In this document: in pieces, positions 1-64,000 of the stretch
How the letters are laid out: the number at the start of each line of letters is the position of its first letter
Position numbering within the stretch: the stretch's first letter is position 1
Origin: a virus
Strand: one strand, 5' to 3'
IMG/VR virus record: IMGVR_UViG_3300020176_000011
Span: 16,085-80,084 of that record
Length of the DNA: 64,000 nucleotides
Made by a program: the position numbers and the translations under genes
Notes under the pieces: generated by a model
Told to the model about the DNA's origin: nothing
The model's input: the letters and a program-made list of their open reading frames with translations, nothing else
The model's database searches: none

Positions 1-77
1 TACTCTCGAGTCTCACCCTTCGACAGCATGAAGTCGGTGATCGTGAATGCGGCCTTGTGGGTGATTTTGACACGCAT
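1..77 (-). CDS. 5' part of a hypothetical protein (MRVKITHKAAF...), runs off the window edge
   Basis: ATG at 77 directly after the desaturase stop, purine-rich RBS upstream, frame open to position 1. Confidence 0.5.
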   Translation of the reverse strand, partial: MRVKITHKAAFTITDFMLSKGETRE

Positions 78-78
78 A

Positions 79-789
79 TCACTTCTTCCTAATGAGACGG
101 ATGAAGAGAGAACTGGGATTGAACGGACCCATATCCCACCGAGACGGATGATCATGGTGGAATTTGTGACGCCACTCACCAACGCTCACCGGAATCATCC
201 ACCACACGTCTCGCGGCTGACGACCCCAATGCGCGACGATATTGTGGATTCCACCCATGATCAAGAGCATTCCGACCGGCAGGACATACCCGTAGAAGCC
301 GAGTTCCCAGTTGATCAAGGTCAGGGCCAGGAGCGTGAGCATGTTCACGAGCCAGTAGTGGCGGTGAAACCACATGTGCCACGGGTCATGCTTCATCAGC
401 TGACGAGCGCACTTCCAGCTGTATTTCGGATAGTGGTAGTTGATCAGCCAAGCTGACTTCCAACTTTTCACATTGTGTGGATCCTGATCGGTATCCGAAT
501 ACATGTGATGGGCAGTGTGGGCGGCGCACCATTGCAAGGAGCTTCCCGAACAGGAAAGTGTTCCAAGGTAGAGCATCACTCGTTCGACCCATCGATATGT
601 CCGATAGGAGTTGTGTGTGAATTTGAAATGGAAACCTGCACTCACGCTCAACCCGACGACCACGTAAGTGAAGAGAGTGGCCCACAGCCACTCGGTCGGT
701 CCAAGAAGTACAGCAGTCACGATGGCAATCACGCCAACGACTTGGACCAGACCCGAGTGGTGCCCTCGGTGCATGAGGAGGTGGGTCAC
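79..789 (-). CDS. Membrane fatty-acid desaturase (delta-9-like)
   Basis: Three His boxes (GFHFKFTH; AHTAHH followed by SDTDQDPH; GEWRHKFHH) separated by hydrophobic TM segments. Confidence 0.9.
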   Translation of the reverse strand: MTHLLMHRGHHSGLVQVVGVIAIVTAVLLGPTEWLWATLFTYVVVGLSVSAGFHFKFTHNSYRTYRWVERVMLYLGTLSCSGSSLQWCAAHTAHHMYSDTDQDPHNVKSWKSAWLINYHYPKYSWKCARQLMKHDPWHMWFHRHYWLVNMLTLLALTLINWELGFYGYVLPVGMLLIMGGIHNIVAHWGRQPRDVWWMIPVSVGEWRHKFHHDHPSRWDMGPFNPSSLFIRLIRKK

Positions 790-792
790 GAC

Positions 793-1080
793 CTACTCCA
801 CCTTCGGCTCTTCGAACAGACGCGGCTGAGCGTCGTCATTATCGGTGACGACCGGAGCTTGCGGCTGGTACTCGCCCGGCTTGTTGATCGGCGCATCTTT
901 GCGGAGGAGGCGGACCTCTTCCTCGGGAAGGACCGGCGCGTTGGAGAGAGCCGCGTAGTTCTGTCGAGCGATGATCGGAGCAACCCATCGGCTGTCCTTC
1001 AGCTGCTCCACTTCCAGTCCTTCGGCACCGAAGTCGATGGCCTCGGCAGAGGTCAGTACGATCTTGTCATTGACGTTCAT
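793..1080 (-). CDS. Hypothetical protein, 95 aa
   Basis: AGGAG RBS before ATG at 1080; co-directional in late operon. Confidence 0.6.
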   Translation of the reverse strand: MNVNDKIVLTSAEAIDFGAEGLEVEQLKDSRWVAPIIARQNYAALSNAPVLPEEEVRLLRKDAPINKPGEYQPQAPVVTDNDDAQPRLFEEPKVE

Positions 1081-1094
1081 GATGTTCTCCTGGG

Positions 1095-1328
1095 TTAAGC
1101 GATGAGTGCGTCGACTTCTTCTTGGGTCATCCTCGGCAATGCTGCGAAGACCCCCCACCGGTCTTCATATGCCGGACTTTCGAGACAATTGGAACTGATG
1201 AAGTAGGTGCCATCGGTCAGCACAACCGGCTCCAAGAAATCGATTGAAGCATACTCAGGGATGCGAGACGGACCACGATGTTCGTCTCGCTGAGCCGGTG
1301 TCAGCCTCAGATAGGGTGTATCGGTCAT
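1095..1328 (-). CDS. Hypothetical protein, 77 aa (possibly spike-associated)
   Basis: Start overlaps the spike stop codon; some similarity in character to the adjacent 95-aa ORF. Confidence 0.55.
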   Translation of the reverse strand: MTDTPYLRLTPAQRDEHRGPSRIPEYASIDFLEPVVLTDGTYFISSNCLESPAYEDRWGVFAALPRMTQEEVDALIA

Positions 1329-4300
1329 AGCGCAACTCCGCGTGCAGTAAGCATAGCTTGAATGGTGTTGTAGAGACTCAACTGTTTGGCTGCACTCATC
1401 GACTTCACAACCATCGCTATGCTCATCGCAGTATTACGAGCATTATTTCGATTGCCGTTGTCGTTTCGACCACCCAGTATGATTTCGATGTTAGGTAGAA
1501 CAGTTCCATTTGTACCCAACGAAGTGGTCGCAAACAGATTACCATTACGCCAATGTTCCAATACAGACGCTCCAGGAGCGCGAGTGATACCATGAAATCC
1601 AACAGAGCTGGGAGTGAGTGTGGCAGTCTGAACAATAGCATTGTTCAGACTGCCATACATTCGATTAGCACCACTTCGTGGCGCAAATTCCATGTTCTGA
1701 GTATCAGAAATATAGACGCCAAGAGAATCACCCGGAGGACCACCATTTACCTCCTGACGTTCATACCACATCAAGCCAAGATCATCTCCCGCAATTAGGG
1801 TGCCGTGAACACTGGGAATGTATCCGGTTCGAATGTGCATTGCCGAATTAAATGTAGTTCCAGTAGCTGCGTAAGCCGGAGAATTAAGTCCGGTACCTAC
1901 TACTCCCTTTTTACCACTAACCAATACCTGTTGAGCTACGACGTCCAGAGTCGTACCCCACCAGAAATCGTCGATGTAATTCCACAGATCATTCGTAACC
2001 AAGTCGGCGTAGAATTTGCTACGGAAAGCAAACTCTGCATCGGTCATTCGTCCACCAGCTGCCACAACGTTGGCACGGTTCTGAACCGCATACGGATGCC
2101 ACATCTGGACGTTGGAGACGAATGCGCTGATCGGTTCGACGACCTGATGAGCAATCGGAATCGGCAACGAACCGGCGACGGTCGTCGATAGAGAAGCGGG
2201 GCTCGACGGATCATTCATCGTCGCGTAGCTGTAGCCAGTCGACGGCGTGACCGTGCTGCCAGCCAAGACTGGCCAACCCGCAAAGTGGTTCATGTGAGCG
2301 TGGACCGGGATAATGAACGTGCCCCACGGCTGAGCATTCACTGCCGCGACGAGTGCTGTGTTCACCGCTTGTAGTGCAGTCCACAGAGTGTTGCCACGCT
2401 CGGACAGGCCAGCCAGATTGGTCACAACGCCGATCTTCACGCCGGGGCACGCCGCTCGGATGTTCGACAGAATGAACGGCACAATCAGATTGATGTCGGC
2501 AACGGCTTCGGCCGTCGTGGTCCGCTCCAGGATGTCTTCCAATCCCAGATTGAGGATCACGATGTCCGGGTCGGCGAAGCTGAACCGATTGAGGTAGTGA
2601 CGGAAGTCGAAGATGTAACCACCGGCCGTCGTGTAGGTCAGAGAGTCGCCACCCGTGGCCAGACGAAGGAACGGGTTCTGCGCATATTTGTTCGTCTTCG
2701 ACAGCGCATTGTAAGTCGCTTCGGTTCCGAGGGCGAATGGAGCGGGTGTGTCACCATCGGCCACCAGACCGCTCAGATCTCCCCAGCCCTGCGAGAATCG
2801 ATACTCGCCGACCGGACCACCAGTGCTGTTCCAGGACGCGCTGATGCTGCCAGGAATCGTACCGACAGCGACCGGCGTAAGACCCATGGTCTGAAGCTTG
2901 GTAAACAGCTGGCTCGACAACTGGTTCAGCGTCGTGTCGCCGATGATCATGACGCGGGGACTACCAGTCAGACCCGAGCTGGCGGCGATGTGAACATCCA
3001 AGTCCATGACGTAGCGACGATTGATGTCGCTGTAGGACATGAGAGCGAGCTGGCACGTCGAACCCATCAGGTTCGGATCGATACGAAGAGTGTCCTCGCT
3101 CGACATGACGTAGGGATAGTTGTTGTTCGACGTCTGAACGGAGGCAATGCCACCATAGTAGAGGTCTTCCATCGTCTGCATCGGCATCAAGTTGCGCAGG
3201 TGCAATGGCATGACACGACCCGTGTTCAACCACAGGTCCTTGCCCATGATCGGTGCAGCACTGAACCAGCGCGGGTAGTCGGCGCGCATGATCCAGTTTG
3301 CCGGGGAGTTTCGCTGGACGCACAGCTGCGCACCACCAACCGTCACCGTTCCACTTGCCGACGCAGCGCCCAGATGCGCGCGAGTTGCACCTGCCGATGC
3401 CGAACTGAGAACACCCGCGACGGAGTAAATGGCAGCGTTCGCCGACAGCTGCTTCTCCAACGTCATGGTGAACGACTGAAGACTGACAACACCACCGGTC
3501 TTTGTGGTCTGTCGGAAAATCAGAGTACGACCAGTGCCAAACGTATTCGCGATTGTCGTCTCGATGTAGATGCGACCAAAGAAATACTCGTTACCCATCA
3601 AAGGTTCGGGGAAGACCATACCCTGATAGTTGTTGGTTGTTCCCTTCACACCCTTCGTGATCCCGAGAGCGAGGATCGCCGAGTCGGTGAACGGAGTCAC
3701 GACTTCGGATGCGAGCGGAACCGACTGCTCGGGGAACAGACTGTCGAGAAACATGTTCTCGCTGACACCCGCGCTATCGCCGATGAAGTTGTAGCGACTG
3801 GTCACGTTACCGAAGTTCGAGACGCAGATCTCGGGCTCCTGATACATGTTGGTGGTGACGCGCGTGACATTCGTCTCGCTCTTGATCGCACCCTGGGGAT
3901 CGGTCGGGTTGGCGATGTGATACGCGCGGTCGTACCAGACGCGGGTGATGCTGGTCTTCGACGTCGAGAGTGGAGCCGTGAAGTAGCGGGTCTGGTTCGG
4001 AGCTGCAGCATTCGGCGTCACGAGGATCATGCCTTCGCGACCATCGACGTAGTAGAACTCCGGAATGAGAACCTCGGTCTTCTCCACAATGCCGACGTCG
4101 CGCATCATGATGAAGCTGGTCTGCTCCGAGAGACGGTCGTAGAGAACCGGGTCCGTACCGATGGTGCCGGAAGCGCCGCCGACCCAGTTCCAGACCGTGC
4201 GAGCGTATTTGGTACCTTGCTTGATCGAGACGAGCGATCCCACCATCATAGCGAAGGTTGCGATGCTGGGCTCTCGAACGGCACCACCCGCCTGCACCTT

Positions 4301-4573
4301 GTAAAAGCCACCCTGCGACGGCGTCGTCGTTCGATAGGGAACAAACGCCACCATATTGGCAGTGAGGGTCACGCCGTCGATCACAGCTCCAGGAACCAAG
4401 AGAGGCGTGAAGCTGGTGGCGTTACCGTCATAGCAGAAGTCGGCGATGATCAGCGTCGTCGGTCCGGCAGGACCCTGCACACCCTGCGGTCCCGTTCCAC
4501 CCTGCAAGCCGGTATAGATCTCGATGATGATCGGATCCATCTCCTGCGGGACTACGGTGATGATATCGGGCAT
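1325..4573 (-). CDS. Tail fibre/spike with degenerate SGNH/GDSL-like domain and C-terminal beta-rich domain
   Basis: AGGAG RBS before ATG at 4573; N-terminal collagen-like GPQGVQGPAGP; motifs RVMIIGDT and PDIVILNLGLED; located downstream of the tail tip genes. Confidence 0.7.
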   Translation of the reverse strand: MPDIITVVPQEMDPIIIEIYTGLQGGTGPQGVQGPAGPTTLIIADFCYDGNATSFTPLLVPGAVIDGVTLTANMVAFVPYRTTTPSQGGFYKVQAGGAVREPSIATFAMMVGSLVSIKQGTKYARTVWNWVGGASGTIGTDPVLYDRLSEQTSFIMMRDVGIVEKTEVLIPEFYYVDGREGMILVTPNAAAPNQTRYFTAPLSTSKTSITRVWYDRAYHIANPTDPQGAIKSETNVTRVTTNMYQEPEICVSNFGNVTSRYNFIGDSAGVSENMFLDSLFPEQSVPLASEVVTPFTDSAILALGITKGVKGTTNNYQGMVFPEPLMGNEYFFGRIYIETTIANTFGTGRTLIFRQTTKTGGVVSLQSFTMTLEKQLSANAAIYSVAGVLSSASAGATRAHLGAASASGTVTVGGAQLCVQRNSPANWIMRADYPRWFSAAPIMGKDLWLNTGRVMPLHLRNLMPMQTMEDLYYGGIASVQTSNNNYPYVMSSEDTLRIDPNLMGSTCQLALMSYSDINRRYVMDLDVHIAASSGLTGSPRVMIIGDTTLNQLSSQLFTKLQTMGLTPVAVGTIPGSISASWNSTGGPVGEYRFSQGWGDLSGLVADGDTPAPFALGTEATYNALSKTNKYAQNPFLRLATGGDSLTYTTAGGYIFDFRHYLNRFSFADPDIVILNLGLEDILERTTTAEAVADINLIVPFILSNIRAACPGVKIGVVTNLAGLSERGNTLWTALQAVNTALVAAVNAQPWGTFIIPVHAHMNHFAGWPVLAGSTVTPSTGYSYATMNDPSSPASLSTTVAGSLPIPIAHQVVEPISAFVSNVQMWHPYAVQNRANVVAAGGRMTDAEFAFRSKFYADLVTNDLWNYIDDFWWGTTLDVVAQQVLVSGKKGVVGTGLNSPAYAATGTTFNSAMHIRTGYIPSVHGTLIAGDDLGLMWYERQEVNGGPPGDSLGVYISDTQNMEFAPRSGANRMYGSLNNAIVQTATLTPSSVGFHGITRAPGASVLEHWRNGNLFATTSLGTNGTVLPNIEIILGGRNDNGNRNNARNTAMSIAMVVKSMSAAKQLSLYNTIQAMLTARGVAL

Positions 4574-4574
4574 C

Positions 4575-4913
4575 TTAAACTCCTGGACGAACTTGGAAGA
4601 CACCAGTCAGAAGCTCGACGACGGTCACTCCATCGGCCAGCAGTATCTTGATGTCATAGACGTATTTCTGCGCGGCGAGGCCCGCCGTCTGGGCCGCTGT
4701 CAGCCCAATGCGGATCACGCCGGTCAGTGGCGTGATACTGGTGCTGAGATTGATCGTTGCGGTCGGCGCGTCGTAGCTCGTCTTGAGACGCGCCGAAGAC
4801 ACGGTGACGCCCGTCAGGTTCATCACCGTAGTCGGGTTCGACTTCAGCACAAGGTCCCGGCTGAACGTCGCACCTTGGTCGACGATGAAATCGAAACGAG
4901 TGGCGGGCATCAC
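4575..4913 (-). CDS. Small tail-associated protein (BppU-like Ig fold)
   Basis: DQGATF...GVIRIGLTAAQT...YVYDIKI...LLTG pattern typical of fibre adaptor domains. Confidence 0.6.
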   Translation of the reverse strand: MMPATRFDFIVDQGATFSRDLVLKSNPTTVMNLTGVTVSSARLKTSYDAPTATINLSTSITPLTGVIRIGLTAAQTAGLAAQKYVYDIKILLADGVTVVELLTGVFQVRPGV

Positions 4914-5125
4914 TTAAACCTTTCCTGCATGGGACTCGGGTCCACAGGGTTCTGCTCTTTTACAGCAGCGATCCTATCCAGCCAAGCGATAGTTTCCTCG
5001 GGTAGCTGAAAACCTTGCTGCCTGAGAGCTTGAAAGCCCTTGTAGATGGCATCAAGCTGATTCCCAATTGGTGGGTAATTCTGCAGCCGTCGAACGGCTG
5101 GTTCTTTCGATCCTTTAATACGCAT
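4910..5125 (-). CDS. Hypothetical tail-region protein (YPPIGNQLDAIY...VKEQNP type)
   Basis: Coupled ORF; motif resembles small fibre-assembly-associated proteins. Confidence 0.55.
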   Translation of the reverse strand: MRIKGSKEPAVRRLQNYPPIGNQLDAIYKGFQALRQQGFQLPEETIAWLDRIAAVKEQNPVDPSPMQERFK

Positions 5126-5516
5126 GGATCACTCCCCGCCAAGTCACCATCTTGAGATTCTTGAGTTCGATCTTGAATACACCAGCGTGTTCCGGTTCAA
5201 ACTCAATAGTGCCGTCCTCGATCACCACTGGTGCGTTTCCATCGACACGCATCGTTGTGCCTGGAGGGACCACGCCGGTCGTAACTTCTCCGACTGCAAC
5301 GTCCTCGTCACTGAAGCCAGCAAACTCGACGCGCCGAACAGGCGTCACCGTCTCCAGATCGAGATACCAGAGTTCGGGATCGTAGTCTCCACCAATGATC
5401 CAACAGCCCGGCTCCTGCTGATGCTGGAGATCACGGAATGAGCAGCCTCTGACACAAACGACTTCACCAGTCAGCTTGTTGAAAGCAGTAAACTTGACAT
5501 GATCGCCGGGGTTCAT
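5115..5516 (-). CDS. Hypothetical tail-region protein
   Basis: Translationally coupled ORF in the tail operon. Confidence 0.6.
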   Translation of the reverse strand: MNPGDHVKFTAFNKLTGEVVCVRGCSFRDLQHQQEPGCWIIGGDYDPELWYLDLETVTPVRRVEFAGFSDEDVAVGEVTTGVVPPGTTMRVDGNAPVVIEDGTIEFEPEHAGVFKIELKNLKMVTWRGVIHAY

Positions 5517-5788
5517 CGTTTTAACTCCAGAGCTTGCAACAACGTTCGAGTCGTGTGACCGCTTGTATGACTGCCCATGAACTTCAATTTGAAAGTGTGG
5601 GTACCAGCTGAGGGTGTCGCGGAAAGGAAGATTGTCGACAAACCATTATCGATCTTGAAACTCGTGACCAAAACGTCGTCAATATACACTCCAACTTCAC
5701 AGGTGTAAGTTGGATATGAGTTGACCCAATGGGCAGTATTGGTCCATGTCGGACCACTCGGGCCTGGATCAGGAGGATTGTAACCCAT
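5513..5788 (-). CDS. Small protein resembling the terminal beta-strands of a J-type tip protein
   Basis: Strong TAAGGAG RBS that includes the J stop codon; ends ...TRTLLQALELKR. Confidence 0.6.
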   Translation of the reverse strand: MGYNPPDPGPSGPTWTNTAHWVNSYPTYTCEVGVYIDDVLVTSFKIDNGLSTIFLSATPSAGTHTFKLKFMGSHTSGHTTRTLLQALELKR

Positions 5789-5798
5789 ATCTTACTCC

Positions 5799-8700
5799 TT
5801 ACCAGTAAGCGTAGATGTCAGTGTAGACCGTGTAAGCGAACTGCAGGTAGCCAGTGATATTCACAATTCCACCTTGCGTCGTCATCGTCACAGTCGCGAT
5901 TGTCGTGCCCGGAGTTCCATCATAGATGTCCGACGTGCTGTAGTAACTACCGGCGTTCGTCACAGCACCCGGATCGATGCGGTCAGTTGTCACACCACCG
6001 ATGGTGATGCGGTCAGCAGTGATCGTGCCAGCCGTGATGCGTGCAGCATCCATGGTACCGGTGGTGATCTTGGCAGCGTCGAGAGAGGCAATCTTGGCCG
6101 AGGTGATCGTGCCGGTCGCGATCTGAGCATCAGTGATCGTAGCCGCCGTGATCATCGCACCGTTGACGCCACCCGCGTCCATGATCGTCGTGCCAGCCGC
6201 GTCCGAGACGCGGATGCCATAGCCACCACCTGACAGGGCACCAAGCTGAACGCGCGTCCCGCCGAGCGCGTCCTTGATCGTCATGCGCTGCAGGGTACCA
6301 TCGATCACGAATTTGCTGTCGACCAGAGTGATGGTCTGCGCACCAATGGTGCCCGAGGTCAGCTTGCCGACGCTGAGATCTGCGACCTTGGCGTTCGTGA
6401 TGATCGCGTCCTTAATCTGCGCCGTCAGCGAGATCACCTCACCCGCCCACAGTCGGTCGCCCGTGATCGTGCCGGTAACGATGTCCGAACCATCGACGAT
6501 GGTGCGACCGTAGTTCACGACCAAATCAGAACCACCGCGATAGGTCGCGATGATGATTGTGTTCGGCGAATAGGCGTCGTTGATGTTGGTAGTCAGATCG
6601 AGGTTTCCAACACCCTTGTTCCAACACAGGTAAACGACACCGCTCGACCAAGTGTTTGATCCACCCGTAACAGCGACGGTTGTTGCTGTGCCAGCGTCGT
6701 TCACGTAGGTGATGTTGCCAGCAGTCCACGACATGATGTTCGTCGTCGGGATAGCCTGAACTTCAATACCTTGAATGTCGATGCCGCGAGCGCCAAGAGT
6801 GATCTTGTTCGCCGAGATCGTGTTTGCCGCGATACTTCCGCCCTCGATCTTCGTCGCGTCAGTTCCATTGCGCCAGTTTGCCAGCGAGACTCCACCCGAG
6901 ATGAGAATCTTGCCGGGGTCGATCTGCGTCGAGCCAGCGTTGATACGGGTGCCGGGGTCGCTGGCACCGAGGGCGGCGTTCGACAGGATCGTCGAGAGCG
7001 TCGGGCCGCCCGATCCCACCAAGATCGTACCGGCGAGAATCGATCCAGCCGTGATCTTGCCAGCGTCCAGTGTGTTCGTCTGAATGCGGTCGCCGTTCAG
7101 GGTGTTGACCGTGATGTGGGCAGTCGTGATGACGCCGTTCGCGATCTGCGTGCCGCTGTTGATGTTGAGCGTCGTGCCCGACGTGCCAGCGGTCGAGCTG
7201 ACCGGGAAGTAGCCACTGGTGTTGGCCGAGGTGTCGACAGCCCGGAGCCAGTAGTAGCGCGTGCTGCCACCAGCCAGACCCTGCTTGATGAAGCTGGTCC
7301 CGGTCGGCTTACCGATCAGGGTCGCCAGACTGCGGTCGTTGACAGTGGCCTCCCACACCTCGACGTAGGCGAGGTCCGCGTCAGTCGGGTTGGTCCAGTT
7401 CAGCCAGAGGTTCTCGAACCCGGCCAGCACGGTGAAGCCGCTCACGCTGCCCGGAGCCACAGTGTCCTTGGCCGTCGTGTGGTTCGCCTCGGTAGAGAAC
7501 AGACCCTTTTGGAGCGCGATGTCAGCCGCACGAACCTTCACGTAGTAGGTCGTGTTTGGCTTGACGATCCATTTGAAGACGTTCGTGTCGCTCTGGAACT
7601 GGCTGGAGTTGCCAGTCGCTTCCCTGATCTCGATGTCGTACCGAAGGAAGTCAGCTTCCGGCGCAGCGGTCCACGTCGCCGACAAGGTCGTCTGAGTGGT
7701 GCCATCCGGCATGATTGCAGCTGCCGACGACAGGGACAAGCCAGTGATCTGAGCCGGTGCGCCCGGCACAGTGTCGAGCGTCGGCAGCGGAACGGCAATG
7801 CCGTTCACCGGACCCACGTAGTTGCCGAAGTTGCCCGAGTAGTCGTAGGCACGTAGCCAGAACCAACGCTGTGCGCTGAGGGGCAGACCCGTCATCACGT
7901 AGCTGTTTTTGTTGCCAGTGTCGGTCGGGCTCGCCGGACGAGTGCTGGTCAGACCAACATAAATCTCGACACCAGCGAAGTCTTCGTCGAGCGGGTTCTT
8001 CCAGTCGAAGTACAGGGACTCGTATCCGCCCTTCACGACCAGTCCGGTCGGATCGCCAGGACCAGTGGTGTCGTCGGTGAAGTTGCAGTTGACGATGGAC
8101 GACCAGTCGGAGTCGATAGACGCGCGCGATACAGCCTTGACCCGCATCTGGTAGGCGTCGCTCATCGGCGCGCTGTACCGAATGTCGGTCAGCATCACTT
8201 CCTTGGTGACGTAGTCTTTCCAGTCTGCGCTCGGCCCAGTGCGGATTTGAACGACGTAATGGTCCGTCAGCTCGGGCGTCGTAGAGGGCGTCCACGTCGC
8301 AGTGATCACCGTCTTGGCGCTGACATCGCCGATCTTCTTTCGAACAGCCGAGATGTTCGGGTTCGTCGGAGCATTCGGAACACCACTGATGATCGCGATC
8401 TCTTCACTCGGGATCAGATTGCGACCGAACTGATCGTTGTGCGCCAGATGGATGAAGTAGTTCTTCGACCGATCCAGTTCGGGCACGAGGATCGGATTAC
8501 CCGACAGGATGTAGGTCGGCGTATCCAAGCTGGTCCAGCTGTGATCGGTGTCGACCCACACATGCGTGTTCAGCCAGTCAGCGTCAGTCGGCGTATCAAA
8601 CTCGAGACGCAGTCCACCTTCTACCCACGTAGGAACCACCCGGCGCGGCGCGGCAGGTGCCGGGTTGTGCGCCAGGAAGGACACGCCTGGAGACGCTTGA

Positions 8701-11477
8701 GGTACGCTGTTGATGTCGTAGTTGTTAGTGACCGCCCGGATAGCAACCAGTACAGCACGAGCAGCAGTGCCGCCGTTATCGACCGCATTCATCACTCCTG
8801 TGTATTCGAACCGCTCTTCCGTCGTCTCGACCGTGCGCAGCGTCACACCAGTCGACGGATTACGGAACTTCACTTCGTAATGGGAGAAGTTGGCCGGGCT
8901 GCTTCGATCCCAGATCAGGGTCATGTCCTGACCCAGCCACGCTCCACCTTCGAAACGGATGTTCGAGACGTCGGCCACGCCGCTCGGGTTTGCTACGGCC
9001 GGATCGGTGAGATCGACGCGATAGCCAACGACCGGGCTCTTGTCTCCGTTCATGCCCGTGGCACGGACCCAGAATGAATAGGCACCGACCGGCTGGTTGA
9101 CCAGCTGGAACTCGGTTGCGCCACTGCTGCTCAGCTGCTGCGGAACTCCACCGTTGAAGGACATCTCCAAGGTGTAAGCCTTGATCAGCTGGTTGTTCAC
9201 TCGATCCCACTGCACATCCAGATCGACCACGTCGTCGTGATAGGTCGGAATGACACGAAGATTGGTCGGAGACGAAACAGTCCGCAGCTGAAGGTTGCTG
9301 TACTCAATGACACCTTCAGCCTTCAGATTGTCGATCTGATACCACTTGTTGCGGTTGATCTCGATGGCCTCGACGCTGATCTCGTCGGGATTATCCTGCG
9401 ATGTCTCCACGTTGAGAATGCGGAACGGCTTCGGCAGACCGATGCCGAGGCTGTTGTACTGCTCCAGAGAGAAGGCCGCCTTCTCGGGAAGAGCAGGCAA
9501 CGGCTCATTGAAGTTGAGAGTGTAGACGTCACCAGTCGTGCCGCTGACCACCGTGCGGTTGATCATCAGGAACTTGAACGTCGAGTTGTCGGGATACGCC
9601 GGGTTCGGGATCGAGAAGCGGGCGGTGTAGACGATGCCCGCTTCCAGATAGACCGGATCGCGCAACGTCGCACTGCGCCTGTCAGTCGACACATCCTTGA
9701 GACGACCGCTGAGGCCGTAGCCGAGATCGGGGTCGGCGAGCAGCGCAACGTCGAACGGCTGCAGGTACTGGCCCAGTCGCGGCAGCTTGAACTTGACGAC
9801 CAGGTTCTCGGTCGTGGCCGTGATCAGGCGATACATCGCACGACGCATTGCCTCCTGCGCATTGTTCGCGCCAACCGCAATGATGTCCGTCGAGATGGTG
9901 CCATACTCGGAGATATGTTCCGGAATAGTCAGCGTCCGGAAGTCCGTCGTGTAGAGCAGATCCTCGTTCGTGAACGACACCGTGATGTAGTTGTACCGGG
10001 TCGACACGTCAGTATAGCTGTACTCGAACGTTCCGTTGACCGTGTTCTCGGGAACGATCAAGTGAGTGGCAGGATCATCCTTGTCGACGCGCAGGTACGC
10101 GGTGCCATTACCGTCATCGAGCAAGACGCCGTTGAAGCTACCAGCAATGTAGCGAGCCATGTCCATGGCAGGACGCGGTTCGCTGATCACCGTGTTGAGC
10201 GTGTAGCGCGGCTGAGTTCCACCCTTGCCATCCGGCACCATGGTGTCGCACCACTTCGCGACCTCATAGCAATCGAACTTGTCCATCGTCATCGGATTGA
10301 ACGAGCTGAGGCCCCAGTCATCGTTCGTCACGACTTCGTACAGACACCACACCGGGTTGTTGGTGTAGGCGATCTTGAAGGTACCGTCCCAAGTGCCGCT
10401 GTAGGTTCGAGCTTCCGGATCGTAGTTCACCGGGACGCGCACCATCATACAGTCGTAGATGCCCGAGAAATCGGGCAGCGACGAGAACTGATCGGTGGCT
10501 TGAGCTGTGGCATGCACGAAAGCCAGATCGTCCAGACGGAGAGCGGCCGAGGTGATTTCCTGGAAGCTCTCCAGGTTGATGATCGCCTTGTTGACCTGAT
10601 CGCCGTTGGTGTACTCGGTGTCCGACAGCATCGTGACGCGGATCACATACGGCACATTCGACGGCTGCACCGGCACTCGATAGACCTTGGACGCCTGCTG
10701 CTGTGTCTTGCCGTAGAACTGGATCGTGTCGACGATGCCCGGCGAGGACGGAGCCGGTTCGTCAATAGAACCGCCGCCGATCTTTCGGGTCATCAACGTA
10801 CCCGCCGAATTCCGATAGAACGCAGGAACGTAGGCCGAGTCCGGCTGGTCCGACCGCTTGATCTCAACCTTCACGTCAGCGGAATGATTGTAATTGCCGC
10901 TCTTGTTCTGGCTGTACAGCTGCGAGATGATGAAGCGGAACTGCAGGAAGTTGACGTAGGGATTGTTCGTCCGACGCCATCCCTTGTCCGTCCACAACCA
11001 ATAGCCGTTTGCCCGAGTCGTACCAGCGTTGGCGACATAGTAGACTTCGCCAATGAAGTTGCCTTGGGTCGGCAGATCGTCGACATGAACAACGTTCGCA
11101 CTGACAGTACCCTGTCGAACAACCGGCAGGTTCTTCGACAGGTTGACGTTCACCTGATGCGAAATAGCAGCGCCGGTCTGCGACAGCACGACGGTGTTGT
11201 TGATACCGTCGCCATCATAGAGATCGAGATTGAAGTTGTTGAAGTTCGGAACACCGTCCGGAGACATGAGCGGAGTGTCGCCGACATAGAAGTTCTTGGC
11301 ACTCTTGTCCTTGAGGCCCTTGAAACGTCCCTGGCCCAAGCCCAGCACGAACTCAAGATGGTCCGTCGACCGGATGTTGTCCGGCGTGTTGGTGATCTGC
11401 TGCTGCTGGTACTGCTGCTGTTGCTGGGGTTCACCACCACCAAAGCCGCGTCCAGAGATTTTCGGGAGCTTTTTCAC
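5799..11477 (-). CDS. Central tail tip / host-specificity protein J with FN3-like repeats
   Basis: 1892 aa; YSGTWDGTFKIAYTNNPVWCLY and WCDTMVPDGKGGTQPRYTLN motifs of the lambda gpJ family; repeated W...Y.V.VRA.D FN3 units; ITAGTITADRI repeats. Confidence 0.92.
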   Translation of the reverse strand: MKKLPKISGRGFGGGEPQQQQQYQQQQITNTPDNIRSTDHLEFVLGLGQGRFKGLKDKSAKNFYVGDTPLMSPDGVPNFNNFNLDLYDGDGINNTVVLSQTGAAISHQVNVNLSKNLPVVRQGTVSANVVHVDDLPTQGNFIGEVYYVANAGTTRANGYWLWTDKGWRRTNNPYVNFLQFRFIISQLYSQNKSGNYNHSADVKVEIKRSDQPDSAYVPAFYRNSAGTLMTRKIGGGSIDEPAPSSPGIVDTIQFYGKTQQQASKVYRVPVQPSNVPYVIRVTMLSDTEYTNGDQVNKAIINLESFQEITSAALRLDDLAFVHATAQATDQFSSLPDFSGIYDCMMVRVPVNYDPEARTYSGTWDGTFKIAYTNNPVWCLYEVVTNDDWGLSSFNPMTMDKFDCYEVAKWCDTMVPDGKGGTQPRYTLNTVISEPRPAMDMARYIAGSFNGVLLDDGNGTAYLRVDKDDPATHLIVPENTVNGTFEYSYTDVSTRYNYITVSFTNEDLLYTTDFRTLTIPEHISEYGTISTDIIAVGANNAQEAMRRAMYRLITATTENLVVKFKLPRLGQYLQPFDVALLADPDLGYGLSGRLKDVSTDRRSATLRDPVYLEAGIVYTARFSIPNPAYPDNSTFKFLMINRTVVSGTTGDVYTLNFNEPLPALPEKAAFSLEQYNSLGIGLPKPFRILNVETSQDNPDEISVEAIEINRNKWYQIDNLKAEGVIEYSNLQLRTVSSPTNLRVIPTYHDDVVDLDVQWDRVNNQLIKAYTLEMSFNGGVPQQLSSSGATEFQLVNQPVGAYSFWVRATGMNGDKSPVVGYRVDLTDPAVANPSGVADVSNIRFEGGAWLGQDMTLIWDRSSPANFSHYEVKFRNPSTGVTLRTVETTEERFEYTGVMNAVDNGGTAARAVLVAIRAVTNNYDINSVPQASPGVSFLAHNPAPAAPRRVVPTWVEGGLRLEFDTPTDADWLNTHVWVDTDHSWTSLDTPTYILSGNPILVPELDRSKNYFIHLAHNDQFGRNLIPSEEIAIISGVPNAPTNPNISAVRKKIGDVSAKTVITATWTPSTTPELTDHYVVQIRTGPSADWKDYVTKEVMLTDIRYSAPMSDAYQMRVKAVSRASIDSDWSSIVNCNFTDDTTGPGDPTGLVVKGGYESLYFDWKNPLDEDFAGVEIYVGLTSTRPASPTDTGNKNSYVMTGLPLSAQRWFWLRAYDYSGNFGNYVGPVNGIAVPLPTLDTVPGAPAQITGLSLSSAAAIMPDGTTQTTLSATWTAAPEADFLRYDIEIREATGNSSQFQSDTNVFKWIVKPNTTYYVKVRAADIALQKGLFSTEANHTTAKDTVAPGSVSGFTVLAGFENLWLNWTNPTDADLAYVEVWEATVNDRSLATLIGKPTGTSFIKQGLAGGSTRYYWLRAVDTSANTSGYFPVSSTAGTSGTTLNINSGTQIANGVITTAHITVNTLNGDRIQTNTLDAGKITAGSILAGTILVGSGGPTLSTILSNAALGASDPGTRINAGSTQIDPGKILISGGVSLANWRNGTDATKIEGGSIAANTISANKITLGARGIDIQGIEVQAIPTTNIMSWTAGNITYVNDAGTATTVAVTGGSNTWSSGVVYLCWNKGVGNLDLTTNINDAYSPNTIIIATYRGGSDLVVNYGRTIVDGSDIVTGTITGDRLWAGEVISLTAQIKDAIITNAKVADLSVGKLTSGTIGAQTITLVDSKFVIDGTLQRMTIKDALGGTRVQLGALSGGGYGIRVSDAAGTTIMDAGGVNGAMITAATITDAQIATGTITSAKIASLDAAKITTGTMDAARITAGTITADRITIGGVTTDRIDPGAVTNAGSYYSTSDIYDGTPGTTIATVTMTTQGGIVNITGYLQFAYTVYTDIYAYW

Positions 11478-12181
11478 GGGTAACTCTCAGACGGAACGTT
11501 GGCGGCGGAACCGTCCTCGGGAATATCCGGGTCGGTGGTGACGACGACAGGAGTCAAGGCAGTGTCGACACCATCGGTGGAGTCGATGTTGAACGAGAGG
11601 TAGTGACCGGAGATCTTGTTCTGACCGAACGCGATGTTGACACGGGTGCCAGACTTCACGGTATTCTTGGGAGAGCCAAGGTATCGCGAGGAACTCGGGT
11701 CCGCAGTCGTCGTGAACGTCGTGTCCTGATTGGCCGTGTTGTCCGGTGCGGGTGCTGCGATCAGCGATAGTAAGCCGCCCAAGATTAGGGCCGCTCCCAT
11801 TCCGTAGAGCATACCGGCCATCTGCGTAGCGATCAGCGAGGCACCGGCCGCCGCGCCGAAGCCAGTCCACCACGTCACAGCGATGATCAGGATGCCGACG
11901 ACGATCATCAGGATCGACATCAGGCCGCCCTTGCCGCCGCCACCCAAGATGGACGGAACGAGATGCACCTCGACGTCGTCCTCACGGATCTTGAGCAGAT
12001 CGTCCGGAGTGCGCGCGTTCGTGCCGCTGTAAACGATGCGGTCCTGGCCCGGAATCGGTCGGAGAACATGCTTCATCTGATTGCTGAATGCCTTGATGGC
12101 TTCAGCAACCGTCTCGACGGCGAACGACAACGGCCCCGGAACGAGGTGCGCTTGCGGTCCATGGAGATGAATGGTGATCAT
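11474..12181 (-). CDS. Tail assembly protein I (ubiquitin-like)
   Basis: MITIHLHG...TVAEAIKA...VHLVPSILGGGG followed by a hydrophobic segment, as in lambda gpI. Confidence 0.85.
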   Translation of the reverse strand: MITIHLHGPQAHLVPGPLSFAVETVAEAIKAFSNQMKHVLRPIPGQDRIVYSGTNARTPDDLLKIREDDVEVHLVPSILGGGGKGGLMSILMIVVGILIIAVTWWTGFGAAAGASLIATQMAGMLYGMGAALILGGLLSLIAAPAPDNTANQDTTFTTTADPSSSRYLGSPKNTVKSGTRVNIAFGQNKISGHYLSFNIDSTDGVDTALTPVVVTTDPDIPEDGSAANVPSESYP

Positions 12182-12498
12182 ATGTCTTCGACAACCCGTT
12201 TGCCGTCGAGCTTGTAGCACTTCACACCGTCACTGCCAACGATGTAATGCTTCAGATGAGGCCAGTTCTGGAAGCAGACGTAGTCGGCACCGCTGGGATA
12301 GGACGTGGTGTCGACGTGCGTGTGCCAGGTTGCAGCCATGGTATCGAGGTGCGTGATGATGTCCTGTGCATCAATGTCGAAAGCTGCTTCAGGTCGAGGA
12401 CTTTGGTTCTTCACCTCGACTATCGTCCCGTCCTTCAGGATGAACCCGCACCGCTCCTCTGGCCCCTGCCTCTTCTCCGTGAGTTCGCTGATATTCAT
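12178..12498 (-). CDS. JAB/MPN metalloprotease (gpK N-domain-like)
   Basis: EERCGFIL ... WHTH ... PSGAD JAMM motif. Confidence 0.85.
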   Translation of the reverse strand: MNISELTEKRQGPEERCGFILKDGTIVEVKNQSPRPEAAFDIDAQDIITHLDTMAATWHTHVDTTSYPSGADYVCFQNWPHLKHYIVGSDGVKCYKLDGKRVVEDI

Positions 12499-12967
12499 TG
12501 TAGATCCTCTTGAAATGCGGCGGCAGCAGGGTACCAATATCAACCTTCTCTTCGTATTGCTTCAGGTTTTCGACTACCTGCGGATGACGAAGTGTCGCGA
12601 CCGTGTACTTCTTCCAGATACCCTTGTAGGGCTCGGTGATCGACAGACGTCCCTGGGGATGATGGAAGATCTCATTGCCACCGACATAGACCGCTGCGTG
12701 CGTCGCGACCGACGACTGGATGCTGATGAGGAAGCCGTCGCCTACTTTTAGGTCATGCATCGGCACATCATCGAGAAGGCGGAATCCTTCTCGATGAAAA
12801 TTCTGCATGTATAGATCGACACCGACCTCGCCATGGTCAACCGGCCGGATGTAGTTGGGCAGAATGATCCCACCCACATCCCGGTACCAATCCTGCATCG
12901 CGGTGTAGCAGTCGGCCGTCTCCCACTTATAGGGACGGCCCTCCAGATGGGCGTGACGCGATTTCAT
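12389..12967 (-). CDS. NlpC/P60 tail protein (gpK C-domain-like)
   Basis: GRPYKWETADCY ... HAAVYVGGNEIFHH. Confidence 0.88.
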   Translation of the reverse strand: MKSRHAHLEGRPYKWETADCYTAMQDWYRDVGGIILPNYIRPVDHGEVGVDLYMQNFHREGFRLLDDVPMHDLKVGDGFLISIQSSVATHAAVYVGGNEIFHHPQGRLSITEPYKGIWKKYTVATLRHPQVVENLKQYEEKVDIGTLLPPHFKRIYNEYQRTHGEEAGARGAVRVHPEGRDDSRGEEPKSST

Positions 12968-13452
12968 TGCAGGGACACCGTGGGGAAGTCGGGCGGAACG
13001 TACTGACGACGTGGCATGGTGAAGTTGGGTCCGTCAAGCAAATTACGCAGCTCGACGGTCAGCGTGCCTCGCAGGAACGAGGTGACGCGACCAATGTACC
13101 ACGTCTTCTGTTCGAAGATCGGCAGATCGGCGTCGAGGTTTGCCTTGAGGATTCGCTTCCGCTTCACGATGGATTTCTCCAGGATGCGGGTGACCACGAA
13201 CGAGGCAAAGACGTTCTCGGGATTGAAGATCGTCAGCGGAGGACGCGACACTTCTTCATCCGAACTCTGCTTCTCGGCACCGAGAAGAATCGGAGTGGCG
13301 TCGTAGCTGTGGCCCTGCCAGGTCACGTTCATGGTCGACGAGAGGTAGATGGTCCCTTGGTTCTTTCGCAGGACCACTTCCCACAGATCGACTTGAGCGT
13401 CGGCCGTGAGTAGCTGGGCGTCTTTCAGATGCTCAATAGGAACAGTGGTCAC
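12964..13452 (-). CDS. Minor tail protein L-like
   Basis: VTWQGHSYDATPI...RPPLTIFN...MPRRQ; synteny after M. Confidence 0.75.
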   Translation of the reverse strand: MTTVPIEHLKDAQLLTADAQVDLWEVVLRKNQGTIYLSSTMNVTWQGHSYDATPILLGAEKQSSDEEVSRPPLTIFNPENVFASFVVTRILEKSIVKRKRILKANLDADLPIFEQKTWYIGRVTSFLRGTLTVELRNLLDGPNFTMPRRQYVPPDFPTVSLQ

Positions 13453-13835
13453 GATATCACCTCGATCAAGTTGACCTCGAACGGCTTCACCGAACCATTA
13501 CCACCAACGTGCCCATCCGGCCACTTGAAAGGATCGGCAAATCGAACTTCCTTGTTGCCTTCCAGTTCATGTGGATAAATGAACACCTCGTGGGTGCCAT
13601 GGTCCCGGTAGAACTTGTCGAGCAGCAAGAAGTTGATCACCGGCATGGTGATCAAGTCGGCTGTCCCATCCGTGTTCTGGAAGATCTTCATCGACTCGAA
13701 CGACAGGATGAACTTGCGCTGGAACGGACCCGTTGGGCGTGATGCGAACACGTAGCTCTTACCGAGCTGAATGTTCGGAGCAGTCGGCGGATACTCGACG
13801 CGCATACGATGGTAGGGGAAGTTGAAGGTGTCCAT
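13449..13835 (-). CDS. Distal/minor tail protein M-like
   Basis: Directly follows the tape measure gene; MDTFNF start and size match gpM. Confidence 0.7.
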   Translation of the reverse strand: MDTFNFPYHRMRVEYPPTAPNIQLGKSYVFASRPTGPFQRKFILSFESMKIFQNTDGTADLITMPVINFLLLDKFYRDHGTHEVFIYPHELEGNKEVRFADPFKWPDGHVGGNGSVKPFEVNLIEVIS

Positions 13836-16800
13836 TAGCCACGTCCATTCACAACAGACTTGATCAGTACACGAGTCTGACCACCGCGCACAATGTCGCT
13901 GTTCACGATGGCGATGATGTCCTTCGCACTCGGAGGCGGCGGCTGCTGACCCTGCGGCACGATCCAGACGTTCGTGACGTTCTGCTCACCGTCCTTCTTC
14001 TGCATCCGGTCAGCAGTACGCTGGTCAGCCATTTCGTTGCCGAAGTCGCCCACCGCGCTCATCGGCTCGCTGATCCGGCGGTTACCCAGGCTGTTGATCT
14101 CGTCCAAGGTACGACGACCGATAGCCCGAGCAGCTGCACGACGCAGCACGTACTCACCCGGCATCAGCGTGGCCGGAACCATGTCTCGGTTCTGACCACC
14201 GCCAGCAAACCGCTTGCGACGGACGCTGCCACCCGACTTGTAGGTTTCACCGGTACCCGAGCCGACACCATCGCCAGTCGTGACCGAACCACCGCCCGAC
14301 ATCATCGAGCCGAAGCCCGGCAGCAGGAACCGCATAGCCATCTTGAGGGCCATCATCGCGACCATCTGCACCATCATCTGGAGCAGGGAACGAATGACCG
14401 ACCGCGCCATGTCGCCGAACGCCTGACCGACCGACTTCGTGCCATCGATCAGCGACATGAAGGCATCAGTGAAACCGCTGGAGACGGTGTTCAGCATCTG
14501 AGGCACGCGCTCAGCGATCTGCGTCAGGCCATCCTGGAACAGCTTGTTCTGGATTTCCCAAGCCTTCACACCCGTGCTGAGCTGTTCGAAGAACGTCGGC
14601 TTGGGCTTCGGCTGGGTCTGAGCATCCTGTTCGATCTTCAGCTTCTGAAGAGAGGTAGCCGTGCTATCAATCTGCTGACGGTACTTCTCCATCTCGCCAT
14701 CGGCGCTCTGAAGCTGCTGCTTGATCGCAGCCAAAGCATTGCTGTTCACCGTGTTGCCACCAGCAACACCTTCCAGAGCAGCCTTCTCCTTCGTCAGAGC
14801 AGCGACCAGCTCTTCCGCCTTCTGCAGACCCATCTGCTGATTGACCAGCAGGGTCTGAGCAGCCTCGATCTTCAGCTGACGAACAGCGTTCTCGACGTTC
14901 GCAGCCTTCTCGAACTGATCGACTTCCTTGTAGGCGGTCGTGAAGCTGTTGCGATTGACCGGTGCGTCGTAGGCCTTGACGCTCTGGTCGAACCGGAACT
15001 GGATGTTCTCCGCTTCCTGATTGGCGTTGGCAAACGCCTTCTCGATCTGGCGGAAGTTCTGAGCCAACTTCTTCAGCTCGACTTGGAAGTCAGCGAGCAT
15101 CTGCTTCATCTCGCGGGACAGTTCTTCCTGACCAGCGGACATACCCTTTGCGTCGATGCGATTACGGAAGCCCTTGAGAGCCTCACGACCAGAGGTCGTG
15201 ACAGCATCCATCTGCCCCTGCATCTGCTTGATGATTTCAGGGTCATCCAAGTTCTGACCACTCGCGGTGAAGGACGCGATGATCATACGAATCTGCATGC
15301 TGATCAGCTGCTCGGTCAGCGTCGCGATCTGATCGAAGATCTTTTCGCGCTGCTCCTTGCTCATCGTCCGGCCGAGCATACCCGTCAGCGCACTCATGTT
15401 CGAGTTGATCTGCGCATGAATGCTGTCGATCATCACCTTGGAGGTTTCCAACTCCATACGGATGATGTCCTGCGACGCCTTCTTCCGACGCTCGAACGCC
15501 TCCTCAGCGAACTTCGCACGGTCGGCCTCAAGCTCAGCTTCCTGCTGAACGATCAGATCCTTCTTCTCGTCAGCCTGCTGCGCCGTCTTGAGTGCATCAC
15601 GATCCTTCTGGAACAGCTTCTCCTTCGTCTCGTAATACTTGGCCTGCAGACGCTCCAGCTCCTGGTTCGACTGCTCGATACGGCCAACGTCGCTGTACTG
15701 CTTGGCGCGACGCTTCTCCGTCTCGATCTGAACCTGAATGGTCTTCATCTCGCTCTGGAGACGAGCCTTCTGAACCTTGTCCACTTCCTCGCGCGCAGTG
15801 TTCAAATCACCGGTCACCAGACCAGTGGTTTCGTTCATGCCGCGCTCGATGTTCTTCTTGTAGGCTAGTTCGGCGACACGCTTCTGCTCACCCGACAGCG
15901 TCGAGAGATACTGCTGGAACATACCGTCGATGAAGTTGCGAACCTCATTGACTTCCTTCTGCATCTCATCGGCGATGCCCTTCTTCTCACCGACCGGTGC
16001 GCTCTTCAGCTTGTCGCGCATTTCGGTGATGTGAACTCGAGACGCATTAACCGCATTCTCCATCGTCGAGTAGATGGTCTTCTGCAGTTCGATCAGTTCA
16101 TCACGCTGGCCAGTGGTGCTTTCGAGATCGCGACCCTTCGACCGCTTCTCCAGTTCGTTGGCCGCCCACTCGCGTGCCCGCTTGAGGATCAGGTTGCCAA
16201 GGTTGCGGTTGTCCTCGTTCGTGAACGTATCGCCAGGATTGGCGACGTCCGAATCCTTCAGCTTCTTCAGACGGTCGATAGCGTCCTGAGCCTTTGCAAT
16301 CTGAGCAATGGTCTTATCGAGATCGTTACCGATCATCGAATCCATCAGCGACTTCGTCTCGGGCATCACACCCTTGATGTTGTCGAGAGCGCCACGAGCC
16401 TGGCTGTCCTGAGAACCTTCCTTGAAGCGGTTCATCTGGAACTGACGCGACATCTCGCGACGCACAGCAGCCGGGGTTTTGCTGTCATTCTGGATCAGCG
16501 TGTTGAGGCTGTTCTCGCTCGACAGTTCAGCCGCACGCTTCTCGAACGCTTCACGTTCAGCCTTGAGTGCGCCAATCTTATCGTTCAGCGACAGGGTCTG
16601 CAGACCGCGCGAAGTGCTGCGCAGCTTCTCCAAAGCCGACACGAGTTCATTCACATTCGTGACGGTCTTCGGAAGCTCCAGACCAAGATCAGCAAAGCGC
16701 GTCTTGAGGTTCAGCGTCTCGGTGGCGAGCGCGCCGCTGTTCTCGTTCAAGCTGCTGTACTTCGACAGCAGATCGTTGATGGCCTTGTCGATGGCCATCT

Positions 16801-19417
16801 GAGTATCGACCTGCTTCGTGTTCGCCTGAGTTGCCTCGTTCGTCTTCTGCTTCAGCTTCTCCATCGCATCGGAGAACTTGTTGGCGTTGCGAGCATTCAT
16901 CTCCATGATCAGGGAGACAGCTTCAAAGCCGATGAAGGCAAGAGCAAGCGGACCCACGCCACGCATCAGGCTCATAGCACTGCTGAAACGACCAGCAGCG
17001 GCGGTGGTCCGACCGATGGCGGCTCCAAAGACATCCGTCTGCACAGCAGCCGCTCGGCTGGCCGTCGTGTAGGTCAGCAGAGCAGCACTGACGGAACCGA
17101 TCACCGGTAGGAGTCGAGCAAACTGAGTGGCCAGAATGTAGACGACCGCAGTACCACCAACCGTCGTACCGAGCGACACGATGGTCTGGATCAAACCACC
17201 GAACGACGAGATGAGGTCAGCCGTCGTGTTCATGACGGCGACGGCCTTCGGCTTGAAGTCCTCGCCCATCTTGTCGGCCATGATGCCGAAGTTCGCCTTC
17301 ACTCGATCAGAGGCCGCCGCGATGCTGTCCATCGCCACTCGGCTGCCAGTCATGGCCGCTTGGCTGGTGATGTTGGCCTGTGTCAGCTGCTGGAGTCCGT
17401 CCACCTGGCTCAGCAGACCGAGGTACGCACGAGCGCCACGAAGCTCCAGACCCTCGAACGCCTGAGAGGCACCGAAGCCAGCGTTGGCCATCTTCTCCAA
17501 GGTCGGCGTCAGACCCTTGCTACGGATGTCCACGTCGGCGATGGTCAGACCAACGTTGCCGAGAACTTCCTTCAGCTTCTCAGTCGGGTTGAGCAGATCG
17601 GAGATCAGCTGGGTAACGCCGGTACCGAGCGTCGACCCCGACCGAACACCAGTGTTGGACAGAGCGGACAGGACACCAGTCAGTTCCGCGAACGACACAT
17701 TCGCCTGTGCGGCGGTGTTACCGGAATACTGGATGCCGAGAGCCAGCTTCTCCATGTCGAGCTTGGAGGTGTTCAGCGCGCCAGCCATGATATTGACGAT
17801 CTGACCAGTCTCTTCGGCCCGATAGTTGAACGCACCCAGCACCGAGGTCACGACGTCGACCGAGGTTTTCAGCTCAGACCCAGTAGCCTGCGCCAGCATC
17901 GTGATCGGCTTGAGAGCCGCTCCGATCTGCTGCGTGGACAGACCAGCTTGGGCCAGTACGACTGCGGCCTGCGTCACTGCCGTGGCGGTGTAGCGCGAAC
18001 CTTCGGCGACGCCGATGATGACCTCCTTGAGGTCTTTCATCTCACCCTTGGTCGAACCACTGATGGCCTGCAACTGATGCAGAGCCTCATCGAACTCGAC
18101 GACCGACCGAACGCCGTAGCTGATTGCGCCGAAGAAGCTCGTCAGTACCTTGTAGTTCAGCATCAGACGAGACTGGATCTCAAGCAGGAACTGACCACCG
18201 TCTCCGAACAGACGAAGGCGCTGGATGTCCTGCTGCGACTTGGCAACCGCAGCTTGATAGGCGTTCTGTGCTTCGGCGGCAGCGCGCGACAGTTCAGCCG
18301 TCTTGCTGGGATCGAAGTTGTTCTGCTGGTTGCGACGAGCAGTGATCAGCGCGATCTTTGCATCGGCCACAGCAGCGGCAGCCGTCGAGATCTCAACCTT
18401 CTTATCGGACAGCTTCTGATAGTAGTCCTTGAGGTTCTGCATCGCCTTGGCATCATCGGGCAGCTTCGTGATGCCAGTGGTCTGCTCAATCGTCTCCTGC
18501 GTGCTGATGCGGGCAGCACGATAGATATGGTTCTTCGCCAGATATGCGGCGACCTTATCGCGCGACTTCTGGATGATTTCAGCCTGCTTCTGCGCCAAGT
18601 TGTCGTAGAAGACACGCATGTTCGCCATCGTCTTGTCGACGTCGGGACGAACGAGGCCAGTCGTCTGTTCGATAGTCTCCTGCACACTCAGACGCGCGGC
18701 CGGGATGATCGAACGTCGAACGGCAGCCATGGCGCGCCGATTGGCGGCAGCCTCAGCATTGGCAGCGAGACGCTCTTGCTTCTGCATCTCGGCACTCTGC
18801 TTTTCGAGCATCGCCTGAGTAGCAGCCAGCAGTTGCAGTTCACGGCTTCGCTTGCTGACCAGCTTGTCCAGCGAGCCATCAGCGTTGCGGGCATTCTGTT
18901 CCTCAGCCGCAGCCAGCAGCATCTCAGCGGCACGAATGCGGGTCTTCAGCTCGAGCCGCTTCTGATCACTCGGATCGGGGCCGAGGTTGCTCACAAAGCG
19001 ACGAGCGCCCTTGTTCTCACTCTCAAGGAACTTGAGCAGGGTCGAATTCTTGATCTGGCGCTCGGCATCCTTGAAGGTGTTGAGCGTGGCATCGGAAAGC
19101 TGACGTCCGAACGACGTCATGTTGGCCTTGATGCTCTTCGTCATTCCGTCGACGAGCGCCTTGGTGATCGAGGCACCAGGGTTCTCGTTCTGGACGAGGG
19201 TCACCAGATTGCGGAAGTTGGCCAGCAGCTCCTTCTGAGTCTTGTCGAAGTTGCTGCTGGTAACGATGCCGACCTTCGTATCACGAAGGAGTTCCATCTG
19301 CGTGCGCAGAGTGGTCGTCGCCTTGATGATGGAGTCCAGCTTCTTCTGCAGCTTCTCCATCTCGGCGACGGGCTGGTTCAGATTGGCCTCAATACCGATC
19401 TCTTTGTCATCAGCCAT
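13835..19417 (-). CDS. Tape measure protein (TP901-like core)
   Basis: About 1860 aa, helical, Ala/Gln/Lys-rich; FDEALHQLQAISG...LAQAG...LAQATG core; C-terminal DMVPATLMPGEYVLR; start 19417 or 19426. Confidence 0.93.
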   Translation of the reverse strand: MADDKEIGIEANLNQPVAEMEKLQKKLDSIIKATTTLRTQMELLRDTKVGIVTSSNFDKTQKELLANFRNLVTLVQNENPGASITKALVDGMTKSIKANMTSFGRQLSDATLNTFKDAERQIKNSTLLKFLESENKGARRFVSNLGPDPSDQKRLELKTRIRAAEMLLAAAEEQNARNADGSLDKLVSKRSRELQLLAATQAMLEKQSAEMQKQERLAANAEAAANRRAMAAVRRSIIPAARLSVQETIEQTTGLVRPDVDKTMANMRVFYDNLAQKQAEIIQKSRDKVAAYLAKNHIYRAARISTQETIEQTTGITKLPDDAKAMQNLKDYYQKLSDKKVEISTAAAAVADAKIALITARRNQQNNFDPSKTAELSRAAAEAQNAYQAAVAKSQQDIQRLRLFGDGGQFLLEIQSRLMLNYKVLTSFFGAISYGVRSVVEFDEALHQLQAISGSTKGEMKDLKEVIIGVAEGSRYTATAVTQAAVVLAQAGLSTQQIGAALKPITMLAQATGSELKTSVDVVTSVLGAFNYRAEETGQIVNIMAGALNTSKLDMEKLALGIQYSGNTAAQANVSFAELTGVLSALSNTGVRSGSTLGTGVTQLISDLLNPTEKLKEVLGNVGLTIADVDIRSKGLTPTLEKMANAGFGASQAFEGLELRGARAYLGLLSQVDGLQQLTQANITSQAAMTGSRVAMDSIAAASDRVKANFGIMADKMGEDFKPKAVAVMNTTADLISSFGGLIQTIVSLGTTVGGTAVVYILATQFARLLPVIGSVSAALLTYTTASRAAAVQTDVFGAAIGRTTAAAGRFSSAMSLMRGVGPLALAFIGFEAVSLIMEMNARNANKFSDAMEKLKQKTNEATQANTKQVDTQMAIDKAINDLLSKYSSLNENSGALATETLNLKTRFADLGLELPKTVTNVNELVSALEKLRSTSRGLQTLSLNDKIGALKAEREAFEKRAAELSSENSLNTLIQNDSKTPAAVRREMSRQFQMNRFKEGSQDSQARGALDNIKGVMPETKSLMDSMIGNDLDKTIAQIAKAQDAIDRLKKLKDSDVANPGDTFTNEDNRNLGNLILKRAREWAANELEKRSKGRDLESTTGQRDELIELQKTIYSTMENAVNASRVHITEMRDKLKSAPVGEKKGIADEMQKEVNEVRNFIDGMFQQYLSTLSGEQKRVAELAYKKNIERGMNETTGLVTGDLNTAREEVDKVQKARLQSEMKTIQVQIETEKRRAKQYSDVGRIEQSNQELERLQAKYYETKEKLFQKDRDALKTAQQADEKKDLIVQQEAELEADRAKFAEEAFERRKKASQDIIRMELETSKVMIDSIHAQINSNMSALTGMLGRTMSKEQREKIFDQIATLTEQLISMQIRMIIASFTASGQNLDDPEIIKQMQGQMDAVTTSGREALKGFRNRIDAKGMSAGQEELSREMKQMLADFQVELKKLAQNFRQIEKAFANANQEAENIQFRFDQSVKAYDAPVNRNSFTTAYKEVDQFEKAANVENAVRQLKIEAAQTLLVNQQMGLQKAEELVAALTKEKAALEGVAGGNTVNSNALAAIKQQLQSADGEMEKYRQQIDSTATSLQKLKIEQDAQTQPKPKPTFFEQLSTGVKAWEIQNKLFQDGLTQIAERVPQMLNTVSSGFTDAFMSLIDGTKSVGQAFGDMARSVIRSLLQMMVQMVAMMALKMAMRFLLPGFGSMMSGGGSVTTGDGVGSGTGETYKSGGSVRRKRFAGGGQNRDMVPATLMPGEYVLRRAAARAIGRRTLDEINSLGNRRISEPMSAVGDFGNEMADQRTADRMQKKDGEQNVTNVWIVPQGQQPPPPSAKDIIAIVNSDIVRGGQTRVLIKSVVNGRG

Positions 19418-19865
19418 CTGTACCACCCGTCATGGTCGCTTTGGCGTGGCTCATAAACTTCATGATGGTAGACTCGGACGGAGGGGGCTTCTTCATCATC
19501 TCCTGCATTTCTTGAGGAGACACCCCTTCCGACTTGTTCCCACCGAGAGCTGCAGCCAAGATCAAAGCGAAATTCTGAAAGTCCTGCAGCACTTTAACCT
19601 GTTCGTACTGCACTCTCAACTGAACCTTGTGACGTAGGTCGAACCACGTCTTCCGTTCGTAGAGGTCGTCGATCTCACTAGGTGAGATGTCGAAGGCCAG
19701 ACAGATGCTATCCGTCCAGGTTAGCTGGCTGAGCCAGTGGTCAACGACGTCTGGACTTCCTGCAGTGCCCGCGTCTTGTCGCCCATTTTGTCGACCGTGG
19801 CCAGCATACCCTCCATCAGCGGCTCGGAACTCTCGTTGAAGTTCGAGCCCAGCTTGATGAAAAAA
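19410..19865 (-). CDS. Tail chaperone GT extension reached by -1 frameshift
   Basis: Open -1 frame from slippery T-TTT-TTC (19865-19859) to the stop at 19410, directly upstream of the tape measure gene. Confidence 0.7.
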   Translation of the reverse strand, partial: FFHQAGLELQREFRAADGGYAGHGRQNGRQDAGTAGSPDVVDHWLSQLTWTDSICLAFDISPSEIDDLYERKTWFDLRHKVQLRVQYEQVKVLQDFQNFALILAAALGGNKSEGVSPQEMQEMMKKPPPSESTIMKFMSHAKATMTGGTDG

Positions 19866-20161
19866 TCGAGGATATGGGTTCCCGCCCAAGCGAGGATCTT
19901 GGACACCTCTTCCGGAGTGATCTCCAGTTCGTCGATCTCGATCTGGTTCTTCTTCGTCGACAGAAGCTGGACCAGCATCTGCTCGGCGATCTCGGGCTCC
20001 TCGATCATGCGGCCGACGTCGTTCATGTTGCCGATGAGCTTGCAGAGACGATTGAGTCGGCCGAACGTCATCACGACGGTCTGGGTCTTGTCGCCGATCT
20101 TCAGGTCGAAGCTCGGGGCGAGTTCGGACTGAATGAGGGTGGGCTTGGGCGCGTCGGACAT
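19721..20161 (-). CDS. Tail assembly chaperone G
   Basis: Between tail tube and tape measure; AAGGAG RBS; contains the slippery heptamer. Confidence 0.8.
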   Translation of the reverse strand: MSDAPKPTLIQSELAPSFDLKIGDKTQTVVMTFGRLNRLCKLIGNMNDVGRMIEEPEIAEQMLVQLLSTKKNQIEIDELEITPEEVSKILAWAGTHILDFFIKLGSNFNESSEPLMEGMLATVDKMGDKTRALQEVQTSLTTGSAS

Positions 20162-20178
20162 AGGGCTCTCCTTGAACC

Positions 20179-20212
20179 AAAAAGAATCGCCCCGGTTCTA
20201 ACCGGGGCGATC
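20179..20212 (-). terminator. Rho-independent terminator after the major tail gene
   Basis: ATCGCCCCGGTT/AACCGGGGCGAT stem followed by a T-tract on the minus strand. Confidence 0.8.
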
Positions 20213-20234
20213 TTCAATGGCAAGTCCGTTCTGC

Positions 20235-21008
20235 TTACGGCAGCAGGAGGATGCGCGACTGGTCGCCCGCGAACTGGGCGTAGTGCGGATCGCCCGGCAC
20301 CTGGTCGTAGATCGTCAGTTCGAACGGCAGGTTTCCGTAGTTGTCGGTCGTGAAGTTCAGATCCAGACCCTTCGTGACGCGGCACTTCGGGATCATGATC
20401 ATCGCCTCTTCACCACCGGCCAGGTTGCCGACGACCATCGCCGCGAGGTACGGCTGCTCGACCTTCTTGCCGACCGACACGGTGCCGAACTTCTTGACCA
20501 CCGCACCGGACGGCACGGTAATACCGGCCGGGGTGGCGCGGGTGACCGTGACGTTGAGGGCCGCGATGGACAGCACCTGGCGGACGAGGACCTGGTCATC
20601 CGAGCCGTACTGGATCAGGATGTAGTCGTTGGCGGCGAGGCCGGTGACCGACGTGCAGGGAATAACCGAGGCACCGGCCGCGACCGAACCGGTCGTGGTC
20701 GTCACGAGGCCGGTCGTGGTGATCGCCGAGCCGTCGAGGCCGAGCGCGAAGTTGAGGTTCTGGAGCGTGTACTCGTAGGCTTCGAAGGACGCCGTGACGG
20801 CGTTCTTGTTCATCACCGAGTAGACGACCGTGTTCTTCACGCCCTGCGTCAGCTCGACGTAGCCCGGTTCCATGTTGGTCTTGAAGTTCTTGACCAGACC
20901 GATGCCGTTGGCAGCGGGCGTGAAGTCGAACATCGTGGCCGGGGGACCGAGCATGACCGAGGCCGTGCCGAGCATGAAGCGCGAAGTCTTAGCGAGGCCG
21001 TTGGCCAT
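20235..21008 (-). CDS. Major tail tube protein
   Basis: 257 aa, strongly biased codons, GGAG RBS, followed by terminator and chaperones. Confidence 0.8.
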   Translation of the reverse strand: MANGLAKTSRFMLGTASVMLGPPATMFDFTPAANGIGLVKNFKTNMEPGYVELTQGVKNTVVYSVMNKNAVTASFEAYEYTLQNLNFALGLDGSAITTTGLVTTTTGSVAAGASVIPCTSVTGLAANDYILIQYGSDDQVLVRQVLSIAALNVTVTRATPAGITVPSGAVVKKFGTVSVGKKVEQPYLAAMVVGNLAGGEEAMIMIPKCRVTKGLDLNFTTDNYGNLPFELTIYDQVPGDPHYAQFAGDQSRILLLP

Positions 21009-21100
21009 GGGAATCTCCTGTAACTTTCCAAAGAAGGTTCTTGCGTTATCCGATGGTTCGACAGATAAGACAAGAGATTTTTTCTGAACCGGAGTGAACC

Positions 21101-21349
21101 ATGAAAACGAAGGATATGGTGGCCATGACCGTCCGGATGCCGCCGGACTTTGCCGACCAGATCACGACCCGCGCCAGGCTCACTCGACGGAGCCGAAGCG
21201 CAGAGCTGATCCATCTGGCCAGTCAGACCCTCGACCGACAGGCTGCCGTCCTCAAGGCTGAGCAGCAGCGCGTGACGGAGCGTAACCAAGGGATACTGCA
21301 AGATATTGGTACGACCGAACCTCAGTTGTCACTAGGGGAAGAGCAGTAG
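21101..21349 (+). CDS. Arc/MetJ-like ribbon-helix-helix regulator, antisense to the late operon
   Basis: MTVRMPPDFADQITTRARLTRRSRSAELI matches the Arc-family pattern; GGAG RBS. Confidence 0.8.
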   Translation: MKTKDMVAMTVRMPPDFADQITTRARLTRRSRSAELIHLASQTLDRQAAVLKAEQQRVTERNQGILQDIGTTEPQLSLGEEQ

Positions 21350-21719
21350 TCCCCTTCATGAATTTCATCTGACCCAGGAGATTGCCCGTCTCCGCGTCGA
21401 GCAGCTCGACCATCTTGCCGGTCAAACAGGCGTTGAACAGCACGTTGGTCAAGCTGCGAAGATGAAACAGGTTCTGATCACCCACAGTCGATAGACCGAT
21501 CCTTGCAGCGACAGTGAAGTTTCCTTCCTCGTCGGTGATCGAGTAGTCCTCCAGGCCCATGATGTCGAGCAGGTTTGACAGTTCCTTCTCGTCGGCGATG
21601 CCGTCGAAGTCGACGACGGTCGGCTGCGCACGACCCGAGGCCGTGAACACCGGATCGTTCGTGATGACCTTGCCGATGAAGCGGATGAGCGAGGCCTTGC
21701 AGTCTTGATACGGGTTCAT
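21252..21719 (-). CDS. Putative tail terminator
   Basis: Synteny immediately upstream of the tail tube gene. Confidence 0.5.
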   Translation of the reverse strand: MNPYQDCKASLIRFIGKVITNDPVFTASGRAQPTVVDFDGIADEKELSNLLDIMGLEDYSITDEEGNFTVAARIGLSTVGDQNLFHLRSLTNVLFNACLTGKMVELLDAETGNLLGQMKFMKGTTALPLVTTEVRSYQYLAVSLGYAPSRAAAQP

Positions 21720-22306
21720 TTCAGTCTCCGAACGACGGACGGGGTGATGACGTACTTCACCCACCAGTTGAGGTAGGGCTCGACCAACGGTCGGGTGATC
21801 CGGCCCTTGAAGGCCGAGAGCTTCATGGACCGCTGGAAGGTACCACTGTTGATCTGCTCCAGCAGCTGAATTCCGCGCTTGTTGCGCATTGCGGGTGCGG
21901 GTTCGACGACCATGCGGAACGCCTCACCACGCTTCACGGCGCGCGGCAGCTTCACGAGAGTGACCTTGGGCTTGCCCAGCAGGCCACCCTTGGCCTGTCG
22001 GAGCGACGTCCGCAGCTTGCCACTGGCCTTGAAGAAGCCCGAGCCTGGGTACTTCTTCTCTTTCCACTTGGCGTAGTTGCGTTTGAGTGGCTTCCAGTTT
22101 GGGGTGAACTCTTGAAGCCCCGGCGGTCCGGCCACGTCGATCCCAGATCGGACCAGCGTCGAGAAGAAGGACGCATTGATGACGGCCACTTCCTGCTCGA
22201 TCTTGGCCTTGACCTTGTTGACGTAAACCGTCGTCGTGCGGAGGATCTTGGCCTCGACGTCACGAACGAACTTTTTGTAGGCTCCGAAGCTAACTGACCT
22301 CGCCAT
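21716..22306 (-). CDS. Putative neck/tail completion protein
   Basis: Basic protein; WKPLKRNYAKWK...SGKLRTSL resembles virion morphogenesis proteins; synteny. Confidence 0.55.
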   Translation of the reverse strand: MARSVSFGAYKKFVRDVEAKILRTTTVYVNKVKAKIEQEVAVINASFFSTLVRSGIDVAGPPGLQEFTPNWKPLKRNYAKWKEKKYPGSGFFKASGKLRTSLRQAKGGLLGKPKVTLVKLPRAVKRGEAFRMVVEPAPAMRNKRGIQLLEQINSGTFQRSMKLSAFKGRITRPLVEPYLNWWVKYVITPSVVRRLK

Positions 22307-22805
22307 AGGTGATCCCCTGAACCTTCTGGACAAACTTGACGACCTTGCCGTCGAGCATATCACCCAGCTGGAGATCGACACTCGTCAGGACCCGATACTT
22401 AGAGCCCGACTGGTTCTCGTTGTCACCCTGGAGCTGCATCAGCTCCCAGACCACCTCTATCGAGCCCAGCGCGCTCTTCTCGTAGGCTCGACTGAGTCCC
22501 GTGACCAGATCAGTCGACTTCACTTCTCGCGTCCACACGGCGGTGTGGGTGACCTCAGCAAGGCTGAAGACTCGAGTCATGTTCCGGGTCTTCTCGGCTC
22601 GGTCGATCAACAGGTACTTCCGCAGACCGTCCTTGATCACCATGCCGGGGCGCGCCGGGGAAGTGCTGCTGGTGAGCATCTGCCGACGCGGGAGGACGAA
22701 GTCGCGGATCGTCGCGTTGTCCTTGATGTCCATCATCTGACCTTCCAGCAGGAGGCCCGTGGTGGTTCGGATCGGTCGGAAGAAGGCTCGGGACGGAGCG
22801 CGCAT
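22290..22805 (-). CDS. Putative head closure protein
   Basis: Synteny and size. Confidence 0.5.
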   Translation of the reverse strand: MRAPSRAFFRPIRTTTGLLLEGQMMDIKDNATIRDFVLPRRQMLTSSTSPARPGMVIKDGLRKYLLIDRAEKTRNMTRVFSLAEVTHTAVWTREVKSTDLVTGLSRAYEKSALGSIEVVWELMQLQGDNENQSGSKYRVLTSVDLQLGDMLDGKVVKFVQKVQGITYGEVS

Positions 22806-22806
22806 T

Positions 22807-23514
22807 TTAGGCTCCGGTGATCGGATCGGTCGGGGTAGCCACGTCGAAGAAGAAGGCCGTGTCTTCGGTCACACCGAACAGGTCGGTTGCGCCGCCGACG
22901 ATCATGGCGTTGATCTTGGGCAGGAAGCTGTCGAGATCGAGCTTGGAGAAACGAGCGTACTTCTCTTGGTCGGACGACTCCGACTGCATCAGACGGATCT
23001 TGAGGACCTGGACGAGCGGCAGGGCGGCGAAGCCGAGGATCATGTCGTTGGCGATCCGCATGGTGCCGGTGTCGGACAGCGCCTGATCGAACTCCACCTT
23101 GTCGTAGGTGGCGACTGCCGTGTAGTAGGCGTCTTCGATCCGAATGAAGCTGTCGGGAAGCTCGTCGGCATTCACGCCGAAGAAGACCCGCACGTCGTCG
23201 GGTGTCACGCTGGTGTTGATCCAGGGTGCGACAAAATAGCTGATGGTGGTTTTGTAGGTGGCCCCGGCCACCTTGTAGCTCACGATCAGGGTGCGCTTCT
23301 CGCGCTCCGAGGCCGTGTTGGCAGTTCCGTCGACCTCGATCACCACGGTGTTCAGCCCGGCGTGGTCGATGGCCTTCGGATCCCAGCCCGTGACCAGAGC
23401 GCCGCTCTGGTCACGAAGCTGAGCCGTCACCGAGTTCGTGTCGGGGATGACGAGTTCATCTCCGACACGAAATTCGATAGGGAAAGACTGGGCATCCCCA
23501 CTGGTGACGTACAT
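22807..23514 (-). CDS. Putative head-tail adaptor
   Basis: Synteny; TAAGGAG RBS; VTPDDVRVFFGV motif. Confidence 0.55.
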   Translation of the reverse strand: MYVTSGDAQSFPIEFRVGDELVIPDTNSVTAQLRDQSGALVTGWDPKAIDHAGLNTVVIEVDGTANTASEREKRTLIVSYKVAGATYKTTISYFVAPWINTSVTPDDVRVFFGVNADELPDSFIRIEDAYYTAVATYDKVEFDQALSDTGTMRIANDMILGFAALPLVQVLKIRLMQSESSDQEKYARFSKLDLDSFLPKINAMIVGGATDLFGVTEDTAFFFDVATPTDPITGA

Positions 23515-23525
23515 GGTCCGACTCC

Positions 23526-23957
23526 TTACTTACGCGGAGCCTTGAGGATCTTCTCCTCCAGGGCAGCGACGAGCTTCTCCTGCTCGGCCAGCTCGTCCGC
23601 CGACGCCTTGCTGTCTTTCTCGCGCATGGCGAGCAGCTGGTTCTTGGCGTCGATCAGCTCCTGCTCCACGGTCGGAGCCTCCTCGACCTTCTTGCTCGGG
23701 TCGAACTTGTGCTGCTTGACGAAGCCCTCGACGGCCGAGTCGCGCTTCTTCTCGCCAGCGTCGGCGATGACCTTCTGCAGCATGGCGTCGGTGACGTTGT
23801 CGTTCACCCGGCCATGGATGGTCAGCTGACCGGCGTTCGCCTTGCTGTCCCAGAAGTGGTCGGCCGAGACGACGTTGACCTGATCGGCCTCGACGACCTC
23901 GCCCTTGACGCCGCCCCAGAGCATGAAATTGCCGGTGGTTTCCGCAACGAGCTTCAT
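23526..23957 (-). CDS. Hypothetical virion protein
   Basis: AGGAG RBS, biased codons, follows the capsid gene. Confidence 0.6.
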   Translation of the reverse strand: MKLVAETTGNFMLWGGVKGEVVEADQVNVVSADHFWDSKANAGQLTIHGRVNDNVTDAMLQKVIADAGEKKRDSAVEGFVKQHKFDPSKKVEEAPTVEQELIDAKNQLLAMREKDSKASADELAEQEKLVAALEEKILKAPRK

Positions 23958-23983
23958 AGAAGTCTCCTGATAGTGTGGTTGAG

Positions 23984-24026
23984 AAAGAGGAAAGGCCCAG
24001 CCACTTTCGTGGATGGGCCTTCCTTT
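23984..24026 (-). terminator. Terminator after the major capsid gene
   Basis: AAGGCCCA..CCAC/GTGG..TGGGCCTT stem with T-rich tail on the minus strand. Confidence 0.65.
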
Positions 24027-24043
24027 GTCCAGCTGAACTTCGC

Positions 24044-25228
24044 TTAGGCGGCGAAGTTCAGGATGGAGCGGGTGTCCGCGAACGCCAGCTTGTAGCCGGT
24101 GTTCTCGGTACGAACGTAGGTGATCACCTGGTTCTGGATCGACGCCTCGGACTCCGAGATGTTGGAACCGGCCTCGACCAGTTCCTCCAGCGTCTCGCCC
24201 TTGCTGATGCCGATCAGCTTGCCGGTCGGAGCCTGCGAGCTGATGGCGAAGGACACGTTCTGGTCGAAGCCGAACTTGGAGAAGTTGAACTTCGGACCGA
24301 TGCCGCGCTGCGCCGCGAAGTCCGCCACGTTCGGGCCGATGGCAGTCACCGGCATGAACAGGAAGAGGAACTCCAGGTAGGCAGCGAAGTTGCCGACCAC
24401 CGTGTCGACGGGCACGCCCGCCTGCGCGCGAGAGATCAGCCAGGACAGCATCGGCTTGTACTGCAGCTTGCCGGACTGGCCCGAGTCGTAGCCCGTGAGC
24501 GTCGACTGGGCGACCACCGGAGCAGCGGCATTCACGCCGTCGCCGTTGATCAGGATGCCGGTGGCAGCCGACATCTTGGACATCTCCAGCTCGCGCGCCA
24601 CGCGATTGGCGAACGGGGTCAGGATGTCCAGACGGACCCGACGATTGAACTCGTAGGTCGTCCGGTAGCCCGAACCGTGCTTGAAGATGCCGACCGAGGT
24701 CTGCGAGGTGCGCAGCGACCGGACCGGGATGCGAGCGCCTTCCGCGATGGTGTAGGTACCACGGTCGCCGCTGTCATCCAGCACCACGGTGCTGATCAGC
24801 TCGGTGCCGTTGATCGTGCGGCTGACCGCGACGATGTCGGACACCTTCTCGATGTTCTGCTGGCGGTTGTTCCAGCGGAGCATGTCGTCGATCACCTCGG
24901 GGAACATGGCGCGGGTGCCGGGGAAACGCTGGAACGTCTCGCCAGCGGCCTGCAGGATCACGCCCTCCTCGTAGGCATTCTTGAACGGCAGGTTGAGGTA
25001 GGCGAGAGCCGCCTCGTAGCCGTTCAGGCCGACGAACTTCTGGTCGCCCTCGTTCGGATTGATCGCGAGGGTGAGGTAGTCGCGGACGGACACGCCGAAC
25101 TCGGCGGCCGTCTTGACCAGGCGCTTGCCCGCTTCCTTCGAAGCCCCATCGGACTCCGCGCGCAGCGGATCGAGGATCGTGGCGGCCGATACCCGCTTGA
25201 TCTCGGTCAGTGAACGAATATCGGTCAT
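24044..25228 (-). CDS. Major capsid protein
   Basis: 394 aa, strongly biased codons, YTIAEGARIP...KHG motif, follows protease and decoration genes. Confidence 0.85.
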   Translation of the reverse strand: MTDIRSLTEIKRVSAATILDPLRAESDGASKEAGKRLVKTAAEFGVSVRDYLTLAINPNEGDQKFVGLNGYEAALAYLNLPFKNAYEEGVILQAAGETFQRFPGTRAMFPEVIDDMLRWNNRQQNIEKVSDIVAVSRTINGTELISTVVLDDSGDRGTYTIAEGARIPVRSLRTSQTSVGIFKHGSGYRTTYEFNRRVRLDILTPFANRVARELEMSKMSAATGILINGDGVNAAAPVVAQSTLTGYDSGQSGKLQYKPMLSWLISRAQAGVPVDTVVGNFAAYLEFLFLFMPVTAIGPNVADFAAQRGIGPKFNFSKFGFDQNVSFAISSQAPTGKLIGISKGETLEELVEAGSNISESEASIQNQVITYVRTENTGYKLAFADTRSILNFAA

Positions 25229-25270
25229 AACAATCTCCCTGAGAAAACGCTGTGCGTGTTGAGTTGAGGG

Positions 25271-25684
25271 TTACTGAACCTTGAGGGCGATGGCCTTGGT
25301 GCCGACCACCTCCATGACTCGCACGACCGGGACACCGGCCACGGGAGCCACGTTCTTGACTTCGCCGCTGCCCGCGCCGACGAGGGTCGAGCCGACCGCG
25401 ACGACGAAGGTCGACGTCAGGCCCGCCTTGATCGGCAGTTCATTGGCGAAGTGGAACGCTGCGGTACCGACCACGACACCTTCCTGGACGCGGTTCTCGA
25501 ACGTTTCGAGGCGCGCGTGGATGGGGTCGCCGTCACCGGCCAGCTTGAAGGTGTTGGCCGCCGTCGTATCCTGCGTGAGGGCCTTGCCCACATCCGCAGC
25601 CGTGACAGAACCGGAGAGGAGTACCGTGAACTGGTACGCCTCCATGAAGTAGCCCTTGAAAGTGACGCCCTGACCGATCGGCAT
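25271..25684 (-). CDS. Capsid decoration/cement protein
   Basis: Small Gly/Ala/Val-rich protein between scaffold and capsid; AGGAGG RBS. Confidence 0.65.
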   Translation of the reverse strand: MPIGQGVTFKGYFMEAYQFTVLLSGSVTAADVGKALTQDTTAANTFKLAGDGDPIHARLETFENRVQEGVVVGTAAFHFANELPIKAGLTSTFVVAVGSTLVGAGSGEVKNVAPVAGVPVVRVMEVVGTKAIALKVQ

Positions 25685-25723
25685 GGTAGCCTCCTATTTC
25701 GAGTGTTTGACTTGCTGCAGGAC

Positions 25724-26878
25724 TTACTTCGACGTCTTGAAGGCGTCGAGGCGAGCCTGCGTCTGAGCCTGCGTCTGGCCCTGGTTGGCGACACCGCCCG
25801 CCGGGATCAGCTTGTGGACCGAGTCGGTCGTGGCCTTGAGAGCAGCCACCAGACCCTTGACGTCGGCCGGGATGTCCTTGTCTTCCAGCGGCTTGCCGAG
25901 GGCGACGGAGGCCGCCTTCAGCTGCTCGGTCAGGAACACCTTCGTCTCGTCGACCTCGGCGGTGAGCGCCGTGTTGGCGGCGGTCAGCGTCTCGACCTGC
26001 TTGGCCGGACCCGTCTGGGCCGCTTCCAGTTCCTTGACGCGGGCCTCGGACGCCGTCAGGCGGGCCGTGAGGTCCGTGTTGGTCGCCGTCAGGCTGGTGT
26101 TGGCCGCCTTCAGGGTCGCATTCTCGGAGGCCGAAGCGGTGAGATCGGTGACCAGCTTGTTGAAATCGGGGACAGACATGGCTTCATCCTTCACAGTAGC
26201 AAATAGGGTGGTCGCATCCGGCACTTTTCCGGTGGCTGCCAACTTCTGATAGTCGTCGGCACCGAGTAGAGCCTTTGTACGACCGACGATCTTGGGCTTA
26301 TCGGCTGCACCAGCGGAAACTAGACTAAGCTCCATCCAGCGGTCAAGGCCTTTTAGTTGAACATGCACGCCATCCTTGCCGATGGTGTGGTCGTTCTCAC
26401 AGACCTGATCGAAGAAGTTCATCATCGTCGCTTTGTCACTCGCGTAGTCGAAGCCACACGCGGAACAAAGGATGTGCTTGGGACGGACTCCAACGGACAC
26501 TTCGTCGATCACACCCGTGTCCAGCTTGGAAATCAGGTCGACCTCGGTGAGCGGCAGATAGAACTGAGCCCGCAGCTCGGGCTGGCCCATCTCGTCGGCA
26601 GTGATACCGGCGTAGAAGGTCTTGCCGACCGGATGTTCCATGCCCTGAAGGTGCATGTTGTGGAGCGGCACGCCGCCCTTGGCCGGAACACCGGCCATCT
26701 CGGCGAGCAGGCTCGCGTCGATCACACCCTTGTGGAAGATCGAACCACGCTTGCTGAGCGGACGAGTATTGGCGGCGATGGTTTCGAACACCGCGATCTT
26801 CGTCACATCGATCTCGGACCCGGCCGCCGCATGAATGCGAGCCTGGATCTCATCGGTCATTTCGAGACGCTTTGCCAT
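25724..26878 (-). CDS. Prohead protease with C-terminal coiled-coil scaffold
   Basis: MHLQG, EVSVG, CSACG, ELSLVSAGA motifs; Ala/Thr-rich coiled C-terminal third. Confidence 0.8.
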   Translation of the reverse strand: MAKRLEMTDEIQARIHAAAGSEIDVTKIAVFETIAANTRPLSKRGSIFHKGVIDASLLAEMAGVPAKGGVPLHNMHLQGMEHPVGKTFYAGITADEMGQPELRAQFYLPLTEVDLISKLDTGVIDEVSVGVRPKHILCSACGFDYASDKATMMNFFDQVCENDHTIGKDGVHVQLKGLDRWMELSLVSAGAADKPKIVGRTKALLGADDYQKLAATGKVPDATTLFATVKDEAMSVPDFNKLVTDLTASASENATLKAANTSLTATNTDLTARLTASEARVKELEAAQTGPAKQVETLTAANTALTAEVDETKVFLTEQLKAASVALGKPLEDKDIPADVKGLVAALKATTDSVHKLIPAGGVANQGQTQAQTQARLDAFKTSK

Positions 26879-26887
26879 GATGACCTC

Positions 26888-28393
26888 TTACTTGGCTTTG
26901 TCGGTGCGTGCAACATTTGGTTTCGGAGTGGACTTGCTCTTCGCCGCTTTGCTGCTGGAGTTCGGAGTGACGGCTCGACCCATCGGATCGGCGTTGGGAC
27001 TTGCATTGCTGGCGGTCGAGCTGCCCGATCCAGCCGTCATGAAGCCGGTGCCCGACAGTTCGTCGATCCCGTCCGGCTTCGGTCGACCGAACATTTCCAG
27101 GTGGAACTCATTGTCCGTGATCGCACCGATGGACAGGAGTTCGAGCAGACGCTGCTGCTTCATCAGACGCTGGGGTTCGAGTTCGAGTTCCGAGCGCAGC
27201 TCGACCTTCTCAAACTCGACGTCGACGTATCCGTTGAAGCCCTGAAGCCGCATCATCAGCGTGAGGATGTTGCCGTACAACTCGGCGATGGGCTCGTTCA
27301 GACTATCTGCATTGAAGGCGAAGATAGTCGCCTCGACCGAGGCGGTGTTCACGCCACTGTCGCCACGACCGATCAGGGTGGCCATGACCTTCAGGGCCGC
27401 TTGGTTCTGACCATTCAGCACCTCGATCACGCTGTCGATGTTGATCGACATGCCCGGCGCGTCGGCATTCAGCGTCGTGGCCTCGACCGCGTCCGTGCTG
27501 ACGAAGCTCTCGTCGACCCGCAGTCCGGCGATCTTGGCGCGAATTTCGCTGAACCGGTCGTTGACGTAGGTCTTCAGCTTGGCGTTGTCGATCTTCACAT
27601 CGGGCGGGGCCGACTTGATGATGACCTCTTCCAGCACCTTAATATGCAGGCGCGGATAGCCCGAAACCTGCATGATCCGGTAGAGATCATTCACGATCTG
27701 CGTGCGCGCGGCGACCGTGTTGATCACCGATACGAACGGCGAGTAGGTGTAGATGTTGGTCGGGTCCTTGCGGAACCACGTCATGAAGAAGGTCGGGATG
27801 TCCAGGCTGATGCTCTGCTGACTGCCCGGCACGGCCTGTGCAGGCTTGTACTGGCCCGGCGTACTCTCGACCCACTCCAGCGACTTCGGATCCACCAGAC
27901 GGATCTCGGTCGGCAGCAGGTTCTTGTTGACCACCAGTTCCGCGCCGCACCCGCCGCGCATCAGGATCATGTAGCGAATCTGCTCGCTCAGACCGTACAG
28001 GCTCTGGTTGATCTGGAAGCCCAAGGTGTAGTCATTGCGGCCAGTCATGAACTGCAGGAGCTGCATCAGCTGGGTCTGGCCCTTGGAGTCGAGCTGACCC
28101 TTCTGGTCATAGACCAGCATCTTGAGCTTCTGGTTCGCGACCGTGAGGTAGGAGTTCACGGCGGCCGAGACGTCCGGATCGAACTTGATCAGCTTCTGCA
28201 GCAAGTCTTGGCTGCTGGCAGTTGACCGCTCGGTCAGGAGGTCTTCAATATGGTCCCGGTAGGCGGGCGCGGAGAGGACTTGACCGGCGTTCGAGGGGTT
28301 GAACGTTCCGGTAGCCGACACGCCAGTAGGATTGCCCTTACCCTTCGGTAGGACAAAGCCTAGGACGTCGGTGAGTTTGGAAAGGGCGGCCAT
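26888..28393 (-). CDS. Portal protein
   Basis: 501 aa between terminase and protease. Confidence 0.8.
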   Translation of the reverse strand: MAALSKLTDVLGFVLPKGKGNPTGVSATGTFNPSNAGQVLSAPAYRDHIEDLLTERSTASSQDLLQKLIKFDPDVSAAVNSYLTVANQKLKMLVYDQKGQLDSKGQTQLMQLLQFMTGRNDYTLGFQINQSLYGLSEQIRYMILMRGGCGAELVVNKNLLPTEIRLVDPKSLEWVESTPGQYKPAQAVPGSQQSISLDIPTFFMTWFRKDPTNIYTYSPFVSVINTVAARTQIVNDLYRIMQVSGYPRLHIKVLEEVIIKSAPPDVKIDNAKLKTYVNDRFSEIRAKIAGLRVDESFVSTDAVEATTLNADAPGMSINIDSVIEVLNGQNQAALKVMATLIGRGDSGVNTASVEATIFAFNADSLNEPIAELYGNILTLMMRLQGFNGYVDVEFEKVELRSELELEPQRLMKQQRLLELLSIGAITDNEFHLEMFGRPKPDGIDELSGTGFMTAGSGSSTASNASPNADPMGRAVTPNSSSKAAKSKSTPKPNVARTDKAK

Positions 28394-28926
28394 CTATCAT
28401 CCCGAATGTCTGAGTCGTTGTAACCGTTTTGCACGAGCTTCGGCAACGGCTTTGTTTCCGGGCACTTGTTGCTCTTCTCCAAATTGGCCCTGCGAGGAAG
28501 GATTTGTAGATTAGCCGTTACGTGAAGTCCACAACTCTTCTTTCCTTTCAACGGGTAAACATGGTCAACCTGATGTTTGACCTTTGTGTTCTTCGAAATG
28601 ATTCGAGCCAGCCAGTAGAAGGCGAGAATGCCCTCGCGCTCTTGCCAGCCGTCTACGCCTCTCCTCGCGCGCATCGCCGCTCGGCGTTCGGCCGCCCAGA
28701 TTACGGCGTCAGGGTTCTTCGCCAGCCAGCGTTGACCTCTCGCGCGATGTTTTGCGACGTGCAACTTATCGTAGGCTGTTCTGTTGTTTGAAAGACACAC
28801 GACACAAGTGCTGTTTGAAACCATGCGGGCAGCAACATGTCCCCTAACGCAGGGTTTGCCGGTGTAGTATGTCTTCAATCCTTGAGCTAAGGCTTCCTTC
28901 TTGGATACCTTAGCCGAGTGGTCCAT
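28360..28926 (-). CDS. HNH endonuclease (probable homing endonuclease)
   Basis: YYTGKPCVRGH..CVVC N-terminus; HQVDHVYPL..CGLHVTANLQILP..NLEKSNK; lower GC; overlaps both neighbours. Confidence 0.88.
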   Translation of the reverse strand: MDHSAKVSKKEALAQGLKTYYTGKPCVRGHVAARMVSNSTCVVCLSNNRTAYDKLHVAKHRARGQRWLAKNPDAVIWAAERRAAMRARRGVDGWQEREGILAFYWLARIISKNTKVKHQVDHVYPLKGKKSCGLHVTANLQILPRRANLEKSNKCPETKPLPKLVQNGYNDSDIRDDRWPPFPNSPTS

Positions 28927-30646
28927 TTGATGCGTTCTTCTTCGGCTTGTTGAACTGAATCATTTGGTGTTGAGCCATTTCAGCAGATCCAAACAGAATG
29001 TTCGAGCGCAGGTCTTGATCTTCGGCGAGGTCGACGATCTCCCGCACACGCGGTGCAATCAGCACATACGCGATAGCATGGAAGAAGTGATCCGATCCAG
29101 AGAGCTTCTTCCAGACCGCCGCCTTCTCGGGCTCTTCCTCACGCACCATGTCGCGCAGATGCTCGATCAGGGTGTAGTCGTAGGTCGTGTAGCCGCTGAT
29201 TGTCAGCTCCTGGCGCTTGATGCTGCCGAAGACGCGGTCGAGCGCCATGGTGCGGTCGATCTGGCAGTGGTCGGCATGGGTCTTCTCGGGCACCTTGACG
29301 ACGCTGATTTCCTTCGTGCCAGTGTACTGGACCGGCATGATCCGACCCTTCGTGACGTCCCGCATCTCGTCGGCGGTCGGCGTATAGGGCAGTCGGTCGA
29401 TGCAGCCGCCGACGATGTTGAACTCGGACATGAACCGCTCAACCGTCTCGCGCAGTCGGACGTAGGGCACGACGGCGCAGTGGAAGATCTGCAGGTTCGA
29501 GTAGCTGGAGCCGGTGGCCAGTACGATGTGGCAGGCGATGCCGACGTCGATTCCGATCCAGACCTGAGACGACTTCGTCACGTTCGGCTGGCCCGGTGAC
29601 TTGAGGACACGCTTGATCTGCTCGACCGTCAGGCGCTCGTCCGCTCCCGTGAAGGCCTGTCCCAGCACGGTGTTGTGGAAGCGACGGATGGCCTCACGGC
29701 GTCGGTAGTTCAGCAGCTGCGTGACGATGTAGCTCGGTGGCAGCCGGTTGGTGGAGAAGGGCGTGATCCGGTAGCCGCGTGCGTGAGCCCGGCTCGGGAA
29801 CTTGGACACCCACTGTCGATTGTCCTCGCGACCGAGGTCGAGCGGGTTCTCGCATCGCTCGCACATCACGAAGGCGTTCACGATGTCGAGGCTCTGAGCG
29901 ATCTTGTCGTCGATCTCGGTGAGGTCTTCGATATGGTCGGGCAGACCCGGCAGGTTGATCCACTTCCGCTCGAACATCGGCGACTGCCAGTGGCCGCAGG
30001 AGTCGCATTTGACCAGGAACTCGTGCTGGTCGGACTGCTCGTAGGACAGATCGATGCCATAGCTGTGGAAGGTCGGAGTCGAGAAACGCTGGTTGATCTT
30101 ATAGGACGAGTTCTGCAGGCGCGAGTTGAACAGCGCCAGCATCTCCTGGTCGGTGAGGTCGACCTCGTCGTTCATGACCATGTCGGCTGAGATCGAGGTG
30201 GCGTCACCTTCCGACGCGCCGGTCAGGTAGAGCCAGCTGTCGCGCAGCTGCACGATGTCTCGGCTGCGGACCATCTTCTCACCCTTGCGAGGGAAGAAGA
30301 CCTGGTCCTTCTGGATGATCGGCTGCACGCGGCCCTGCGAGACGCGCTTGAACATGTCGTCGTCCGGCATGGTGTAGATCGCCGTCATGCCATTATTTCG
30401 CATGAGCCATGCCAGAATCTTCCGGATTTGGATCTCGGTCATGCCCACCTGGGACGGTTTGATCACGTCCATGTTCGGGTGCATGTCGTCGGCGATAGCG
30501 CGCTGGAACGGGTAGCGAGCGAAGGAGAATGGGCGGCCATTGAGCTTGGTGTTGGCGACGATCCAATCGCTCACGCTCATCTCTGCCTTGTCATGGGCAT
30601 ATCGATTCTGCAGCAGAGCCAGGAATTCCGCACTGTACTTGTTCAC
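28910..30646 (-). CDS. terL: Terminase large subunit (gpA-like)
   Basis: YPFQ, IKPSQVGMTE Walker A, NDEVD Walker B, FSTPT, CxxC pairs, GIDVG and DHFFHA nuclease motifs. Confidence 0.92.
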   Translation of the reverse strand: MNKYSAEFLALLQNRYAHDKAEMSVSDWIVANTKLNGRPFSFARYPFQRAIADDMHPNMDVIKPSQVGMTEIQIRKILAWLMRNNGMTAIYTMPDDDMFKRVSQGRVQPIIQKDQVFFPRKGEKMVRSRDIVQLRDSWLYLTGASEGDATSISADMVMNDEVDLTDQEMLALFNSRLQNSSYKINQRFSTPTFHSYGIDLSYEQSDQHEFLVKCDSCGHWQSPMFERKWINLPGLPDHIEDLTEIDDKIAQSLDIVNAFVMCERCENPLDLGREDNRQWVSKFPSRAHARGYRITPFSTNRLPPSYIVTQLLNYRRREAIRRFHNTVLGQAFTGADERLTVEQIKRVLKSPGQPNVTKSSQVWIGIDVGIACHIVLATGSSYSNLQIFHCAVVPYVRLRETVERFMSEFNIVGGCIDRLPYTPTADEMRDVTKGRIMPVQYTGTKEISVVKVPEKTHADHCQIDRTMALDRVFGSIKRQELTISGYTTYDYTLIEHLRDMVREEEPEKAAVWKKLSGSDHFFHAIAYVLIAPRVREIVDLAEDQDLRSNILFGSAEMAQHQMIQFNKPKKNASNGPLG

Positions 30647-30769
30647 GCTGTACCCCTTGGCATTGGGCGGCGAACTGCCGGACCAGTTCGCCGCCCTGCC
30701 GCCCCTGCCTCACACCCACGGCGCTTTCTACGGCGCGACTGCGATAAAAGCAAGCGACCAAGCGCCTTT

Positions 30770-30820
30770 CAATTTTTCACTTTGTCCTTGCAATAGTTTT
30801 CTACAGTGTATAAAAGTTCG
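30770..30820. promoter_or_regulatory. AT-rich divergent promoter region
   Basis: Between divergent terL and the 30845 ORF; TTGCAA at 30788 with TATAAAA downstream. Confidence 0.45.
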
Positions 30821-30844
30821 CTCCCAACGCAATTCGAGGCACCC

Positions 30845-31411
30845 GTGGATTACCATTTTCCCAGTATTCCCAATGACATAGCAGGCCAATTCGGCCTCAT
30901 GTTGATGATCGCCAAGGACAAGCCGGACTACTTCGACGCGCCGAACTGTCCGTATCCCGACGCTCTCAAGACGCTCCTCAAGGAGCTGACGGCCCCGAAG
31001 CCGGTCGCGCCCCCGGCCATCGTGAGCGTCGATCCGGTCCTTCCCGAGGACAAGTGGGTCACTCTGGAGCGGGAAGCGAAGAAGGTCTTCGACGATCTGA
31101 AGGCCTCCTACCCCGACATTCAGGTCCAGGACGTCGCCGAACGCATGTCGTTCTTCCGCACTGCGACGTCCTTGCTGGAGAAGCTGGTCGGCCTCCAGGA
31201 ACGTGCGGTCGGTTTGAAGCAGATGTCGGAGTTCCAGAACACCATCATCCAGTTCTTGGACGAGATCTGCGACAACAATCAGAAGACCATTCTCATGGAA
31301 CGAATCAAGGCCCTACAGTTGAGCGAAGGAGCGAACCGTGTCATCCAAGAAGACAAACCTGTGGTCAAAGCTAAGTCGGCATCTCAAGATCGTGGTGGCG
31401 AACCCGACTGA
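30845..31411 (+). CDS. Hypothetical helical protein (possible small terminase)
   Basis: GAGG RBS before GTG; adjacent to terL; function is a positional guess only. Confidence 0.5.
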   Translation: MDYHFPSIPNDIAGQFGLMLMIAKDKPDYFDAPNCPYPDALKTLLKELTAPKPVAPPAIVSVDPVLPEDKWVTLEREAKKVFDDLKASYPDIQVQDVAERMSFFRTATSLLEKLVGLQERAVGLKQMSEFQNTIIQFLDEICDNNQKTILMERIKALQLSEGANRVIQEDKPVVKAKSASQDRGGEPD

Positions 31412-31892
31412 CTTTGAGCCCAGTCAGTTCTTCGCACTCGGACTGCTCGAATTCTCCGAGTGGCCGCAGGAGCTTCTGGTCGCCCACTGGTTCTGGGACG
31501 GCAGCGGCAGCGAGGAACACCCGACCGTCCGCGTCGGCAAGGAGATCCACACGGTCCGCCGGGTTCTCTACTGCCTGACGGCCAACGATCCCGAGCCTCG
31601 GAAGGGCGTCTACTTCAAGGTCCACTGCAACGCAGTCGGCTGCGTGAACCCCAGCCACTTCCATCCGGAAGCAAAGAAGGGTTTCACACTCAATCCGGAC
31701 ACTCCCGTCTACAAGGAAGCCGTGGTTGAGCCGAACGATCTGGAGGATTTGGCTCAGGAGTTGATGGGTATCGTCGCAATGCGAGAGCCCGAGAGCTTCA
31801 AAGAGCTGATGAGTCGAGATTTCGTCAAGGAATTCACCGAAGATCAGGTTCGAGCAGCTCTCAAGTTCGCCGAACTCCCCGTACCCGCCTAG
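31338..31892 (+). CDS. HNH_3-like (possibly degenerate) nuclease/Zn-loop protein
   Basis: VRRVLYCL...HCNAVGCVNPSH motif. Confidence 0.6.
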   Translation: MSSKKTNLWSKLSRHLKIVVANPTDFEPSQFFALGLLEFSEWPQELLVAHWFWDGSGSEEHPTVRVGKEIHTVRRVLYCLTANDPEPRKGVYFKVHCNAVGCVNPSHFHPEAKKGFTLNPDTPVYKEAVVEPNDLEDLAQELMGIVAMREPESFKELMSRDFVKEFTEDQVRAALKFAELPVPA

Positions 31893-31902
31893 GACAATCA
31901 TC

Positions 31903-34443
31903 ATGAGTATCATGGACCAATTCATGTCTGGTAAGGCCGAAATCCTGCCGGAACACGACAAAGAAACGGGCGAAATCGTCGAAAAAGTCGTCGAAAACAC
32001 CGAAAATCCGCTCGAATTGAGCAAAATTCAGCATATTTTCGCTGAAACAGCGCCGTTTTACTTCGCTGCTGGCCTTCCGGTGATCCCGCTTGCACAGAGC
32101 AGCAAGCGCGCCATCCTGGACAACTGGGCCGCTTACCACGACCACATGCCGGACGAGGAGACGCGGGCGACGTGGCTCAAGAACTATGCCGATGGCAACA
32201 TCGGACTGGTTCTAGGCTCGGCTTCCGGCGTTTCGATGATCGACATCGACACCGAGGACACGGAACTGGCCCAGGCCCTCATCGCCGTGCTGCCCGAGAG
32301 CCCGTGGTGCAAGATCGGCAAGAAGGGTGTCACCCTGGCGTACCGCTACAACGGCACGCGCTCGTTCCGCATCCGTGGCAAGGTCGGCGGAATGATCATC
32401 GAGCATCTGTCGTCGAAGACGCAGACCGTGATGCCGCCGTCGATCCATCCCGACACGATGCGTCCCTACGTGTCGAACTGCAATCTCTGGGAAGTGAAGT
32501 CGCAGCTTCCCTCGTTGCCGCTCGACATTGAGGAACAGCTTCGCACCATGCTGACGAAGCGTGGCATCGAGCTGTCGGCCCACGGCTACACCAAGCTGTC
32601 CGACAAGGTGTCGGTTGGCTCGCGGGACATCTCGATCACGCAGCGCGCGGGCATGTATGCCACGTTCGTCATGCGTGGTGAGAAGTCCCTGATCGACGCC
32701 GCCAATGAGCTACGCACGAACATCTCGATGATGGTCGAGGATGTGGCTGGTGACCCGGTGGATCCCGAGAAGCACGTCCGCAACATGATCATGTTCATGA
32801 AGCGCGACGTGTTGGAGAAGAAGAAGCGCCTGCCGAAGGGTTGGGATACTGGCCTAACCGACGAGCAGAAGACCGAACTGGGTCTGGACTTCGGCCAGAA
32901 CGAGGTCGAGTGGTCGGCGACTGAGATGATCGCCTACCTGAAGAACGAGTTCGAGACGAACCCGATTGAGGGCGAGGGCCGTATGCAGGCCATCGACCGT
33001 ATCCTCGATCAGATGAAGAACACGAAGTCGCTCAACGACATCGACCAGGATCGGGTGTTGACCTACATCACCAACACCTCGAACATGAACATCAAGATCG
33101 GCACCCTGCGGAAGTCTCTGCGGGAGCGTCGGCAGGGCGAGATCACCGGTACGACTCACGGTCAGATCGCCGAGTGCTTGATCGAGGACTACAACAAGAT
33201 CAGTCCCCTCCGCTACTGGAACGACAAATTCTGGCGTTGGGGTGGATCGCACTGGGAGCGCGTGGAGAAGAACGAGATCCTCTCCAAGATCGTGAAGGAC
33301 TACGGCGAGCTTCCCGCTGCGAAGCGGTGGTCCGACCACAACGGCATCTACGGCACGATGTCGGCTCTGTCTTCGGGCCAGCTGGCCGAGACTCGAGAGT
33401 TTGGCGTCAACTTCGCCAACGGGTTCCTGCTGCGGAACATGAAGCTAGTCGAACATTCACCCAGCCACGGCATGCTCTACACGCTGCCCTACCGCTATAT
33501 GCCCGAGGACAGCCATCGCTGCACCAAGTGGCTCGCGTTCCTGGAGAAGATCTGGGGAGAAGACGAGGACTATCTGGAGAAGGTGGAGTGTCTGCGCGAC
33601 GTGATGTGCATCACGATGTTCGGCCTCGGGACGTCGATGCAACGCGCCGTGTTGCTCTACGGCATCCCACACTCAGGCAAGTCGCAGATCATGGGCGTGA
33701 TGGAGGGACTGATGGACCCGTCCACCGTGTCGATGGTGTCTCCGAAGATGTGGGGCGACAAGTTCTCTCCCATCGGCATGCTGGACAAGCTCCTGAACGT
33801 GTGCGGTGAGTTGGGTACGTCGCAGAAGATTGACGGTCCCAGCTTCAAGACCATCATCGCCGGTGAGCCGCTGGAAGTTCAGTACAAGGGCAAGCAGAAC
33901 TTCGGTGCCCGCTTCATCGCCACCCACTGGTTCGCCTCCAATCATGTGCCTCGGTCGGACGACGACACGGGTGGCTTCGTCCGTCGCTGGATCACGCTCA
34001 CTTTCAACAAGAAGATCACGGCGACCGAGAAGATCGACCGGTACTCGGAGATGTTGCTGGCCGAGGAGCGCGAAGCGATCTGCGCGTGGGTGATGGAGTC
34101 CGCGCACAAGTTCCAGAAGACGACGAACCCGACGTTCCCGAAGTCGCATCAGGCGTTCGTCCACGAGATGTTCAACATGCACAACTCGGTTCGGATGTTC
34201 TTCATGGATTCAGGCCTGGCTGTGGGCAAGTCTGAAGGCGAGATCGACGAACATTCCCTGCATCAGCGGTATTGGTCCTATTGCGTGCAGACGGGCCTGG
34301 CCCGGCCGGTGTCACAGTCGTTCTTCCGCAAGAAGGCTCGGGAGTTCGAGATGGACATCGGGTTCAAGATCGTGATGCGACCGAACAAGGACACCGGCAC
34401 GGAGGAAGCCTTCTACTCGGGCCTGTCGATGCGTCGGAAGTAA
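31903..34443 (+). CDS. Bifunctional Prim-Pol primase with D5-like SF3 helicase
   Basis: GLPVIPL, NIGLVLG, IDIDT, VMPPSIHPDT primase motifs; LYGIPHSGKS Walker A; FASNHVP; RRWITLTFN. Confidence 0.92.
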   Translation: MSIMDQFMSGKAEILPEHDKETGEIVEKVVENTENPLELSKIQHIFAETAPFYFAAGLPVIPLAQSSKRAILDNWAAYHDHMPDEETRATWLKNYADGNIGLVLGSASGVSMIDIDTEDTELAQALIAVLPESPWCKIGKKGVTLAYRYNGTRSFRIRGKVGGMIIEHLSSKTQTVMPPSIHPDTMRPYVSNCNLWEVKSQLPSLPLDIEEQLRTMLTKRGIELSAHGYTKLSDKVSVGSRDISITQRAGMYATFVMRGEKSLIDAANELRTNISMMVEDVAGDPVDPEKHVRNMIMFMKRDVLEKKKRLPKGWDTGLTDEQKTELGLDFGQNEVEWSATEMIAYLKNEFETNPIEGEGRMQAIDRILDQMKNTKSLNDIDQDRVLTYITNTSNMNIKIGTLRKSLRERRQGEITGTTHGQIAECLIEDYNKISPLRYWNDKFWRWGGSHWERVEKNEILSKIVKDYGELPAAKRWSDHNGIYGTMSALSSGQLAETREFGVNFANGFLLRNMKLVEHSPSHGMLYTLPYRYMPEDSHRCTKWLAFLEKIWGEDEDYLEKVECLRDVMCITMFGLGTSMQRAVLLYGIPHSGKSQIMGVMEGLMDPSTVSMVSPKMWGDKFSPIGMLDKLLNVCGELGTSQKIDGPSFKTIIAGEPLEVQYKGKQNFGARFIATHWFASNHVPRSDDDTGGFVRRWITLTFNKKITATEKIDRYSEMLLAEEREAICAWVMESAHKFQKTTNPTFPKSHQAFVHEMFNMHNSVRMFFMDSGLAVGKSEGEIDEHSLHQRYWSYCVQTGLARPVSQSFFRKKAREFEMDIGFKIVMRPNKDTGTEEAFYSGLSMRRK

Positions 34444-34467
34444 GTGTGGCAAAAATGACACACTCAG

Positions 34468-34497
34468 GGCCTGTGGCAGAAATGTCACAGGCCTTTT
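34468..34497 (+). terminator. Terminator after the primase-helicase (overlaps a motif B copy)
   Basis: GGCCTGTGGCA-GAAA-TGTCACAGGCC-TTTT. Confidence 0.75.
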
Positions 34498-34943
34498 GCT
34501 TGAACCGTTTTGGTTCAACTGAAATCCTCAAAATTTTCCCTAGTGAGTTTCGACCCTATCAAACTCCCTGGGTCCGTGACCCTAGAAAAAGTATACCCTC
34601 CTTCCTGAGCCTTAGTTTTATTGTAGGTCAGCCTTAGTATTGGTCGCCCTTCAAAGTCGCGTTTCATGTCGATTATTGTTGTCTCAATATATCCAAGGTG
34701 TATTGTCTCCCTATGTTCACTTCTTACTTTCCTCTCGCTACTTCCTCCCAGGGCCTCGCGGGGCCTGTGGGAGAGGTGCGTCCGGATTTTGGGATGCGGA
34801 ACATGGTCGGCGCTGCCAAATTTGGCAGCGCCGTCCACTGCCAAATTGGCAGTGCGGACGGCACGCATGGTGCGGCCGGTACCGCTCACGTCCACTGCCA
34901 AATTGGCAGCGGGCAAGGCAACGCAAACGGAAAGGCTAATCAA

Positions 34944-35690
34944 ATGACTGCCACCACGCAGGAAGCGGGCAAGGTCAACGCGAGCAACGTGACCCTTAAC
35001 CCGGTCAAGGTCTACAGCGACGAGCAAGAGGTTTCGTTCCGCGCGGCCGACGCCGCTGCCAATTTGGCAGCGAACGGCGCTCCCATCGCTTTCGTGGCGG
35101 CGCTGCTCGTCGCGGACAATTACGCAAGCGGCGTCATCTTGGAGCCGCGCGGCAAAGACCCGGTCCGGGTCGCGCGGCTCGCCAAGGCCAAGGAAGCCTT
35201 TGGCAATGAGCGGACGCCGTTCCGGTTCTGGGCCACGGCGCTGGCCTATCGCATCAAGGCCAGCACGGACGTCGAAACGGCCGTTTCGATGGCCACGAAA
35301 GACGACAAGGGCAAGCCCATCAAGACGGTAGAGGCCCAAGTCGCCCGCGCGACCGGCCTTCTGGTCCGCATGATGGCCTCGCGCGGCTATCACACCATGC
35401 ACGGCCTGTCCATCGGCCTTGGCCTGTCCAAAGACCCGGCCGACGGCAAGGGCAAGGGCAAGGGCAAGGCCGATAACTCGCCCAAGTCGGGCGAGGGGGA
35501 AGGCGCGGCGGACGGCGGCAAGGTCAAGGTCGCGGACGCGGCGGCGGACGTGCGGACGGCGCTGATCTGTGAAGCCCTCAAGGCTGGCGGTTTCTCGCCC
35601 GAACAGCACGCCCTCATCGCGGCGGCGGTTCTGGCTGCCAAGCCGGCGGATGTGACGGCCGACGCGGAACCGGAAAAGGTCGCGGCCTAA
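34944..35690 (+). CDS. Hypothetical 248-aa Ala-rich protein (candidate pre-early gene)
   Basis: AAAGG RBS; high-GC codon bias; GKGKGKGK linker; followed by a 35-bp palindrome. Confidence 0.75.
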   Translation: MTATTQEAGKVNASNVTLNPVKVYSDEQEVSFRAADAAANLAANGAPIAFVAALLVADNYASGVILEPRGKDPVRVARLAKAKEAFGNERTPFRFWATALAYRIKASTDVETAVSMATKDDKGKPIKTVEAQVARATGLLVRMMASRGYHTMHGLSIGLGLSKDPADGKGKGKGKADNSPKSGEGEGAADGGKVKVADAAADVRTALICEALKAGGFSPEQHALIAAAVLAAKPADVTADAEPEKVAA

Positions 35691-35785
35691 CGCGGCACGG
35701 CAAGCCCACTGCCAAATTGGCAGTGGGCTTGCCCCTCGCATAATCGCCCGGCAATCCGGCCGGACGATTATCAGAGGGAAACGCT

Positions 35786-35950
35786 ATGGACGCGATGACG
35801 GTTTTATTCGGGCTTCTGGCCCTGTCCATCCTATTCCTGCCGGTTTGCTTCTGGCTCGATAGCCGGGCGAGCCGGTCGCGGCGACAAATGCGCGCCCATC
35901 GTGCCCGCCAGCGTCGCGCGGCTGCCTTCTACCGGCGGGTCTGGTCATGA
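35786..35950 (+). CDS. 54-aa single-TM peptide with Arg-rich tail (below the ORF-track size cutoff)
   Basis: GAGGG RBS; MDAMTVLFGLLALSILFLPVCFWLDSRASRSRRQMR... Confidence 0.6.
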   Translation: MDAMTVLFGLLALSILFLPVCFWLDSRASRSRRQMRAHRARQRRAAAFYRRVWS

Positions 35951-36105
35951 GCCGGGAAAGGCGCTTCTACAGCGACCTTTGCCGGACGTTCCTCGCCTAT
36001 TGTCGCGAGGCCCGGAAAGTCGCGCCCGATGACGTGGACTTGCTCAAGGTCCATCAATCGAGGCTGGCCAAAGCCCGGTCAAACCGGAACCGGGCCACCG
36101 CCTGA
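35947..36105 (+). CDS. 52-aa basic peptide (below the ORF-track size cutoff)
   Basis: ATGA overlap with the previous stop; MSRERRFYSDLCRTFLAYCREAR... Confidence 0.55.
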   Translation: MSRERRFYSDLCRTFLAYCREARKVAPDDVDLLKVHQSRLAKARSNRNRATA

Positions 36106-36113
36106 CCCAGGAT

Positions 36114-36229
36114 CTGGCCCACGGGCCAGGGCCTGCGCCCGGATCGGGCGCAGGCGCGTCTATGTGTCATTTCTGCAACAGTCCCCAGGCGCAGGCCCTG
36201 GCCCAGGGACTGTTGCAGAAATGTCACAT
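36114..36229. repeat. Cluster of interlocking inverted repeats
   Basis: Hairpins at 36114-36129 and 36131-36155; a 24-bp-arm inverted repeat at 36162-36229 whose loop is complementary to 36123-36139. Confidence 0.85.
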
Positions 36230-36275
36230 TATTGGACCCGGCCTCTCCGGGTTTCGAAACTTTTGGAGGTGAATT

Positions 36276-36788
36276 ATGGCTAGGCCCAAATTCAGGCGTG
36301 GTAAATCCCGACAGGTCCCCGCCATACCCGTCTACAAGCCCCTCCGGAGGCCCGCACAGCTGCAAGAGGACCGTCTGGCTCCTGTGGTGGCCGACGGCAT
36401 CCACAGGCCTCTCAGCGAGGCCGGAATGGGCACTGGCGGCGGTGAATGGGGCTTCCATGCCGCGAACGGTCGGAGGCCCAAGCCGATCCGCCATCTGATG
36501 GCCTATGAGGATCAGGCCCGGCGTGAGCTTCAGCTGATCGAGCTGGAAGGCTGGATCAGGGATTGTCTGATCACGTCGGTCGAACCGGGCATGGGTCGCG
36601 AGCTGCCCCACGTTCGGATTTACCATCAGGGTGCCGTCGTGGGTCGTCGCCCGCGTGTGTTCCCCGAGCGGGAGGTCCGTAGGGCCAAGCCCGAGGTCGC
36701 CAAGGTGGCACCGGTCCGGAGGCAGCCCCGCGTGCTGCGGGCCATCGCCAGGGATGTGACCATGGGCGGGACCGTGTACTCGATCTGA
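36276..36788 (+). CDS. Hypothetical Arg-rich protein
   Basis: GGAGGT RBS, ATG start. Confidence 0.6.
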   Translation: MARPKFRRGKSRQVPAIPVYKPLRRPAQLQEDRLAPVVADGIHRPLSEAGMGTGGGEWGFHAANGRRPKPIRHLMAYEDQARRELQLIELEGWIRDCLITSVEPGMGRELPHVRIYHQGAVVGRRPRVFPEREVRRAKPEVAKVAPVRRQPRVLRAIARDVTMGGTVYSI

Positions 36789-37441
36789 GTCCCATGGTAG
36801 GGCTGTGGGCGCAGGCCCTGGCCCGACCAACACAACATCTAGTGAGCGGGCCGTATAAAACTTTTCTTACTTGAACACGTAAGAAAAACAGAGGGGTATA
36901 CACATTAAATGTGGGGTTATGTGGTAAAAATGTCACAGTACCCAAAAACTATTTTCTATACGTATTAAGTTAAAAAAGTTTTATACAGTCCGCGCCACCA
37001 CCATTCATGGTGTGTTGCGCAAATGTCACGCCATATCTGGTGACAGCGGACCAAGCGCCTTTTGAAATTGTTGTCGCTCACGTAGCGCATCTTCCAGCAC
37101 TCGGCTCGACCGAGTGCTGAAACATGCACTATAGGTGTGTCTTTCTCGATCTGGAGGTCGTCTCGAACAACTTGCTGGCCTACTGCCAAATTGGCAGTAA
37201 CGCTCCAGCGACCCACTAGGTATAGAGATAGGACAGCAACACTGACCAATTCGGGCCAGTGCCTACCGCTGGGCCAAATGGCCCTGAACCACTGCCAATT
37301 TGGCAGTAAAGCCAAGCGGCTGGCACCGGCCCACGGATACGGCCACGGCCACGAAGCTGAGACAAATGCTGGGTGTAAACGTCGCCAACACCCCGGATTT
37401 GGAACCGACCCGGCGACAACAGCAGACGAAAGGAACCGACT

Positions 37442-37678
37442 ATGGCTCAGATCAACCGAGTGAACCTCGTGGGGATTTCCCGCACGATCCCGTGGACCAA
37501 TTCCAAGGGCACGCCTCTCCCGAGGGTCGGCGGCGAGGTCATCAGCCTGTACGAGAACCTGACCGAGGAACAGGCCCTGATCCGGTGCGAAGAGCTGAAC
37601 AGGGAGCATCGTTCGACCGATTTCACGGCGACGATCATCCCCCAGGTCGAGTACCCCTCGTACTACTACACCAACTGA
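37442..37678 (+). CDS. Hypothetical early protein
   Basis: AAAGGA RBS; phage-like codon usage. Confidence 0.65.
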   Translation: MAQINRVNLVGISRTIPWTNSKGTPLPRVGGEVISLYENLTEEQALIRCEELNREHRSTDFTATIIPQVEYPSYYYTN

Positions 37679-37824
37679 TGAGCAGGACCGACTCCAACAC
37701 CGAGAGCGCAAGCTGAAGCTGCGAAACCTCCGTGTCCAAACTCAGGATGTGAAGCCTGCGTCAAAAGCAGACTACACATTCATGCGTCGCGACGAATTCT
37801 TCAACCCCGACAATTGAGGCACCC

Positions 37825-39382
37825 ATGTTGACCCTCAACCCGAAACAGCTGCGTCGTGCCCGCGACGGCGCTGCTGCCAAATTGGCAGTAGCTCAACTGG
37901 CCCTCACAAACGCTGAAAAGCGGCTGGCCATTTCCAAGTCCGCCTCGGCTCGTGAGGAATACGACGAGGCCAACCGACAGGTGATCGCCGCGACCACCGT
38001 CAAGCGGCTGATCGAAATCGATGCGCGCTCTTAGCAGCATCGCCCTCGCCATCATCGCACCCTTCATTGGGTGGGATGCTGCCATCTACTGGCATGATCT
38101 CGTCTTCAGCTACACAGGCCATGGAGTGTATGCTGAGCTGATGACGTTCTTCGCCATCATCGCCATGCTGGCGACCTTCGTGGTCGCTCAGTGCAGGTTG
38201 TGGAAACCGGAACTGCATCGGTTCTTAAACCCGACCTAATTCTCTTTCCCGAGTTGTCGTAATTCCCGGTCCTGCGCCGCCCTCAAAAGCCACAGACTAC
38301 TGGGTATAGTCGGCCAGCGGAAAGAGATACGCCCACACCTCGCACAACCTAGACCTCCGTGGTGCCTATCCACAGGTCACACATCATCGTGCTTGGTGTG
38401 GGCGTACTTTATTTGGAGGTAATCATGTCCCATTACGAGCGTCACATTCGCCGGATGGACACTTGGCGTCTTTGTGCTGAGCATGTCTACTATGTGGACC
38501 TTGTTCGCCGTGATCGTCGTGTATTCGGCATGATGGACCATCTCAGCAGCGCACGGGCTGCAGCCTGTTGGCGTGAAATCGTTCGTCGTTCAAACGGAGG
38601 CTTGTCATGAAGACCGATTTGTATTTCGAGGTCCACATCACCCTCGATCCGATCATGCCCGAGTCCGAGATGGGCATTCTTCTGCGCTCGCTTACGGTCC
38701 ATCACGGGTTCCGTGTGGCCAAGTTCGTGATGAACGAACAGGACAGCTTCCTGACCACGCGTGGCACCGATTACGACGATGTCGTGCGTCGGACGAAGAA
38801 CATGATCGAGAGCCTTCGTCTGTTCAACTTCCCGATCCGGCGCTACAAGCTGGAGAACACGATCCTGGACACCAAGGCCACGAACACCGATCCGCTCGGG
38901 TGCCTGACGTCCAGTATGCCCGTCGGCGGCAACTGATGCGCCAGATCGCGGACGATCAAAGCCTGGGTCCCTTTAGTAGAGGCGAACACGCTACGATCAC
39001 CGAGGTCTTCAACCAATACAGGCTCTCCACGCGAGGTCGCAAAGCCGCGTGGAAAGTTATCAGCCTCGACTGGTATCTAGGTCGAACAGGCAGGTTCTAC
39101 GCCTATCTTCGGGCGCATGAATTCGGTTCGGCTGAGAAACCCGGCAAATATGTGTGGGTGACAATCACCTACATGAACAACAGTCGTGACTCGATTGCTC
39201 AACCCAACATGGTTGAAGCCACCAAGTATGCGATGAGCAACATCAGCTACAGCGGTGGCAAGGTGCGTCGGGTCGAAATCGAAACCGAGAAGGACAGCAA
39301 ACGTGCTGTATGGGATGCATCATGGCCAGAAGTCGTGGGTACTGGAAGCGCAAGGATAGCAGGCGAGCCCGCCGCATCCTGA
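37825..39382 (+). CDS. Five small hypothetical genes (37825-38034, 38021-38239 membrane, 38425-38610, 38607-38936, 38936-39382)
   Basis: RBSs and coupled start/stop codons. Confidence 0.55.
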
Positions 39383-39714
39383 ACCGTTCGCTCGATGTCA
39401 TCACCCAGATCGGTACTGCCAAATTGGCAGTGCTGATGACGGAAAACATGTCGGGCTCGTCGCTGATCGGCAACCGTCGCGAGTTGAGCCGGATCGACAA
39501 GATGACCCAGGAAATCCTGGCGCGTGATGCCCGTCAACAGCAAGAGCTGGATGATTACTTCGATGCTCTCTACGAGCAGGAAGCTGCCCTTTACAAGGAA
39601 GAGGCAGCTCAAGAATACCGGCAGTACCTGAGCGAACTGCAGGACGATTATGGCGATGAGGTGTGGGACAGTCGCTATGATGAACTCGAATCCCACTATG
39701 ATTGGAACTACTGA
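39322..39714 (+). CDS. Hypothetical protein with highly acidic, Tyr-rich C-terminus (start 39322 or 39436)
   Basis: 19 D/E in the last ~56 aa. Confidence 0.55.
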   Translation: MARSRGYWKRKDSRRARRILNRSLDVITQIGTAKLAVLMTENMSGSSLIGNRRELSRIDKMTQEILARDARQQQELDDYFDALYEQEAALYKEEAAQEYRQYLSELQDDYGDEVWDSRYDELESHYDWNY

Positions 39715-39715
39715 C

Positions 39716-40153
39716 ATGACACGAGACGAACTGGTCAGGGTCCTTGAGACTACCTTGAGCATGGGTGGGCACAATATCGCCCTCCGTGCTGAGGTCGTCC
39801 GACAGATCCTGGAGGTGCTGAAGCTGCCGGTGTTTCCGGCGACGCTCACTCCCGAGCTGAATGATGTGATCAGGAGCGCTCGGGCGAACACCAACTATCG
39901 GCAGAACGAGGGGCTGCATCGGGACATCCTGAAGCACCTGATGCCCAAGCCGCTCACGATGTTCGTGTTCTACGCGACGCAGATGAACAGCTACAACCAG
40001 CCCAACGTGCCGAAAATCTTTCGGCACAAGACCAAGGAAGGTGCCGACAAGAACCGCGACGCTGCGATCAGGTTGTCGCCGGACTGCTACATCAACGTCA
40101 GCGAGGTGATCGAAGTGCCCCGCGACGTCAACGATCCGCCGCTCGGCTCATGA
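39716..40153 (+). CDS. Hypothetical protein, paralog family 1 copy a
   Basis: TMFVFYA...NVSEVIEVP shared with the next two genes. Confidence 0.75.
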   Translation: MTRDELVRVLETTLSMGGHNIALRAEVVRQILEVLKLPVFPATLTPELNDVIRSARANTNYRQNEGLHRDILKHLMPKPLTMFVFYATQMNSYNQPNVPKIFRHKTKEGADKNRDAAIRLSPDCYINVSEVIEVPRDVNDPPLGS

Positions 40154-40584
40154 GCAAGCTGATCGCCAATCTGGACGCCATCATCCAGAGCGCCAAGAAT
40201 GATGGGCGAACGACATCGTTCGTCACCATCGAACTGCTGGAGCAGATTCGGGTGAAGCTGCTCGATCCCACAATGCCGATGGCGATGCCTGTCGAGCTGC
40301 ACGAGCATATCCACACGGCTCGTCGCAATTCGATGACCGACCCGGCGGGTTCGAGGCTTCTGTACAGCACCATTCGTCAGGCTCTGATGCAGCCTGTGAC
40401 GATGTTCATCTACTACGCGACCCTCAAGCACTCGGGTCAGATGAAGATCTACAAATATCTCAAGAAGGAAAGTGCCGAATCGGCTGCACAGTCCTGTCGC
40501 GATGCCACCAACACATGGTCCAACGTGAGCCCTGTGATGGAAGTCCCGTTCGAGAATTCGGACAATCACGTCAACAAGCACTGA
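40150..40584 (+). CDS. Hypothetical protein, paralog family 1 copy b
   Basis: TMFIYYA...NVSPVMEVP. Confidence 0.75.
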   Translation: MSKLIANLDAIIQSAKNDGRTTSFVTIELLEQIRVKLLDPTMPMAMPVELHEHIHTARRNSMTDPAGSRLLYSTIRQALMQPVTMFIYYATLKHSGQMKIYKYLKKESAESAAQSCRDATNTWSNVSPVMEVPFENSDNHVNKH

Positions 40585-40595
40585 GGAACATCATC

Positions 40596-41048
40596 ATGGA
40601 AAAGCGTGAAATCGTCGTCGAACTCGGCCGCAAGATCAAGGATGCCGAATCCCGTGGTCGCTCCGAGCTGAGCATCTGCGTCGAAGGTGCGAAGTCCGGC
40701 CTGAAGCTGCTGTCCGAGCCGACGCTCGGCGTGCTGCCCAAGGTGCCGACGTCCGAGATGCGCCAGGTCATCCGCGAGGCGATGCAGTCCGGCACCAGCA
40801 TGGACATCTACAACGCCATCTACAAGGAGCTGAACAAGCCGAAGCCGATGTGGGCGTGGTACGCCGAGGTCAATCCGACCGGCCGGACGTCGCCGACGTG
40901 GGAAGTGCGGATGTTCCGCTACGACAACAAGGGCGATGCCGAGAGCAACCGCACCGGCGCCATCGGCATCACGCACAGCTATCGCAACGTCAGCCCGCTG
41001 CTGGAAGTCCCCAGCGACGGCAAGGAAGGCCAGAACCAGTACGCGTAG
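40596..41048 (+). CDS. Hypothetical protein, paralog family 1 copy c
   Basis: PMWAWYA...NVSPLLEVP. Confidence 0.75.
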   Translation: MEKREIVVELGRKIKDAESRGRSELSICVEGAKSGLKLLSEPTLGVLPKVPTSEMRQVIREAMQSGTSMDIYNAIYKELNKPKPMWAWYAEVNPTGRTSPTWEVRMFRYDNKGDAESNRTGAIGITHSYRNVSPLLEVPSDGKEGQNQYA

Positions 41049-41075
41049 GGTTCCCATCAACCGAAGGAGATTGTC

Positions 41076-41517
41076 ATGAACCACTTCACTGCTGCGAACG
41101 AAGCGTTCGAGCGGAAGCTCAAGATCACCCGCAAGGGAGGCGACAAGAAGAAGATCGCCGAACTCATCGCGGGCCGAAACGAGTTCGTTCGCAAGTACGC
41201 GGACAGTTTGCGTCTCGCCGACAAGCGTGACGCCGCCGTGCGCATCCTCCAGCAGGACTGCCACCATGTGGCATAGTGGCATGGAAGCCTTCTTCGGCTG
41301 GACCCTCGTGGTCCTGATGTGCATCGCTGGGCTCCACTGGATCTACGAGTTCGTCTGGAAACTCTGGTCGCTCCTCGTCCAGATCTGGTTCTGGTCGGAC
41401 TTCAACAAGACCCAGCAGTACGAGTTCGAGCAGTCGCTGGAGAAGCGCAACAGCTGGTTCTTCATGTGGACCGTCGTGCTGTTCGCGATGGTGTGGATCG
41501 TCAGGAACTTCATCTGA
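41076..41517 (+). CDS. Two small hypothetical genes (41076-41276; about 41281-41517, membrane protein)
   Basis: AAGGAG RBS; hydrophobic Trp-rich segments in the second. Confidence 0.55.
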
Positions 41518-41584
41518 CGCTTCGTTAGACCACAGGGCTACTGCCAAATTGGCAGTAGCCCTGACCTGTAACGAGGAGATCAAC

Positions 41585-42154
41585 ATGAACATGAATATGG
41601 ACGAGCTGATCGCAAACAGCTTCATGGATTTCCATCAGAAGGATTTCCATTATCTCTGCGTGCGTCGGTCGCCGACGATGACAGAGAAGTTCTACTTCTT
41701 CGACGGCGACGTGAGTAAGCTGCCCGAGGTGGTGGCTCCCCACGATCATCGCTACCAGTTTCTGACCAAAGCCGTGCGCGGCACGGTCGAGAACCGGGTC
41801 TACAGCCGCGACTATCTGCCCTATGCGGAGTGCGCGACGTTCCAGCGGTTCTCGTATATGACTCCGCTCAACGGCGGCAACGGTTTCACTTGGGCTGCCG
41901 AAGAGAAGCTCTACCTGCAGAGCAGCGAAAGGTATTGGAATAGGTCGTACTGGATGGCGGCCGACGACATTCACACGATCCAGATCATCGAACCGGGCAC
42001 CATCCTCAAGCTGTATCAGTTCGAGGACGTTGTGCCGATCAACAAACCTACCAGCACCTGGATGCTGGACCGCGAACCGCCGAACCTGTCGGGCCTGTAC
42101 CGCAAGCCCACGCCCGACGAGATCAATGGCTTGCTCAAGAGATTGGAGACGTGA
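41585..42154 (+). CDS. Cupin-fold protein (possible dioxygenase)
   Basis: PHDHRYQFLTKAVRG...IHTI metal-binding cupin pattern; GAGGAG RBS. Confidence 0.6.
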   Translation: MNMNMDELIANSFMDFHQKDFHYLCVRRSPTMTEKFYFFDGDVSKLPEVVAPHDHRYQFLTKAVRGTVENRVYSRDYLPYAECATFQRFSYMTPLNGGNGFTWAAEEKLYLQSSERYWNRSYWMAADDIHTIQIIEPGTILKLYQFEDVVPINKPTSTWMLDREPPNLSGLYRKPTPDEINGLLKRLET

Positions 42155-42155
42155 C

Positions 42156-42404
42156 ATGGACCTCAATCACACCGACATCACCGGCAAGACCGGTCAGGAG
42201 TTCGTCTGCCTCATCGGCAAGACCTACCGTCACAATGCCCGCTCGAAATACTACAAGATCGTGGGCGTGGTGTATCTCGGCGAGATGGACCTGTGGGGCC
42301 TGAGCTATCGCGAGAACAACAGCGAGGTCATGCACGTTCGCAGCCACGTCAACTTCTTCGGCACGCAGGCTGGCAGCGAAGACCTGCGCTTCGAACAGGT
42401 TTGA
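42156..42404 (+). CDS. DUF1653-like SH3-type protein
   Basis: YRH...YKIVGV...HVRS..NF....RF pattern. Confidence 0.55.
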   Translation: MDLNHTDITGKTGQEFVCLIGKTYRHNARSKYYKIVGVVYLGEMDLWGLSYRENNSEVMHVRSHVNFFGTQAGSEDLRFEQV

Positions 42405-42406
42405 GT

Positions 42407-43899
42407 ATGGTGACCCGAGTGGACAACCAGGCCTACATGCAGATGACGCAGGCTCAGCGTGACGCCTATCACGACAAGCGTCGTCGCGAACAGAACGACG
42501 TGGATCGGAAGCGTCTGCTGAAGATCCCGATGTTCTTGACGCGCGAGTTCACCGACGCGCAAGGCCAGGTCCAGTTCCTGATCATCAAGCGGCACGTCAA
42601 CAAGAGCTGCGCTGGACTGTTCACCATTCACCAGAAGATTCCGAGCTTCTGGCAGCATCATTGGGCGCACTATCAAGCGCCCGGTGTACAGGGCAAATAC
42701 GTCGGCTTCTATTTCGAGAAGGGTCACTACTGCGACGAGTACCCACCGACGATCCTCCAGGACCTGCACGACTACGCGCATGGTGACCTGAAGCCGTTGG
42801 AGGACCGCTACGGTGGTCAGTTCGACCAGTCGCGCTTTCAATGGGAGCTGTGAAATGTCGCTCGATGTGTGGCTGATGAAGACGCAGCCGACCGAGGTGT
42901 TCAGTGCGAACATCACGCACAACCTCAACACGATGGCCGAGGAAGCTGGTGTCTACCAGCACCTGTGGCGGCCGGAAGAGATTGGCATCAGCAAAGCGGG
43001 TGACCTCATTCTTCCTCTGACCGAAGCGGTCAAGAAGATGGAGGAGAACCCGGTGCGTTTCCGTAAGCACAACGCACCGAATGGCTGGGGCACCTATGAA
43101 GGGCTGCTCAAGTTCATCAAGAACTATCTGGCCGCCTGCATCGAGCATCCGGACGCTGAGATCGGAGTGTCGCGATGAGTTGGCAACCGATGCACACGGC
43201 TCCCATCGCCAAGGATGACGATGGTGAGCCACAATACATTCTCGCCGCCGACGAAGACGGCGTGGTCGAGAAAGTCTTTTGGGGCGATTGCGCCGAAGGC
43301 ATGGGTGGCGATGATCCCTGCAATACGTGGTGCATCGCCCACAGTCTCAACGACGAGCGCGGTGGTTGGAGTACCCACCTCGCCGTCAAATGGCAACCGC
43401 TTCCGGAGGCGTAAATGAGCATCGCATCTTGGTGGAAAGAGTTCACCAAACCTGATCCTGAGATCGAGATGCAAGTCGCTCGGTATCAGGTCCACAAAGG
43501 CGCGGGCTATCTGATCTCTGCCTACGACCACATGGTTCGCAGCGGTCGTAACATGCGCAACTTCATCGTGTCCGACTGGACGGTGAAGAGCCACACCGAT
43601 GGATACTGGCAAGTTAGCCTGCATTTCATCGGACGCAGGATGATGGAGGGCGACCTGTGAAGTGCCAGTGGGAACCCGCAGACATCTGGTGCGGTCGGGT
43701 CACCAAGTACAGCGACGGTACGCAGGAGAAGTGGATGATCGGCTACGACGCCACCATTCGCGACAGTCGCAAGCACTACTGCCTGATCAGCCTCAACGAC
43801 GGCATGATCATGCTCAAGAATTCGACGGCCGAAGAGGTGTGCAAGCATCTGACCGAGGCCAAGCTGGAGCCCGACGAGATCGTCAATAGGAGGAACTGA
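42407..43899 (+). CDS. Five hypothetical genes (42407-42853, 42855-43178, 43175-43414 DUF551-like, 43415-43660, 43657-43899)
   Basis: Coupled ORFs; WQPMHTAP...WQPLP DUF551-like motif; NITHNL...PNGWG motif. Confidence 0.6.
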
Positions 43900-44450
43900 T
43901 GGAAGAACCGTGGTCGATCCGTCTCATTCACGAGACGTTGTGTGAGAGCGTGTTCACCGAACTCAAGCTGGTGATCCCGTTCGAGAAGCGTCCCGACGCT
44001 CCACGCTACGAGTGCTGGATGATGCGCGACACTCTCGCGCCCTACACCTACGGACGCAATCGTGGTGAGCGTACCTATCAGGCCAACGTCATGCCCGATC
44101 TGGTCAAGAAGATCGGCAAGTCGGTTCGTGAAATCCTGGGTGGCGACCGTGAGCCCGAGGGCTGCTTCGCCAACCTGTATCGCGATGCTCACGACCACCT
44201 CGGCTGGCATGCCGACGCCAGCGACATGATCGACCACGAGTACCCGGTCGTCAGCGTCAGCTTCGGCGACCGTCGCCGCATTCAGTTCCGTCCGAACACC
44301 GAGCAGGACAAGGTTACCGAGCTGTGGATGGAGCCCGGCAGCATCACCGTGATGCCCGCTGGCTTCCAGCACACGCATCAGCACCAGATCCCGAAAGAGG
44401 GACGCGTCATCGGCGAGCGCGTCAGTTTGACATATCGCTGGCTCAAGTAG
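43899..44450 (+). CDS. alkB: AlkB-family 2OG-Fe(II) dioxygenase
   Basis: NLYRD..D.LGWHAD (HxD), SVSFG..R, HQHQIPK (distal His), RVSLTYR. Confidence 0.9.
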   Translation: MEEPWSIRLIHETLCESVFTELKLVIPFEKRPDAPRYECWMMRDTLAPYTYGRNRGERTYQANVMPDLVKKIGKSVREILGGDREPEGCFANLYRDAHDHLGWHADASDMIDHEYPVVSVSFGDRRRIQFRPNTEQDKVTELWMEPGSITVMPAGFQHTHQHQIPKEGRVIGERVSLTYRWLK

Positions 44451-44459
44451 GAGACGACA

Positions 44460-45416
44460 ATGGCAATCCGGAAAAACGACATCGGCAAGCGGGTGAAGTT
44501 CATCAGCTCCATCGACAGGACGACGACCAGGTTCGGTCGGCTGATCACCTATGGTGCGGGCCACTCGGCCGTCATGATCGAGAAGGACGGTCTGATGCCC
44601 GCCGAACGGTTCGAGGAACGCTCGCTGGTCGAGACGGCCAAGCTGAACCTCGCCGAAGTTCAGATCACGAAGACCGACATCGGCCAGACCTTCATGTGGA
44701 ACCCGCCCGCCCCGGCGACCTCGTGCAAGGTGCAGCTGATCGAACTGCGCGTCCATCCGTCCGACGAACGCATCACGTCGGCGCTCGTGCAGGCCAACGG
44801 CCGCCAGTTCGTTGTCTGGGCCAAGCACCTCCAGAAGGAAGACGACGCCACCCCGGCGCTGCCAATTTGGCAGGACATCAGCACCGCCCCGAAGGATCGT
44901 CCGATCCTGCTGATCAATGACAAGGGTCATATGTCCACCTGCGAATGGCGGAAGGATATCTATGGCCTCAATTGCTGGCAGATTGCCAGTAGCACCACCT
45001 ACGCTCAGTTCTTCGGAGCCTACATGTGGTCTGAACTCTTGGCACCGCCGCCGAAGCCGAAGCCCAAGTCGCCGCGTGAAGTCGCCGAGGAGAAGCTGCT
45101 CGCCGCCTACAACGACACGATCAATGTCGCGAACAACACGGCCAGCATGATCCGCAAGGCGAAGCAGAACTACATCGCCGCGCAGAACGCCTACTTCGTC
45201 GAGGTCCAGAAGCAGAACGGCAAGCCCGCCAACTGGCTGATCAAGGAAGGCAAGGTCTACCTCATGATCGACTCTCCGTTCAGCCACTTCTCCAGCGAGA
45301 AGCTGGCCGAGTGGGTGGTCAAGGACCCGGCCAAGTATGCGGCTGCCGCCGCCGACCGGATGCTCTGGCTGAGCCAGCAGCGTCACTACGAGCGGTTCAA
45401 GCAGGGCAACCTGTGA
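44460..45416 (+). CDS. Multidomain hypothetical protein (two xxDIG repeats and a DUF551-like domain)
   Basis: IRKNDIGK / ITKTDIGQ; WQDISTAPKD. Confidence 0.6.
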   Translation: MAIRKNDIGKRVKFISSIDRTTTRFGRLITYGAGHSAVMIEKDGLMPAERFEERSLVETAKLNLAEVQITKTDIGQTFMWNPPAPATSCKVQLIELRVHPSDERITSALVQANGRQFVVWAKHLQKEDDATPALPIWQDISTAPKDRPILLINDKGHMSTCEWRKDIYGLNCWQIASSTTYAQFFGAYMWSELLAPPPKPKPKSPREVAEEKLLAAYNDTINVANNTASMIRKAKQNYIAAQNAYFVEVQKQNGKPANWLIKEGKVYLMIDSPFSHFSSEKLAEWVVKDPAKYAAAAADRMLWLSQQRHYERFKQGNL

Positions 45417-45602
45417 TGCTGGTCGCCATGTTCTATATCCGACTCGCAGGGGCCTTGTGCCTCTGCGTGTTGGCCGGTGGGCTGATCGTCAGTGGTCAGC
45501 CCACCCTGGTCGTCTTCGGTGCGCTCTGCATCGCGGCGGCACTCTGCATGGTTCCGAGCCACAAACACACTCGGGACTACCAACCCATCTGAGGTCATCA
45601 TC

Positions 45603-46013
45603 ATGCTCAAGAAATTTCTGATCGGCGCTGCTGCCCTCCTGCTGCTGGGCTGCAACGAAGACGCCAAGGTGGCCGGTGACAACCTCACCAAGGCCGCCGA
45701 CAACTTCGAAATCACGAGACGCATTCTCTTCGTGAACACCATCACCGACAAGTACCTGCTGGAGATCGTCGGCCGGTGCAGTTTCGGACCGTCCGGTAGT
45801 ACGCCGAAAACGGTCAACGTCATCTGTAAGGTCGGTCCGACCGACTACAAGAAGCATTCCATGGTGATGGGCGACAACACCGTCGTCGTCGTGGAACACC
45901 TGAAGGCGACCAATGTCTCGGTCGACTTCTACCGCGTCACGTTCAAGCCGTCCGCCATCATCCCCGACATCGACATCCGAGGACCGGGGCTGGACCAGGA
46001 GAGCAAGAAATGA
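45603..46013 (+). CDS. Lipoprotein
   Basis: MLKKFLIGAAALLLLG-C lipobox; NLTKAADNFEITRRI motif. Confidence 0.75.
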   Translation: MLKKFLIGAAALLLLGCNEDAKVAGDNLTKAADNFEITRRILFVNTITDKYLLEIVGRCSFGPSGSTPKTVNVICKVGPTDYKKHSMVMGDNTVVVVEHLKATNVSVDFYRVTFKPSAIIPDIDIRGPGLDQESKK

Positions 46014-48988
46014 GCACCTACAACGCCGTCAGTATCGCGATCAACAACTTCAGGATCAACGGGAAGAAGCCGAGCGTCTACCTCGACCGAAACTACGAGA
46101 ACCTCGACTTCACCAACTTCGACATGAGCGACAGCAGCGTCGGCGACAGGGCCGTGTTCAGCACCCCGGCCGGTTCGGGTGTGATCGACCTCGGTCGGCC
46201 GTTCGGCTATCGCTTCCTCGTCTTCAAGAAGGTCGACGAGAAGAAGCGTGTCAGCTACCAGATCGTCACCGGCTGCCGTCGCTTCTCGCGCGAGGATGCA
46301 CTGAAGCACCCGAACTGGAACTTCAACACGAAGCAGTACAGGCGTCGGGTTCGCGAAGAAGGTCACTGGGCGAAGCGCGTCGGCATCAAGGAACTGCTGG
46401 CCACCGTCGACCAGCTGGCCAAGTGCCATTGGGGCTACAAGATCCCCCGATGAAGACGATCATCCACGTCAACCGTCAGCTCATTGCCTACAATCGAGCG
46501 ACCGGAGCCGAGCTTCCCGTCTACACCATCAAGCGCGGAAAGCAGACGACCTACGGCTACGGCGTGGAGATCAAAGGCCCGAGCCAGATGGTAGACCCGC
46601 GCCACACGGCACCGTTGCCGTGTGGCGCACGAGCATGGATCGAAACCGAGGCACCAGTCATCATCGAAGGTGCCATGTCCTGGGCCGAGGTCCAGAGGAG
46701 GAAAGATGCCCACGATTTTCCGTCTGCCCGTAAGAACGGTGATGGTACGCGCACAGTGCGAGTGCGGCGGCGAGATAAAGGCGGTTCAGGGCTACGACCT
46801 CCGTCGCCGGAATGAGAAGGCTGAATGGGAGAGCATCTGCCACGGCAAGTGTGGGCAGACCTCCAAGCAGGATCGTGCGTACCCCTACGTCGACTACGAG
46901 CTGATCGACCACGCCGATCCCTTCTATGAAGCTCGACAAGAACAGGAGCAAGCCAATGTCTCTGGAAATTCAATTCCCTAAGTGTGATCGACTGACGACG
47001 CTGGGTAAGCTGAATGCAGGCGATCTGTTCACGCTGACGGATCAGCCGAAGCGTGTGTTGATGGTGGTCAGCCTCAACGGCCGGTTCAACGTCGCAGCTG
47101 GTGATTGGGGTGTTGTCTATCTCGACAGCGGACACTGCACCGTGATGACCACGCAGACCAGCGTTGTTCGTCAGAAGGCTAAGTTGGTGCTGGAATGAGT
47201 CGCCTCAACATCAAGGTGGAACCACCGGTTAAACCTCCGGTTACGATGCTACACGAAGCGAAGAAGGGGAGCGTCTTCTTCTTCAAGACCGCTTACGACC
47301 AGTTCGGACCAGAAGCGGAGCCGTACATGCGTCTCGACCATTCTCCCATCAACAGCTGGGGAGAAGTCGAGAACAACAAGATCGCCTGCGTCGACCTCGG
47401 CGATGGTGGCGTAGTGGTGCGTCATCGCACCACAGAGATCGTTCAGGTCAATGCTGATCTTCTGATCGGCGCAGTTCATGGAGCCGAAAAATGAGCGAGA
47501 AGACGGTCGGGTACTATCTCTCCAGCCTCATCGGCTATCGAGACGACACGGGCTACACAGAAGCCCACGCTATCGCCCGAGTGTGGATGGCGATCAACCC
47601 GAACCTCTTTCTCAGTCTGGCGCTGATCCCGAACCTCGCGCACCAGACCGGCCATGTCGTGCAGCTGAAGAGGCCCGTGTTCGGGCTGCATTCAGCTGCT
47701 ATCGATGCGATGAAAGGTCGTCTCGAAAGCAGTGAAGAAGGTTGGATGGAGTTGTTGAACGGTCACTCGTTCCTCGTCCAGCCGCATCTTCTGAAAGAAT
47801 TGTCGGCTCGTATCCGACAGCACAAAGCGGAGTTGGTCGAATGCAATCCGTATTGTACCCGGTCATAGGCTTCGCCATCGGTTACGCGATCTGCTGGTGG
47901 GCAAGTCGCAAGACTGATCGTCCTCTTTGGCCGAGGTGGTAGCTATGGCTAAGAAGAACTGTCGCAACTGCACGCACTACGGCGTCCCCGAGGGCAAGAT
48001 CGCTCGGGGCGATGCGCTGTATCCGTGCAACTGGAAGATGCCCGACGAGTACATCTTCCCCGACGCCATCGTGGAAACCTACAACAGCCCGGTGGCACGT
48101 CTTTCCGATCCGAAACATCACATGGGCTATCGGACCGGTAACCAAGGGACCTCATGTCCCACATTCAAGGAGAAGGCCAATGCGGCTGATCAAGGTTGAT
48201 CCCATCAAGCGTGTGACCGAACGTGTGACCCACCACGGTCGTCGCTACATCCAGGACCTCGCGGGCCTGATGCAACCGCACAAGTCGGTGCTGGGATACG
48301 ACTACGTTCCGAGCGACCTCCATCAGTACGCGGTCAAACGCTCGGGCAGGATCAGCGCCCAGGTGATCATCGACATGAGCGCACCGGCCAAACTGCCGTC
48401 GTGGCTCTACAAGGGTGTCAGCAGTTTGCCGCCGCTGACGGGTATTGGTCTGGTCGTCGGCTACGACAGCGAGCTGGGAGAGTTCTGCGACTGTCCCCCC
48501 CTTCTGCTCGATCAAGTCGAATTCGCAGTGGAGTGGTGGTAATGCGCACCCGTGCTGAGAGGACCCTCGGGTCCTATCTGGCCAATATCGGCCGAGTCCT
48601 CGATCTTCATCTGCCGCTGTTCAATCGGCACACCGGCAACGCCGTCGTGTTTGAGGGAGAAGTCACCGACATCAAGGGTGACATCTCCTTCCTCTTCAAG
48701 ACGCTGGACGGACAGCTCGTCAAGCTGGGCATGACCCAGGTGCATGAGCATCTGACCAACAAGGACCCGGTGCCCGAGTCACGCGGCGACAAGTTGATGT
48801 CGGGCTTCGTCAACGTCCAGTACAAGGGACCTCGCTCCTCTTACCAGACCAGCATCACTCGCAAGCAGAATGGTATGCCCTTCAAGAGCGAAGAAGAAGC
48901 CATGGCTGCCTGTGTCAATCGTCAGCTCACGATGTTCGGAGATCCGATCTTCCTGTGCAAGCTGACACCAGTGAAGATGTTCCTCTGA
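46010..48988 (+). CDS. Run of about 10 small hypothetical genes (46010-46453, 46450-46815, 46706-46981, 46956-47198, 47195-47494, 47491-47868, 47945-48199, 48180-48542, 48542-48988)
   Basis: Tightly coupled plus-strand ORFs; several with CxxC motifs. Confidence 0.55.
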
Positions 48989-49515
48989 TGTTCGATCTCG
49001 ACAGCGAGGCGGTGATCTTCGCGATCACCCACCACGGCCAACAGAAGCGCCGTGTCAGCAATGAGCCCTATATCTGCCACCCGATCCGAGTGGCTGTGCT
49101 GGCTCAGCAGTTCGTCACCTTCGGCAACAAGGTGATCGTGCAACATGCCGCCCTCTTCCACGATCTGCTGGAAGACACCAAGTGTACGGAGCAGGAACTT
49201 CGTTCACGTTGGGGCGACGTGGTGGCGAATCTCGTGCTTCAACTCACCAACGAGAAGCCGGGTGATCGAGAGGTCAAGGCGCGGTTGGAACGCGAGCGGT
49301 TCATGAACGCCAGCAGGCTCGCCAAGGTGATCAAGCTGTGCGACGTGATCGACAACGCGGGTTCTTTCGGCGACGAGGTCGGCAGCAACTGGTGCCGCCG
49401 TTGGGTCGGCGAGAAGAAACAGCTGATCGAAATCCTGGCGCAAGGCGAAACTGGAGCAGCGTTTGCGATGCTCTACAAGGACGCCAAGTGTGCCATCGAG
49501 AGGATCGACCAGTGA
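48988..49515 (+). CDS. HD-domain small alarmone ((p)ppGpp) hydrolase, SpoT/Mesh1-like
   Basis: HHGQQKRR..EPYICHPIRVA, AALFHDLLEDT, LT, IKLCDVIDN. Confidence 0.85.
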   Translation: MFDLDSEAVIFAITHHGQQKRRVSNEPYICHPIRVAVLAQQFVTFGNKVIVQHAALFHDLLEDTKCTEQELRSRWGDVVANLVLQLTNEKPGDREVKARLERERFMNASRLAKVIKLCDVIDNAGSFGDEVGSNWCRRWVGEKKQLIEILAQGETGAAFAMLYKDAKCAIERIDQ

Positions 49516-51618
49516 ACCGCAGCTGGGCCGACCATCTGTTCGGCCGAAAGCAACCGGAACCGTGGACGGGATTTCCCCTTCCTCCAACCGACATCAAGAC
49601 CTTCCATGACGTCCGGGCACTTGTGCCCGACGTTCTGCCCCCTGCGAGCCCTCGCGCGCAACGGGAAGCCATGTGCATCTTGCGCAATGGCAGCCTCAGC
49701 GAGATGAACATTCACCCGAGCATTGCTGCCAATTTGGCAGCAGTGACGCGAGCCTTCATCATTTGCTACCGAAGCGACCTCCCCGGCTTCGTAGTGGCCC
49801 CGGTCCTCGCCTTCCTGTTGGATCAATGGTGTGTGGAGAACGAATATGGCTTATAGGATGTATCAGGCAGCGATGACACCGCTGTTCAAAGCGCCTGTTG
49901 CGTTGGTGACGACGTCTCGCGTTATCGCCAAGAGCCATGATCAAGCCGAACATTTTCTGAAGCTGCGAGGCTTCGGCGAATATCTCGACAGTCACTACTA
50001 TCCAAAAGTCGTGACGAAGGAAGTCGGACTCGTCTCCACCAGGGTCGAGAGCCGTATCCGGACGCATCGTCGGAACCATATGAAGGGCACCGTCGAACTT
50101 GTCATGGCACTCGGCTACATCGCTGTGAAGGGATGCTTCGCCACAACGGACGAGATCTACTCGCCGAAATTCGGCATCGTCGACGCTTGTCTGTTTGACT
50201 GGCATCAAGCTGGGCTGGTCGACCGTGTGAAAGCTTTGGAGGCCAAGATCCCTGGGTGGACGCTGGCCTATGCAAAGGAGAACCAGTAATGGCAAAGCCA
50301 AAGTATCGGCTGTGGGTGACCGTTCTGCCGAAACGACCCTCACGCTACGACGATGAGTACCCGTTGAACTACGACCTCAACGGATACGTGATCGCCGCCT
50401 GCGAGTCGCATGCTCAAGCGATGATCGACATGCGCAATTTGGGCGAGCGCCTGCGCAAGCCGGATGAGACAACTCCGTGCTACATGAAGAACCGAGTGGT
50501 GCGGGCTACGCCCAAGACACTGTCGCGGTTCCTGATGATACGGGTGGAGCGAGGCAACCCGTGGGTCAGCAGCGGCATGGGCAGCTATCTCGGAGAGTTC
50601 GCCCGGCTGGCGACGGCGGCCAATCTGATCACTCAGCCTCAGCTGGCCGAACTCGTCCATTCCCTCTGCAGCTACGGCTGTCGTGGTCGTCAGCTGATCA
50701 GCTGGATCGAGATGATCGAGGATAACATTCCAGGGCACACGCTCACTTATGCAAAGGAATACTTCCGTGCCAATCCCTTTTGATCACACGCACGAGATGG
50801 ACGGCCAGACGTATGAGTGCGTCTGGCACGTCAGCAAGATGGGTGACGTCTACCTGCACAAGTGCGTCCCTGAGTGTTCAACCGAAGTCGAAGAAGCCCT
50901 CTATCTGGAGGCCTACGACGAACTGCCTCGTTGGCTTGAGGAGATAAACGCCCGTGATTCTTAATCCTGTCTTCGTGACGATGACTGGTCCGCTTCTCAA
51001 GCGCACCATTCGCAAGGGAACCAGCTACGTGTTCTTCCAGCCGCCCGGCGCGTCGGAGGCACTGCGGGTGACCAAATCGTTCTTGGTCGAGTACATCGAC
51101 AGCATGATCAAGGACAAGGAGTGGCTGGTGTTCCGGGTGTTGAACCGGGAGAAAACCACTCATCGCAGTGCCTACGTCGACAAGAAATGGGTGCAGAAGC
51201 CGGTCGTGATCAACCAGTGGACGGTGACGTCCTGTGGAGTGCAGAACCCCGACGACTTCGATTACTGGGACAATTTGTTCCAGACCGAACCGAAGGTGTT
51301 TCAGCTCTATGTTCCCTTCCTGCCGAAAGAACTCATTGCCACGCTCGCCGTGAAGCACGATAGTTTCGGCACAAGCAGACCGATGTTGGAGCTGCTGAAA
51401 GGAATGTGATGCTGAGAAAAGGCCAGTTCAATCGAGCTGTCAGGCCGGATCACTTTCGTCTCGACGAGAGAACGATCAAGTATTTCTCAAAACGAGAACG
51501 CTGCGCGGGTTCGCGCTGCTTTGTAGATACACCTCAAGAGGCGGAAGCCGAGGTGCTGGAGTTCATTCGCAAATACGGGACGATCCCGTTAGGAGAAGAT
51601 AATGCGGCTGCAGGATAA
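49512..51618 (+). CDS. Hypothetical genes (49512-49856; paralog pair 49846-50289 and 50289-50783; about 50770-50964; 50954-51409; 51406-51618)
   Basis: Coupled ORFs; the pair shares IPG.TL.YAKE. Confidence 0.55.
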
Positions 51619-53743
51619 CACTCAGGAAGTTGAGATCGAGGGCGCAACCGCCCGCACCATGAGCATCTCGGATGATCCGATCATCTGGCGCATGCTCACG
51701 ACTCAGCTCTACACGCAGACCAATGCGTGGATCCGTGAGTATGCTCAGAACGCTCGTGACGCTGACAAGGATTGGCGTCTGATCATGCCGTCGATGCACA
51801 GTCCGTTCGTCGAGTTCGTCGACAACGGCGGCGGTATGTCCAAGCACTTCATGCAGACCAAGTTCTGCCAGGCTGGCTTCTCGACGAAGCGTGAGGACAA
51901 CGACAAGTCCGGTGGCTTCGGCATCGGCCGTCTGTCGGGTCCGCAGGGCACGATCTTCGAATGCCGGAACGAGGACGCCATCCGGACGTGGTCGCTGGTC
52001 AAGGACAAGGACAGCATTCCGAGCCTGATCCTACTGGCTGAGGAAGAGCGTCCGAAGGACGTGAAGCTCGGCGTGACCGTCCGAGTGCCGGTGGCTCCGC
52101 GCGAGATCGAGTCGGTCAAGACCGACATCCACAAGATGCTCAAGTTCTTCGGCTTGCCGAACCTGCCTCAGATCAAGTTCGTGATGAACGAACGCAACTG
52201 GGGCATCGTCGACATGGGACATCAGTACAGCAGCTATCCGACCATCGTCGAGGTCGGCGGCTACACCTTCCCGGTTCGTCAGACCGACATCAGCGGTGCG
52301 ATGTCGTCGCTCAGCTACGAAGAGCGGGATCTGATGAACTCGATCTTCAAGGAAGGTCCGCACAGCTACCTGCTGCTTCGGGTGCCGGTCGGTTCGGTCA
52401 ACATCGCGCTGAACCGTGAGAGCATCAAGTTCGACGAGGCCACGATCCAGCAGTTGCTGATGATCAGTAAGCTCGTTGTCAGCGAGATGGCAGCGGCTAC
52501 GCAGAAGGAGTTCGACAACATCCCGACGCGCTGGGAAGCCAAGGTGAAGTACGCGAAGCTGGAGGAGAACGGACTGCACGGCCTGTTCAAGTCCGTGTGC
52601 AAGAGCCTGACGTGGAACGGCGAGCCAATCAACAGTCGGAAGTATGTCGTCCGAGCTGGAACCGATTTCATCGTCCCCGACAACTTCTATGGTCGGAAGA
52701 GCAAGGTGAACAACAGCCAACTTCCGCAGAATGTTCGTCTGCCCAGCTTCGAAGCCAGCCGCGAACATTGGATCGAGTGTCAGAACTACGAGACGATGAA
52801 GATCGTCATCCTGGACGACACCGAGGAGTTCGTCAGCCGCAAGCTGCGGGCGACGTTCACTCCGCACGACACGGCGATCTATCTCGTTCGTCCGCATCAG
52901 TGGGATCCGGTCAAGGGCGAGAACGTGTGGGAGGACGGTGAGTGGTGGACCAAGGCTATCGAGCTTCTCGATCCGCCGAAGTCCATGCCGATCCTCAAGA
53001 TGTCGGAGATCGTACCCGTCCCGGTGCCACCCCGCGTCCGACCGACAGGTCCGAGCAACGTCGTCCGCAACAAGTTCTTCGTCACCGAGCCCGGTGCCTA
53101 CGTCAGCTTCGTCGGCAGTGACGTGGACCTCACCGAGGATCATGTGTGGGTGCCGTACCACGCCAACGAGGCTGACGTCGGCGACCCCTCCAAGGACAAG
53201 AAACCGTGGTACGAGTTGGCAACGACCGGCTACAAGCGTGATCCTTCGTGGTCATCGATCCATGTTATCCGTAACGCCCTCGGCATGAACTTCAAGATCA
53301 TCGGTGTGCCGCGTAACCAGCGGAATAAGGTGCCGGACAACTGGGTTCACATCCTCGACTATGTTGCGGAGCGCATTCCTTTGAAGAAGGAGTGGCCCGA
53401 AATCATCGCGTGGTCGTCGGCTTCGGAACTCGATCCGAACTATATGAACTTGCTGGCTCGCCTGATTACCAAGGCGAACACCAAGAGCCTCGTCGACTTC
53501 CAGACGAAGGTGACCGACTTCATGAAGAAGAAGGAGGCCATGAAGGAGAAGTGGAACATTCTCCAGCTCGTCGAGCGTCCGAACTTGACGAACTTGATCG
53601 ACGCCGAGAAGGCGAAGATCCCGAACCTCACGGAGGAGTTCCGGAAATTGATCGAAAGCTCGCCTGCGCTGTCGGTCATCACCAAGTGTAACTGGTCTGC
53701 GCTTAATGACGCAGACTGGAAATTCTTGGTTGCGAACATCTAG
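51602..53743 (+). CDS. rIIA: RIIA-like protein with N-terminal GHKL/Hsp90-like domain
   Basis: LYT...IREYAQNARDA, DNGGGMS, FSTKR...GGFGIG, LNRESI; followed by a rIIB-like gene. Confidence 0.85.
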   Translation: MRLQDNTQEVEIEGATARTMSISDDPIIWRMLTTQLYTQTNAWIREYAQNARDADKDWRLIMPSMHSPFVEFVDNGGGMSKHFMQTKFCQAGFSTKREDNDKSGGFGIGRLSGPQGTIFECRNEDAIRTWSLVKDKDSIPSLILLAEEERPKDVKLGVTVRVPVAPREIESVKTDIHKMLKFFGLPNLPQIKFVMNERNWGIVDMGHQYSSYPTIVEVGGYTFPVRQTDISGAMSSLSYEERDLMNSIFKEGPHSYLLLRVPVGSVNIALNRESIKFDEATIQQLLMISKLVVSEMAAATQKEFDNIPTRWEAKVKYAKLEENGLHGLFKSVCKSLTWNGEPINSRKYVVRAGTDFIVPDNFYGRKSKVNNSQLPQNVRLPSFEASREHWIECQNYETMKIVILDDTEEFVSRKLRATFTPHDTAIYLVRPHQWDPVKGENVWEDGEWWTKAIELLDPPKSMPILKMSEIVPVPVPPRVRPTGPSNVVRNKFFVTEPGAYVSFVGSDVDLTEDHVWVPYHANEADVGDPSKDKKPWYELATTGYKRDPSWSSIHVIRNALGMNFKIIGVPRNQRNKVPDNWVHILDYVAERIPLKKEWPEIIAWSSASELDPNYMNLLARLITKANTKSLVDFQTKVTDFMKKKEAMKEKWNILQLVERPNLTNLIDAEKAKIPNLTEEFRKLIESSPALSVITKCNWSALNDADWKFLVANI

Positions 53744-53797
53744 GCACCCGCCTACGGTGTGCAGGTACGTCAGAACTGAAACTGGAGCTTGAATCAA

Positions 53798-54586
53798 ATG
53801 GCTACGAAGAAGAAGACCCTCAAGGTCGCGGCGCAGCCCGCCGTCATCATCATCCCGAACCAGTCGATCATCGTCGGCACTCGCTCGGTCGCGTGGGATC
53901 ATCCCGCCCGCACGGCGATCCTGTCCGCCATCAAGGCCAAGTCGTGGGCCAAGGTGAATGATCTGATGAACCCGCTCAAGGCCGTGATCTCCTACGGCAA
54001 GGGCAAGCTCGCTGTCCGCGTCGAGGACAACGAGGTCGTCTACAAGGGCGACACCATCGACGGCGCGCTCGGGAAGCGCCTGATGGAAATGATGCAGAAC
54101 AGCATGCCCATCGACTACCTGCTCAAGTTCGTCGACAAGGCCCGTCTGAACCCGTCGCACCGGGCGCAGAAGGAGCTGTACGGCTTCATCGAATACGGCC
54201 AGCTGCCGATCACGGCGGATGGAAACTTCCTGGCGCGCAAGGTCGTTCGTTCGGACTTCCGCGACAAGCACACCGGCACCATCGACTACACGCCCGGCAA
54301 GGTCGTCTCGATGCCCCGCCACAAGGTCGACGACGACTCGCGGAACACCTGTTCCTCAGGCCTGCACGTCTACTCCAAGGACTACAGCCGGAACTTCGCC
54401 AGCTACGGCGACAAGTTCCTGCTCGTCGAGATCGACCCGACGAACGTCGTGGCCGTCCCGCCGGACTACTCCAACACCAAGATGCGCGTCTGCGCCATGA
54501 AGGTGGTCAAGGAGCTGACCGACGAGAACGACCCGGAGTTCTTCGGCTCGCTCGTCTACGGCAACCAGGTGGAAGTCTGGTCGTAA
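53798..54586 (+). CDS. rIIB: RIIB-like protein
   Basis: NPSHRAQKELYGF, ITADGNFLARK, D.HTG, MPR..VDDD...CSSGLHV, DVV-like NVVAVP.DY..TKMRVC. Confidence 0.9.
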   Translation: MATKKKTLKVAAQPAVIIIPNQSIIVGTRSVAWDHPARTAILSAIKAKSWAKVNDLMNPLKAVISYGKGKLAVRVEDNEVVYKGDTIDGALGKRLMEMMQNSMPIDYLLKFVDKARLNPSHRAQKELYGFIEYGQLPITADGNFLARKVVRSDFRDKHTGTIDYTPGKVVSMPRHKVDDDSRNTCSSGLHVYSKDYSRNFASYGDKFLLVEIDPTNVVAVPPDYSNTKMRVCAMKVVKELTDENDPEFFGSLVYGNQVEVWS

Positions 54587-54597
54587 CCTCACGAAAT

Positions 54598-54738
54598 CGG
54601 CGCGGCTAGTCCGCGCCGGTCAGCGGGCCTTTGGGACCTAGGCCTAGGGGATGGCGACAGTGCAGTCGTCCCAAGCTCGGGCGCACGACCCTCCACCGCA
54701 ACGACGTCGGTGCGTTGTAGGAGAGGGAATGCCCGAGC
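54598..54738 (+). ncRNA. Putative structured RNA leader upstream of rtcB
   Basis: Several nested stems fill the 183-nt intergenic gap (see findings). Confidence 0.35.
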
Positions 54739-54769
54739 AAGACTCCTGAAATTCACAAAGAGGTAGGAC

Positions 54770-55969
54770 ATGCATATCGTCGATGATACTCAACGCGCGC
54801 CGATCAAGATGTGGACCAATGGTGTTCCGCTCGAACACTCGGCGCATCAGCAGTTGCGCAACGTCGCCAACATGCCCTTCATCTTCAAGCATGTGGCGGT
54901 GATGCCTGACGTGCATTGGGGAATGGGAGCCACTGTGGGCTCCGTGATCCCGACGCAGCAGGCAATCATCCCAGCAGCCGTGGGTGTCGACATCGGGTGC
55001 GGCATGTGCGCGGTTCGTCTTGACGGCGTGAAGGCCTCGGATCTTCCCGAGAGCCTTGCCACCATCCGCAGTCAGATCGAACACGCCGTGCCGACCGGTT
55101 TCGCCACCCACGGCGAGATCGACAAGGGTCTGTCGAAGCTGGACGTGAACAACTTCCTGCAGTGGCTGCGTGAGCGCCATCCGAAGGTCGGCGACCGTCG
55201 CAAGGACAGCTTGGAGAAGATCATCGGCACCCAGCTGGGCACGCTCGGCGGCGGCAATCACTTCATCGAACTGTGTCTCGACGAGAGCCAGGATGTGTGG
55301 CTGATGCTGCACTCTGGTTCCCGAGGCATCGGCAACATCATCGGCCAGTATTTCATCACGCTGGCGAAGGAAGATTGTCAGCAGATCAACATCAAACTGC
55401 CCGACCGCGATCTCGCCTACCTGCGGGAAGGTACCGATCTGTTCAAGGACTACATCTACGCCCTCACCTGGTGCCAGAAGTACGCGGCGGCGAACCGTGC
55501 CGACATGCTACGTCGAGTCCTGATCGTCCTGCGTCGGCATCTGCCTCCGTTCAAGGATCGGGTGGAGGCGATCAACTGCCATCACAACTACGTCACGCAG
55601 GAGAACCACTTCGGCGAGGATGTGTGGGTCACCCGCAAGGGTGCGGTCGACGCCAGCAAGGGCAAGCTCGGGATCATTCCCGGCTCCATGGGCGCGAAGT
55701 CCTTCATCGTCGAAGGGCTGGGCAATCCCGAGTCGTTCAATTCGTGCAGCCACGGAGCGGGTCGAGTCATGTCCCGTGGCAAGGCGAAGGAACTGATCTC
55801 GGTGGAAGACCATGTGGCAGCGACCGAAGGTGTCGAATGCCGCAAGGACGCGGGTGTGCTGGACGAGAGCCCGGCCGCCTACAAGAACATCGACGACGTG
55901 ATGGACGCTCAGAAAGACTTGGTCGCCATCCGTCACACTCTCAAGCAAGTCCTCTGTGTGAAAGGTTAA
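54770..55969 (+). CDS. rtcB: RtcB RNA ligase
   Basis: MPDVHWG, VGVDIGCG, GTLGGGNHF, HSGSRG, HN, RKGA, PGSMG, SCSHGAGR, DESP.AYK, VKG end. Confidence 0.97.
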   Translation: MHIVDDTQRAPIKMWTNGVPLEHSAHQQLRNVANMPFIFKHVAVMPDVHWGMGATVGSVIPTQQAIIPAAVGVDIGCGMCAVRLDGVKASDLPESLATIRSQIEHAVPTGFATHGEIDKGLSKLDVNNFLQWLRERHPKVGDRRKDSLEKIIGTQLGTLGGGNHFIELCLDESQDVWLMLHSGSRGIGNIIGQYFITLAKEDCQQINIKLPDRDLAYLREGTDLFKDYIYALTWCQKYAAANRADMLRRVLIVLRRHLPPFKDRVEAINCHHNYVTQENHFGEDVWVTRKGAVDASKGKLGIIPGSMGAKSFIVEGLGNPESFNSCSHGAGRVMSRGKAKELISVEDHVAATEGVECRKDAGVLDESPAAYKNIDDVMDAQKDLVAIRHTLKQVLCVKG

Positions 55970-55972
55970 GTC

Positions 55973-56878
55973 ATGGGTTTCAAGCCACTGCTCGCAGGCA
56001 ACGTCATCGACCTCAATGGTTTGGATGACCTGATCTTCCCGATGATCGGCTCCTTCAAGATCGACGGCATTCGTGCCCTCGGATTGGACGGGGCACTCAT
56101 GTCCCGTACCAAGACCCTGCTCCCGAACCAGGAGCTGCAGGCAATGTTTGGTCGTCCGGAGTTCGACCGTCTCGACGGAGAAATGGTCGACGGCGATCCG
56201 AACGATCCGCAGGCCATGAACAAGGCCAGTCGGTGCGTGATGAAGGCGTCAGCCTCGGCGGCCAACGCCAAGTGGTACGTGTTCGATCATGTGCCCGACG
56301 ACGGCGACATGACGGCCTTCACCATTCGACTCAAGTTGCTCAAGGACAAGGTCGAAGCTCTCAGCCACCCGCAGATTGTGCTGCTGGATCAGGTGATCCT
56401 GACCAGCCTCGACGATCTGCTGCTGTACGAGAAGACGGCGCTGGAAGCGGGCTATGAAGGTGTGATGATCCGCAAGCCGCTCGGCCACTACAAGTTCGGC
56501 CGCTCGTCGGCAAGGGAACAGATCCTTCTCAAGATGAAGAAGTTCGAGGACGCCGAGGGCACGCTCACCGGCATGACCGAGATGATGCACAACGAGAACG
56601 AGGCGCTCAAGGACAACTTCGGCCGCACGAAACGGTCGTCGTCCAAGGCAGGCAAGGTCCCGGCGGGTGTCATGGGCAATCTCGTCTGTGAAACCGACGA
56701 GAAGGTCGAGTTCGAGATCGGCACCGGCTTCACGGCCGAGGACCGAGCGTGGTTCTGGAAGAACCGAGAGCGTCTGCTCGCTGACCACACTCGCATCAAG
56801 TACAAGCATCAGCCGCATGGTGCGAAAGACAAGCCGCGCTGCCCGGTCTATATCGGCATCCGGAAGGACCCGACGTGA
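55973..56878 (+). CDS. ATP-dependent DNA ligase
   Basis: KIDGIR motif I, LDGEM, VFD, GYEGVMIR, LLKMK, IGTGF, PRCPVY. Confidence 0.93.
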   Translation: MGFKPLLAGNVIDLNGLDDLIFPMIGSFKIDGIRALGLDGALMSRTKTLLPNQELQAMFGRPEFDRLDGEMVDGDPNDPQAMNKASRCVMKASASAANAKWYVFDHVPDDGDMTAFTIRLKLLKDKVEALSHPQIVLLDQVILTSLDDLLLYEKTALEAGYEGVMIRKPLGHYKFGRSSAREQILLKMKKFEDAEGTLTGMTEMMHNENEALKDNFGRTKRSSSKAGKVPAGVMGNLVCETDEKVEFEIGTGFTAEDRAWFWKNRERLLADHTRIKYKHQPHGAKDKPRCPVYIGIRKDPT

Positions 56879-57322
56879 ACATCGGGTCCTACGTCTCGGA
56901 GCTTCCGAATGACGAGAAGCTCCAGATCATGCGGGACTACGACCAGTGGGAGAAGACAGGCACCACTGGTCAGACCTCGCTTCGCAAGCACACTGAAACT
57001 ATCATCAGTGTGAGCGGGAACGATCCCGCGAACTTCTACTTCTATGCGATGGCCCTGACATTCACATGCTCCAGGTTCTTCGCTGAGAAGTACATCGCAA
57101 TGTACGCAGGAAAGGTGCCACAGCATGTCCGATAAGCGACACATGGGCCGACTGGAGGGTTGGTCCCGATCCTACGTCACGACCGAGGGGCTCGGCTTCG
57201 TGATCAACGCCACGAACGGAAGTACCGGAGCCATCGTGCTGGAGATCCAGCAGCCGGATGGCAGCTGGGAAGTGGAGACGAAGAATCTCCGCTACACCCT
57301 CGGGACACCAGCCAGTGCGTAA
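56875..57322 (+). CDS. Two small hypothetical genes (56875-57135, 57125-57322)
   Basis: Coupled ORFs. Confidence 0.5.
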
Positions 57323-57956
57323 GCTCAACATCCTGATCGGCTGCGAGTGCAGTGGCATTGTCCGTGACGAGTTCATCAAGCTCGGTCATGACGCAATGTC
57401 CTGCGACTTGCAGCCGTGCGACCGACCGGGTCCGCATCATCAGGGTGATCTGATCGAGCTGCTCAACAGCAAGCCGTCCGGCTACTACGACCTGATGATC
57501 GCTCATCCGGTCTGCACCTATCTGTGCGGCTCGGGCTGGCACTGGCACAAGAAGCAGCCTGACCGAATGGCGAAGTCCATCGACGCTCGGGACTTCTTCA
57601 TGAGACTGTGGCGACATCCTGCCGCAGCACGGGTTGCTCTGGAAAACCCAATCGGCATCATGTCGACGTGGTTCAGGAAGCCCGACCAGATCATTCAACC
57701 GTACCAGTTCGGTGACGACGCCAGCAAAGCTACGTGCTTGTGGTTGTCGAACGATCTGCCACTGCTGACACTGGATCGTAGTCAGTATGTGAAACCTCGC
57801 ATCACCGCTGATGGAAAGAAGCGGTGGGCGAACCAGACCGATAGCGGTCAAAATCGTTTGGGACCTTCGGCCGACCGTGCTAAACTTCGGTCCGAAACCT
57901 ATCCAGGAATTGCTAGGGCCATGGCCCAGCAGTGGAGTGCGTTCCTCTCCTTGTAG
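57315..57956 (+). CDS. Phage DNA cytosine methyltransferase-like protein
   Basis: ILIGCECSG..RD.F, SCDL, DLMIAHPVCTYL (motif IV variant), ALENPIG (motif VI), KATCLWL, RSETYPGIA. Confidence 0.75.
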   Translation: MRKLNILIGCECSGIVRDEFIKLGHDAMSCDLQPCDRPGPHHQGDLIELLNSKPSGYYDLMIAHPVCTYLCGSGWHWHKKQPDRMAKSIDARDFFMRLWRHPAAARVALENPIGIMSTWFRKPDQIIQPYQFGDDASKATCLWLSNDLPLLTLDRSQYVKPRITADGKKRWANQTDSGQNRLGPSADRAKLRSETYPGIARAMAQQWSAFLSL

Positions 57957-58001
57957 GAACATTCGTGTAACTGAAACTGAAGCTGACAAAGGAACTGTAT
58001 C

Positions 58002-58370
58002 ATGTCCATCAAGAACATCCCGCTCCCCGGCTCGCCCACCACGACCGTTCTGGCCACCACGAGCCTCTCCCTCTACACCCAGCGCGCCGAGATCGACGCC
58101 AAGATGAAGGAGATCGGCCTCGACCTGATCGAAATCGCTCGCGGCGAGACGATGGCGATCACCATCCCGAACATGGGCAAGGTCACCGTGACCAAGCCGT
58201 CCGAGCCGACGCCGGTCCCCGGCGAATACACCTACACCTTCAGCCAGGAAGCGTTCCTGAACCTCAGCGCGGCGACCCGTCGCACGCTGCAGAATGCTGG
58301 CGTCGTCATCGTCGCGCCGAAGGTCAAGGGTGGCTCGTCGGCGACCGTGCGGCACACCCCGAACAAGTAA
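58002..58370 (+). CDS. Hypothetical protein, probably highly expressed
   Basis: AAAGGA RBS; strong codon bias. Confidence 0.65.
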   Translation: MSIKNIPLPGSPTTTVLATTSLSLYTQRAEIDAKMKEIGLDLIEIARGETMAITIPNMGKVTVTKPSEPTPVPGEYTYTFSQEAFLNLSAATRRTLQNAGVVIVAPKVKGGSSATVRHTPNK

Positions 58371-58825
58371 TGCGGTGGCTTCTAGCCATACTCGTTGCTG
58401 TGAGCTTGCCCGGCACCAGCTGGGCAAGCTCATTCAGCTCAGCCGATCTTCGGCTTGTCGCCGATCTTGTTTGCCATGAGGCTCGTGGTGAAACCTTTCA
58501 AGACCAACTCGACGTGGCTTTCGTCGTCCTCAACCGAATTGACGCGAGAGGAAGACACCACCCGAAGGTGGTTCCCTCTGTTCTTCTCGCGCCGGGACAG
58601 TTCAGTGGTTTCACTGGTGAAGCTCGATCAGGCGAGTGTCGACGACAAAGCAAATCCTGGAGAACCGCGCTCAACGCAGTTACCCTCGTCTTCCTCACCG
58701 AGTGGGCAACCAATCACGGCGCAACCCACTTCGCCGTTTGTCGATTGGGCAGACCCTTCGGTCCTCAGTTCACACTGGTGAAACGAAACGCCAGTCATTG
58801 CTATTGGAGAAAGCATGCGCCTTAG
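58370..58825 (+). CDS. SleB-like cell wall hydrolase (Hydrolase_2) with signal peptide
   Basis: HEARGE...VAFVVLNR...PGQFS...GATHF; N-terminal signal ending SWA. Confidence 0.85.
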   Translation: MRWLLAILVAVSLPGTSWASSFSSADLRLVADLVCHEARGETFQDQLDVAFVVLNRIDARGRHHPKVVPSVLLAPGQFSGFTGEARSGECRRQSKSWRTALNAVTLVFLTEWATNHGATHFAVCRLGRPFGPQFTLVKRNASHCYWRKHAP

Positions 58826-59243
58826 CATGAACGACTTTATGAGCAATCCTCTAAAGGTTCGTACCTACCCCAAGCTGTGGCAGATGTTCCGCCCGCGTGG
58901 GAAGATCGTTCAGATCAACTTCCGAGCTACCGCTGACAACAACTACACGGTTCAACTCGGACTGAAATTCAAGGAAGGTGCGCCAGGCATCCGAGTCTTT
59001 GCTGGCACGAAGTACATGGGTCGGATCGTCAACGAAGGTGAATACCACTCGGTCGCCAATCAGTGCGACCCTCTGTGGAACGCCGTCGTCAACCTGCTCG
59101 ATAAGCTCGACGCCGACCCGATCAAGACGGTCGCCGACTACGGGATTGAGAGCGGCCTGTGTGGCTTCTGCAGCCGCGCGCTGACCGATCCCGAGAGCAT
59201 CAAGTTCGGCATCGGTCCGATCTGCAGGAGGAATGTCGGATGA
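58815..59243 (+). CDS. DUF6011-like Zn-finger protein
   Basis: CGFCSRALTDPESIKFGIGPIC. Confidence 0.75.
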   Translation: MRLSMNDFMSNPLKVRTYPKLWQMFRPRGKIVQINFRATADNNYTVQLGLKFKEGAPGIRVFAGTKYMGRIVNEGEYHSVANQCDPLWNAVVNLLDKLDADPIKTVADYGIESGLCGFCSRALTDPESIKFGIGPICRRNVG

Positions 59244-59849
59244 CCCAGGTTCTGTCTACCATCGAAGAGATGACAAAGCTCGCTGACAAGCTGCTGAATC
59301 TCAACCGAGCGGATAGGAACTGGACGTTGGATGACGAAGTCATGCACATCCAGATCCATGGCAAACGCACAGCGTGGGGCGAAGCTGAGTGGAGAAGTGC
59401 CCACAAGCGGCTCGCAGAGTATGAAGCCCGTCGTCCGTCTGAGTTGAGAACCGGACTGATCCGGGTCGTCAACGAGACAATCGAAAAGCTAAAGGTGCAA
59501 TATGCTTGCGATTTTTGAAGCCATCATGAACTGGTGGGATCCACTCCCACAGTATCGTGACGTGCCCAACCTCGTCGGCAAGAGGATCACTCTGGATTGG
59601 ATCGCTGCTCATGGACCGTGGTCCGGTGGCGTGAACACCGAGCTGCCCCGACGTGGTGACATCGTCACCATTCTCGATGACGACAGCATGTCCACCTACG
59701 TCACCAAGCAGAAGATGGGACGTGTCGTCGGCTACAAATACTACGAGAACCGAATGGTCAGCCAAGTGGTTCTCGACAACGGCGACACAGCACTTCTTGC
59801 CTACTGTCGTCGGCTCAAGGACCATCCTCGCATCTGGATCAACTACTAG
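59240..59849 (+). CDS. Two hypothetical genes (59240-59518, 59502-59849)
   Basis: Coupled ORFs with RBS. Confidence 0.55.
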
Positions 59850-59858
59850 GGACCGAAC

Positions 59859-60536
59859 ATGAACTTCGATCAAGCCTACGAAATCATCGGCGGACTGAGC
59901 AAGCCGTCGAAGATGCCATGGTGGAGCTGGAGCATTCCGGCCGTCCATTGCAAGACCGGAAGCAAGCTGGCGCAGAAGGAAGGCACCGTGTGCCACGGCT
60001 GCTACGCTCTCAAGGGCTTCTATCACATGCCCGCCGTCAAGAACGCGATGGATCGTCGATACGAGGCGCTCAACCATCCTCTGTTCGTCGACGCCTTCGT
60101 GATCGTACTGACCAGGTTCTACGAGACGGGCCAGCGGAAGTACAAGTTCCGAGGCAAGCTCGTGAAAGAGAACCGGTTTCGCTGGCATGACAGTGGCGAC
60201 ATTCAGTCGGTCGACCACCTCAACGCCATCAACGAGATCTCGAAGCACACTCCCTTCCTGCGACATTGGGTTCCTACCAAAGAACCCGGCATCGTGGCAA
60301 AGTGGCTCAAGAAGAATGGAGCATTCGCTCCGAACCTCGTGGTTCGTGTATCCCATCCGATGGTGGGACAGCATTTCGAGACTGCTCGACCCAGCGGTTT
60401 GCCGGTGTCGACGGTCGGTTACAAGGGCAAGGGTGTGAAGCAATGTCCTGCCGCAGCTTCGCAAGGCAACAAGTGTCTCGATTGCGACACCTGTTGGATT
60501 GGAAAAAACGTAGCGGTCAACTACCCGCTGCACTAA
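59859..60536 (+). CDS. Gp88-like Cys-rich protein (possibly Fe-S binding)
   Basis: LSKPSKMP, C..G...VCHGCYA, FRWHDSGD, CP......C..C..CW, YPLH. Confidence 0.7.
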   Translation: MNFDQAYEIIGGLSKPSKMPWWSWSIPAVHCKTGSKLAQKEGTVCHGCYALKGFYHMPAVKNAMDRRYEALNHPLFVDAFVIVLTRFYETGQRKYKFRGKLVKENRFRWHDSGDIQSVDHLNAINEISKHTPFLRHWVPTKEPGIVAKWLKKNGAFAPNLVVRVSHPMVGQHFETARPSGLPVSTVGYKGKGVKQCPAAASQGNKCLDCDTCWIGKNVAVNYPLH

Positions 60537-60601
60537 ATCGGTGTCACGTCCCCACCGATGTTACTGAAACTGGGACTCGTCAAAGTCAAAGGAACTGTCA
60601 C

Positions 60602-61815
60602 ATGTCCACGAACACGAAGATGAAGGTCAGCAAGCGTCTCTTCTCGTCCATGCAGCTGGAGGCCGAGCGTGCCGAGAAGCTCGCCGTCGCCGCCCGCGCC
60701 AAGGCCGACGAGAAGAAGCGGAACCTGGAGAACGTCGAGGTCGAGCCGGATGGCCGCAAGAAGGTGGTCACGACCGGCGCGGCCGATGCGAACTCGGCGC
60801 AGGGCACCGGCAGCGTCGAGGCGTAATGCCCGACATCGCCAAGTGCCGTGGAGACAGCTGCCCCATTCGGGGCAGCTGTTACCGCTTCACCTCTGATGAC
60901 AGCGGGCGACGTCAGGCTTATCTTGGCACGAGCCCGTATGGCCAACTCCACAAGGGTTGGTGTGAGATGTATAGTGGAGGTGAGCATGGAAAAATCGCGA
61001 CTCTGGACGCAAACCGAACAGGCGTTTCCGATCTTTCGGGCGTTCAACAAGGGTTCCGCCGCTGAGAAGGCACTCGCGGTCGACCTCGCGAATGATTTGA
61101 TGGGGAAGGTCCTTTCCCCGCTGCTTCGACAGCGTCTGGACCTTCTGATCCGCAAGTACAAGAACGACAAGATCATCGGAGCAATGTGATGCGAACGAGC
61201 CACGGCGTGACCACCATCAATGGCGTGAGGTGGTTGGTCCAAAACCAATCTCTGACGAACGCCATCGGGCTGCCGGGGCTTCCTGACTTCCAGCGTTCGC
61301 AGTACAAGTACGACGCTCCTCACAACTTGGACCTCAATGTGAAGTCCACGCCGCAGCTGGAGACGGACCTGAACACCATCTTGTCCGATCCAGTTGCGCG
61401 CTTCTTTCTTCCATCGATCATCGATCCTCTCAGTGACGAGATACTCGTGAAGTATTCTCCTGAGCCGGACATTCGAGTGATCGAGCGCCTCACATACCTG
61501 TGGGGCAACGGCACATGGTCCAGGACCCAGAGTTTTCGTCAGTACCATCGGCTCAAGTTCAATCGTCAGATCGGCGATACGAACATCCTGCCGCTGATTT
61601 ACTATGGCGCTACGGTTCAGGATCAGCGCGCCATCGACACCATCGTAGCAGCACCGCTGCAGAACCGTTTGCTGATCTTCGGCGACAACACTCCAGTGTT
61701 GCCCGTGTGGTCAGTGATGAAAATCGGACGACTAGCACTTCGACTGGCAGACATCATCAATATGGATCTGCCATCCATTGGTGCCTTGTACCTCCGCAAT
61801 TGTATGAGGGCGTAA
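60602..61815 (+). CDS. Four hypothetical genes (60602-60826, 60826-61065 Cys-rich, 60985-61189, 61186-61815)
   Basis: RBSs and coupling; MPDIAKC..CP....CYRF motif. Confidence 0.55.
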
Positions 61816-63203
61816 TGGCCGACCCTGGTGCAGAGCTTCGGCTCACTCAAATTGCTGACCTCGCGTGGATGATGCAGAGGAAGAAAGGAATCCTCGCGCA
61901 TGATCCTGGTGTGGGCAAGACACCACCGGTGTGCGTCTACATCTACTGGCTCTGGCTGGAGAACAAGGTCGGTACCTGCTGGAGTATGCCGAAGTCGCTC
62001 TTGAAGAAGAACAAGGCGGAACTGCTCCGCTTCACTGACTTCAAGGAAGACGAGGTAGTCATCATCGACGGTGACAAAGAAGATCGAGAGGAGTGCCTGC
62101 GCAAAGGAGCGAAGGTGCTGCTCATGGGCTTCAAGCGATACACCGAGGACTGGCAGCTGATCAAAGCAACCCATCCTCACATGGGTGCTGTGATCATCGA
62201 CGAGAGCCACCTTGGCTACACAACGTGGGACAGCAAGAACTGCCAAGAGCTTTATAAGTCGCTGCACAATGGGTTTGAGTATCTGTTCGTGATGACCGGA
62301 TCGTTCATCAAGGGACGGCTGACCTCAGCTTTCCCGATCATTCACATGATCGAACCACGTTACTATGGCTCACTCGGTGGCTTCAAACGCTTCCATGAAA
62401 TGGTCGACGGCAACGGCATGTTCTTGGGTTGGCAGAACCACGACAAGATCGGTCGCATCATGTACGACCACGGCATCCGCCGAACGTTCGTGGACGAGTA
62501 CGGTCCAGAAGCGAAGGTGCTGCAGCTTGCTGACAGCATCATGGATCCAGTTCACAAGAGCATCTATCAAGAGTGGCATGACAAGGCCATGCTGGAGTTG
62601 GAAGATGAGTTCCTCGCCGCACCAAACGCTGCTGTCCACGCTCTACGAGCAAGACAGATCTTGGCACATCCTGAGACGTTCCTCATACCTCGATGGGGCA
62701 ATCGGACCACTGCACGAGATGAGCGACTTATTACCGAGCTACAAGACGTCAAACATACCGGCGAGCGATACGTCCTGTTTTCCTGCTTCGTACCGGAGAT
62801 TGAACGACTTGGAAGAATCGGCGAGAAAGTTGGTCTACGAACTGGACTTCTCCACGGTGGAATTACTTCTGCTCGCCGATCTGCAACGGAGCTATCCTTC
62901 CGAAACGGAGAGCTTGATTTCCTTGCCATCAATCCAACCGTGGCAGGCGTGGGCTACAACTGGCCATTCCTGCAGCGACTCGGCTTCACTTCGCTCGACT
63001 ACGGCGATGACAGCGTGTTCCAGGCATACCGACGCGGCATTCGGGGTGCGCGAGACACCGCTCTACTCATCAACTTCTTCGGATACAAAAACACGGTCGA
63101 CTGGAGAATCCGCTCCGTCATTGAGGCAAAGTCTCGAGACGCGAACAAGGTCAACTCCACTTTCCCAATTCTGGAAATCAATCGTTTAGGTGTGTCGTCC
63201 TGA
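61815..63203 (+). CDS. SF2 (SNF2-like) helicase
   Basis: HDPGVGKT, IIDESH, MTGS, AGVGYN, QAYRRGIR. Confidence 0.88.
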   Translation: MADPGAELRLTQIADLAWMMQRKKGILAHDPGVGKTPPVCVYIYWLWLENKVGTCWSMPKSLLKKNKAELLRFTDFKEDEVVIIDGDKEDREECLRKGAKVLLMGFKRYTEDWQLIKATHPHMGAVIIDESHLGYTTWDSKNCQELYKSLHNGFEYLFVMTGSFIKGRLTSAFPIIHMIEPRYYGSLGGFKRFHEMVDGNGMFLGWQNHDKIGRIMYDHGIRRTFVDEYGPEAKVLQLADSIMDPVHKSIYQEWHDKAMLELEDEFLAAPNAAVHALRARQILAHPETFLIPRWGNRTTARDERLITELQDVKHTGERYVLFSCFVPEIERLGRIGEKVGLRTGLLHGGITSARRSATELSFRNGELDFLAINPTVAGVGYNWPFLQRLGFTSLDYGDDSVFQAYRRGIRGARDTALLINFFGYKNTVDWRIRSVIEAKSRDANKVNSTFPILEINRLGVSS

Positions 63204-63286
63204 CGCACAACGAGACTTGGACACTGCCGTGGGTTCTGGTAGTGTCTGGGTGTTACTGTAACTGAACCCGTTAAAGGAACTGACAC

Positions 63287-63946
63287 ATGACAAGCGCAAT
63301 CCAAGCGGCGATGGAAAAGGCCAAGGAAGCAGCCCAGAACACCGCCGTCGCGACGACCGGCCAGGCGGGTACTCCCGCCCTCCCCGGCAAGAAGCTGTCG
63401 ATGGACGACATGACCGGTGGTCTGTCGGTCGACAAGTGGATCAAGGTGACCACGCACGGCATGACCCTCGGCGACAGCTCCTCGCTGATCACGGCGGCCA
63501 TGAAGTGCAAGTTCGATGCCACGTCCGGCGTCGGCTTCCTCCCGAAGCTCTCCATCAAGGCGGGCAACCCGGCTTCCTATGCGTCGAGCTACGACGGACA
63601 GGTGTCGGACAAGGGCGGCAGCTGGGCCGACGCGATCCAGAAGATGCAGCAGATCGACCCGAAGGCTCAGCCCTATCGGTCCGCCGACCTGCCGTTCATC
63701 ACCCTGGAGCCCGTCAAGGCCATCGACGGCACCATCGTCGCCGAGGCTGGCGTCAAGCTCGGCAACTCCCTGTCGACCACCAACTGGCGGACGTTCGAGG
63801 AGCTGTGGCGCGAGATCCAGCACAAGGGCTTCGAAGGCAAGATGGTCGAGGTCAACGTCGGCTTCAAGTCGATGTCGAACAGCAAGGGCAACAAGTGGGG
63901 CATCCTCACGTTCGAGCTGGTCGGCGAACACGTCGAGTCCGAGTAA
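63287..63946 (+). CDS. Hypothetical replication protein (possible ssDNA-binding protein)
   Basis: Strong codon bias, next to the helicase, acidic C-terminus; function inferred. Confidence 0.5.
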   Translation: MTSAIQAAMEKAKEAAQNTAVATTGQAGTPALPGKKLSMDDMTGGLSVDKWIKVTTHGMTLGDSSSLITAAMKCKFDATSGVGFLPKLSIKAGNPASYASSYDGQVSDKGGSWADAIQKMQQIDPKAQPYRSADLPFITLEPVKAIDGTIVAEAGVKLGNSLSTTNWRTFEELWREIQHKGFEGKMVEVNVGFKSMSNSKGNKWGILTFELVGEHVESE

Positions 63947-63967
63947 TCGGTCGGCGTCTACAGGCGA

Positions 63968-63994
63968 AGGGAGCCGCGAGAGCGGCTCCCTTTT
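63968..63994 (+). terminator. Rho-independent terminator
   Basis: GGGAGCCGC-GAGA-GCGGCTCCC-TTTT. Confidence 0.9.
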
Positions 63995-64000
63995 CTGCAC

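What the first reader, a model, noticed from the sequence alone, without database searches (positions are those of the whole stretch)
34371..36260. Restriction-site-depleted three-gene segment closed by a hairpin cluster: candidate first-step-transfer module
Seen (manual counts): only one GATC (35564) in 34371-36110, against about 20 in the adjoining 1.7 kb of the primase gene. I found no AGCT from about 33845 to 36357 and no GANTC from 34441 to about 36300, and GTCGAC/CTCGAG are absent although common elsewhere. The segment holds a 248-aa gene plus 54-aa TM and 52-aa basic peptides that the ORF track missed, and ends in interlocking inverted repeats. Established: T5 injects a pre-early segment first and pauses at a repeat-rich stop signal. 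Inference: this DNA meets host restriction before protection is set up, so the three orphan genes are candidate anti-restriction or entry factors in a phage with a gpA-type terminase.
Basis: partly seen in the sequence, partly recalled or inferred. Interest (0 to 1): 0.85.

Follow-up and report, generated by a model that had tools for sequence, protein, structure and literature searches.

The report
Collapsed terminal repeat with early orphan genes
The flagged segment is most likely the roughly 2.3-kb repeat carried at both physical ends of this metagenomic phage's DNA, holding fast-evolving early genes of unknown function. Its lack of GATC/AGCT sites reflects local base and amino-acid composition, not avoidance of restriction enzymes.

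Summary
The counts are correct. There is one GATC in 34371-36110, no AGCT in 33842-36357 and no GANTC in 34208-36786. However, the segment is not poor in restriction sites as a class. It has more 4-bp and 6-bp palindromes per kb than the rest of the genome, with CCGG, CGCG, GCGC and GGCC at 2-3x. Codon-aware and local Markov nulls remove the significance.

Separate evidence places the segment at the genome ends:
- Four relatives (Achromobacter JWF and 2-1, Xylophilus Lumi, Caulobacter Seuss) carry 1.5-2.3 kb direct terminal repeats (DTRs) just downstream of the primase. Each holds a 223-265 aa gene plus small genes.
- The non-coding block at Lumi's mapped repeat edge aligns with window 34500-34558.
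- Outside this clade, the terminase resembles only long-repeat packagers (phage K, SPO1 relatives).
- In three metagenome runs, contigs over about 34565-36860 have about twice the depth of their flanks.

The unit therefore spans about 34559-36917 and includes a fourth conserved gene (36276-36788). The 52-aa ORF is not conserved.

Terminal, early-entering DNA is supported. Restriction avoidance and a T5-type injection stop are not. This is a new member of a known kind.

The parts
34444..34558 (.). Conserved non-coding block just outside the predicted left repeat edge. It holds two copies of the GCAGAAATGTCACA-like motif (34449-34462, 34476-34489), a 7-bp-stem hairpin (34500-34518) and an AAAATTTT tract (34527-34540) about 18 nt before the edge.
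   Evidence: 87% identical to L007 up to 34604, after which similarity collapses. It aligns with the sequence just before Lumi's PhageTerm-mapped repeat edge, and an AAAATTT tract also precedes the Seuss and JWF edges. Motif copies.
34559..36917 (.). Predicted direct terminal repeat, collapsed to one copy in this assembly. Left edge about 34559-34565; right edge about 36860-36920.
   Evidence: Edge alignments to Lumi and Seuss. Contig depth is about 2x over 34565-36860 in runs X4, X9 and X1. An inverted repeat is centred at about 36919. Size matches Lumi's 2298 bp.
34813..34909 (+). Leader with three copies of the palindrome CTGCCAAWTTGGCAG (34813 is a 16-mer variant; also 34838 and 34895) upstream of the 248-aa gene.
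   Evidence: Copies are also present upstream of the homologous gene in L007 and in more distant relatives.
34944..35690 (+). 248-aa gene: basic, Ala-rich, helical N-domain (residues 21-165), low-complexity linker and a short acidic helical C-terminal domain. No known family.
   Evidence: GC3 is 0.84 and a Shine-Dalgarno sequence is present. Only 6 relatives were found among 1.84 billion representatives, at 39-96% identity. No Pfam, PHROG or NCBIfam hit. AF2 pLDDT is 78-94 for residues 21-165. No fold match.
35699..35733 (+). 35-bp perfect hairpin built on the same palindrome, 9 nt after the stop codon of the 248-aa gene (the 15-mer core begins 19 nt after it). No T-run follows.
   Evidence: A copy sits at the same relative place in L007.
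35786..35950 (+). 54-aa protein with one transmembrane helix and an Arg-rich tail.
   Evidence: 54% identical to an ORF at the same place in L007, although the DNA no longer aligns. Shine-Dalgarno sequence present.
35947..36105 (+). 52-aa basic ORF, start overlapping the previous stop codon. This is a variable cassette, and whether it is a real gene is uncertain.
   Evidence: Absent from L007, which has two other small ORFs elsewhere in the repeat. Replaced by 141 other letters in the wastewater relative (joint 35940-36122).
36122..36229 (.). Hairpin cluster: a GC-rich terminator-like hairpin (about 36131-36158) followed by a 69-bp palindrome (36162-36229) whose arms each carry the GCAGAAATGTCACA motif.
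   Evidence: L007 keeps the first hairpin and only one arm of the palindrome.
36276..36788 (+). 170-aa Arg-rich gene (pI 11.3) with a strong Shine-Dalgarno sequence, bracketed by a perfect 19-bp inverted repeat (36122-36140 / 36807-36825). It is part of the same unit but was not in the finding.
   Evidence: 71% identical in L007. Six relatives only. No family hit. Inverted repeat.
36846..37030 (.). AT-rich right-edge block: a 27-nt inverted repeat (36846-36872 / 36967-36993) centred on the predicted edge, a 41-nt stretch identical in L007 (36955-36995), and two further GCAGAAATGTCACA-like copies just outside the edge (36924-36937, 37017-37030).
   Evidence: JWF has a similar sequence (TTGCGCAAATACAACAG) 4 nt outside its right repeat edge.

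Best explanation
**What it is.** The segment is the direct terminal repeat (DTR) of an 80-kb siphovirus of the JWF/Lumi/Seuss lineage, assembled from salt-marsh metagenomes and collapsed to a single copy in the record.

**How it is made.** A terminase of the long-repeat type cuts concatemers at fixed sites near 34559 and 36917. Every virion therefore carries this roughly 2.3-kb stretch at both ends. Conserved non-coding blocks at the two edges are the likely recognition and cleavage signals.

**What it carries.** The repeat holds a leader with a palindrome array and three conserved genes on the + strand (248 aa, 54-aa membrane peptide, 170 aa), plus a variable small cassette. All run in the same direction as the long row of small early genes to the right.

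**How it acts.** Both ends are identical, so this is the first DNA in the cell whichever end leads. The genes are placed to be immediate-early, host-directed functions, as in the repeats of phage K, SPO1 and T5. Their molecular targets are unknown.

**The site paucity.** The lack of GATC, AGCT and TCGA is a by-product of GC-rich, Ala/Gly/Arg-rich coding and non-coding sequence. It is not selection against restriction sites.

**Shown:** repeats at this map position in relatives, terminase affinity, edge conservation, roughly 2x contig depth, compositional origin of the paucity.
**Inferred:** exact edges, early expression, host-directed function.
For: 1. **Repeats in relatives.** JWF has an exact 1466-bp repeat at both record ends and Achromobacter 2-1 an exact 1542-bp one. 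Seuss has an annotated 1748-bp repeat. Lumi has a 2298-bp repeat found by PhageTerm (PMC9959647). All lie 0.3-1.7 kb downstream of the primase and on its strand. Each holds a 223-265 aa gene followed by 1-2 small genes.
2. **Synteny.** The order terminase / phrog_30421 gene / primase is the same here.
3. **Edge conservation.** Window 34500-34545 aligns with the sequence just before Lumi's left edge. The Seuss and Lumi edges fall 18 nt after the AAAATTT tract, which predicts 34559. The right-edge alignment predicts about 36917, the centre of a 27-nt inverted repeat.
4. **Terminase type.** Apart from this clade, the terminase large subunit hits only Staphylococcus K-like, Bacillus SPO1-like, Listeria A511-like and Enterococcus phages, all long-repeat packagers.
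5. **Contig depth.**
   - X4: 16.1, then 31.7, 30.5 and 27.2 over 36188-36860, then 14.6 beyond.
   - X9: 3.65-4.16 on the left, 7.79 for the contig 34565-37582, 3.8 on the right.
   - X1: 52.9 for the left-flank contig against 67.5 for the 5.9-kb contig starting at 34565.
6. **Divergence.** The interior is 65-71% identical to L007 against 87% in the flanks, with a replaced cassette. This is typical of early host-interaction genes.
7. **Precedent.** Phage K repeat genes are the first transcripts, seen at 2 min (PMC9241854).
8. **Composition.** The paucity is compositional. The same GATC/TCGA-poor, CGCG- and GCGC-rich signature recurs in L007 and in the JWF and Seuss repeats; Lumi shares the GATC paucity and the GCGC excess.
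Against: - No raw reads were available, so there are no read-start pile-ups and no per-base coverage. Contig depths are means per contig and sum over strains.
- The contig breaks at 34565/34594 and 36831/36860 are explained by co-occurring strain variants, not by physical ends.
- The right-edge alignment to Lumi is weak, at about 55-60% identity in AT-rich sequence.
- The 2x stretch resolved in X4 (36188-36860) nearly coincides with the cassette bracketed by the 19-bp inverted repeat. A second element sharing only that cassette is conceivable.
- The positional analogues in JWF, Lumi and Seuss show no sequence or profile similarity to the 248-aa protein.
- Early expression is inferred only by analogy.
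Confidence: 0.7

Rival explanations
1. T5-type first-step-transfer module. Only the terminal segment enters at first. Entry pauses at the hairpin and palindrome cluster (36122-36229), and products of the three genes are needed for the rest of the DNA to enter.
For: The segment is probably terminal and inside a repeat, as the T5 first-step region is (bioRxiv 10.1101/866236). Conserved non-coding repeats sit beside poorly conserved ORFs, as in T5. The cluster has interlocking inverted repeats.
Against: - No DnaA-box array of the kind conserved at the T5 stop signal.
- No family match of any kind for the four proteins, so none to T5 pre-early families.
- The long palindrome is not conserved in the close relative L007.
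- The cluster is inside the predicted repeat, not at its end, and a conserved gene follows it.
- The terminase and the whole genome belong to a different lineage.
- Two-step entry is known for T5-like phages but not for JWF-like ones. This last point is from my own knowledge.
Confidence: 0.06
2. Real restriction avoidance. The leading DNA has been purged of sites for particular host enzymes (GATC, AGCT, GANTC or GTCGAC specific), because it is exposed before an early anti-restriction function acts.
For: - The largest gaps in the genome for GTCGAC (15.8 kb, P=3.6e-6), AGCT (2.5 kb, P=5e-4) and GATC all overlap this region under a uniform null.
- GTCGAC stays low against local Markov expectations: 0 observed against 5.7 (order 4) or 10.5 (order 2).
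- The concept is established for T5 and for Autographiviridae.
Against: - Palindromes as a class are enriched, not depleted.
- GATC and AGCT are explained by composition and codon content.
- GANTC is low across the whole genome.
- L007 has GATC and AGCT at local expectation and three GCGAC-type (GTCGAC) sites inside the equivalent zone.
- Lumi and Achromobacter 2-1 show no gaps centred on the termini.
- The GTCGAC-free zone is much larger than the segment and was chosen after the fact among about 45 motifs.
Confidence: 0.12
3. An internal compositional island. These would be horizontally acquired GC-rich morons in a genome that is packaged by cos or headful cutting elsewhere, with no terminal repeat here.
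For: GC is 0.63-0.67 against 0.58, with distinct oligonucleotide usage. The genes are orphans. The 170-aa gene is bracketed by a perfect 19-bp inverted repeat, like a cassette. Assemblies run straight through both predicted edges.
Against: - Read-through at both edges is also what a collapsed repeat gives.
- The terminase type, the repeat position in four relatives, the conserved edge blocks and the roughly 2x depth in three runs all point to a repeat.
- The island and its composition are shared by L007 at the same place, so it is not a recent acquisition.
Confidence: 0.1

Closest known systems
Direct terminal repeats of Xylophilus phage Lumi (2298 bp), Caulobacter phage Seuss (1748 bp), Achromobacter phages JWF (1466 bp) and 2-1 (1542 bp)
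   Same: Same map position (downstream of the primase, before the row of small early genes) and same strand. Same layout: a 220-265 aa gene followed by small genes. An AAAATTT tract lies shortly before the left edge, and the outer edge is AT-rich in Lumi and Seuss. The terminase, primase and phrog_30421 genes are related (41-46% identity).
   Different: The repeat-encoded proteins share no detectable sequence or profile similarity with those here. This repeat is inferred, not mapped. The palindrome CTGCCAAWTTGGCAG was looked for only in this phage and its close relative L007, not in those four genomes.
Long terminal repeats of Herelleviridae (Staphylococcus phage K, Bacillus SPO1, Listeria A511)
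   Same: Related terminase large subunit (23-28% identity over most of its length). The repeats encode small orphan genes that are the first to be transcribed in phage K (PMC9241854).
   Different: Those are myoviruses of Gram-positive bacteria with repeats of 3-13 kb (sizes from my own knowledge). No gene is shared.
Phage T5 left terminal repeat with first-step-transfer region and injection stop signal
   Same: Early genes sit inside a terminal repeat. Non-coding repeats are conserved beside poorly conserved ORFs. The logic that leading DNA is the part exposed to host nucleases also applies.
   Different: The T5 repeat is about 10 kb, with a 1.2-1.7 kb untranslated repeat region that carries eight DnaA boxes, and pre-early genes A1, A2 and dmp. 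None of these was found here. Two-step entry is untested.

Membership tests
Direct-terminal-repeat genomes of the JWF/Lumi/Seuss lineage | Terminase large subunit related to that of phages with mapped long terminal repeats | tested here: met
   Best tblastn hit is Achromobacter 2-1 at 45.6% identity. All further hits are Herelleviridae-type phages, and no lambda-like phage appears. The Pfam GpA_ATPase hit alone does not tell cos from repeat packaging.
Direct-terminal-repeat genomes of the JWF/Lumi/Seuss lineage | Repeat located directly downstream of the primase, ahead of the early-gene row | tested here: met
   The map position is the same in JWF, 2-1, Lumi and Seuss. Here the segment lies between the primase (ends 34443) and the first conserved early gene (37442).
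Direct-terminal-repeat genomes of the JWF/Lumi/Seuss lineage | The same sequence is present at both ends of virion DNA (2x coverage, fixed read starts) | tested here: inconclusive
   Only Logan contigs were available. Contig depths are about 2x over 34565-36860 in three runs. There is no per-base coverage and there are no read starts.
Direct-terminal-repeat genomes of the JWF/Lumi/Seuss lineage | Conserved sequence at the repeat edge | tested here: met
   The left edge block aligns with Lumi (about 73% over 44 nt), and an AAAATTT tract lies 5-21 nt before the edge in all four relatives. The right edge similarity is weak.
T5-type first-step-transfer module | Untranslated repeat region with an ordered array of DnaA boxes at the stop signal | tested here: not met
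   No TTATCCACA-like box (up to 1 mismatch) lies within 34-38 kb. The window holds 5 in all against 6.4 expected by chance.
T5-type first-step-transfer module | Pre-early genes homologous to A1, A2 or dmp | tested here: not met
   No PHROG, Pfam or NCBIfam family matched any of the four proteins.
T5-type first-step-transfer module | Entry in two steps, with the second dependent on protein synthesis | not testable with these tools
   Needs an isolated phage and host.
DNA-mimic anti-restriction proteins (Ocr, ArdA type) | Strongly acidic protein, or a family match | tested here: not met
   pI values are 8.84, 12.0, 10.5 and 11.3. No family or fold match.
Restriction-site avoidance in leading DNA | Under-representation of short palindromes beyond what local composition predicts | tested here: not met
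   Total 4-bp palindromes 125 against 124.3 expected. Palindromic 4- and 5-mers 246 against 249.7. Corrected P=0.11. Only GTCGAC, over a far larger zone, stays low.

The most novel reading that the evidence does not exclude
The terminal repeat and its flanks form a leading-DNA zone kept free of one host enzyme's site: GTCGAC, with none in 15.8 kb centred on the termini against 78 in the genome. The orphan basic proteins encoded in the repeat would provide a new, non-mimic protection or entry function that acts before the rest of the genome is exposed. In its strongest form this would involve a staged, T5-like entry in a siphovirus lineage unrelated to T5.
Probability: 0.08. Interest if true: 0.7.

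Novelty: new member of a known kind. Interest (0 to 1): 0.3.

Why it matters
- **Annotation.** It shows where the physical ends of an uncultured 80-kb phage most likely lie. It also identifies which of its orphan genes are first in line for expression. This helps anyone annotating JWF/Seuss-like phages or looking for early host-takeover and anti-defence genes.
- **Packaging signals.** It points to conserved edge elements: an AAAATTT tract, a hairpin and flanking GCAGAAATGTCACA-like motifs. These are candidate terminase signals for this lineage.
- **Method.** A striking local lack of particular restriction sites can arise from composition alone. It should be tested against palindromes as a class and against codon-aware nulls before it is read as anti-restriction selection.

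Tried and rejected
- **The look-up of encoding contigs:** The 81,998-bp contig that also encodes these proteins could not be examined.
- **megablast to phage records:** no match.
- **IMG/VR scan with the 248-aa protein:** nothing. The primase scan gave L007.
- **JGI metagenome scan:** only another piece of the same phage, 99.9% identical, running through both predicted edges.
- **Positional analogues in JWF, Lumi and Seuss:** no similarity by BLASTP or hhalign.
- **First AF2 model (4 sequences):** unusable, pLDDT 39.5.
- **Second AF2 model (7 sequences):** confident for residues 21-165. It found nothing in PDB or BFVD at E<=0.001, and the best VIA-align Z was 5.8, within helical-bundle background.
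  - BFVD rank 2 (A0A0B5A005, 233 aa, probability 0.80) is the same length as JWF's repeat protein. It could not be identified and remains a lead only.
- **ESM Atlas:** only unnamed viral clusters. Weak leads to DUF3102 and a phage repressor domain at 0.81-0.82.
- **Rfam:** nothing above gathering score.
- **tRNA scan:** none.
- **Sigma-70 scan:** one 10/12 match that reuses the palindrome as its -35 element. The other palindrome copies have no -10 element, so the palindrome is not a promoter.
- **Shorter repeat ending at the hairpin cluster (about 36200):** rejected, because X4 contigs over 36188-36860 are at 2x and the AT-rich outer edge seen in Lumi and Seuss matches 36845-36990.
- **Contig breaks as physical ends:** rejected, because variant-strain contigs share the same break points.
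- **Gaps centred on the termini as a lineage-wide rule:** rejected. The number of 6-bp palindromes whose largest gap covers the repeat is at chance in this genome, Lumi and 2-1.

Full report
**Setting**

The window is bases 16085-80084 of a single 80,084-bp contig with no terminal overlap. Its DNA is held by about ten salt-marsh metagenome runs. A relative about 93% identical occurs in wastewater runs.

The minus strand from 30646 leftwards carries the terminase, head and tail genes. The plus strand from 30806 carries a phrog_30421 gene, an HNH-like ORF and an 846-aa primase that ends at 34443. The flagged segment follows, then dozens of small ORFs and the replication genes.

**Checking the observation**

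The counts are right:
- One GATC (35564) in 34371-36110, against 23 and 13 in the equal-sized flanks.
- No AGCT in 33842-36357.
- No GANTC in 34208-36786.
- No other 1750-bp window of the genome has as few GATC.

The description 'restriction-site-depleted' does not hold:
- The segment has more 4-bp palindromes (80.5 against 63.7 per kb) and more 6-bp palindromes (15.5 against 11.1 per kb) than the rest of the genome.
- CCGG, CGCG, GCGC and GGCC are 2-3x enriched.
- Against expectations built from the segment's own trinucleotides, GATC is 1/3.8, AGCT 0/3.3 and all 4-bp palindromes 125/124.3.
- Resampling synonymous codons of the 248-aa gene with the genome's codon usage gives 3.5 GATC expected against 1 observed (P=0.07), and nothing significant for any motif.
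- A test that corrects for picking the three most depleted of 32 palindromic 4- and 5-mers gives P=0.11. Ordinary control segments gave 0.018-0.25.
- GANTC is low everywhere in this genome.
- GTCGAC is absent from a much longer stretch, and CTCGAG is rare throughout.

The same GATC/TCGA-poor, GC-palindrome-rich signature is seen in the homologous region of the close relative L007. It is also seen in the terminal repeats of JWF, Lumi and Seuss, where GATC sits at local Markov expectation.

**What the segment is**

*Relatives and their repeats.* The primase and terminase identify the nearest cultured relatives as Achromobacter phages JWF and 2-1, Xylophilus phage Lumi and Caulobacter phage Seuss (38-46% identity).

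All four have direct terminal repeats:

| Phage | Repeat | Basis |
|---|---|---|
| JWF | 1466 bp, exact | |
| 2-1 | 1542 bp, exact | |
| Seuss | 1748 bp, annotated | |
| Lumi | 2298 bp, PhageTerm | PMC9959647, |

In every case the repeat lies just downstream of the primase and on its strand. It contains a 223-265 aa gene followed by one or two small genes. It is followed, in the other copy, by the row of small early genes. That is the position and layout of the flagged segment.

*Edge sequences.* The non-coding sequence just before Lumi's left repeat edge aligns with window 34500-34545. In Lumi and Seuss the edge falls 18 nt after an AAAATTT tract, which predicts a left edge at about 34559. 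The right-edge alignment is weaker. It predicts about 36917, which is the centre of a 27-nt inverted repeat (36846-36872 / 36967-36993) in an AT-rich stretch like the outer edges of Lumi and Seuss.

*Terminase type.* The terminase carries the Pfam GpA_ATPase domain. Outside its own clade it resembles only K-like, SPO1-like, A511-like and related phages, which package with long terminal repeats.

*Depth evidence.* Only Logan contigs could be laid, so depth is one mean per contig.
- **X4:** a 52-kb contig at 16.1 ends at 36217. The short contigs over 36188-36860 sum to 31.7, 30.5 and 27.2, with two alleles at 24+7.7 and 20.4+6.8. The next contig, from 36831, is at 14.6. This fits two strains at 12 and 3.9, each doubled in the repeat.
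- **X9:** flanks are at 3.65-4.16 and 3.8, and the contig 34565-37582 is at 7.79.
- **X1:** the left-flank contig is at 52.9, and the 5.9-kb contig starting at 34565 is at 67.5. That corresponds to 1.6-2.4 kb at double depth.

The contig breaks themselves are branch points created by co-occurring variants, so I do not read them as physical ends. The roughly twofold depth in three runs of very different absolute depth is what a collapsed repeat gives. It is suggestive, not decisive.

**Anatomy of the unit**

Taking about 34559-36917 as the unit:
- **Outside the left edge:** a block 87% identical to L007, with two GCAGAAATGTCACA-like motifs, a hairpin and the AAAATTTT tract.
- **Leader:** three copies of the palindrome CTGCCAAWTTGGCAG.
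- **248-aa gene.**
- **Hairpin:** a 35-bp perfect hairpin on the same palindrome.
- **54-aa membrane peptide.**
- **52-aa ORF.**
- **Hairpin cluster:** a GC-rich hairpin and a 69-bp palindrome whose arms carry the second motif.
- **170-aa Arg-rich gene:** bracketed by a perfect 19-bp inverted repeat.
- **AT-rich right edge:** two more copies of the second motif lie just outside it.

Against L007 the interior is only 65-71% identical, while the flanks are 87%. Even so, the 248-aa, 54-aa and 170-aa proteins are conserved (55%, 54% and 71% identity). The 52-aa ORF is missing in L007 and replaced in the wastewater relative. The unit therefore has three conserved genes plus a variable slot. The hairpin cluster is internal, not a closing element.

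**Gene function**

- None of the four proteins matches Pfam, PHROGs or NCBIfam.
- The 248-aa family has six members among 1.84 billion representatives.
- A seven-sequence AlphaFold model is confident for a helical domain (residues 21-165). It has no significant match in PDB or BFVD.
- All four proteins are basic. This argues against Ocr/ArdA-type DNA mimicry and is compatible with nucleic-acid binding.
- The positional analogues in JWF, Lumi and Seuss are not detectably homologous.

**Most likely mechanism**

A long-repeat terminase cuts concatemers at the conserved edge blocks and duplicates the 2.3-kb stretch. Every virion therefore starts and ends with it.

Whichever end leaves the capsid first, these genes are the first in the cell. 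From the left copy they are read in the direction of entry and on into the early region.

In phage K, repeat-encoded genes are the first transcripts at 2 min (PMC9241854). In T5, the pre-early genes lie in the left repeat (bioRxiv 10.1101/866236). I therefore rate immediate-early, host-directed function as the best reading. Rapid divergence and cassette turnover fit this. Early expression and function are inferences.

**Comparison with T5**

- No DnaA-box array.
- No family match of any kind for the four proteins, so none to T5 pre-early families.
- The long palindrome is not conserved in L007.
- It lies inside the repeat.

Two-step entry cannot be tested here.

**Residual oddity**

GTCGAC has 78 sites in the genome but none in window 30159-45920, a 15.8-kb stretch centred on the repeat. 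Under uniform placement P=3.6e-6. Local order-4 and order-2 models expect 5.7 and 10.5 sites.

Several points weaken a selective reading:
- L007 has three sites in the equivalent zone.
- Lumi and 2-1 show no gaps centred on the termini.
- The number of hexamer palindromes whose largest gap covers the repeat is at chance.

I leave this unexplained. It is the main support for the novel reading.

**Verdict**

The feature is a new member of a known kind: a terminal repeat carrying early orphan genes.

The decisive test, per-base coverage and read starts, remains to be done.

Noticed in passing
window 34813-49740; L007 8299-12850: Twelve copies of the palindrome CTGCCAAWTTGGCAG (11 exact 15-mers and one 16-mer), all in the repeat and the first 13 kb of early genes. 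Their positions are conserved in L007: an array upstream of the 248-aa gene, one copy after it, an array upstream of the first early gene, and one inside a conserved ORF. The flanks extend the stem with modest covariation (score above 493 of 500 shuffles). Array spacing of 25-27 bp is operator-like. It is not a sigma-70 promoter.
   Followed up: partly
window 34449, 34476, 36163(-), 36215, 36924, 37017: Six GCAGAAATGTCACA-like motifs: two just outside each predicted repeat edge and an inverted pair inside. JWF has a similar sequence 4 nt outside its right repeat edge, and Lumi has two ACAGT-containing repeats there. This is a candidate packaging or regulatory signal.
   Followed up: partly
window 30159-45920: A GTCGAC-free zone of 15.8 kb centred on the repeat (78 sites in the genome; P=3.6e-6 uniform; 5.7-10.5 expected locally). 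It is not shared by L007.
   Followed up: partly
whole window: GANTC is under-represented genome-wide: 108 in 64 kb against about 237 from base composition, and 2-3 against about 8 per 1.5 kb in control segments. GATC and TCGA are about 2.6x above base-composition expectation but match trinucleotide expectation.
   Followed up: partly
window 36122-36140 and 36807-36825: A perfect 19-bp inverted repeat brackets the 170-aa gene, and the same 17-mer recurs in the loop of the 69-bp palindrome. The arrangement is conserved in L007 and looks like a cassette.
   Followed up: partly
window 31338-31892: An HNH-endonuclease-like ORF (weak PHROG match) lies between the phrog_30421 gene and the primase. 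JWF and 2-1 instead carry two HNH genes between the primase and the repeat.
   Followed up: no
genome ends (window 64000 and genome base 1): The record is cut just after a terminator hairpin, where the plus-strand and minus-strand gene blocks converge. There is no end overlap, so the record start is not a physical end indicated by any repeat.
   Followed up: partly
run X11 laid on window 33500-38500: A relative about 93% identical occurs in wastewater metagenomes of 2022, a different habitat from the salt-marsh source. It keeps the 248-aa and 54-aa genes but replaces 35941-36121.
   Followed up: partly
Achromobacter 2-1 record 38232-40467: Strong gaps in CATG and TCGA (P=1.6e-4 and 5e-3) fall over one large ORF far from the termini. 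Site-free islands of this kind therefore also arise away from genome ends.
   Followed up: no

Follow-up and report, generated by a model that had tools for sequence, protein, structure and literature searches.

The source virus, recovered from salt-marsh metagenomes, is a siphovirus of the JWF-like kind whose terminase is of SPO1 type, and the stretch analysed here (the window) comprises 64,000 nt, corresponding to bases 16085-80084 of its 80,084-bp record. The region of interest begins behind a gene for a PrimPol/D5-type primase-helicase, which is followed on its 3' side by a terminator-like hairpin at about 34466-34505 and then by the first of two paralogous AT-rich modules, AT1 and AT2 (Table 1). 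Judging by synteny with JWF, Lumi, Seuss and EAb13, about 34.55-36.9 kb would be a terminal repeat that is collapsed in the contig; AT1 is the probable outer edge of this repeat and an early promoter region, and AT2 is its probable inner edge and the start of a second series of sites. The direct terminal repeats of relatives measure 1466 bp (JWF), 1748 bp (Seuss) and 2177 bp (EAb13), while that of Lumi was placed at 2298 bp by PhageTerm (PMC9959647). The true ends of relatives align weakly to about 34.54-34.55 kb, and contigs from two DNA runs break at 34565-34594, a weak hint at a terminus only; contigs from RNA libraries cover the region evenly and are uninformative on transcripts. An untranslated stretch spans the inner repeat boundary, amounting to about 650 bp here and up to about 1 kb in relatives.

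Within the probable terminal repeat and the early genes lies an array of twelve palindromes, eleven of which are exact copies of CTGCCAAWTTGGCAG while the twelfth, starting at 34813, measures 16 bp and reads CTGCCAAATTTGGCAG, owing to one additional central base; the twelve near-perfect copies reported in the earlier note are thus eleven exact ones and this variant. In shuffled sequence 0.12 copies are expected at up to 2 mismatches, and none of 100 shuffles reached 11. Permitting 3 mismatches added just two sites against 1.3 expected, so the array has no halo of degenerate copies. The absence of copies from 1-34.8 kb and past 49.8 kb holds for the entire 80,084-bp record, in which there is none beyond the twelve, confining the array to 15 kb of the 80-kb genome. 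The gaps between neighbouring copies are as previously given, namely 25, 57, 161, 653 and 1474 bp, followed by 109, 582, 1542, 2125, 3318 and 4867 bp, and their size increases with distance from the array start (Spearman 0.90, p 2e-4). Eight of the twelve sites are noncoding and about three to four lie within ORFs, away from starts; the peptide readings proposed earlier for copies inside ORFs are correct, and the two extended palindromes are real, with 10 (35699-35733) and 8 (41533-41563) further paired bases per side.

Table 1. Positions in the window of the palindromic sites and of neighbouring genes and modules.
Feature	Position	Strand	Description	Relatives
PrimPol/D5-type primase-helicase	31903..34443	+	last gene before the repeat	
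AT1	34500..34700	+	AT-rich module, CTAGTGAG..TATCAAACT..AGAAAAAGTATACC	
Direct terminal repeat (putative)	34545..36900		about 2.3 kb, placed by synteny; one collapsed copy in the contig	
Site 1	34813..34828		16-bp variant, leader of the first gene	orthologous L125 site also a 16-mer, CTGCCAACATTGGCAG
Site 2	34838..34852		leader	L125 counterpart at 8351, centre base flipped
Site 3	34895..34909		34 nt 5' of the ATG of the 248-aa gene	kept in X12, centre A>T, flanks changed
248-aa orphan	34944..35690	+	first gene of the repeat; putative trans factor	
Site 4	35056..35070		within the 248-aa gene (AANLAA)	not conserved in L125
Site 5	35709..35723		perfect palindrome of 35 bp, 35699-35733, with the site as its core; 9 nt past the stop of the 248-aa gene	L125 ortholog at 9576
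170-aa Arg-rich protein	36276..36788	+	candidate trans factor	68% identity to L125
AT2	36830..37010	+	AT-rich module, paralogue of AT1	
Site 6	37183..37197		untranslated leader past the second AT-rich module	three tandem sites here in L125
Site 7	37292..37306		same untranslated leader as site 6	
78-aa protein	37442..37678	+	first gene after the second site cluster; candidate trans factor	88% identity to L125
Site 8	37874..37888		within a 69-aa ORF, 37825-38034 (AAKLAV)	no copy at the orthologous place in L125
Site 9	39416..39430		17 nt 5' of an in-frame ATG at 39448	orthologous to L125 12834
Site 10	41541..41555		intergenic spacer, forming the core of a 31-bp palindrome; SD and ATG at 41585 follow after 29 nt	
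Site 11	44859..44873		within a 318-aa ORF, 44460-45416 (LPIWQ, in frame)	
Site 12 (last)	49726..49740		noncoding stretch 3' of an HD-domain gene	

Aligning the sites revealed that the conserved unit is broader than 15 bp and reads C-Y-R-CTGCCAA-W-TTGGCAG-Y-R-G over 21 bp. Its information content is symmetric as far as ±3, with A or G and never a pyrimidine at position -1 and T or C at +1, and the two-fold symmetry is strict down to the base classes of the flanks, where the outer pairs are R...Y rather than any Watson-Crick pair. The centre base is A in eight sites and T in four, and flips between orthologous sites. Among 18 sites examined over ±45 positions, conservation was absent outside -3..+17, which argues that the unit stands alone and is not a piece of a sigma-type promoter. 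In site 5 the right arm can also be read as a -35-like TTGGCA, with CATAAT beginning 16 nt further on, and the right arm of site 12 is followed by 17 nt and CATCAT; these are the only two promoter-like matches among the twelve sites, no partner hexamer of sigma-70 type occurs at a fixed distance, and a role as sigma-70 promoters was rejected on these grounds. Promoters of the sigma-54 type (TGGCAC-N5-TTGC) are not enriched in the window (35 matches versus 28 expected), and the only match tied to the sites, at 35718, is made by the extension of the palindrome, so an identity as sigma-54 enhancer (bEBP) sites was likewise discarded. A literature search with the letters of the motif returned only unrelated eukaryotic primers.

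The sites are conserved in close relatives and replaced in more distant ones. The close relative L125 keeps eight exact cores in surrounding DNA that is merely 65-75% identical, and a wastewater relative, X12, keeps site 3 and likewise sites 6 and 7, the spacer between the last two being replaced by 22 nt. In relatives further removed, the same arm holds another palindrome instead, and many of its copies lie at gene junctions that are orthologous: GTTCGTnACGAAC occurs ten times in JWF, TTACT-N5-AGTAA seventeen times in Lumi and TTTACC-N3-GGTAAA five times in Seuss, in each case confined to the repeat and early arm when the whole record is considered, and further IMG/VR relatives use GTTCAAnTTGAAC, GTGCAGnnCTGCAC, TGATTC-N4-GAATCA or TGTTTGnnCAAACA. 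Most sites in JWF, Seuss and Lumi lie singly in short spacers ahead of early genes, and growth of the spacing with distance from the end is seen in all four of JWF, Lumi, Seuss and this phage. Orthologous spacers carry whichever palindrome a lineage uses, and even closely related lineages switch, which is the pattern of a co-evolving pair of factor and site. The Lumi element is conserved only in two 5-bp arms at fixed spacing, with a 5-nt centre that neither pairs nor is conserved, suggesting half-sites one helical turn apart rather than a hairpin. No repeated palindrome was found in the first 22 kb of Acinetobacter phage EAb13, and the trait is therefore not universal across the wider group. 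The papers on Lumi and TCUP2199 nowhere mention palindromes, a DNA similarity search with 34300-40000 gave no match among named phages, and the early proteins have no BLAST similarity to the early regions of JWF, Lumi or Seuss.

These lineage-specific palindromes point to a phage-specific DNA-binding regulator, and we favour, at a probability of about 0.5, the reading that the sites are stoperator-like operators, at which a dimeric DNA-binding protein made by the phage regulates pre-early and early expression. A protein of two-fold symmetry would bind the palindromes on double-stranded DNA with high affinity. Several sites lie in the leaders that follow the two paralogous AT-rich modules, the putative promoter regions, and single sites further in lie at or near early-gene junctions; there the bound protein would shut down or gate pre-early and early transcription by blocking elongation or by overlapping promoters; the regulator would probably control its own gene too. 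Beyond the sites, their confinement, symmetry, conservation and lineage-specific replacement, which are seen directly, we infer a binder that is a protein, comes from the phage and represses, activation or a structural role being alternatives to repression. The earlier proposal of sites for a dimeric protein gains indirect support from the symmetry of the unit, the equivalence of the strands, the free centre base and the palindromes of other lineages, but no binder was found. Among the functions offered with that proposal, a roadblock or operator appears to fit best because the sites of relatives occupy short spacers before early genes. Other findings that count against operators, besides the failure to find a binder, are these: the first site is a 16-mer both in this phage (G000) and in L125, and the extra base between half-sites is awkward for a rigid dimer; the sites of relatives hug or include Shine-Dalgarno sequences or start codons, which control at the RNA level would fit too; and just two of the twelve sites overlap a sigma-70-like promoter match.

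The protein that would act on the sites was sought among the products of the region. In the 248-aa orphan a Gly/Lys-rich linker joins a helical N-terminal part to a short C-terminus that is helical too, and the protein has just four close homologues. It matched nothing in PDB or Pfam even at E 10, its AF2 model (pLDDT 39) was left unused, and all atlas leads scored under 0.9; a language-model look-alike listed for it, 'Streptomyces phage repressor c', scored 0.81, below a meaningful level. It shares position and layout with F1, the first-gene family of the JWF clade, but an hhalign probability of only 4.5% does not support homology. F1 itself folds with good confidence, and its model has no significant fold match, including none to a known DNA-binding fold. 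The 170-aa Arg-rich protein and the 78-aa protein are further candidates; the latter is the best-conserved early protein between this phage and L125, and an atlas search with it was without result. The Arc-like candidate of the earlier note did not survive as the shared factor, since the sole identifiable one is a 52-aa ORF that is a singleton and missing from L125, which has the same motif. Searches of about 55 proteins against Pfam or PHROGs yielded no DNA-binding family or regulator, profiles of HTH_3, RHH_1, HTH_17 and ParB_N gave no hit when run over all six frames (for ParB_N none at E<=1 across the 80-kb record, in a scan in which control genomes do score), and neither a repressor-like HTH protein nor an integrase was found. 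It is conceivable, at low odds, that JWF-like siphoviruses with terminal repeats share a cis/trans system of a new type, in which a protein that rapidly changes its specificity and lacks a known DNA-binding fold, and which may be the orphan product of the first gene in the repeat, would act on exact palindromes graded from the entering genome end and couple stepwise DNA entry to the timing of pre-early and early expression.

Other readings account for parts of these data. The palindrome could form an RNA hairpin in early transcripts, where, beside ribosome-binding sites and recognised by a phage-specific RNA-binding protein or nuclease, it would regulate translation, direct processing or stabilise the message. 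This is unlikely. In its favour, 24 of 31 sites in relatives lie at most about 25 nt 5' of a start codon or overlap one, the right arm of the Seuss palindrome contains the Shine-Dalgarno AGG, 1-17 nt ahead of the ATG, and L125 has sites 23-29 nt ahead of three starts. Such proximity is expected, however, for any element in spacers of 20-45 bp, and about three to four sites in this phage are within ORFs far from starts. The 16-bp variants would give a loop of 4 nt instead of 3, tolerable for a hairpin, and two sites directly past stop codons extend to stems of 15-17 bp; against this, G-U-tolerant extension of the stem is the same on both strands (66 on the + strand versus 67 on the - strand), leaving no excess of G-U over A-C on the transcribed strand and hence no RNA-strand signal, the outer flank pairs are specific in base class rather than freely Watson-Crick, and in Lumi the two arms would pair over no more than 5 bp, in a stem rich in A/U around an unpaired centre. 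The core is invariant, and there is hence no covariation from which RNA structure could be read. We regard as improbable a role in DNA entry or end protection, functions suggested in the earlier note. Entry would be gated or helped by the sites, or the end going in would be shielded, during a transfer in two steps like that of T5: the repeat with its pre-early genes would go first, and a protein of pre-early or virion origin, attached to the palindromes, would then drive or license entry of the remainder. With the repeat placed by synteny, the array starts about 270 bp from the probable genome end, site density drops with distance in four phages, and the T5-like layout of a repeat with few orphan genes followed by a large untranslated stretch is common to the family. 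The array had been described as densest at the end that enters first; density is indeed highest at the synteny-inferred genome end, but neither a first-entering end nor stepwise entry is supported by the data. Moreover, sites reach 15-25 kb inward at gene junctions, which suits gene regulation better, and no motor or end-binding protein was recognised.

It is quite improbable that the clustered sites are replication-origin iterons, bound by an initiator and served by the neighbouring primase-helicase, with the dispersed copies being secondary. Three sites, spaced 25 and 57 bp, do come about 70-170 bp after the end of an AT-rich stretch of 260 bp that follows the PrimPol/D5 gene, with no initiator recognised, and the same motif forms tandem clusters with 22-33 bp spacing in unrelated contigs, one of which (G002) carries its cluster within a 363-aa ORF beside a Toprim/DnaB-like helicase gene. 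Further clusters of the motif occur in G001, L067, L072 and L198. Nine of the twelve sites, however, are spread over 15 kb, relatives carry sites singly before early genes, and the 363-aa protein has no homologue in this genome; the other motif contigs share no proteins with it, and because the motif itself served as the query against 2.9 million contigs, the shared motif in G001 and G002 is probably convergent. Binding by a host transcription factor is highly improbable. CTGCCA-N3-TGGCAG is a common bacterial palindrome, pairs of which, spaced by 21, 31 and 42 bp, abound in Longimicrobiales/Gemmatimonadota and Planctomycetota chromosomes, and 29-bp pairs adjoin sigma-54-like promoters in other viral contigs (an association in G003-G005). 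Those sites, though, have mainly AAA or TTT centres and a paired geometry, unlike those here, relatives on other hosts place quite different palindromes in the same positions with switches between close lineages, and the sigma-54 matches in the window are, as given above, not enriched.

On the operator reading, the array is the sign of a layer of regulation in a group of phages of about 80 kb that is widespread but little studied, and whose hosts include Achromobacter, Burkholderia (homologues on Burkholderia contigs), Xylophilus, Caulobacter and salt-marsh bacteria. With each lineage having its own exact palindrome in the same arm, the system could act as a code of immunity or specificity of the kind found in Cluster A mycobacteriophages, and such a code would bear on superinfection exclusion, on the mixing of such phages in cocktails and on the prediction of genome ends and early regions from sequence alone. 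As the trans factor escapes every profile tried, its identification could add a DNA-binding family, and cultured relatives exist in Seuss, on Caulobacter crescentus, Lumi and JWF.

Several known systems resemble parts of this arrangement. The siphovirus phiC31, a temperate actinophage with cohesive ends, carries 17-bp conserved inverted repeats (CIRs) at many places in its early region that are bound by repressor c; no sequence or profile similarity to this protein was found here. In plasmid RK2, twelve copies of a 13-bp palindrome, OB, are dispersed over the replicon and bound by the dimeric global regulator KorB, but KorB, like the binders in ParB/parS systems, belongs to the ParB family, whose ParB_N domain is absent from this genome, and the present array has a polarity that starts at one end of the genome. 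The lambda origin has iterons inside gene O; palindromic iterons beside an AT-rich stretch would be similar, and the identical motif is so arranged in G002, but here only three of the twelve sites are clustered, outside any initiator gene, and the others are dispersed. In T5, a small number of pre-early genes lie in the terminal repeat, together with a large untranslated region in which repeats and palindromes abound (10.1101/866236), and a repeat with pre-early genes and an untranslated stretch is what synteny suggests here; the T5 injection stop signal, however, is a local cluster that includes DnaA boxes and not one exact palindrome over 15 kb. In Cluster A mycobacteriophages, many near-identical short sites, the stoperators, are bound by one phage protein (in L5, the gp71 repressor), occupy promoters and short intergenic spaces, differ in specificity among related phages and in L5 are thought to halt both initiation and elongation (PMC9283540; PMC6550527). 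Stoperators are asymmetric 13-mers bound by a monomer (PMC9283540), oriented with transcription and distributed genome-wide in temperate phages, whereas the site here is a two-fold symmetric 15-21-mer with symmetric flanks, confined to the repeat and early arm, in which only the A/T-flipping centre base is asymmetric and no orientation with transcription is seen. The Cluster A repressor has an N-terminal HTH, and six-frame searches for HTH_3 and HTH_17 gave no match here, though a divergent protein is possible. Like stoperators, the sites of this phage favour promoter regions and short intergenic spaces, eight of the twelve being noncoding.

The palindrome CTGCCAAWTTGGCAG occurs as 11 exact copies in the window, and site 34813 (sites are named by their start coordinates) is a twelfth copy with one additional central base, CTGCCAAATTTGGCAG; the chance level estimated from shuffles is 0.12 copies. 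A scan permitting three mismatches returned just two more matches, which is at chance level, and scanning of the whole linear IMG/VR virus record (80,084 bp, 98% complete, of which bases 16085-80084 form the window) yielded zero copies in the other 65 kb, including the 16 kb beyond the window. The earlier note had described 12 copies with widening gaps within 34813-49740 and none elsewhere, and had proposed scanning the whole genome and related phages. Its count and quoted gaps are correct, gap size increases with distance from the array start (rho 0.90, p 2e-4), and the absence of outlying copies holds over the whole record. As the related phages revealed the array to be a family-wide feature with lineage-specific palindromes, the observation is stronger than first reported. 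Alignment of the 18 fifteen-base sites of the window's phage and its close relative L125 defined a wider unit, C-Y-R-CTGCCAA-W-TTGGCAG-Y-R-G, with symmetric flank preferences (purine at -1, pyrimidine at +1) and no conserved positions beyond this unit within 45 bases on either side of the palindrome.

PHROG and Pfam scans identify the window's phage as a siphovirus whose structural block, comprising the large terminase, portal, major head protein, a 1863-aa tape measure protein and a J-like tail protein, lies on the minus strand. On the plus strand, a block that begins at 30806 continues past the contig end into the contig start; it contains a PrimPol/D5 primase-helicase, about 16 kb of small orphan genes, rIIA/rIIB, RtcB, DNA ligase, DNA polymerase, SbcCD, ribonucleotide reductase and thymidylate synthase. 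Its early/middle arm also encodes an AlkB-like 2OG-Fe(II) oxygenase, a VG64-family protein and an HD-domain protein, and the RtcB RNA ligase gene is adjacent to that of the ATP-dependent DNA ligase, downstream of rIIA/rIIB. By terminase, the closest named phages are Achromobacter JWF and 2-1 (45%), Pseudoalteromonas KB12-38, Caulobacter Seuss, Xylophilus Lumi and the Acinetobacter EAb13 group, all of them siphoviruses of about 80 kb with SPO1-like terminases. The window's DNA originates from salt-marsh metagenomes, and a relative was found in wastewater.

Direct terminal repeats are 1466 bp in JWF (from comparison of its two ends in this analysis), 1748 bp in Seuss and 2177 bp in EAb13 (both annotated), and 2298 bp in Lumi by PhageTerm (PMC9959647). 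In these four phages the repeat closely follows the primase gene, with two endonuclease genes between in JWF; it begins 150-530 bp ahead of an orphan gene coding for 195-265 aa, contains a few other small genes, and its inner end falls within a large AT-rich untranslated stretch that can reach about 1 kb. From primase to second leader the window is organised in the same way. For Seuss and JWF, the true ends show a weak alignment with 34542-34551, and all compared phages have a block AAAAG..GTAYAC at 30-60 nt in from their ends. In two independent salt-marsh DNA runs (X1 and X10), contigs break at the 30-mer 34565-34594, to the right of which word depth in X1 is greater (52.9 versus 67.5); these observations may reflect the repeat edge or a mixture of strains. 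From the shared layout, the weak end alignments and the contig breaks we infer a direct repeat of ~2.3 kb, spanning roughly 34.55-36.9 kb, that would be collapsed in the contig. If this reading holds, the distance from the first palindrome to a genome end would be ~270 bp, five sites would fall inside the repeat and hence at both virion DNA ends, and the second site series would begin just beyond the inner repeat boundary. A second repeated element, TGTGGCA-N5-TGTCACA-like, is present in three pairs in this region; one pair, located between two repeat genes, makes up inverted arms of 24 bp, and the pair past the primase stop resembles an intrinsic terminator (GGCCTGTG...CACAGGCC then TTTT).

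L125, a 12.9-kb contig, matches the window's DNA at 87% identity over the primase and structural block, where the primase proteins are 94% identical, and at 65-75% further downstream. Eight palindrome copies with exact cores are present in L125: three upstream of the first gene, the first of them again a 16-mer, one after that gene, three in the second leader and one at the position orthologous to 39416; L125 lacks counterparts of the in-ORF copies 35056 and 37874. In the wastewater relative, site 34895 has kept its arms with a changed centre and flanks, and the spacer between 37183 and 37292 has been replaced with both sites retained.

Scans of whole records showed that more distant relatives carry palindromes of their own (see table), with spacing that increases away from the end in JWF (rho 0.77), Lumi (0.78) and Seuss (1.0); EAb13 has no such repeated palindrome in its first 22 kb. 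Within the JWF clade, orthologous spacers, such as those before the first and second genes, hold their own lineage's palindrome, and hybrid half-sites such as GTGCAA-G-TTGAAC are found. JWF-clade relatives have palindromes of GTTCGT, GTTCAA or GTGCAG type, and the nine genomes compared cover three types. Those with GTGCAG-type sites also carry 3-5 copies of another palindrome, ACTATC-N-GATAGT.

Positions and extents of features in the window's phage, its relatives and unrelated DNA
Genome	Feature	Position or extent	Remark
Window	large terminase	28910-30646	minus strand; PHROG/Pfam scans
Window	primase stop	34443	then terminator-like hairpin
Window	AT1, AT-rich module	34.50-34.70 kb	
Window	248-aa orphan gene + three small genes	between AT1 and AT2	
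Window	AT2, AT-rich module	36.83-37.01 kb	paralogous to AT1; then 430-bp untranslated leader
Window	TGTGGCA-N5-TGTCACA-like pairs	36160-36230, 34445-34500, 36915-37035	
Window	oxygenase, VG64, HD, RtcB + ligase genes	43899-44450, 45492-46013, 48955-49515, 54770-56878	early/middle arm
JWF	GTTCGTnACGAAC	solely repeat + last 12.5 kb	10 unique copies
Lumi	TTACT-N5-AGTAA	solely repeat + last 24.6 kb	17 unique copies
Seuss	TTTACC-N3-GGTAAA	repeat, two early genes, rIIA start	5 unique copies
L256, L262, L264, L266, L273 (IMG/VR relatives)	GTTCAAnTTGAAC	downstream of primase	
L257, L270, L272 (IMG/VR relatives)	GTGCAGnnCTGCAC	downstream of primase	
L267 (IMG/VR relative)	TGATTC-N4-GAATCA	downstream of primase	
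L269 (IMG/VR relative)	TGTTTGnnCAAACA	downstream of primase	
L257; L272	ACTATC-N-GATAGT clusters	13002-13538; 15123-15595	within about 500 bp, near inner repeat region
L119 (unrelated phage)	six tandem motif copies in 363-aa ORF	6600-6760 (G002:C1:18609-18755)	
L121 (G005); L122/L123 (G004); L076 (G003); L074, L028, L078, L083 (unrelated contigs)	29-bp pairs	L121: 300-16000	
L135-L254 (unrelated chromosomes)	paired sites		

The best-supported mechanism, at a probability of about 0.5, is that the array is a set of operators for a phage-specific dimeric DNA-binding regulator, which would bind the palindromes and, once bound, would control the terminal-repeat and early genes. The main rival is that the palindromes act at the RNA level, a role retained on the grounds that relatives' sites lie 1-25 nt upstream of start codons, Seuss sites contain a Shine-Dalgarno sequence, two phages have a 16-mer as their first site, and two sites directly past stop codons form stems of 15-17 bp. 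Start-codon proximity, however, is expected of any element confined to spacers of 20-45 bp, and stoperators have been described with equal placement (PMC9283540). The flanks extend the palindromes by 52 paired bases versus 7.1 ± 3.3 by chance, and as extension with G-U permitted is 66 on the plus strand and 67 on the minus strand, there is no transcript-strand signal. In Lumi, conservation is limited to two 5-bp arms at fixed spacing, with an unpaired and unconserved centre. Strand parity and the arms-only conservation in Lumi weigh in favour of a putative symmetric dimer that recognises duplex DNA. The binder could instead be a host factor, but the palindromes have changed in concert at many sites from lineage to lineage, a pattern of the kind that a co-evolving pair of protein and site gives rise to, which argues against this alternative.

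The first three sites could also be origin iterons, a role kept alive by tandem clusters of CTGCCA-N3-TGGCAG in unrelated contigs, recovered when the motif itself was queried against 2.9 million viral contigs. In one complete 82.9-kb phage (G002), six tandem copies encode GSAKLAEG-type repeats in an ORF adjoining a Toprim/DnaB-like helicase gene, an arrangement reminiscent of the lambda origin within gene O. Other unrelated viral contigs (GC 0.37-0.48) contain dozens of pairs at a distance of exactly 29 bp, with a GGTAGGGA-like spacer that is conserved; they occur in nearly all intergenic regions, each of them adjoining a sigma-54-like TGGCAC-N5-TTGC promoter, and so resemble a sigma-54 enhancer or leader module that extends over the whole phage. 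In Longimicrobiales/Gemmatimonadota and Planctomycetota, the chromosomes contain numerous paired CTGCCA(AAA/TTT)TGGCAG sites spaced by 21, 31 or 42 bp, suggesting a host transcription-factor regulon with helical phasing. The window's phage has no protein in common with the two contigs compared, G001 and G002, and we take the motif sharing to mean that a single half-site has been used independently, and do not count it as evidence on the window's array.

For the proposed phage-specific regulator, Pfam and PHROGs gave no DNA-binding family among about 55 proteins of the window's genome, and six-frame scans gave no HTH_3, RHH_1, HTH_17 or ParB_N. The binding factor must be common to the window's phage and L125, so the candidates are the five shared proteins: a 248-aa protein (56-65% identity), a 54-aa membrane protein, a 170-aa Arg-rich protein (68%), a 78-aa protein (88%) and a 69-aa coiled-coil protein (50%). 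A 52-aa Arc-like ORF is absent from L125 and is thus ruled out as the shared factor. The JWF clade has three conserved proteins at the arm start, F1, F2 and F3, of which F1 matches the 248-aa protein in position and layout (helical domain, low-complexity linker, helical C-terminus); homology between the two is not demonstrable (hhalign probability 4.5%). The predicted fold of F1 (pLDDT 76, N-terminal domain above 90) has no convincing match among solved folds, the best Foldseek E being 1.3 and VIA Z at most 6.6, confined to the C-terminal hairpin. F1 homologues (P0006, P0008) occur in Burkholderia, on contigs of 4.2 Mb (B. pseudomallei) and 1.0 Mb (B. cepacia), and several relatives are isolate-genome records of about 80 kb, so some members of the group may persist in cells. 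JWF plaques are turbid and re-inducible (PMC3899368). Six-frame scans of the window's genome found no integrase above cut-off.

The closest known systems are stoperators, the phiC31 CIRs and KorB operators. Unlike these, the window's array has no recognisable binder and belongs to a phage without recognisable lysogeny genes; it also differs from them in symmetry, and it occupies one arm only, starting at the inferred genome end.
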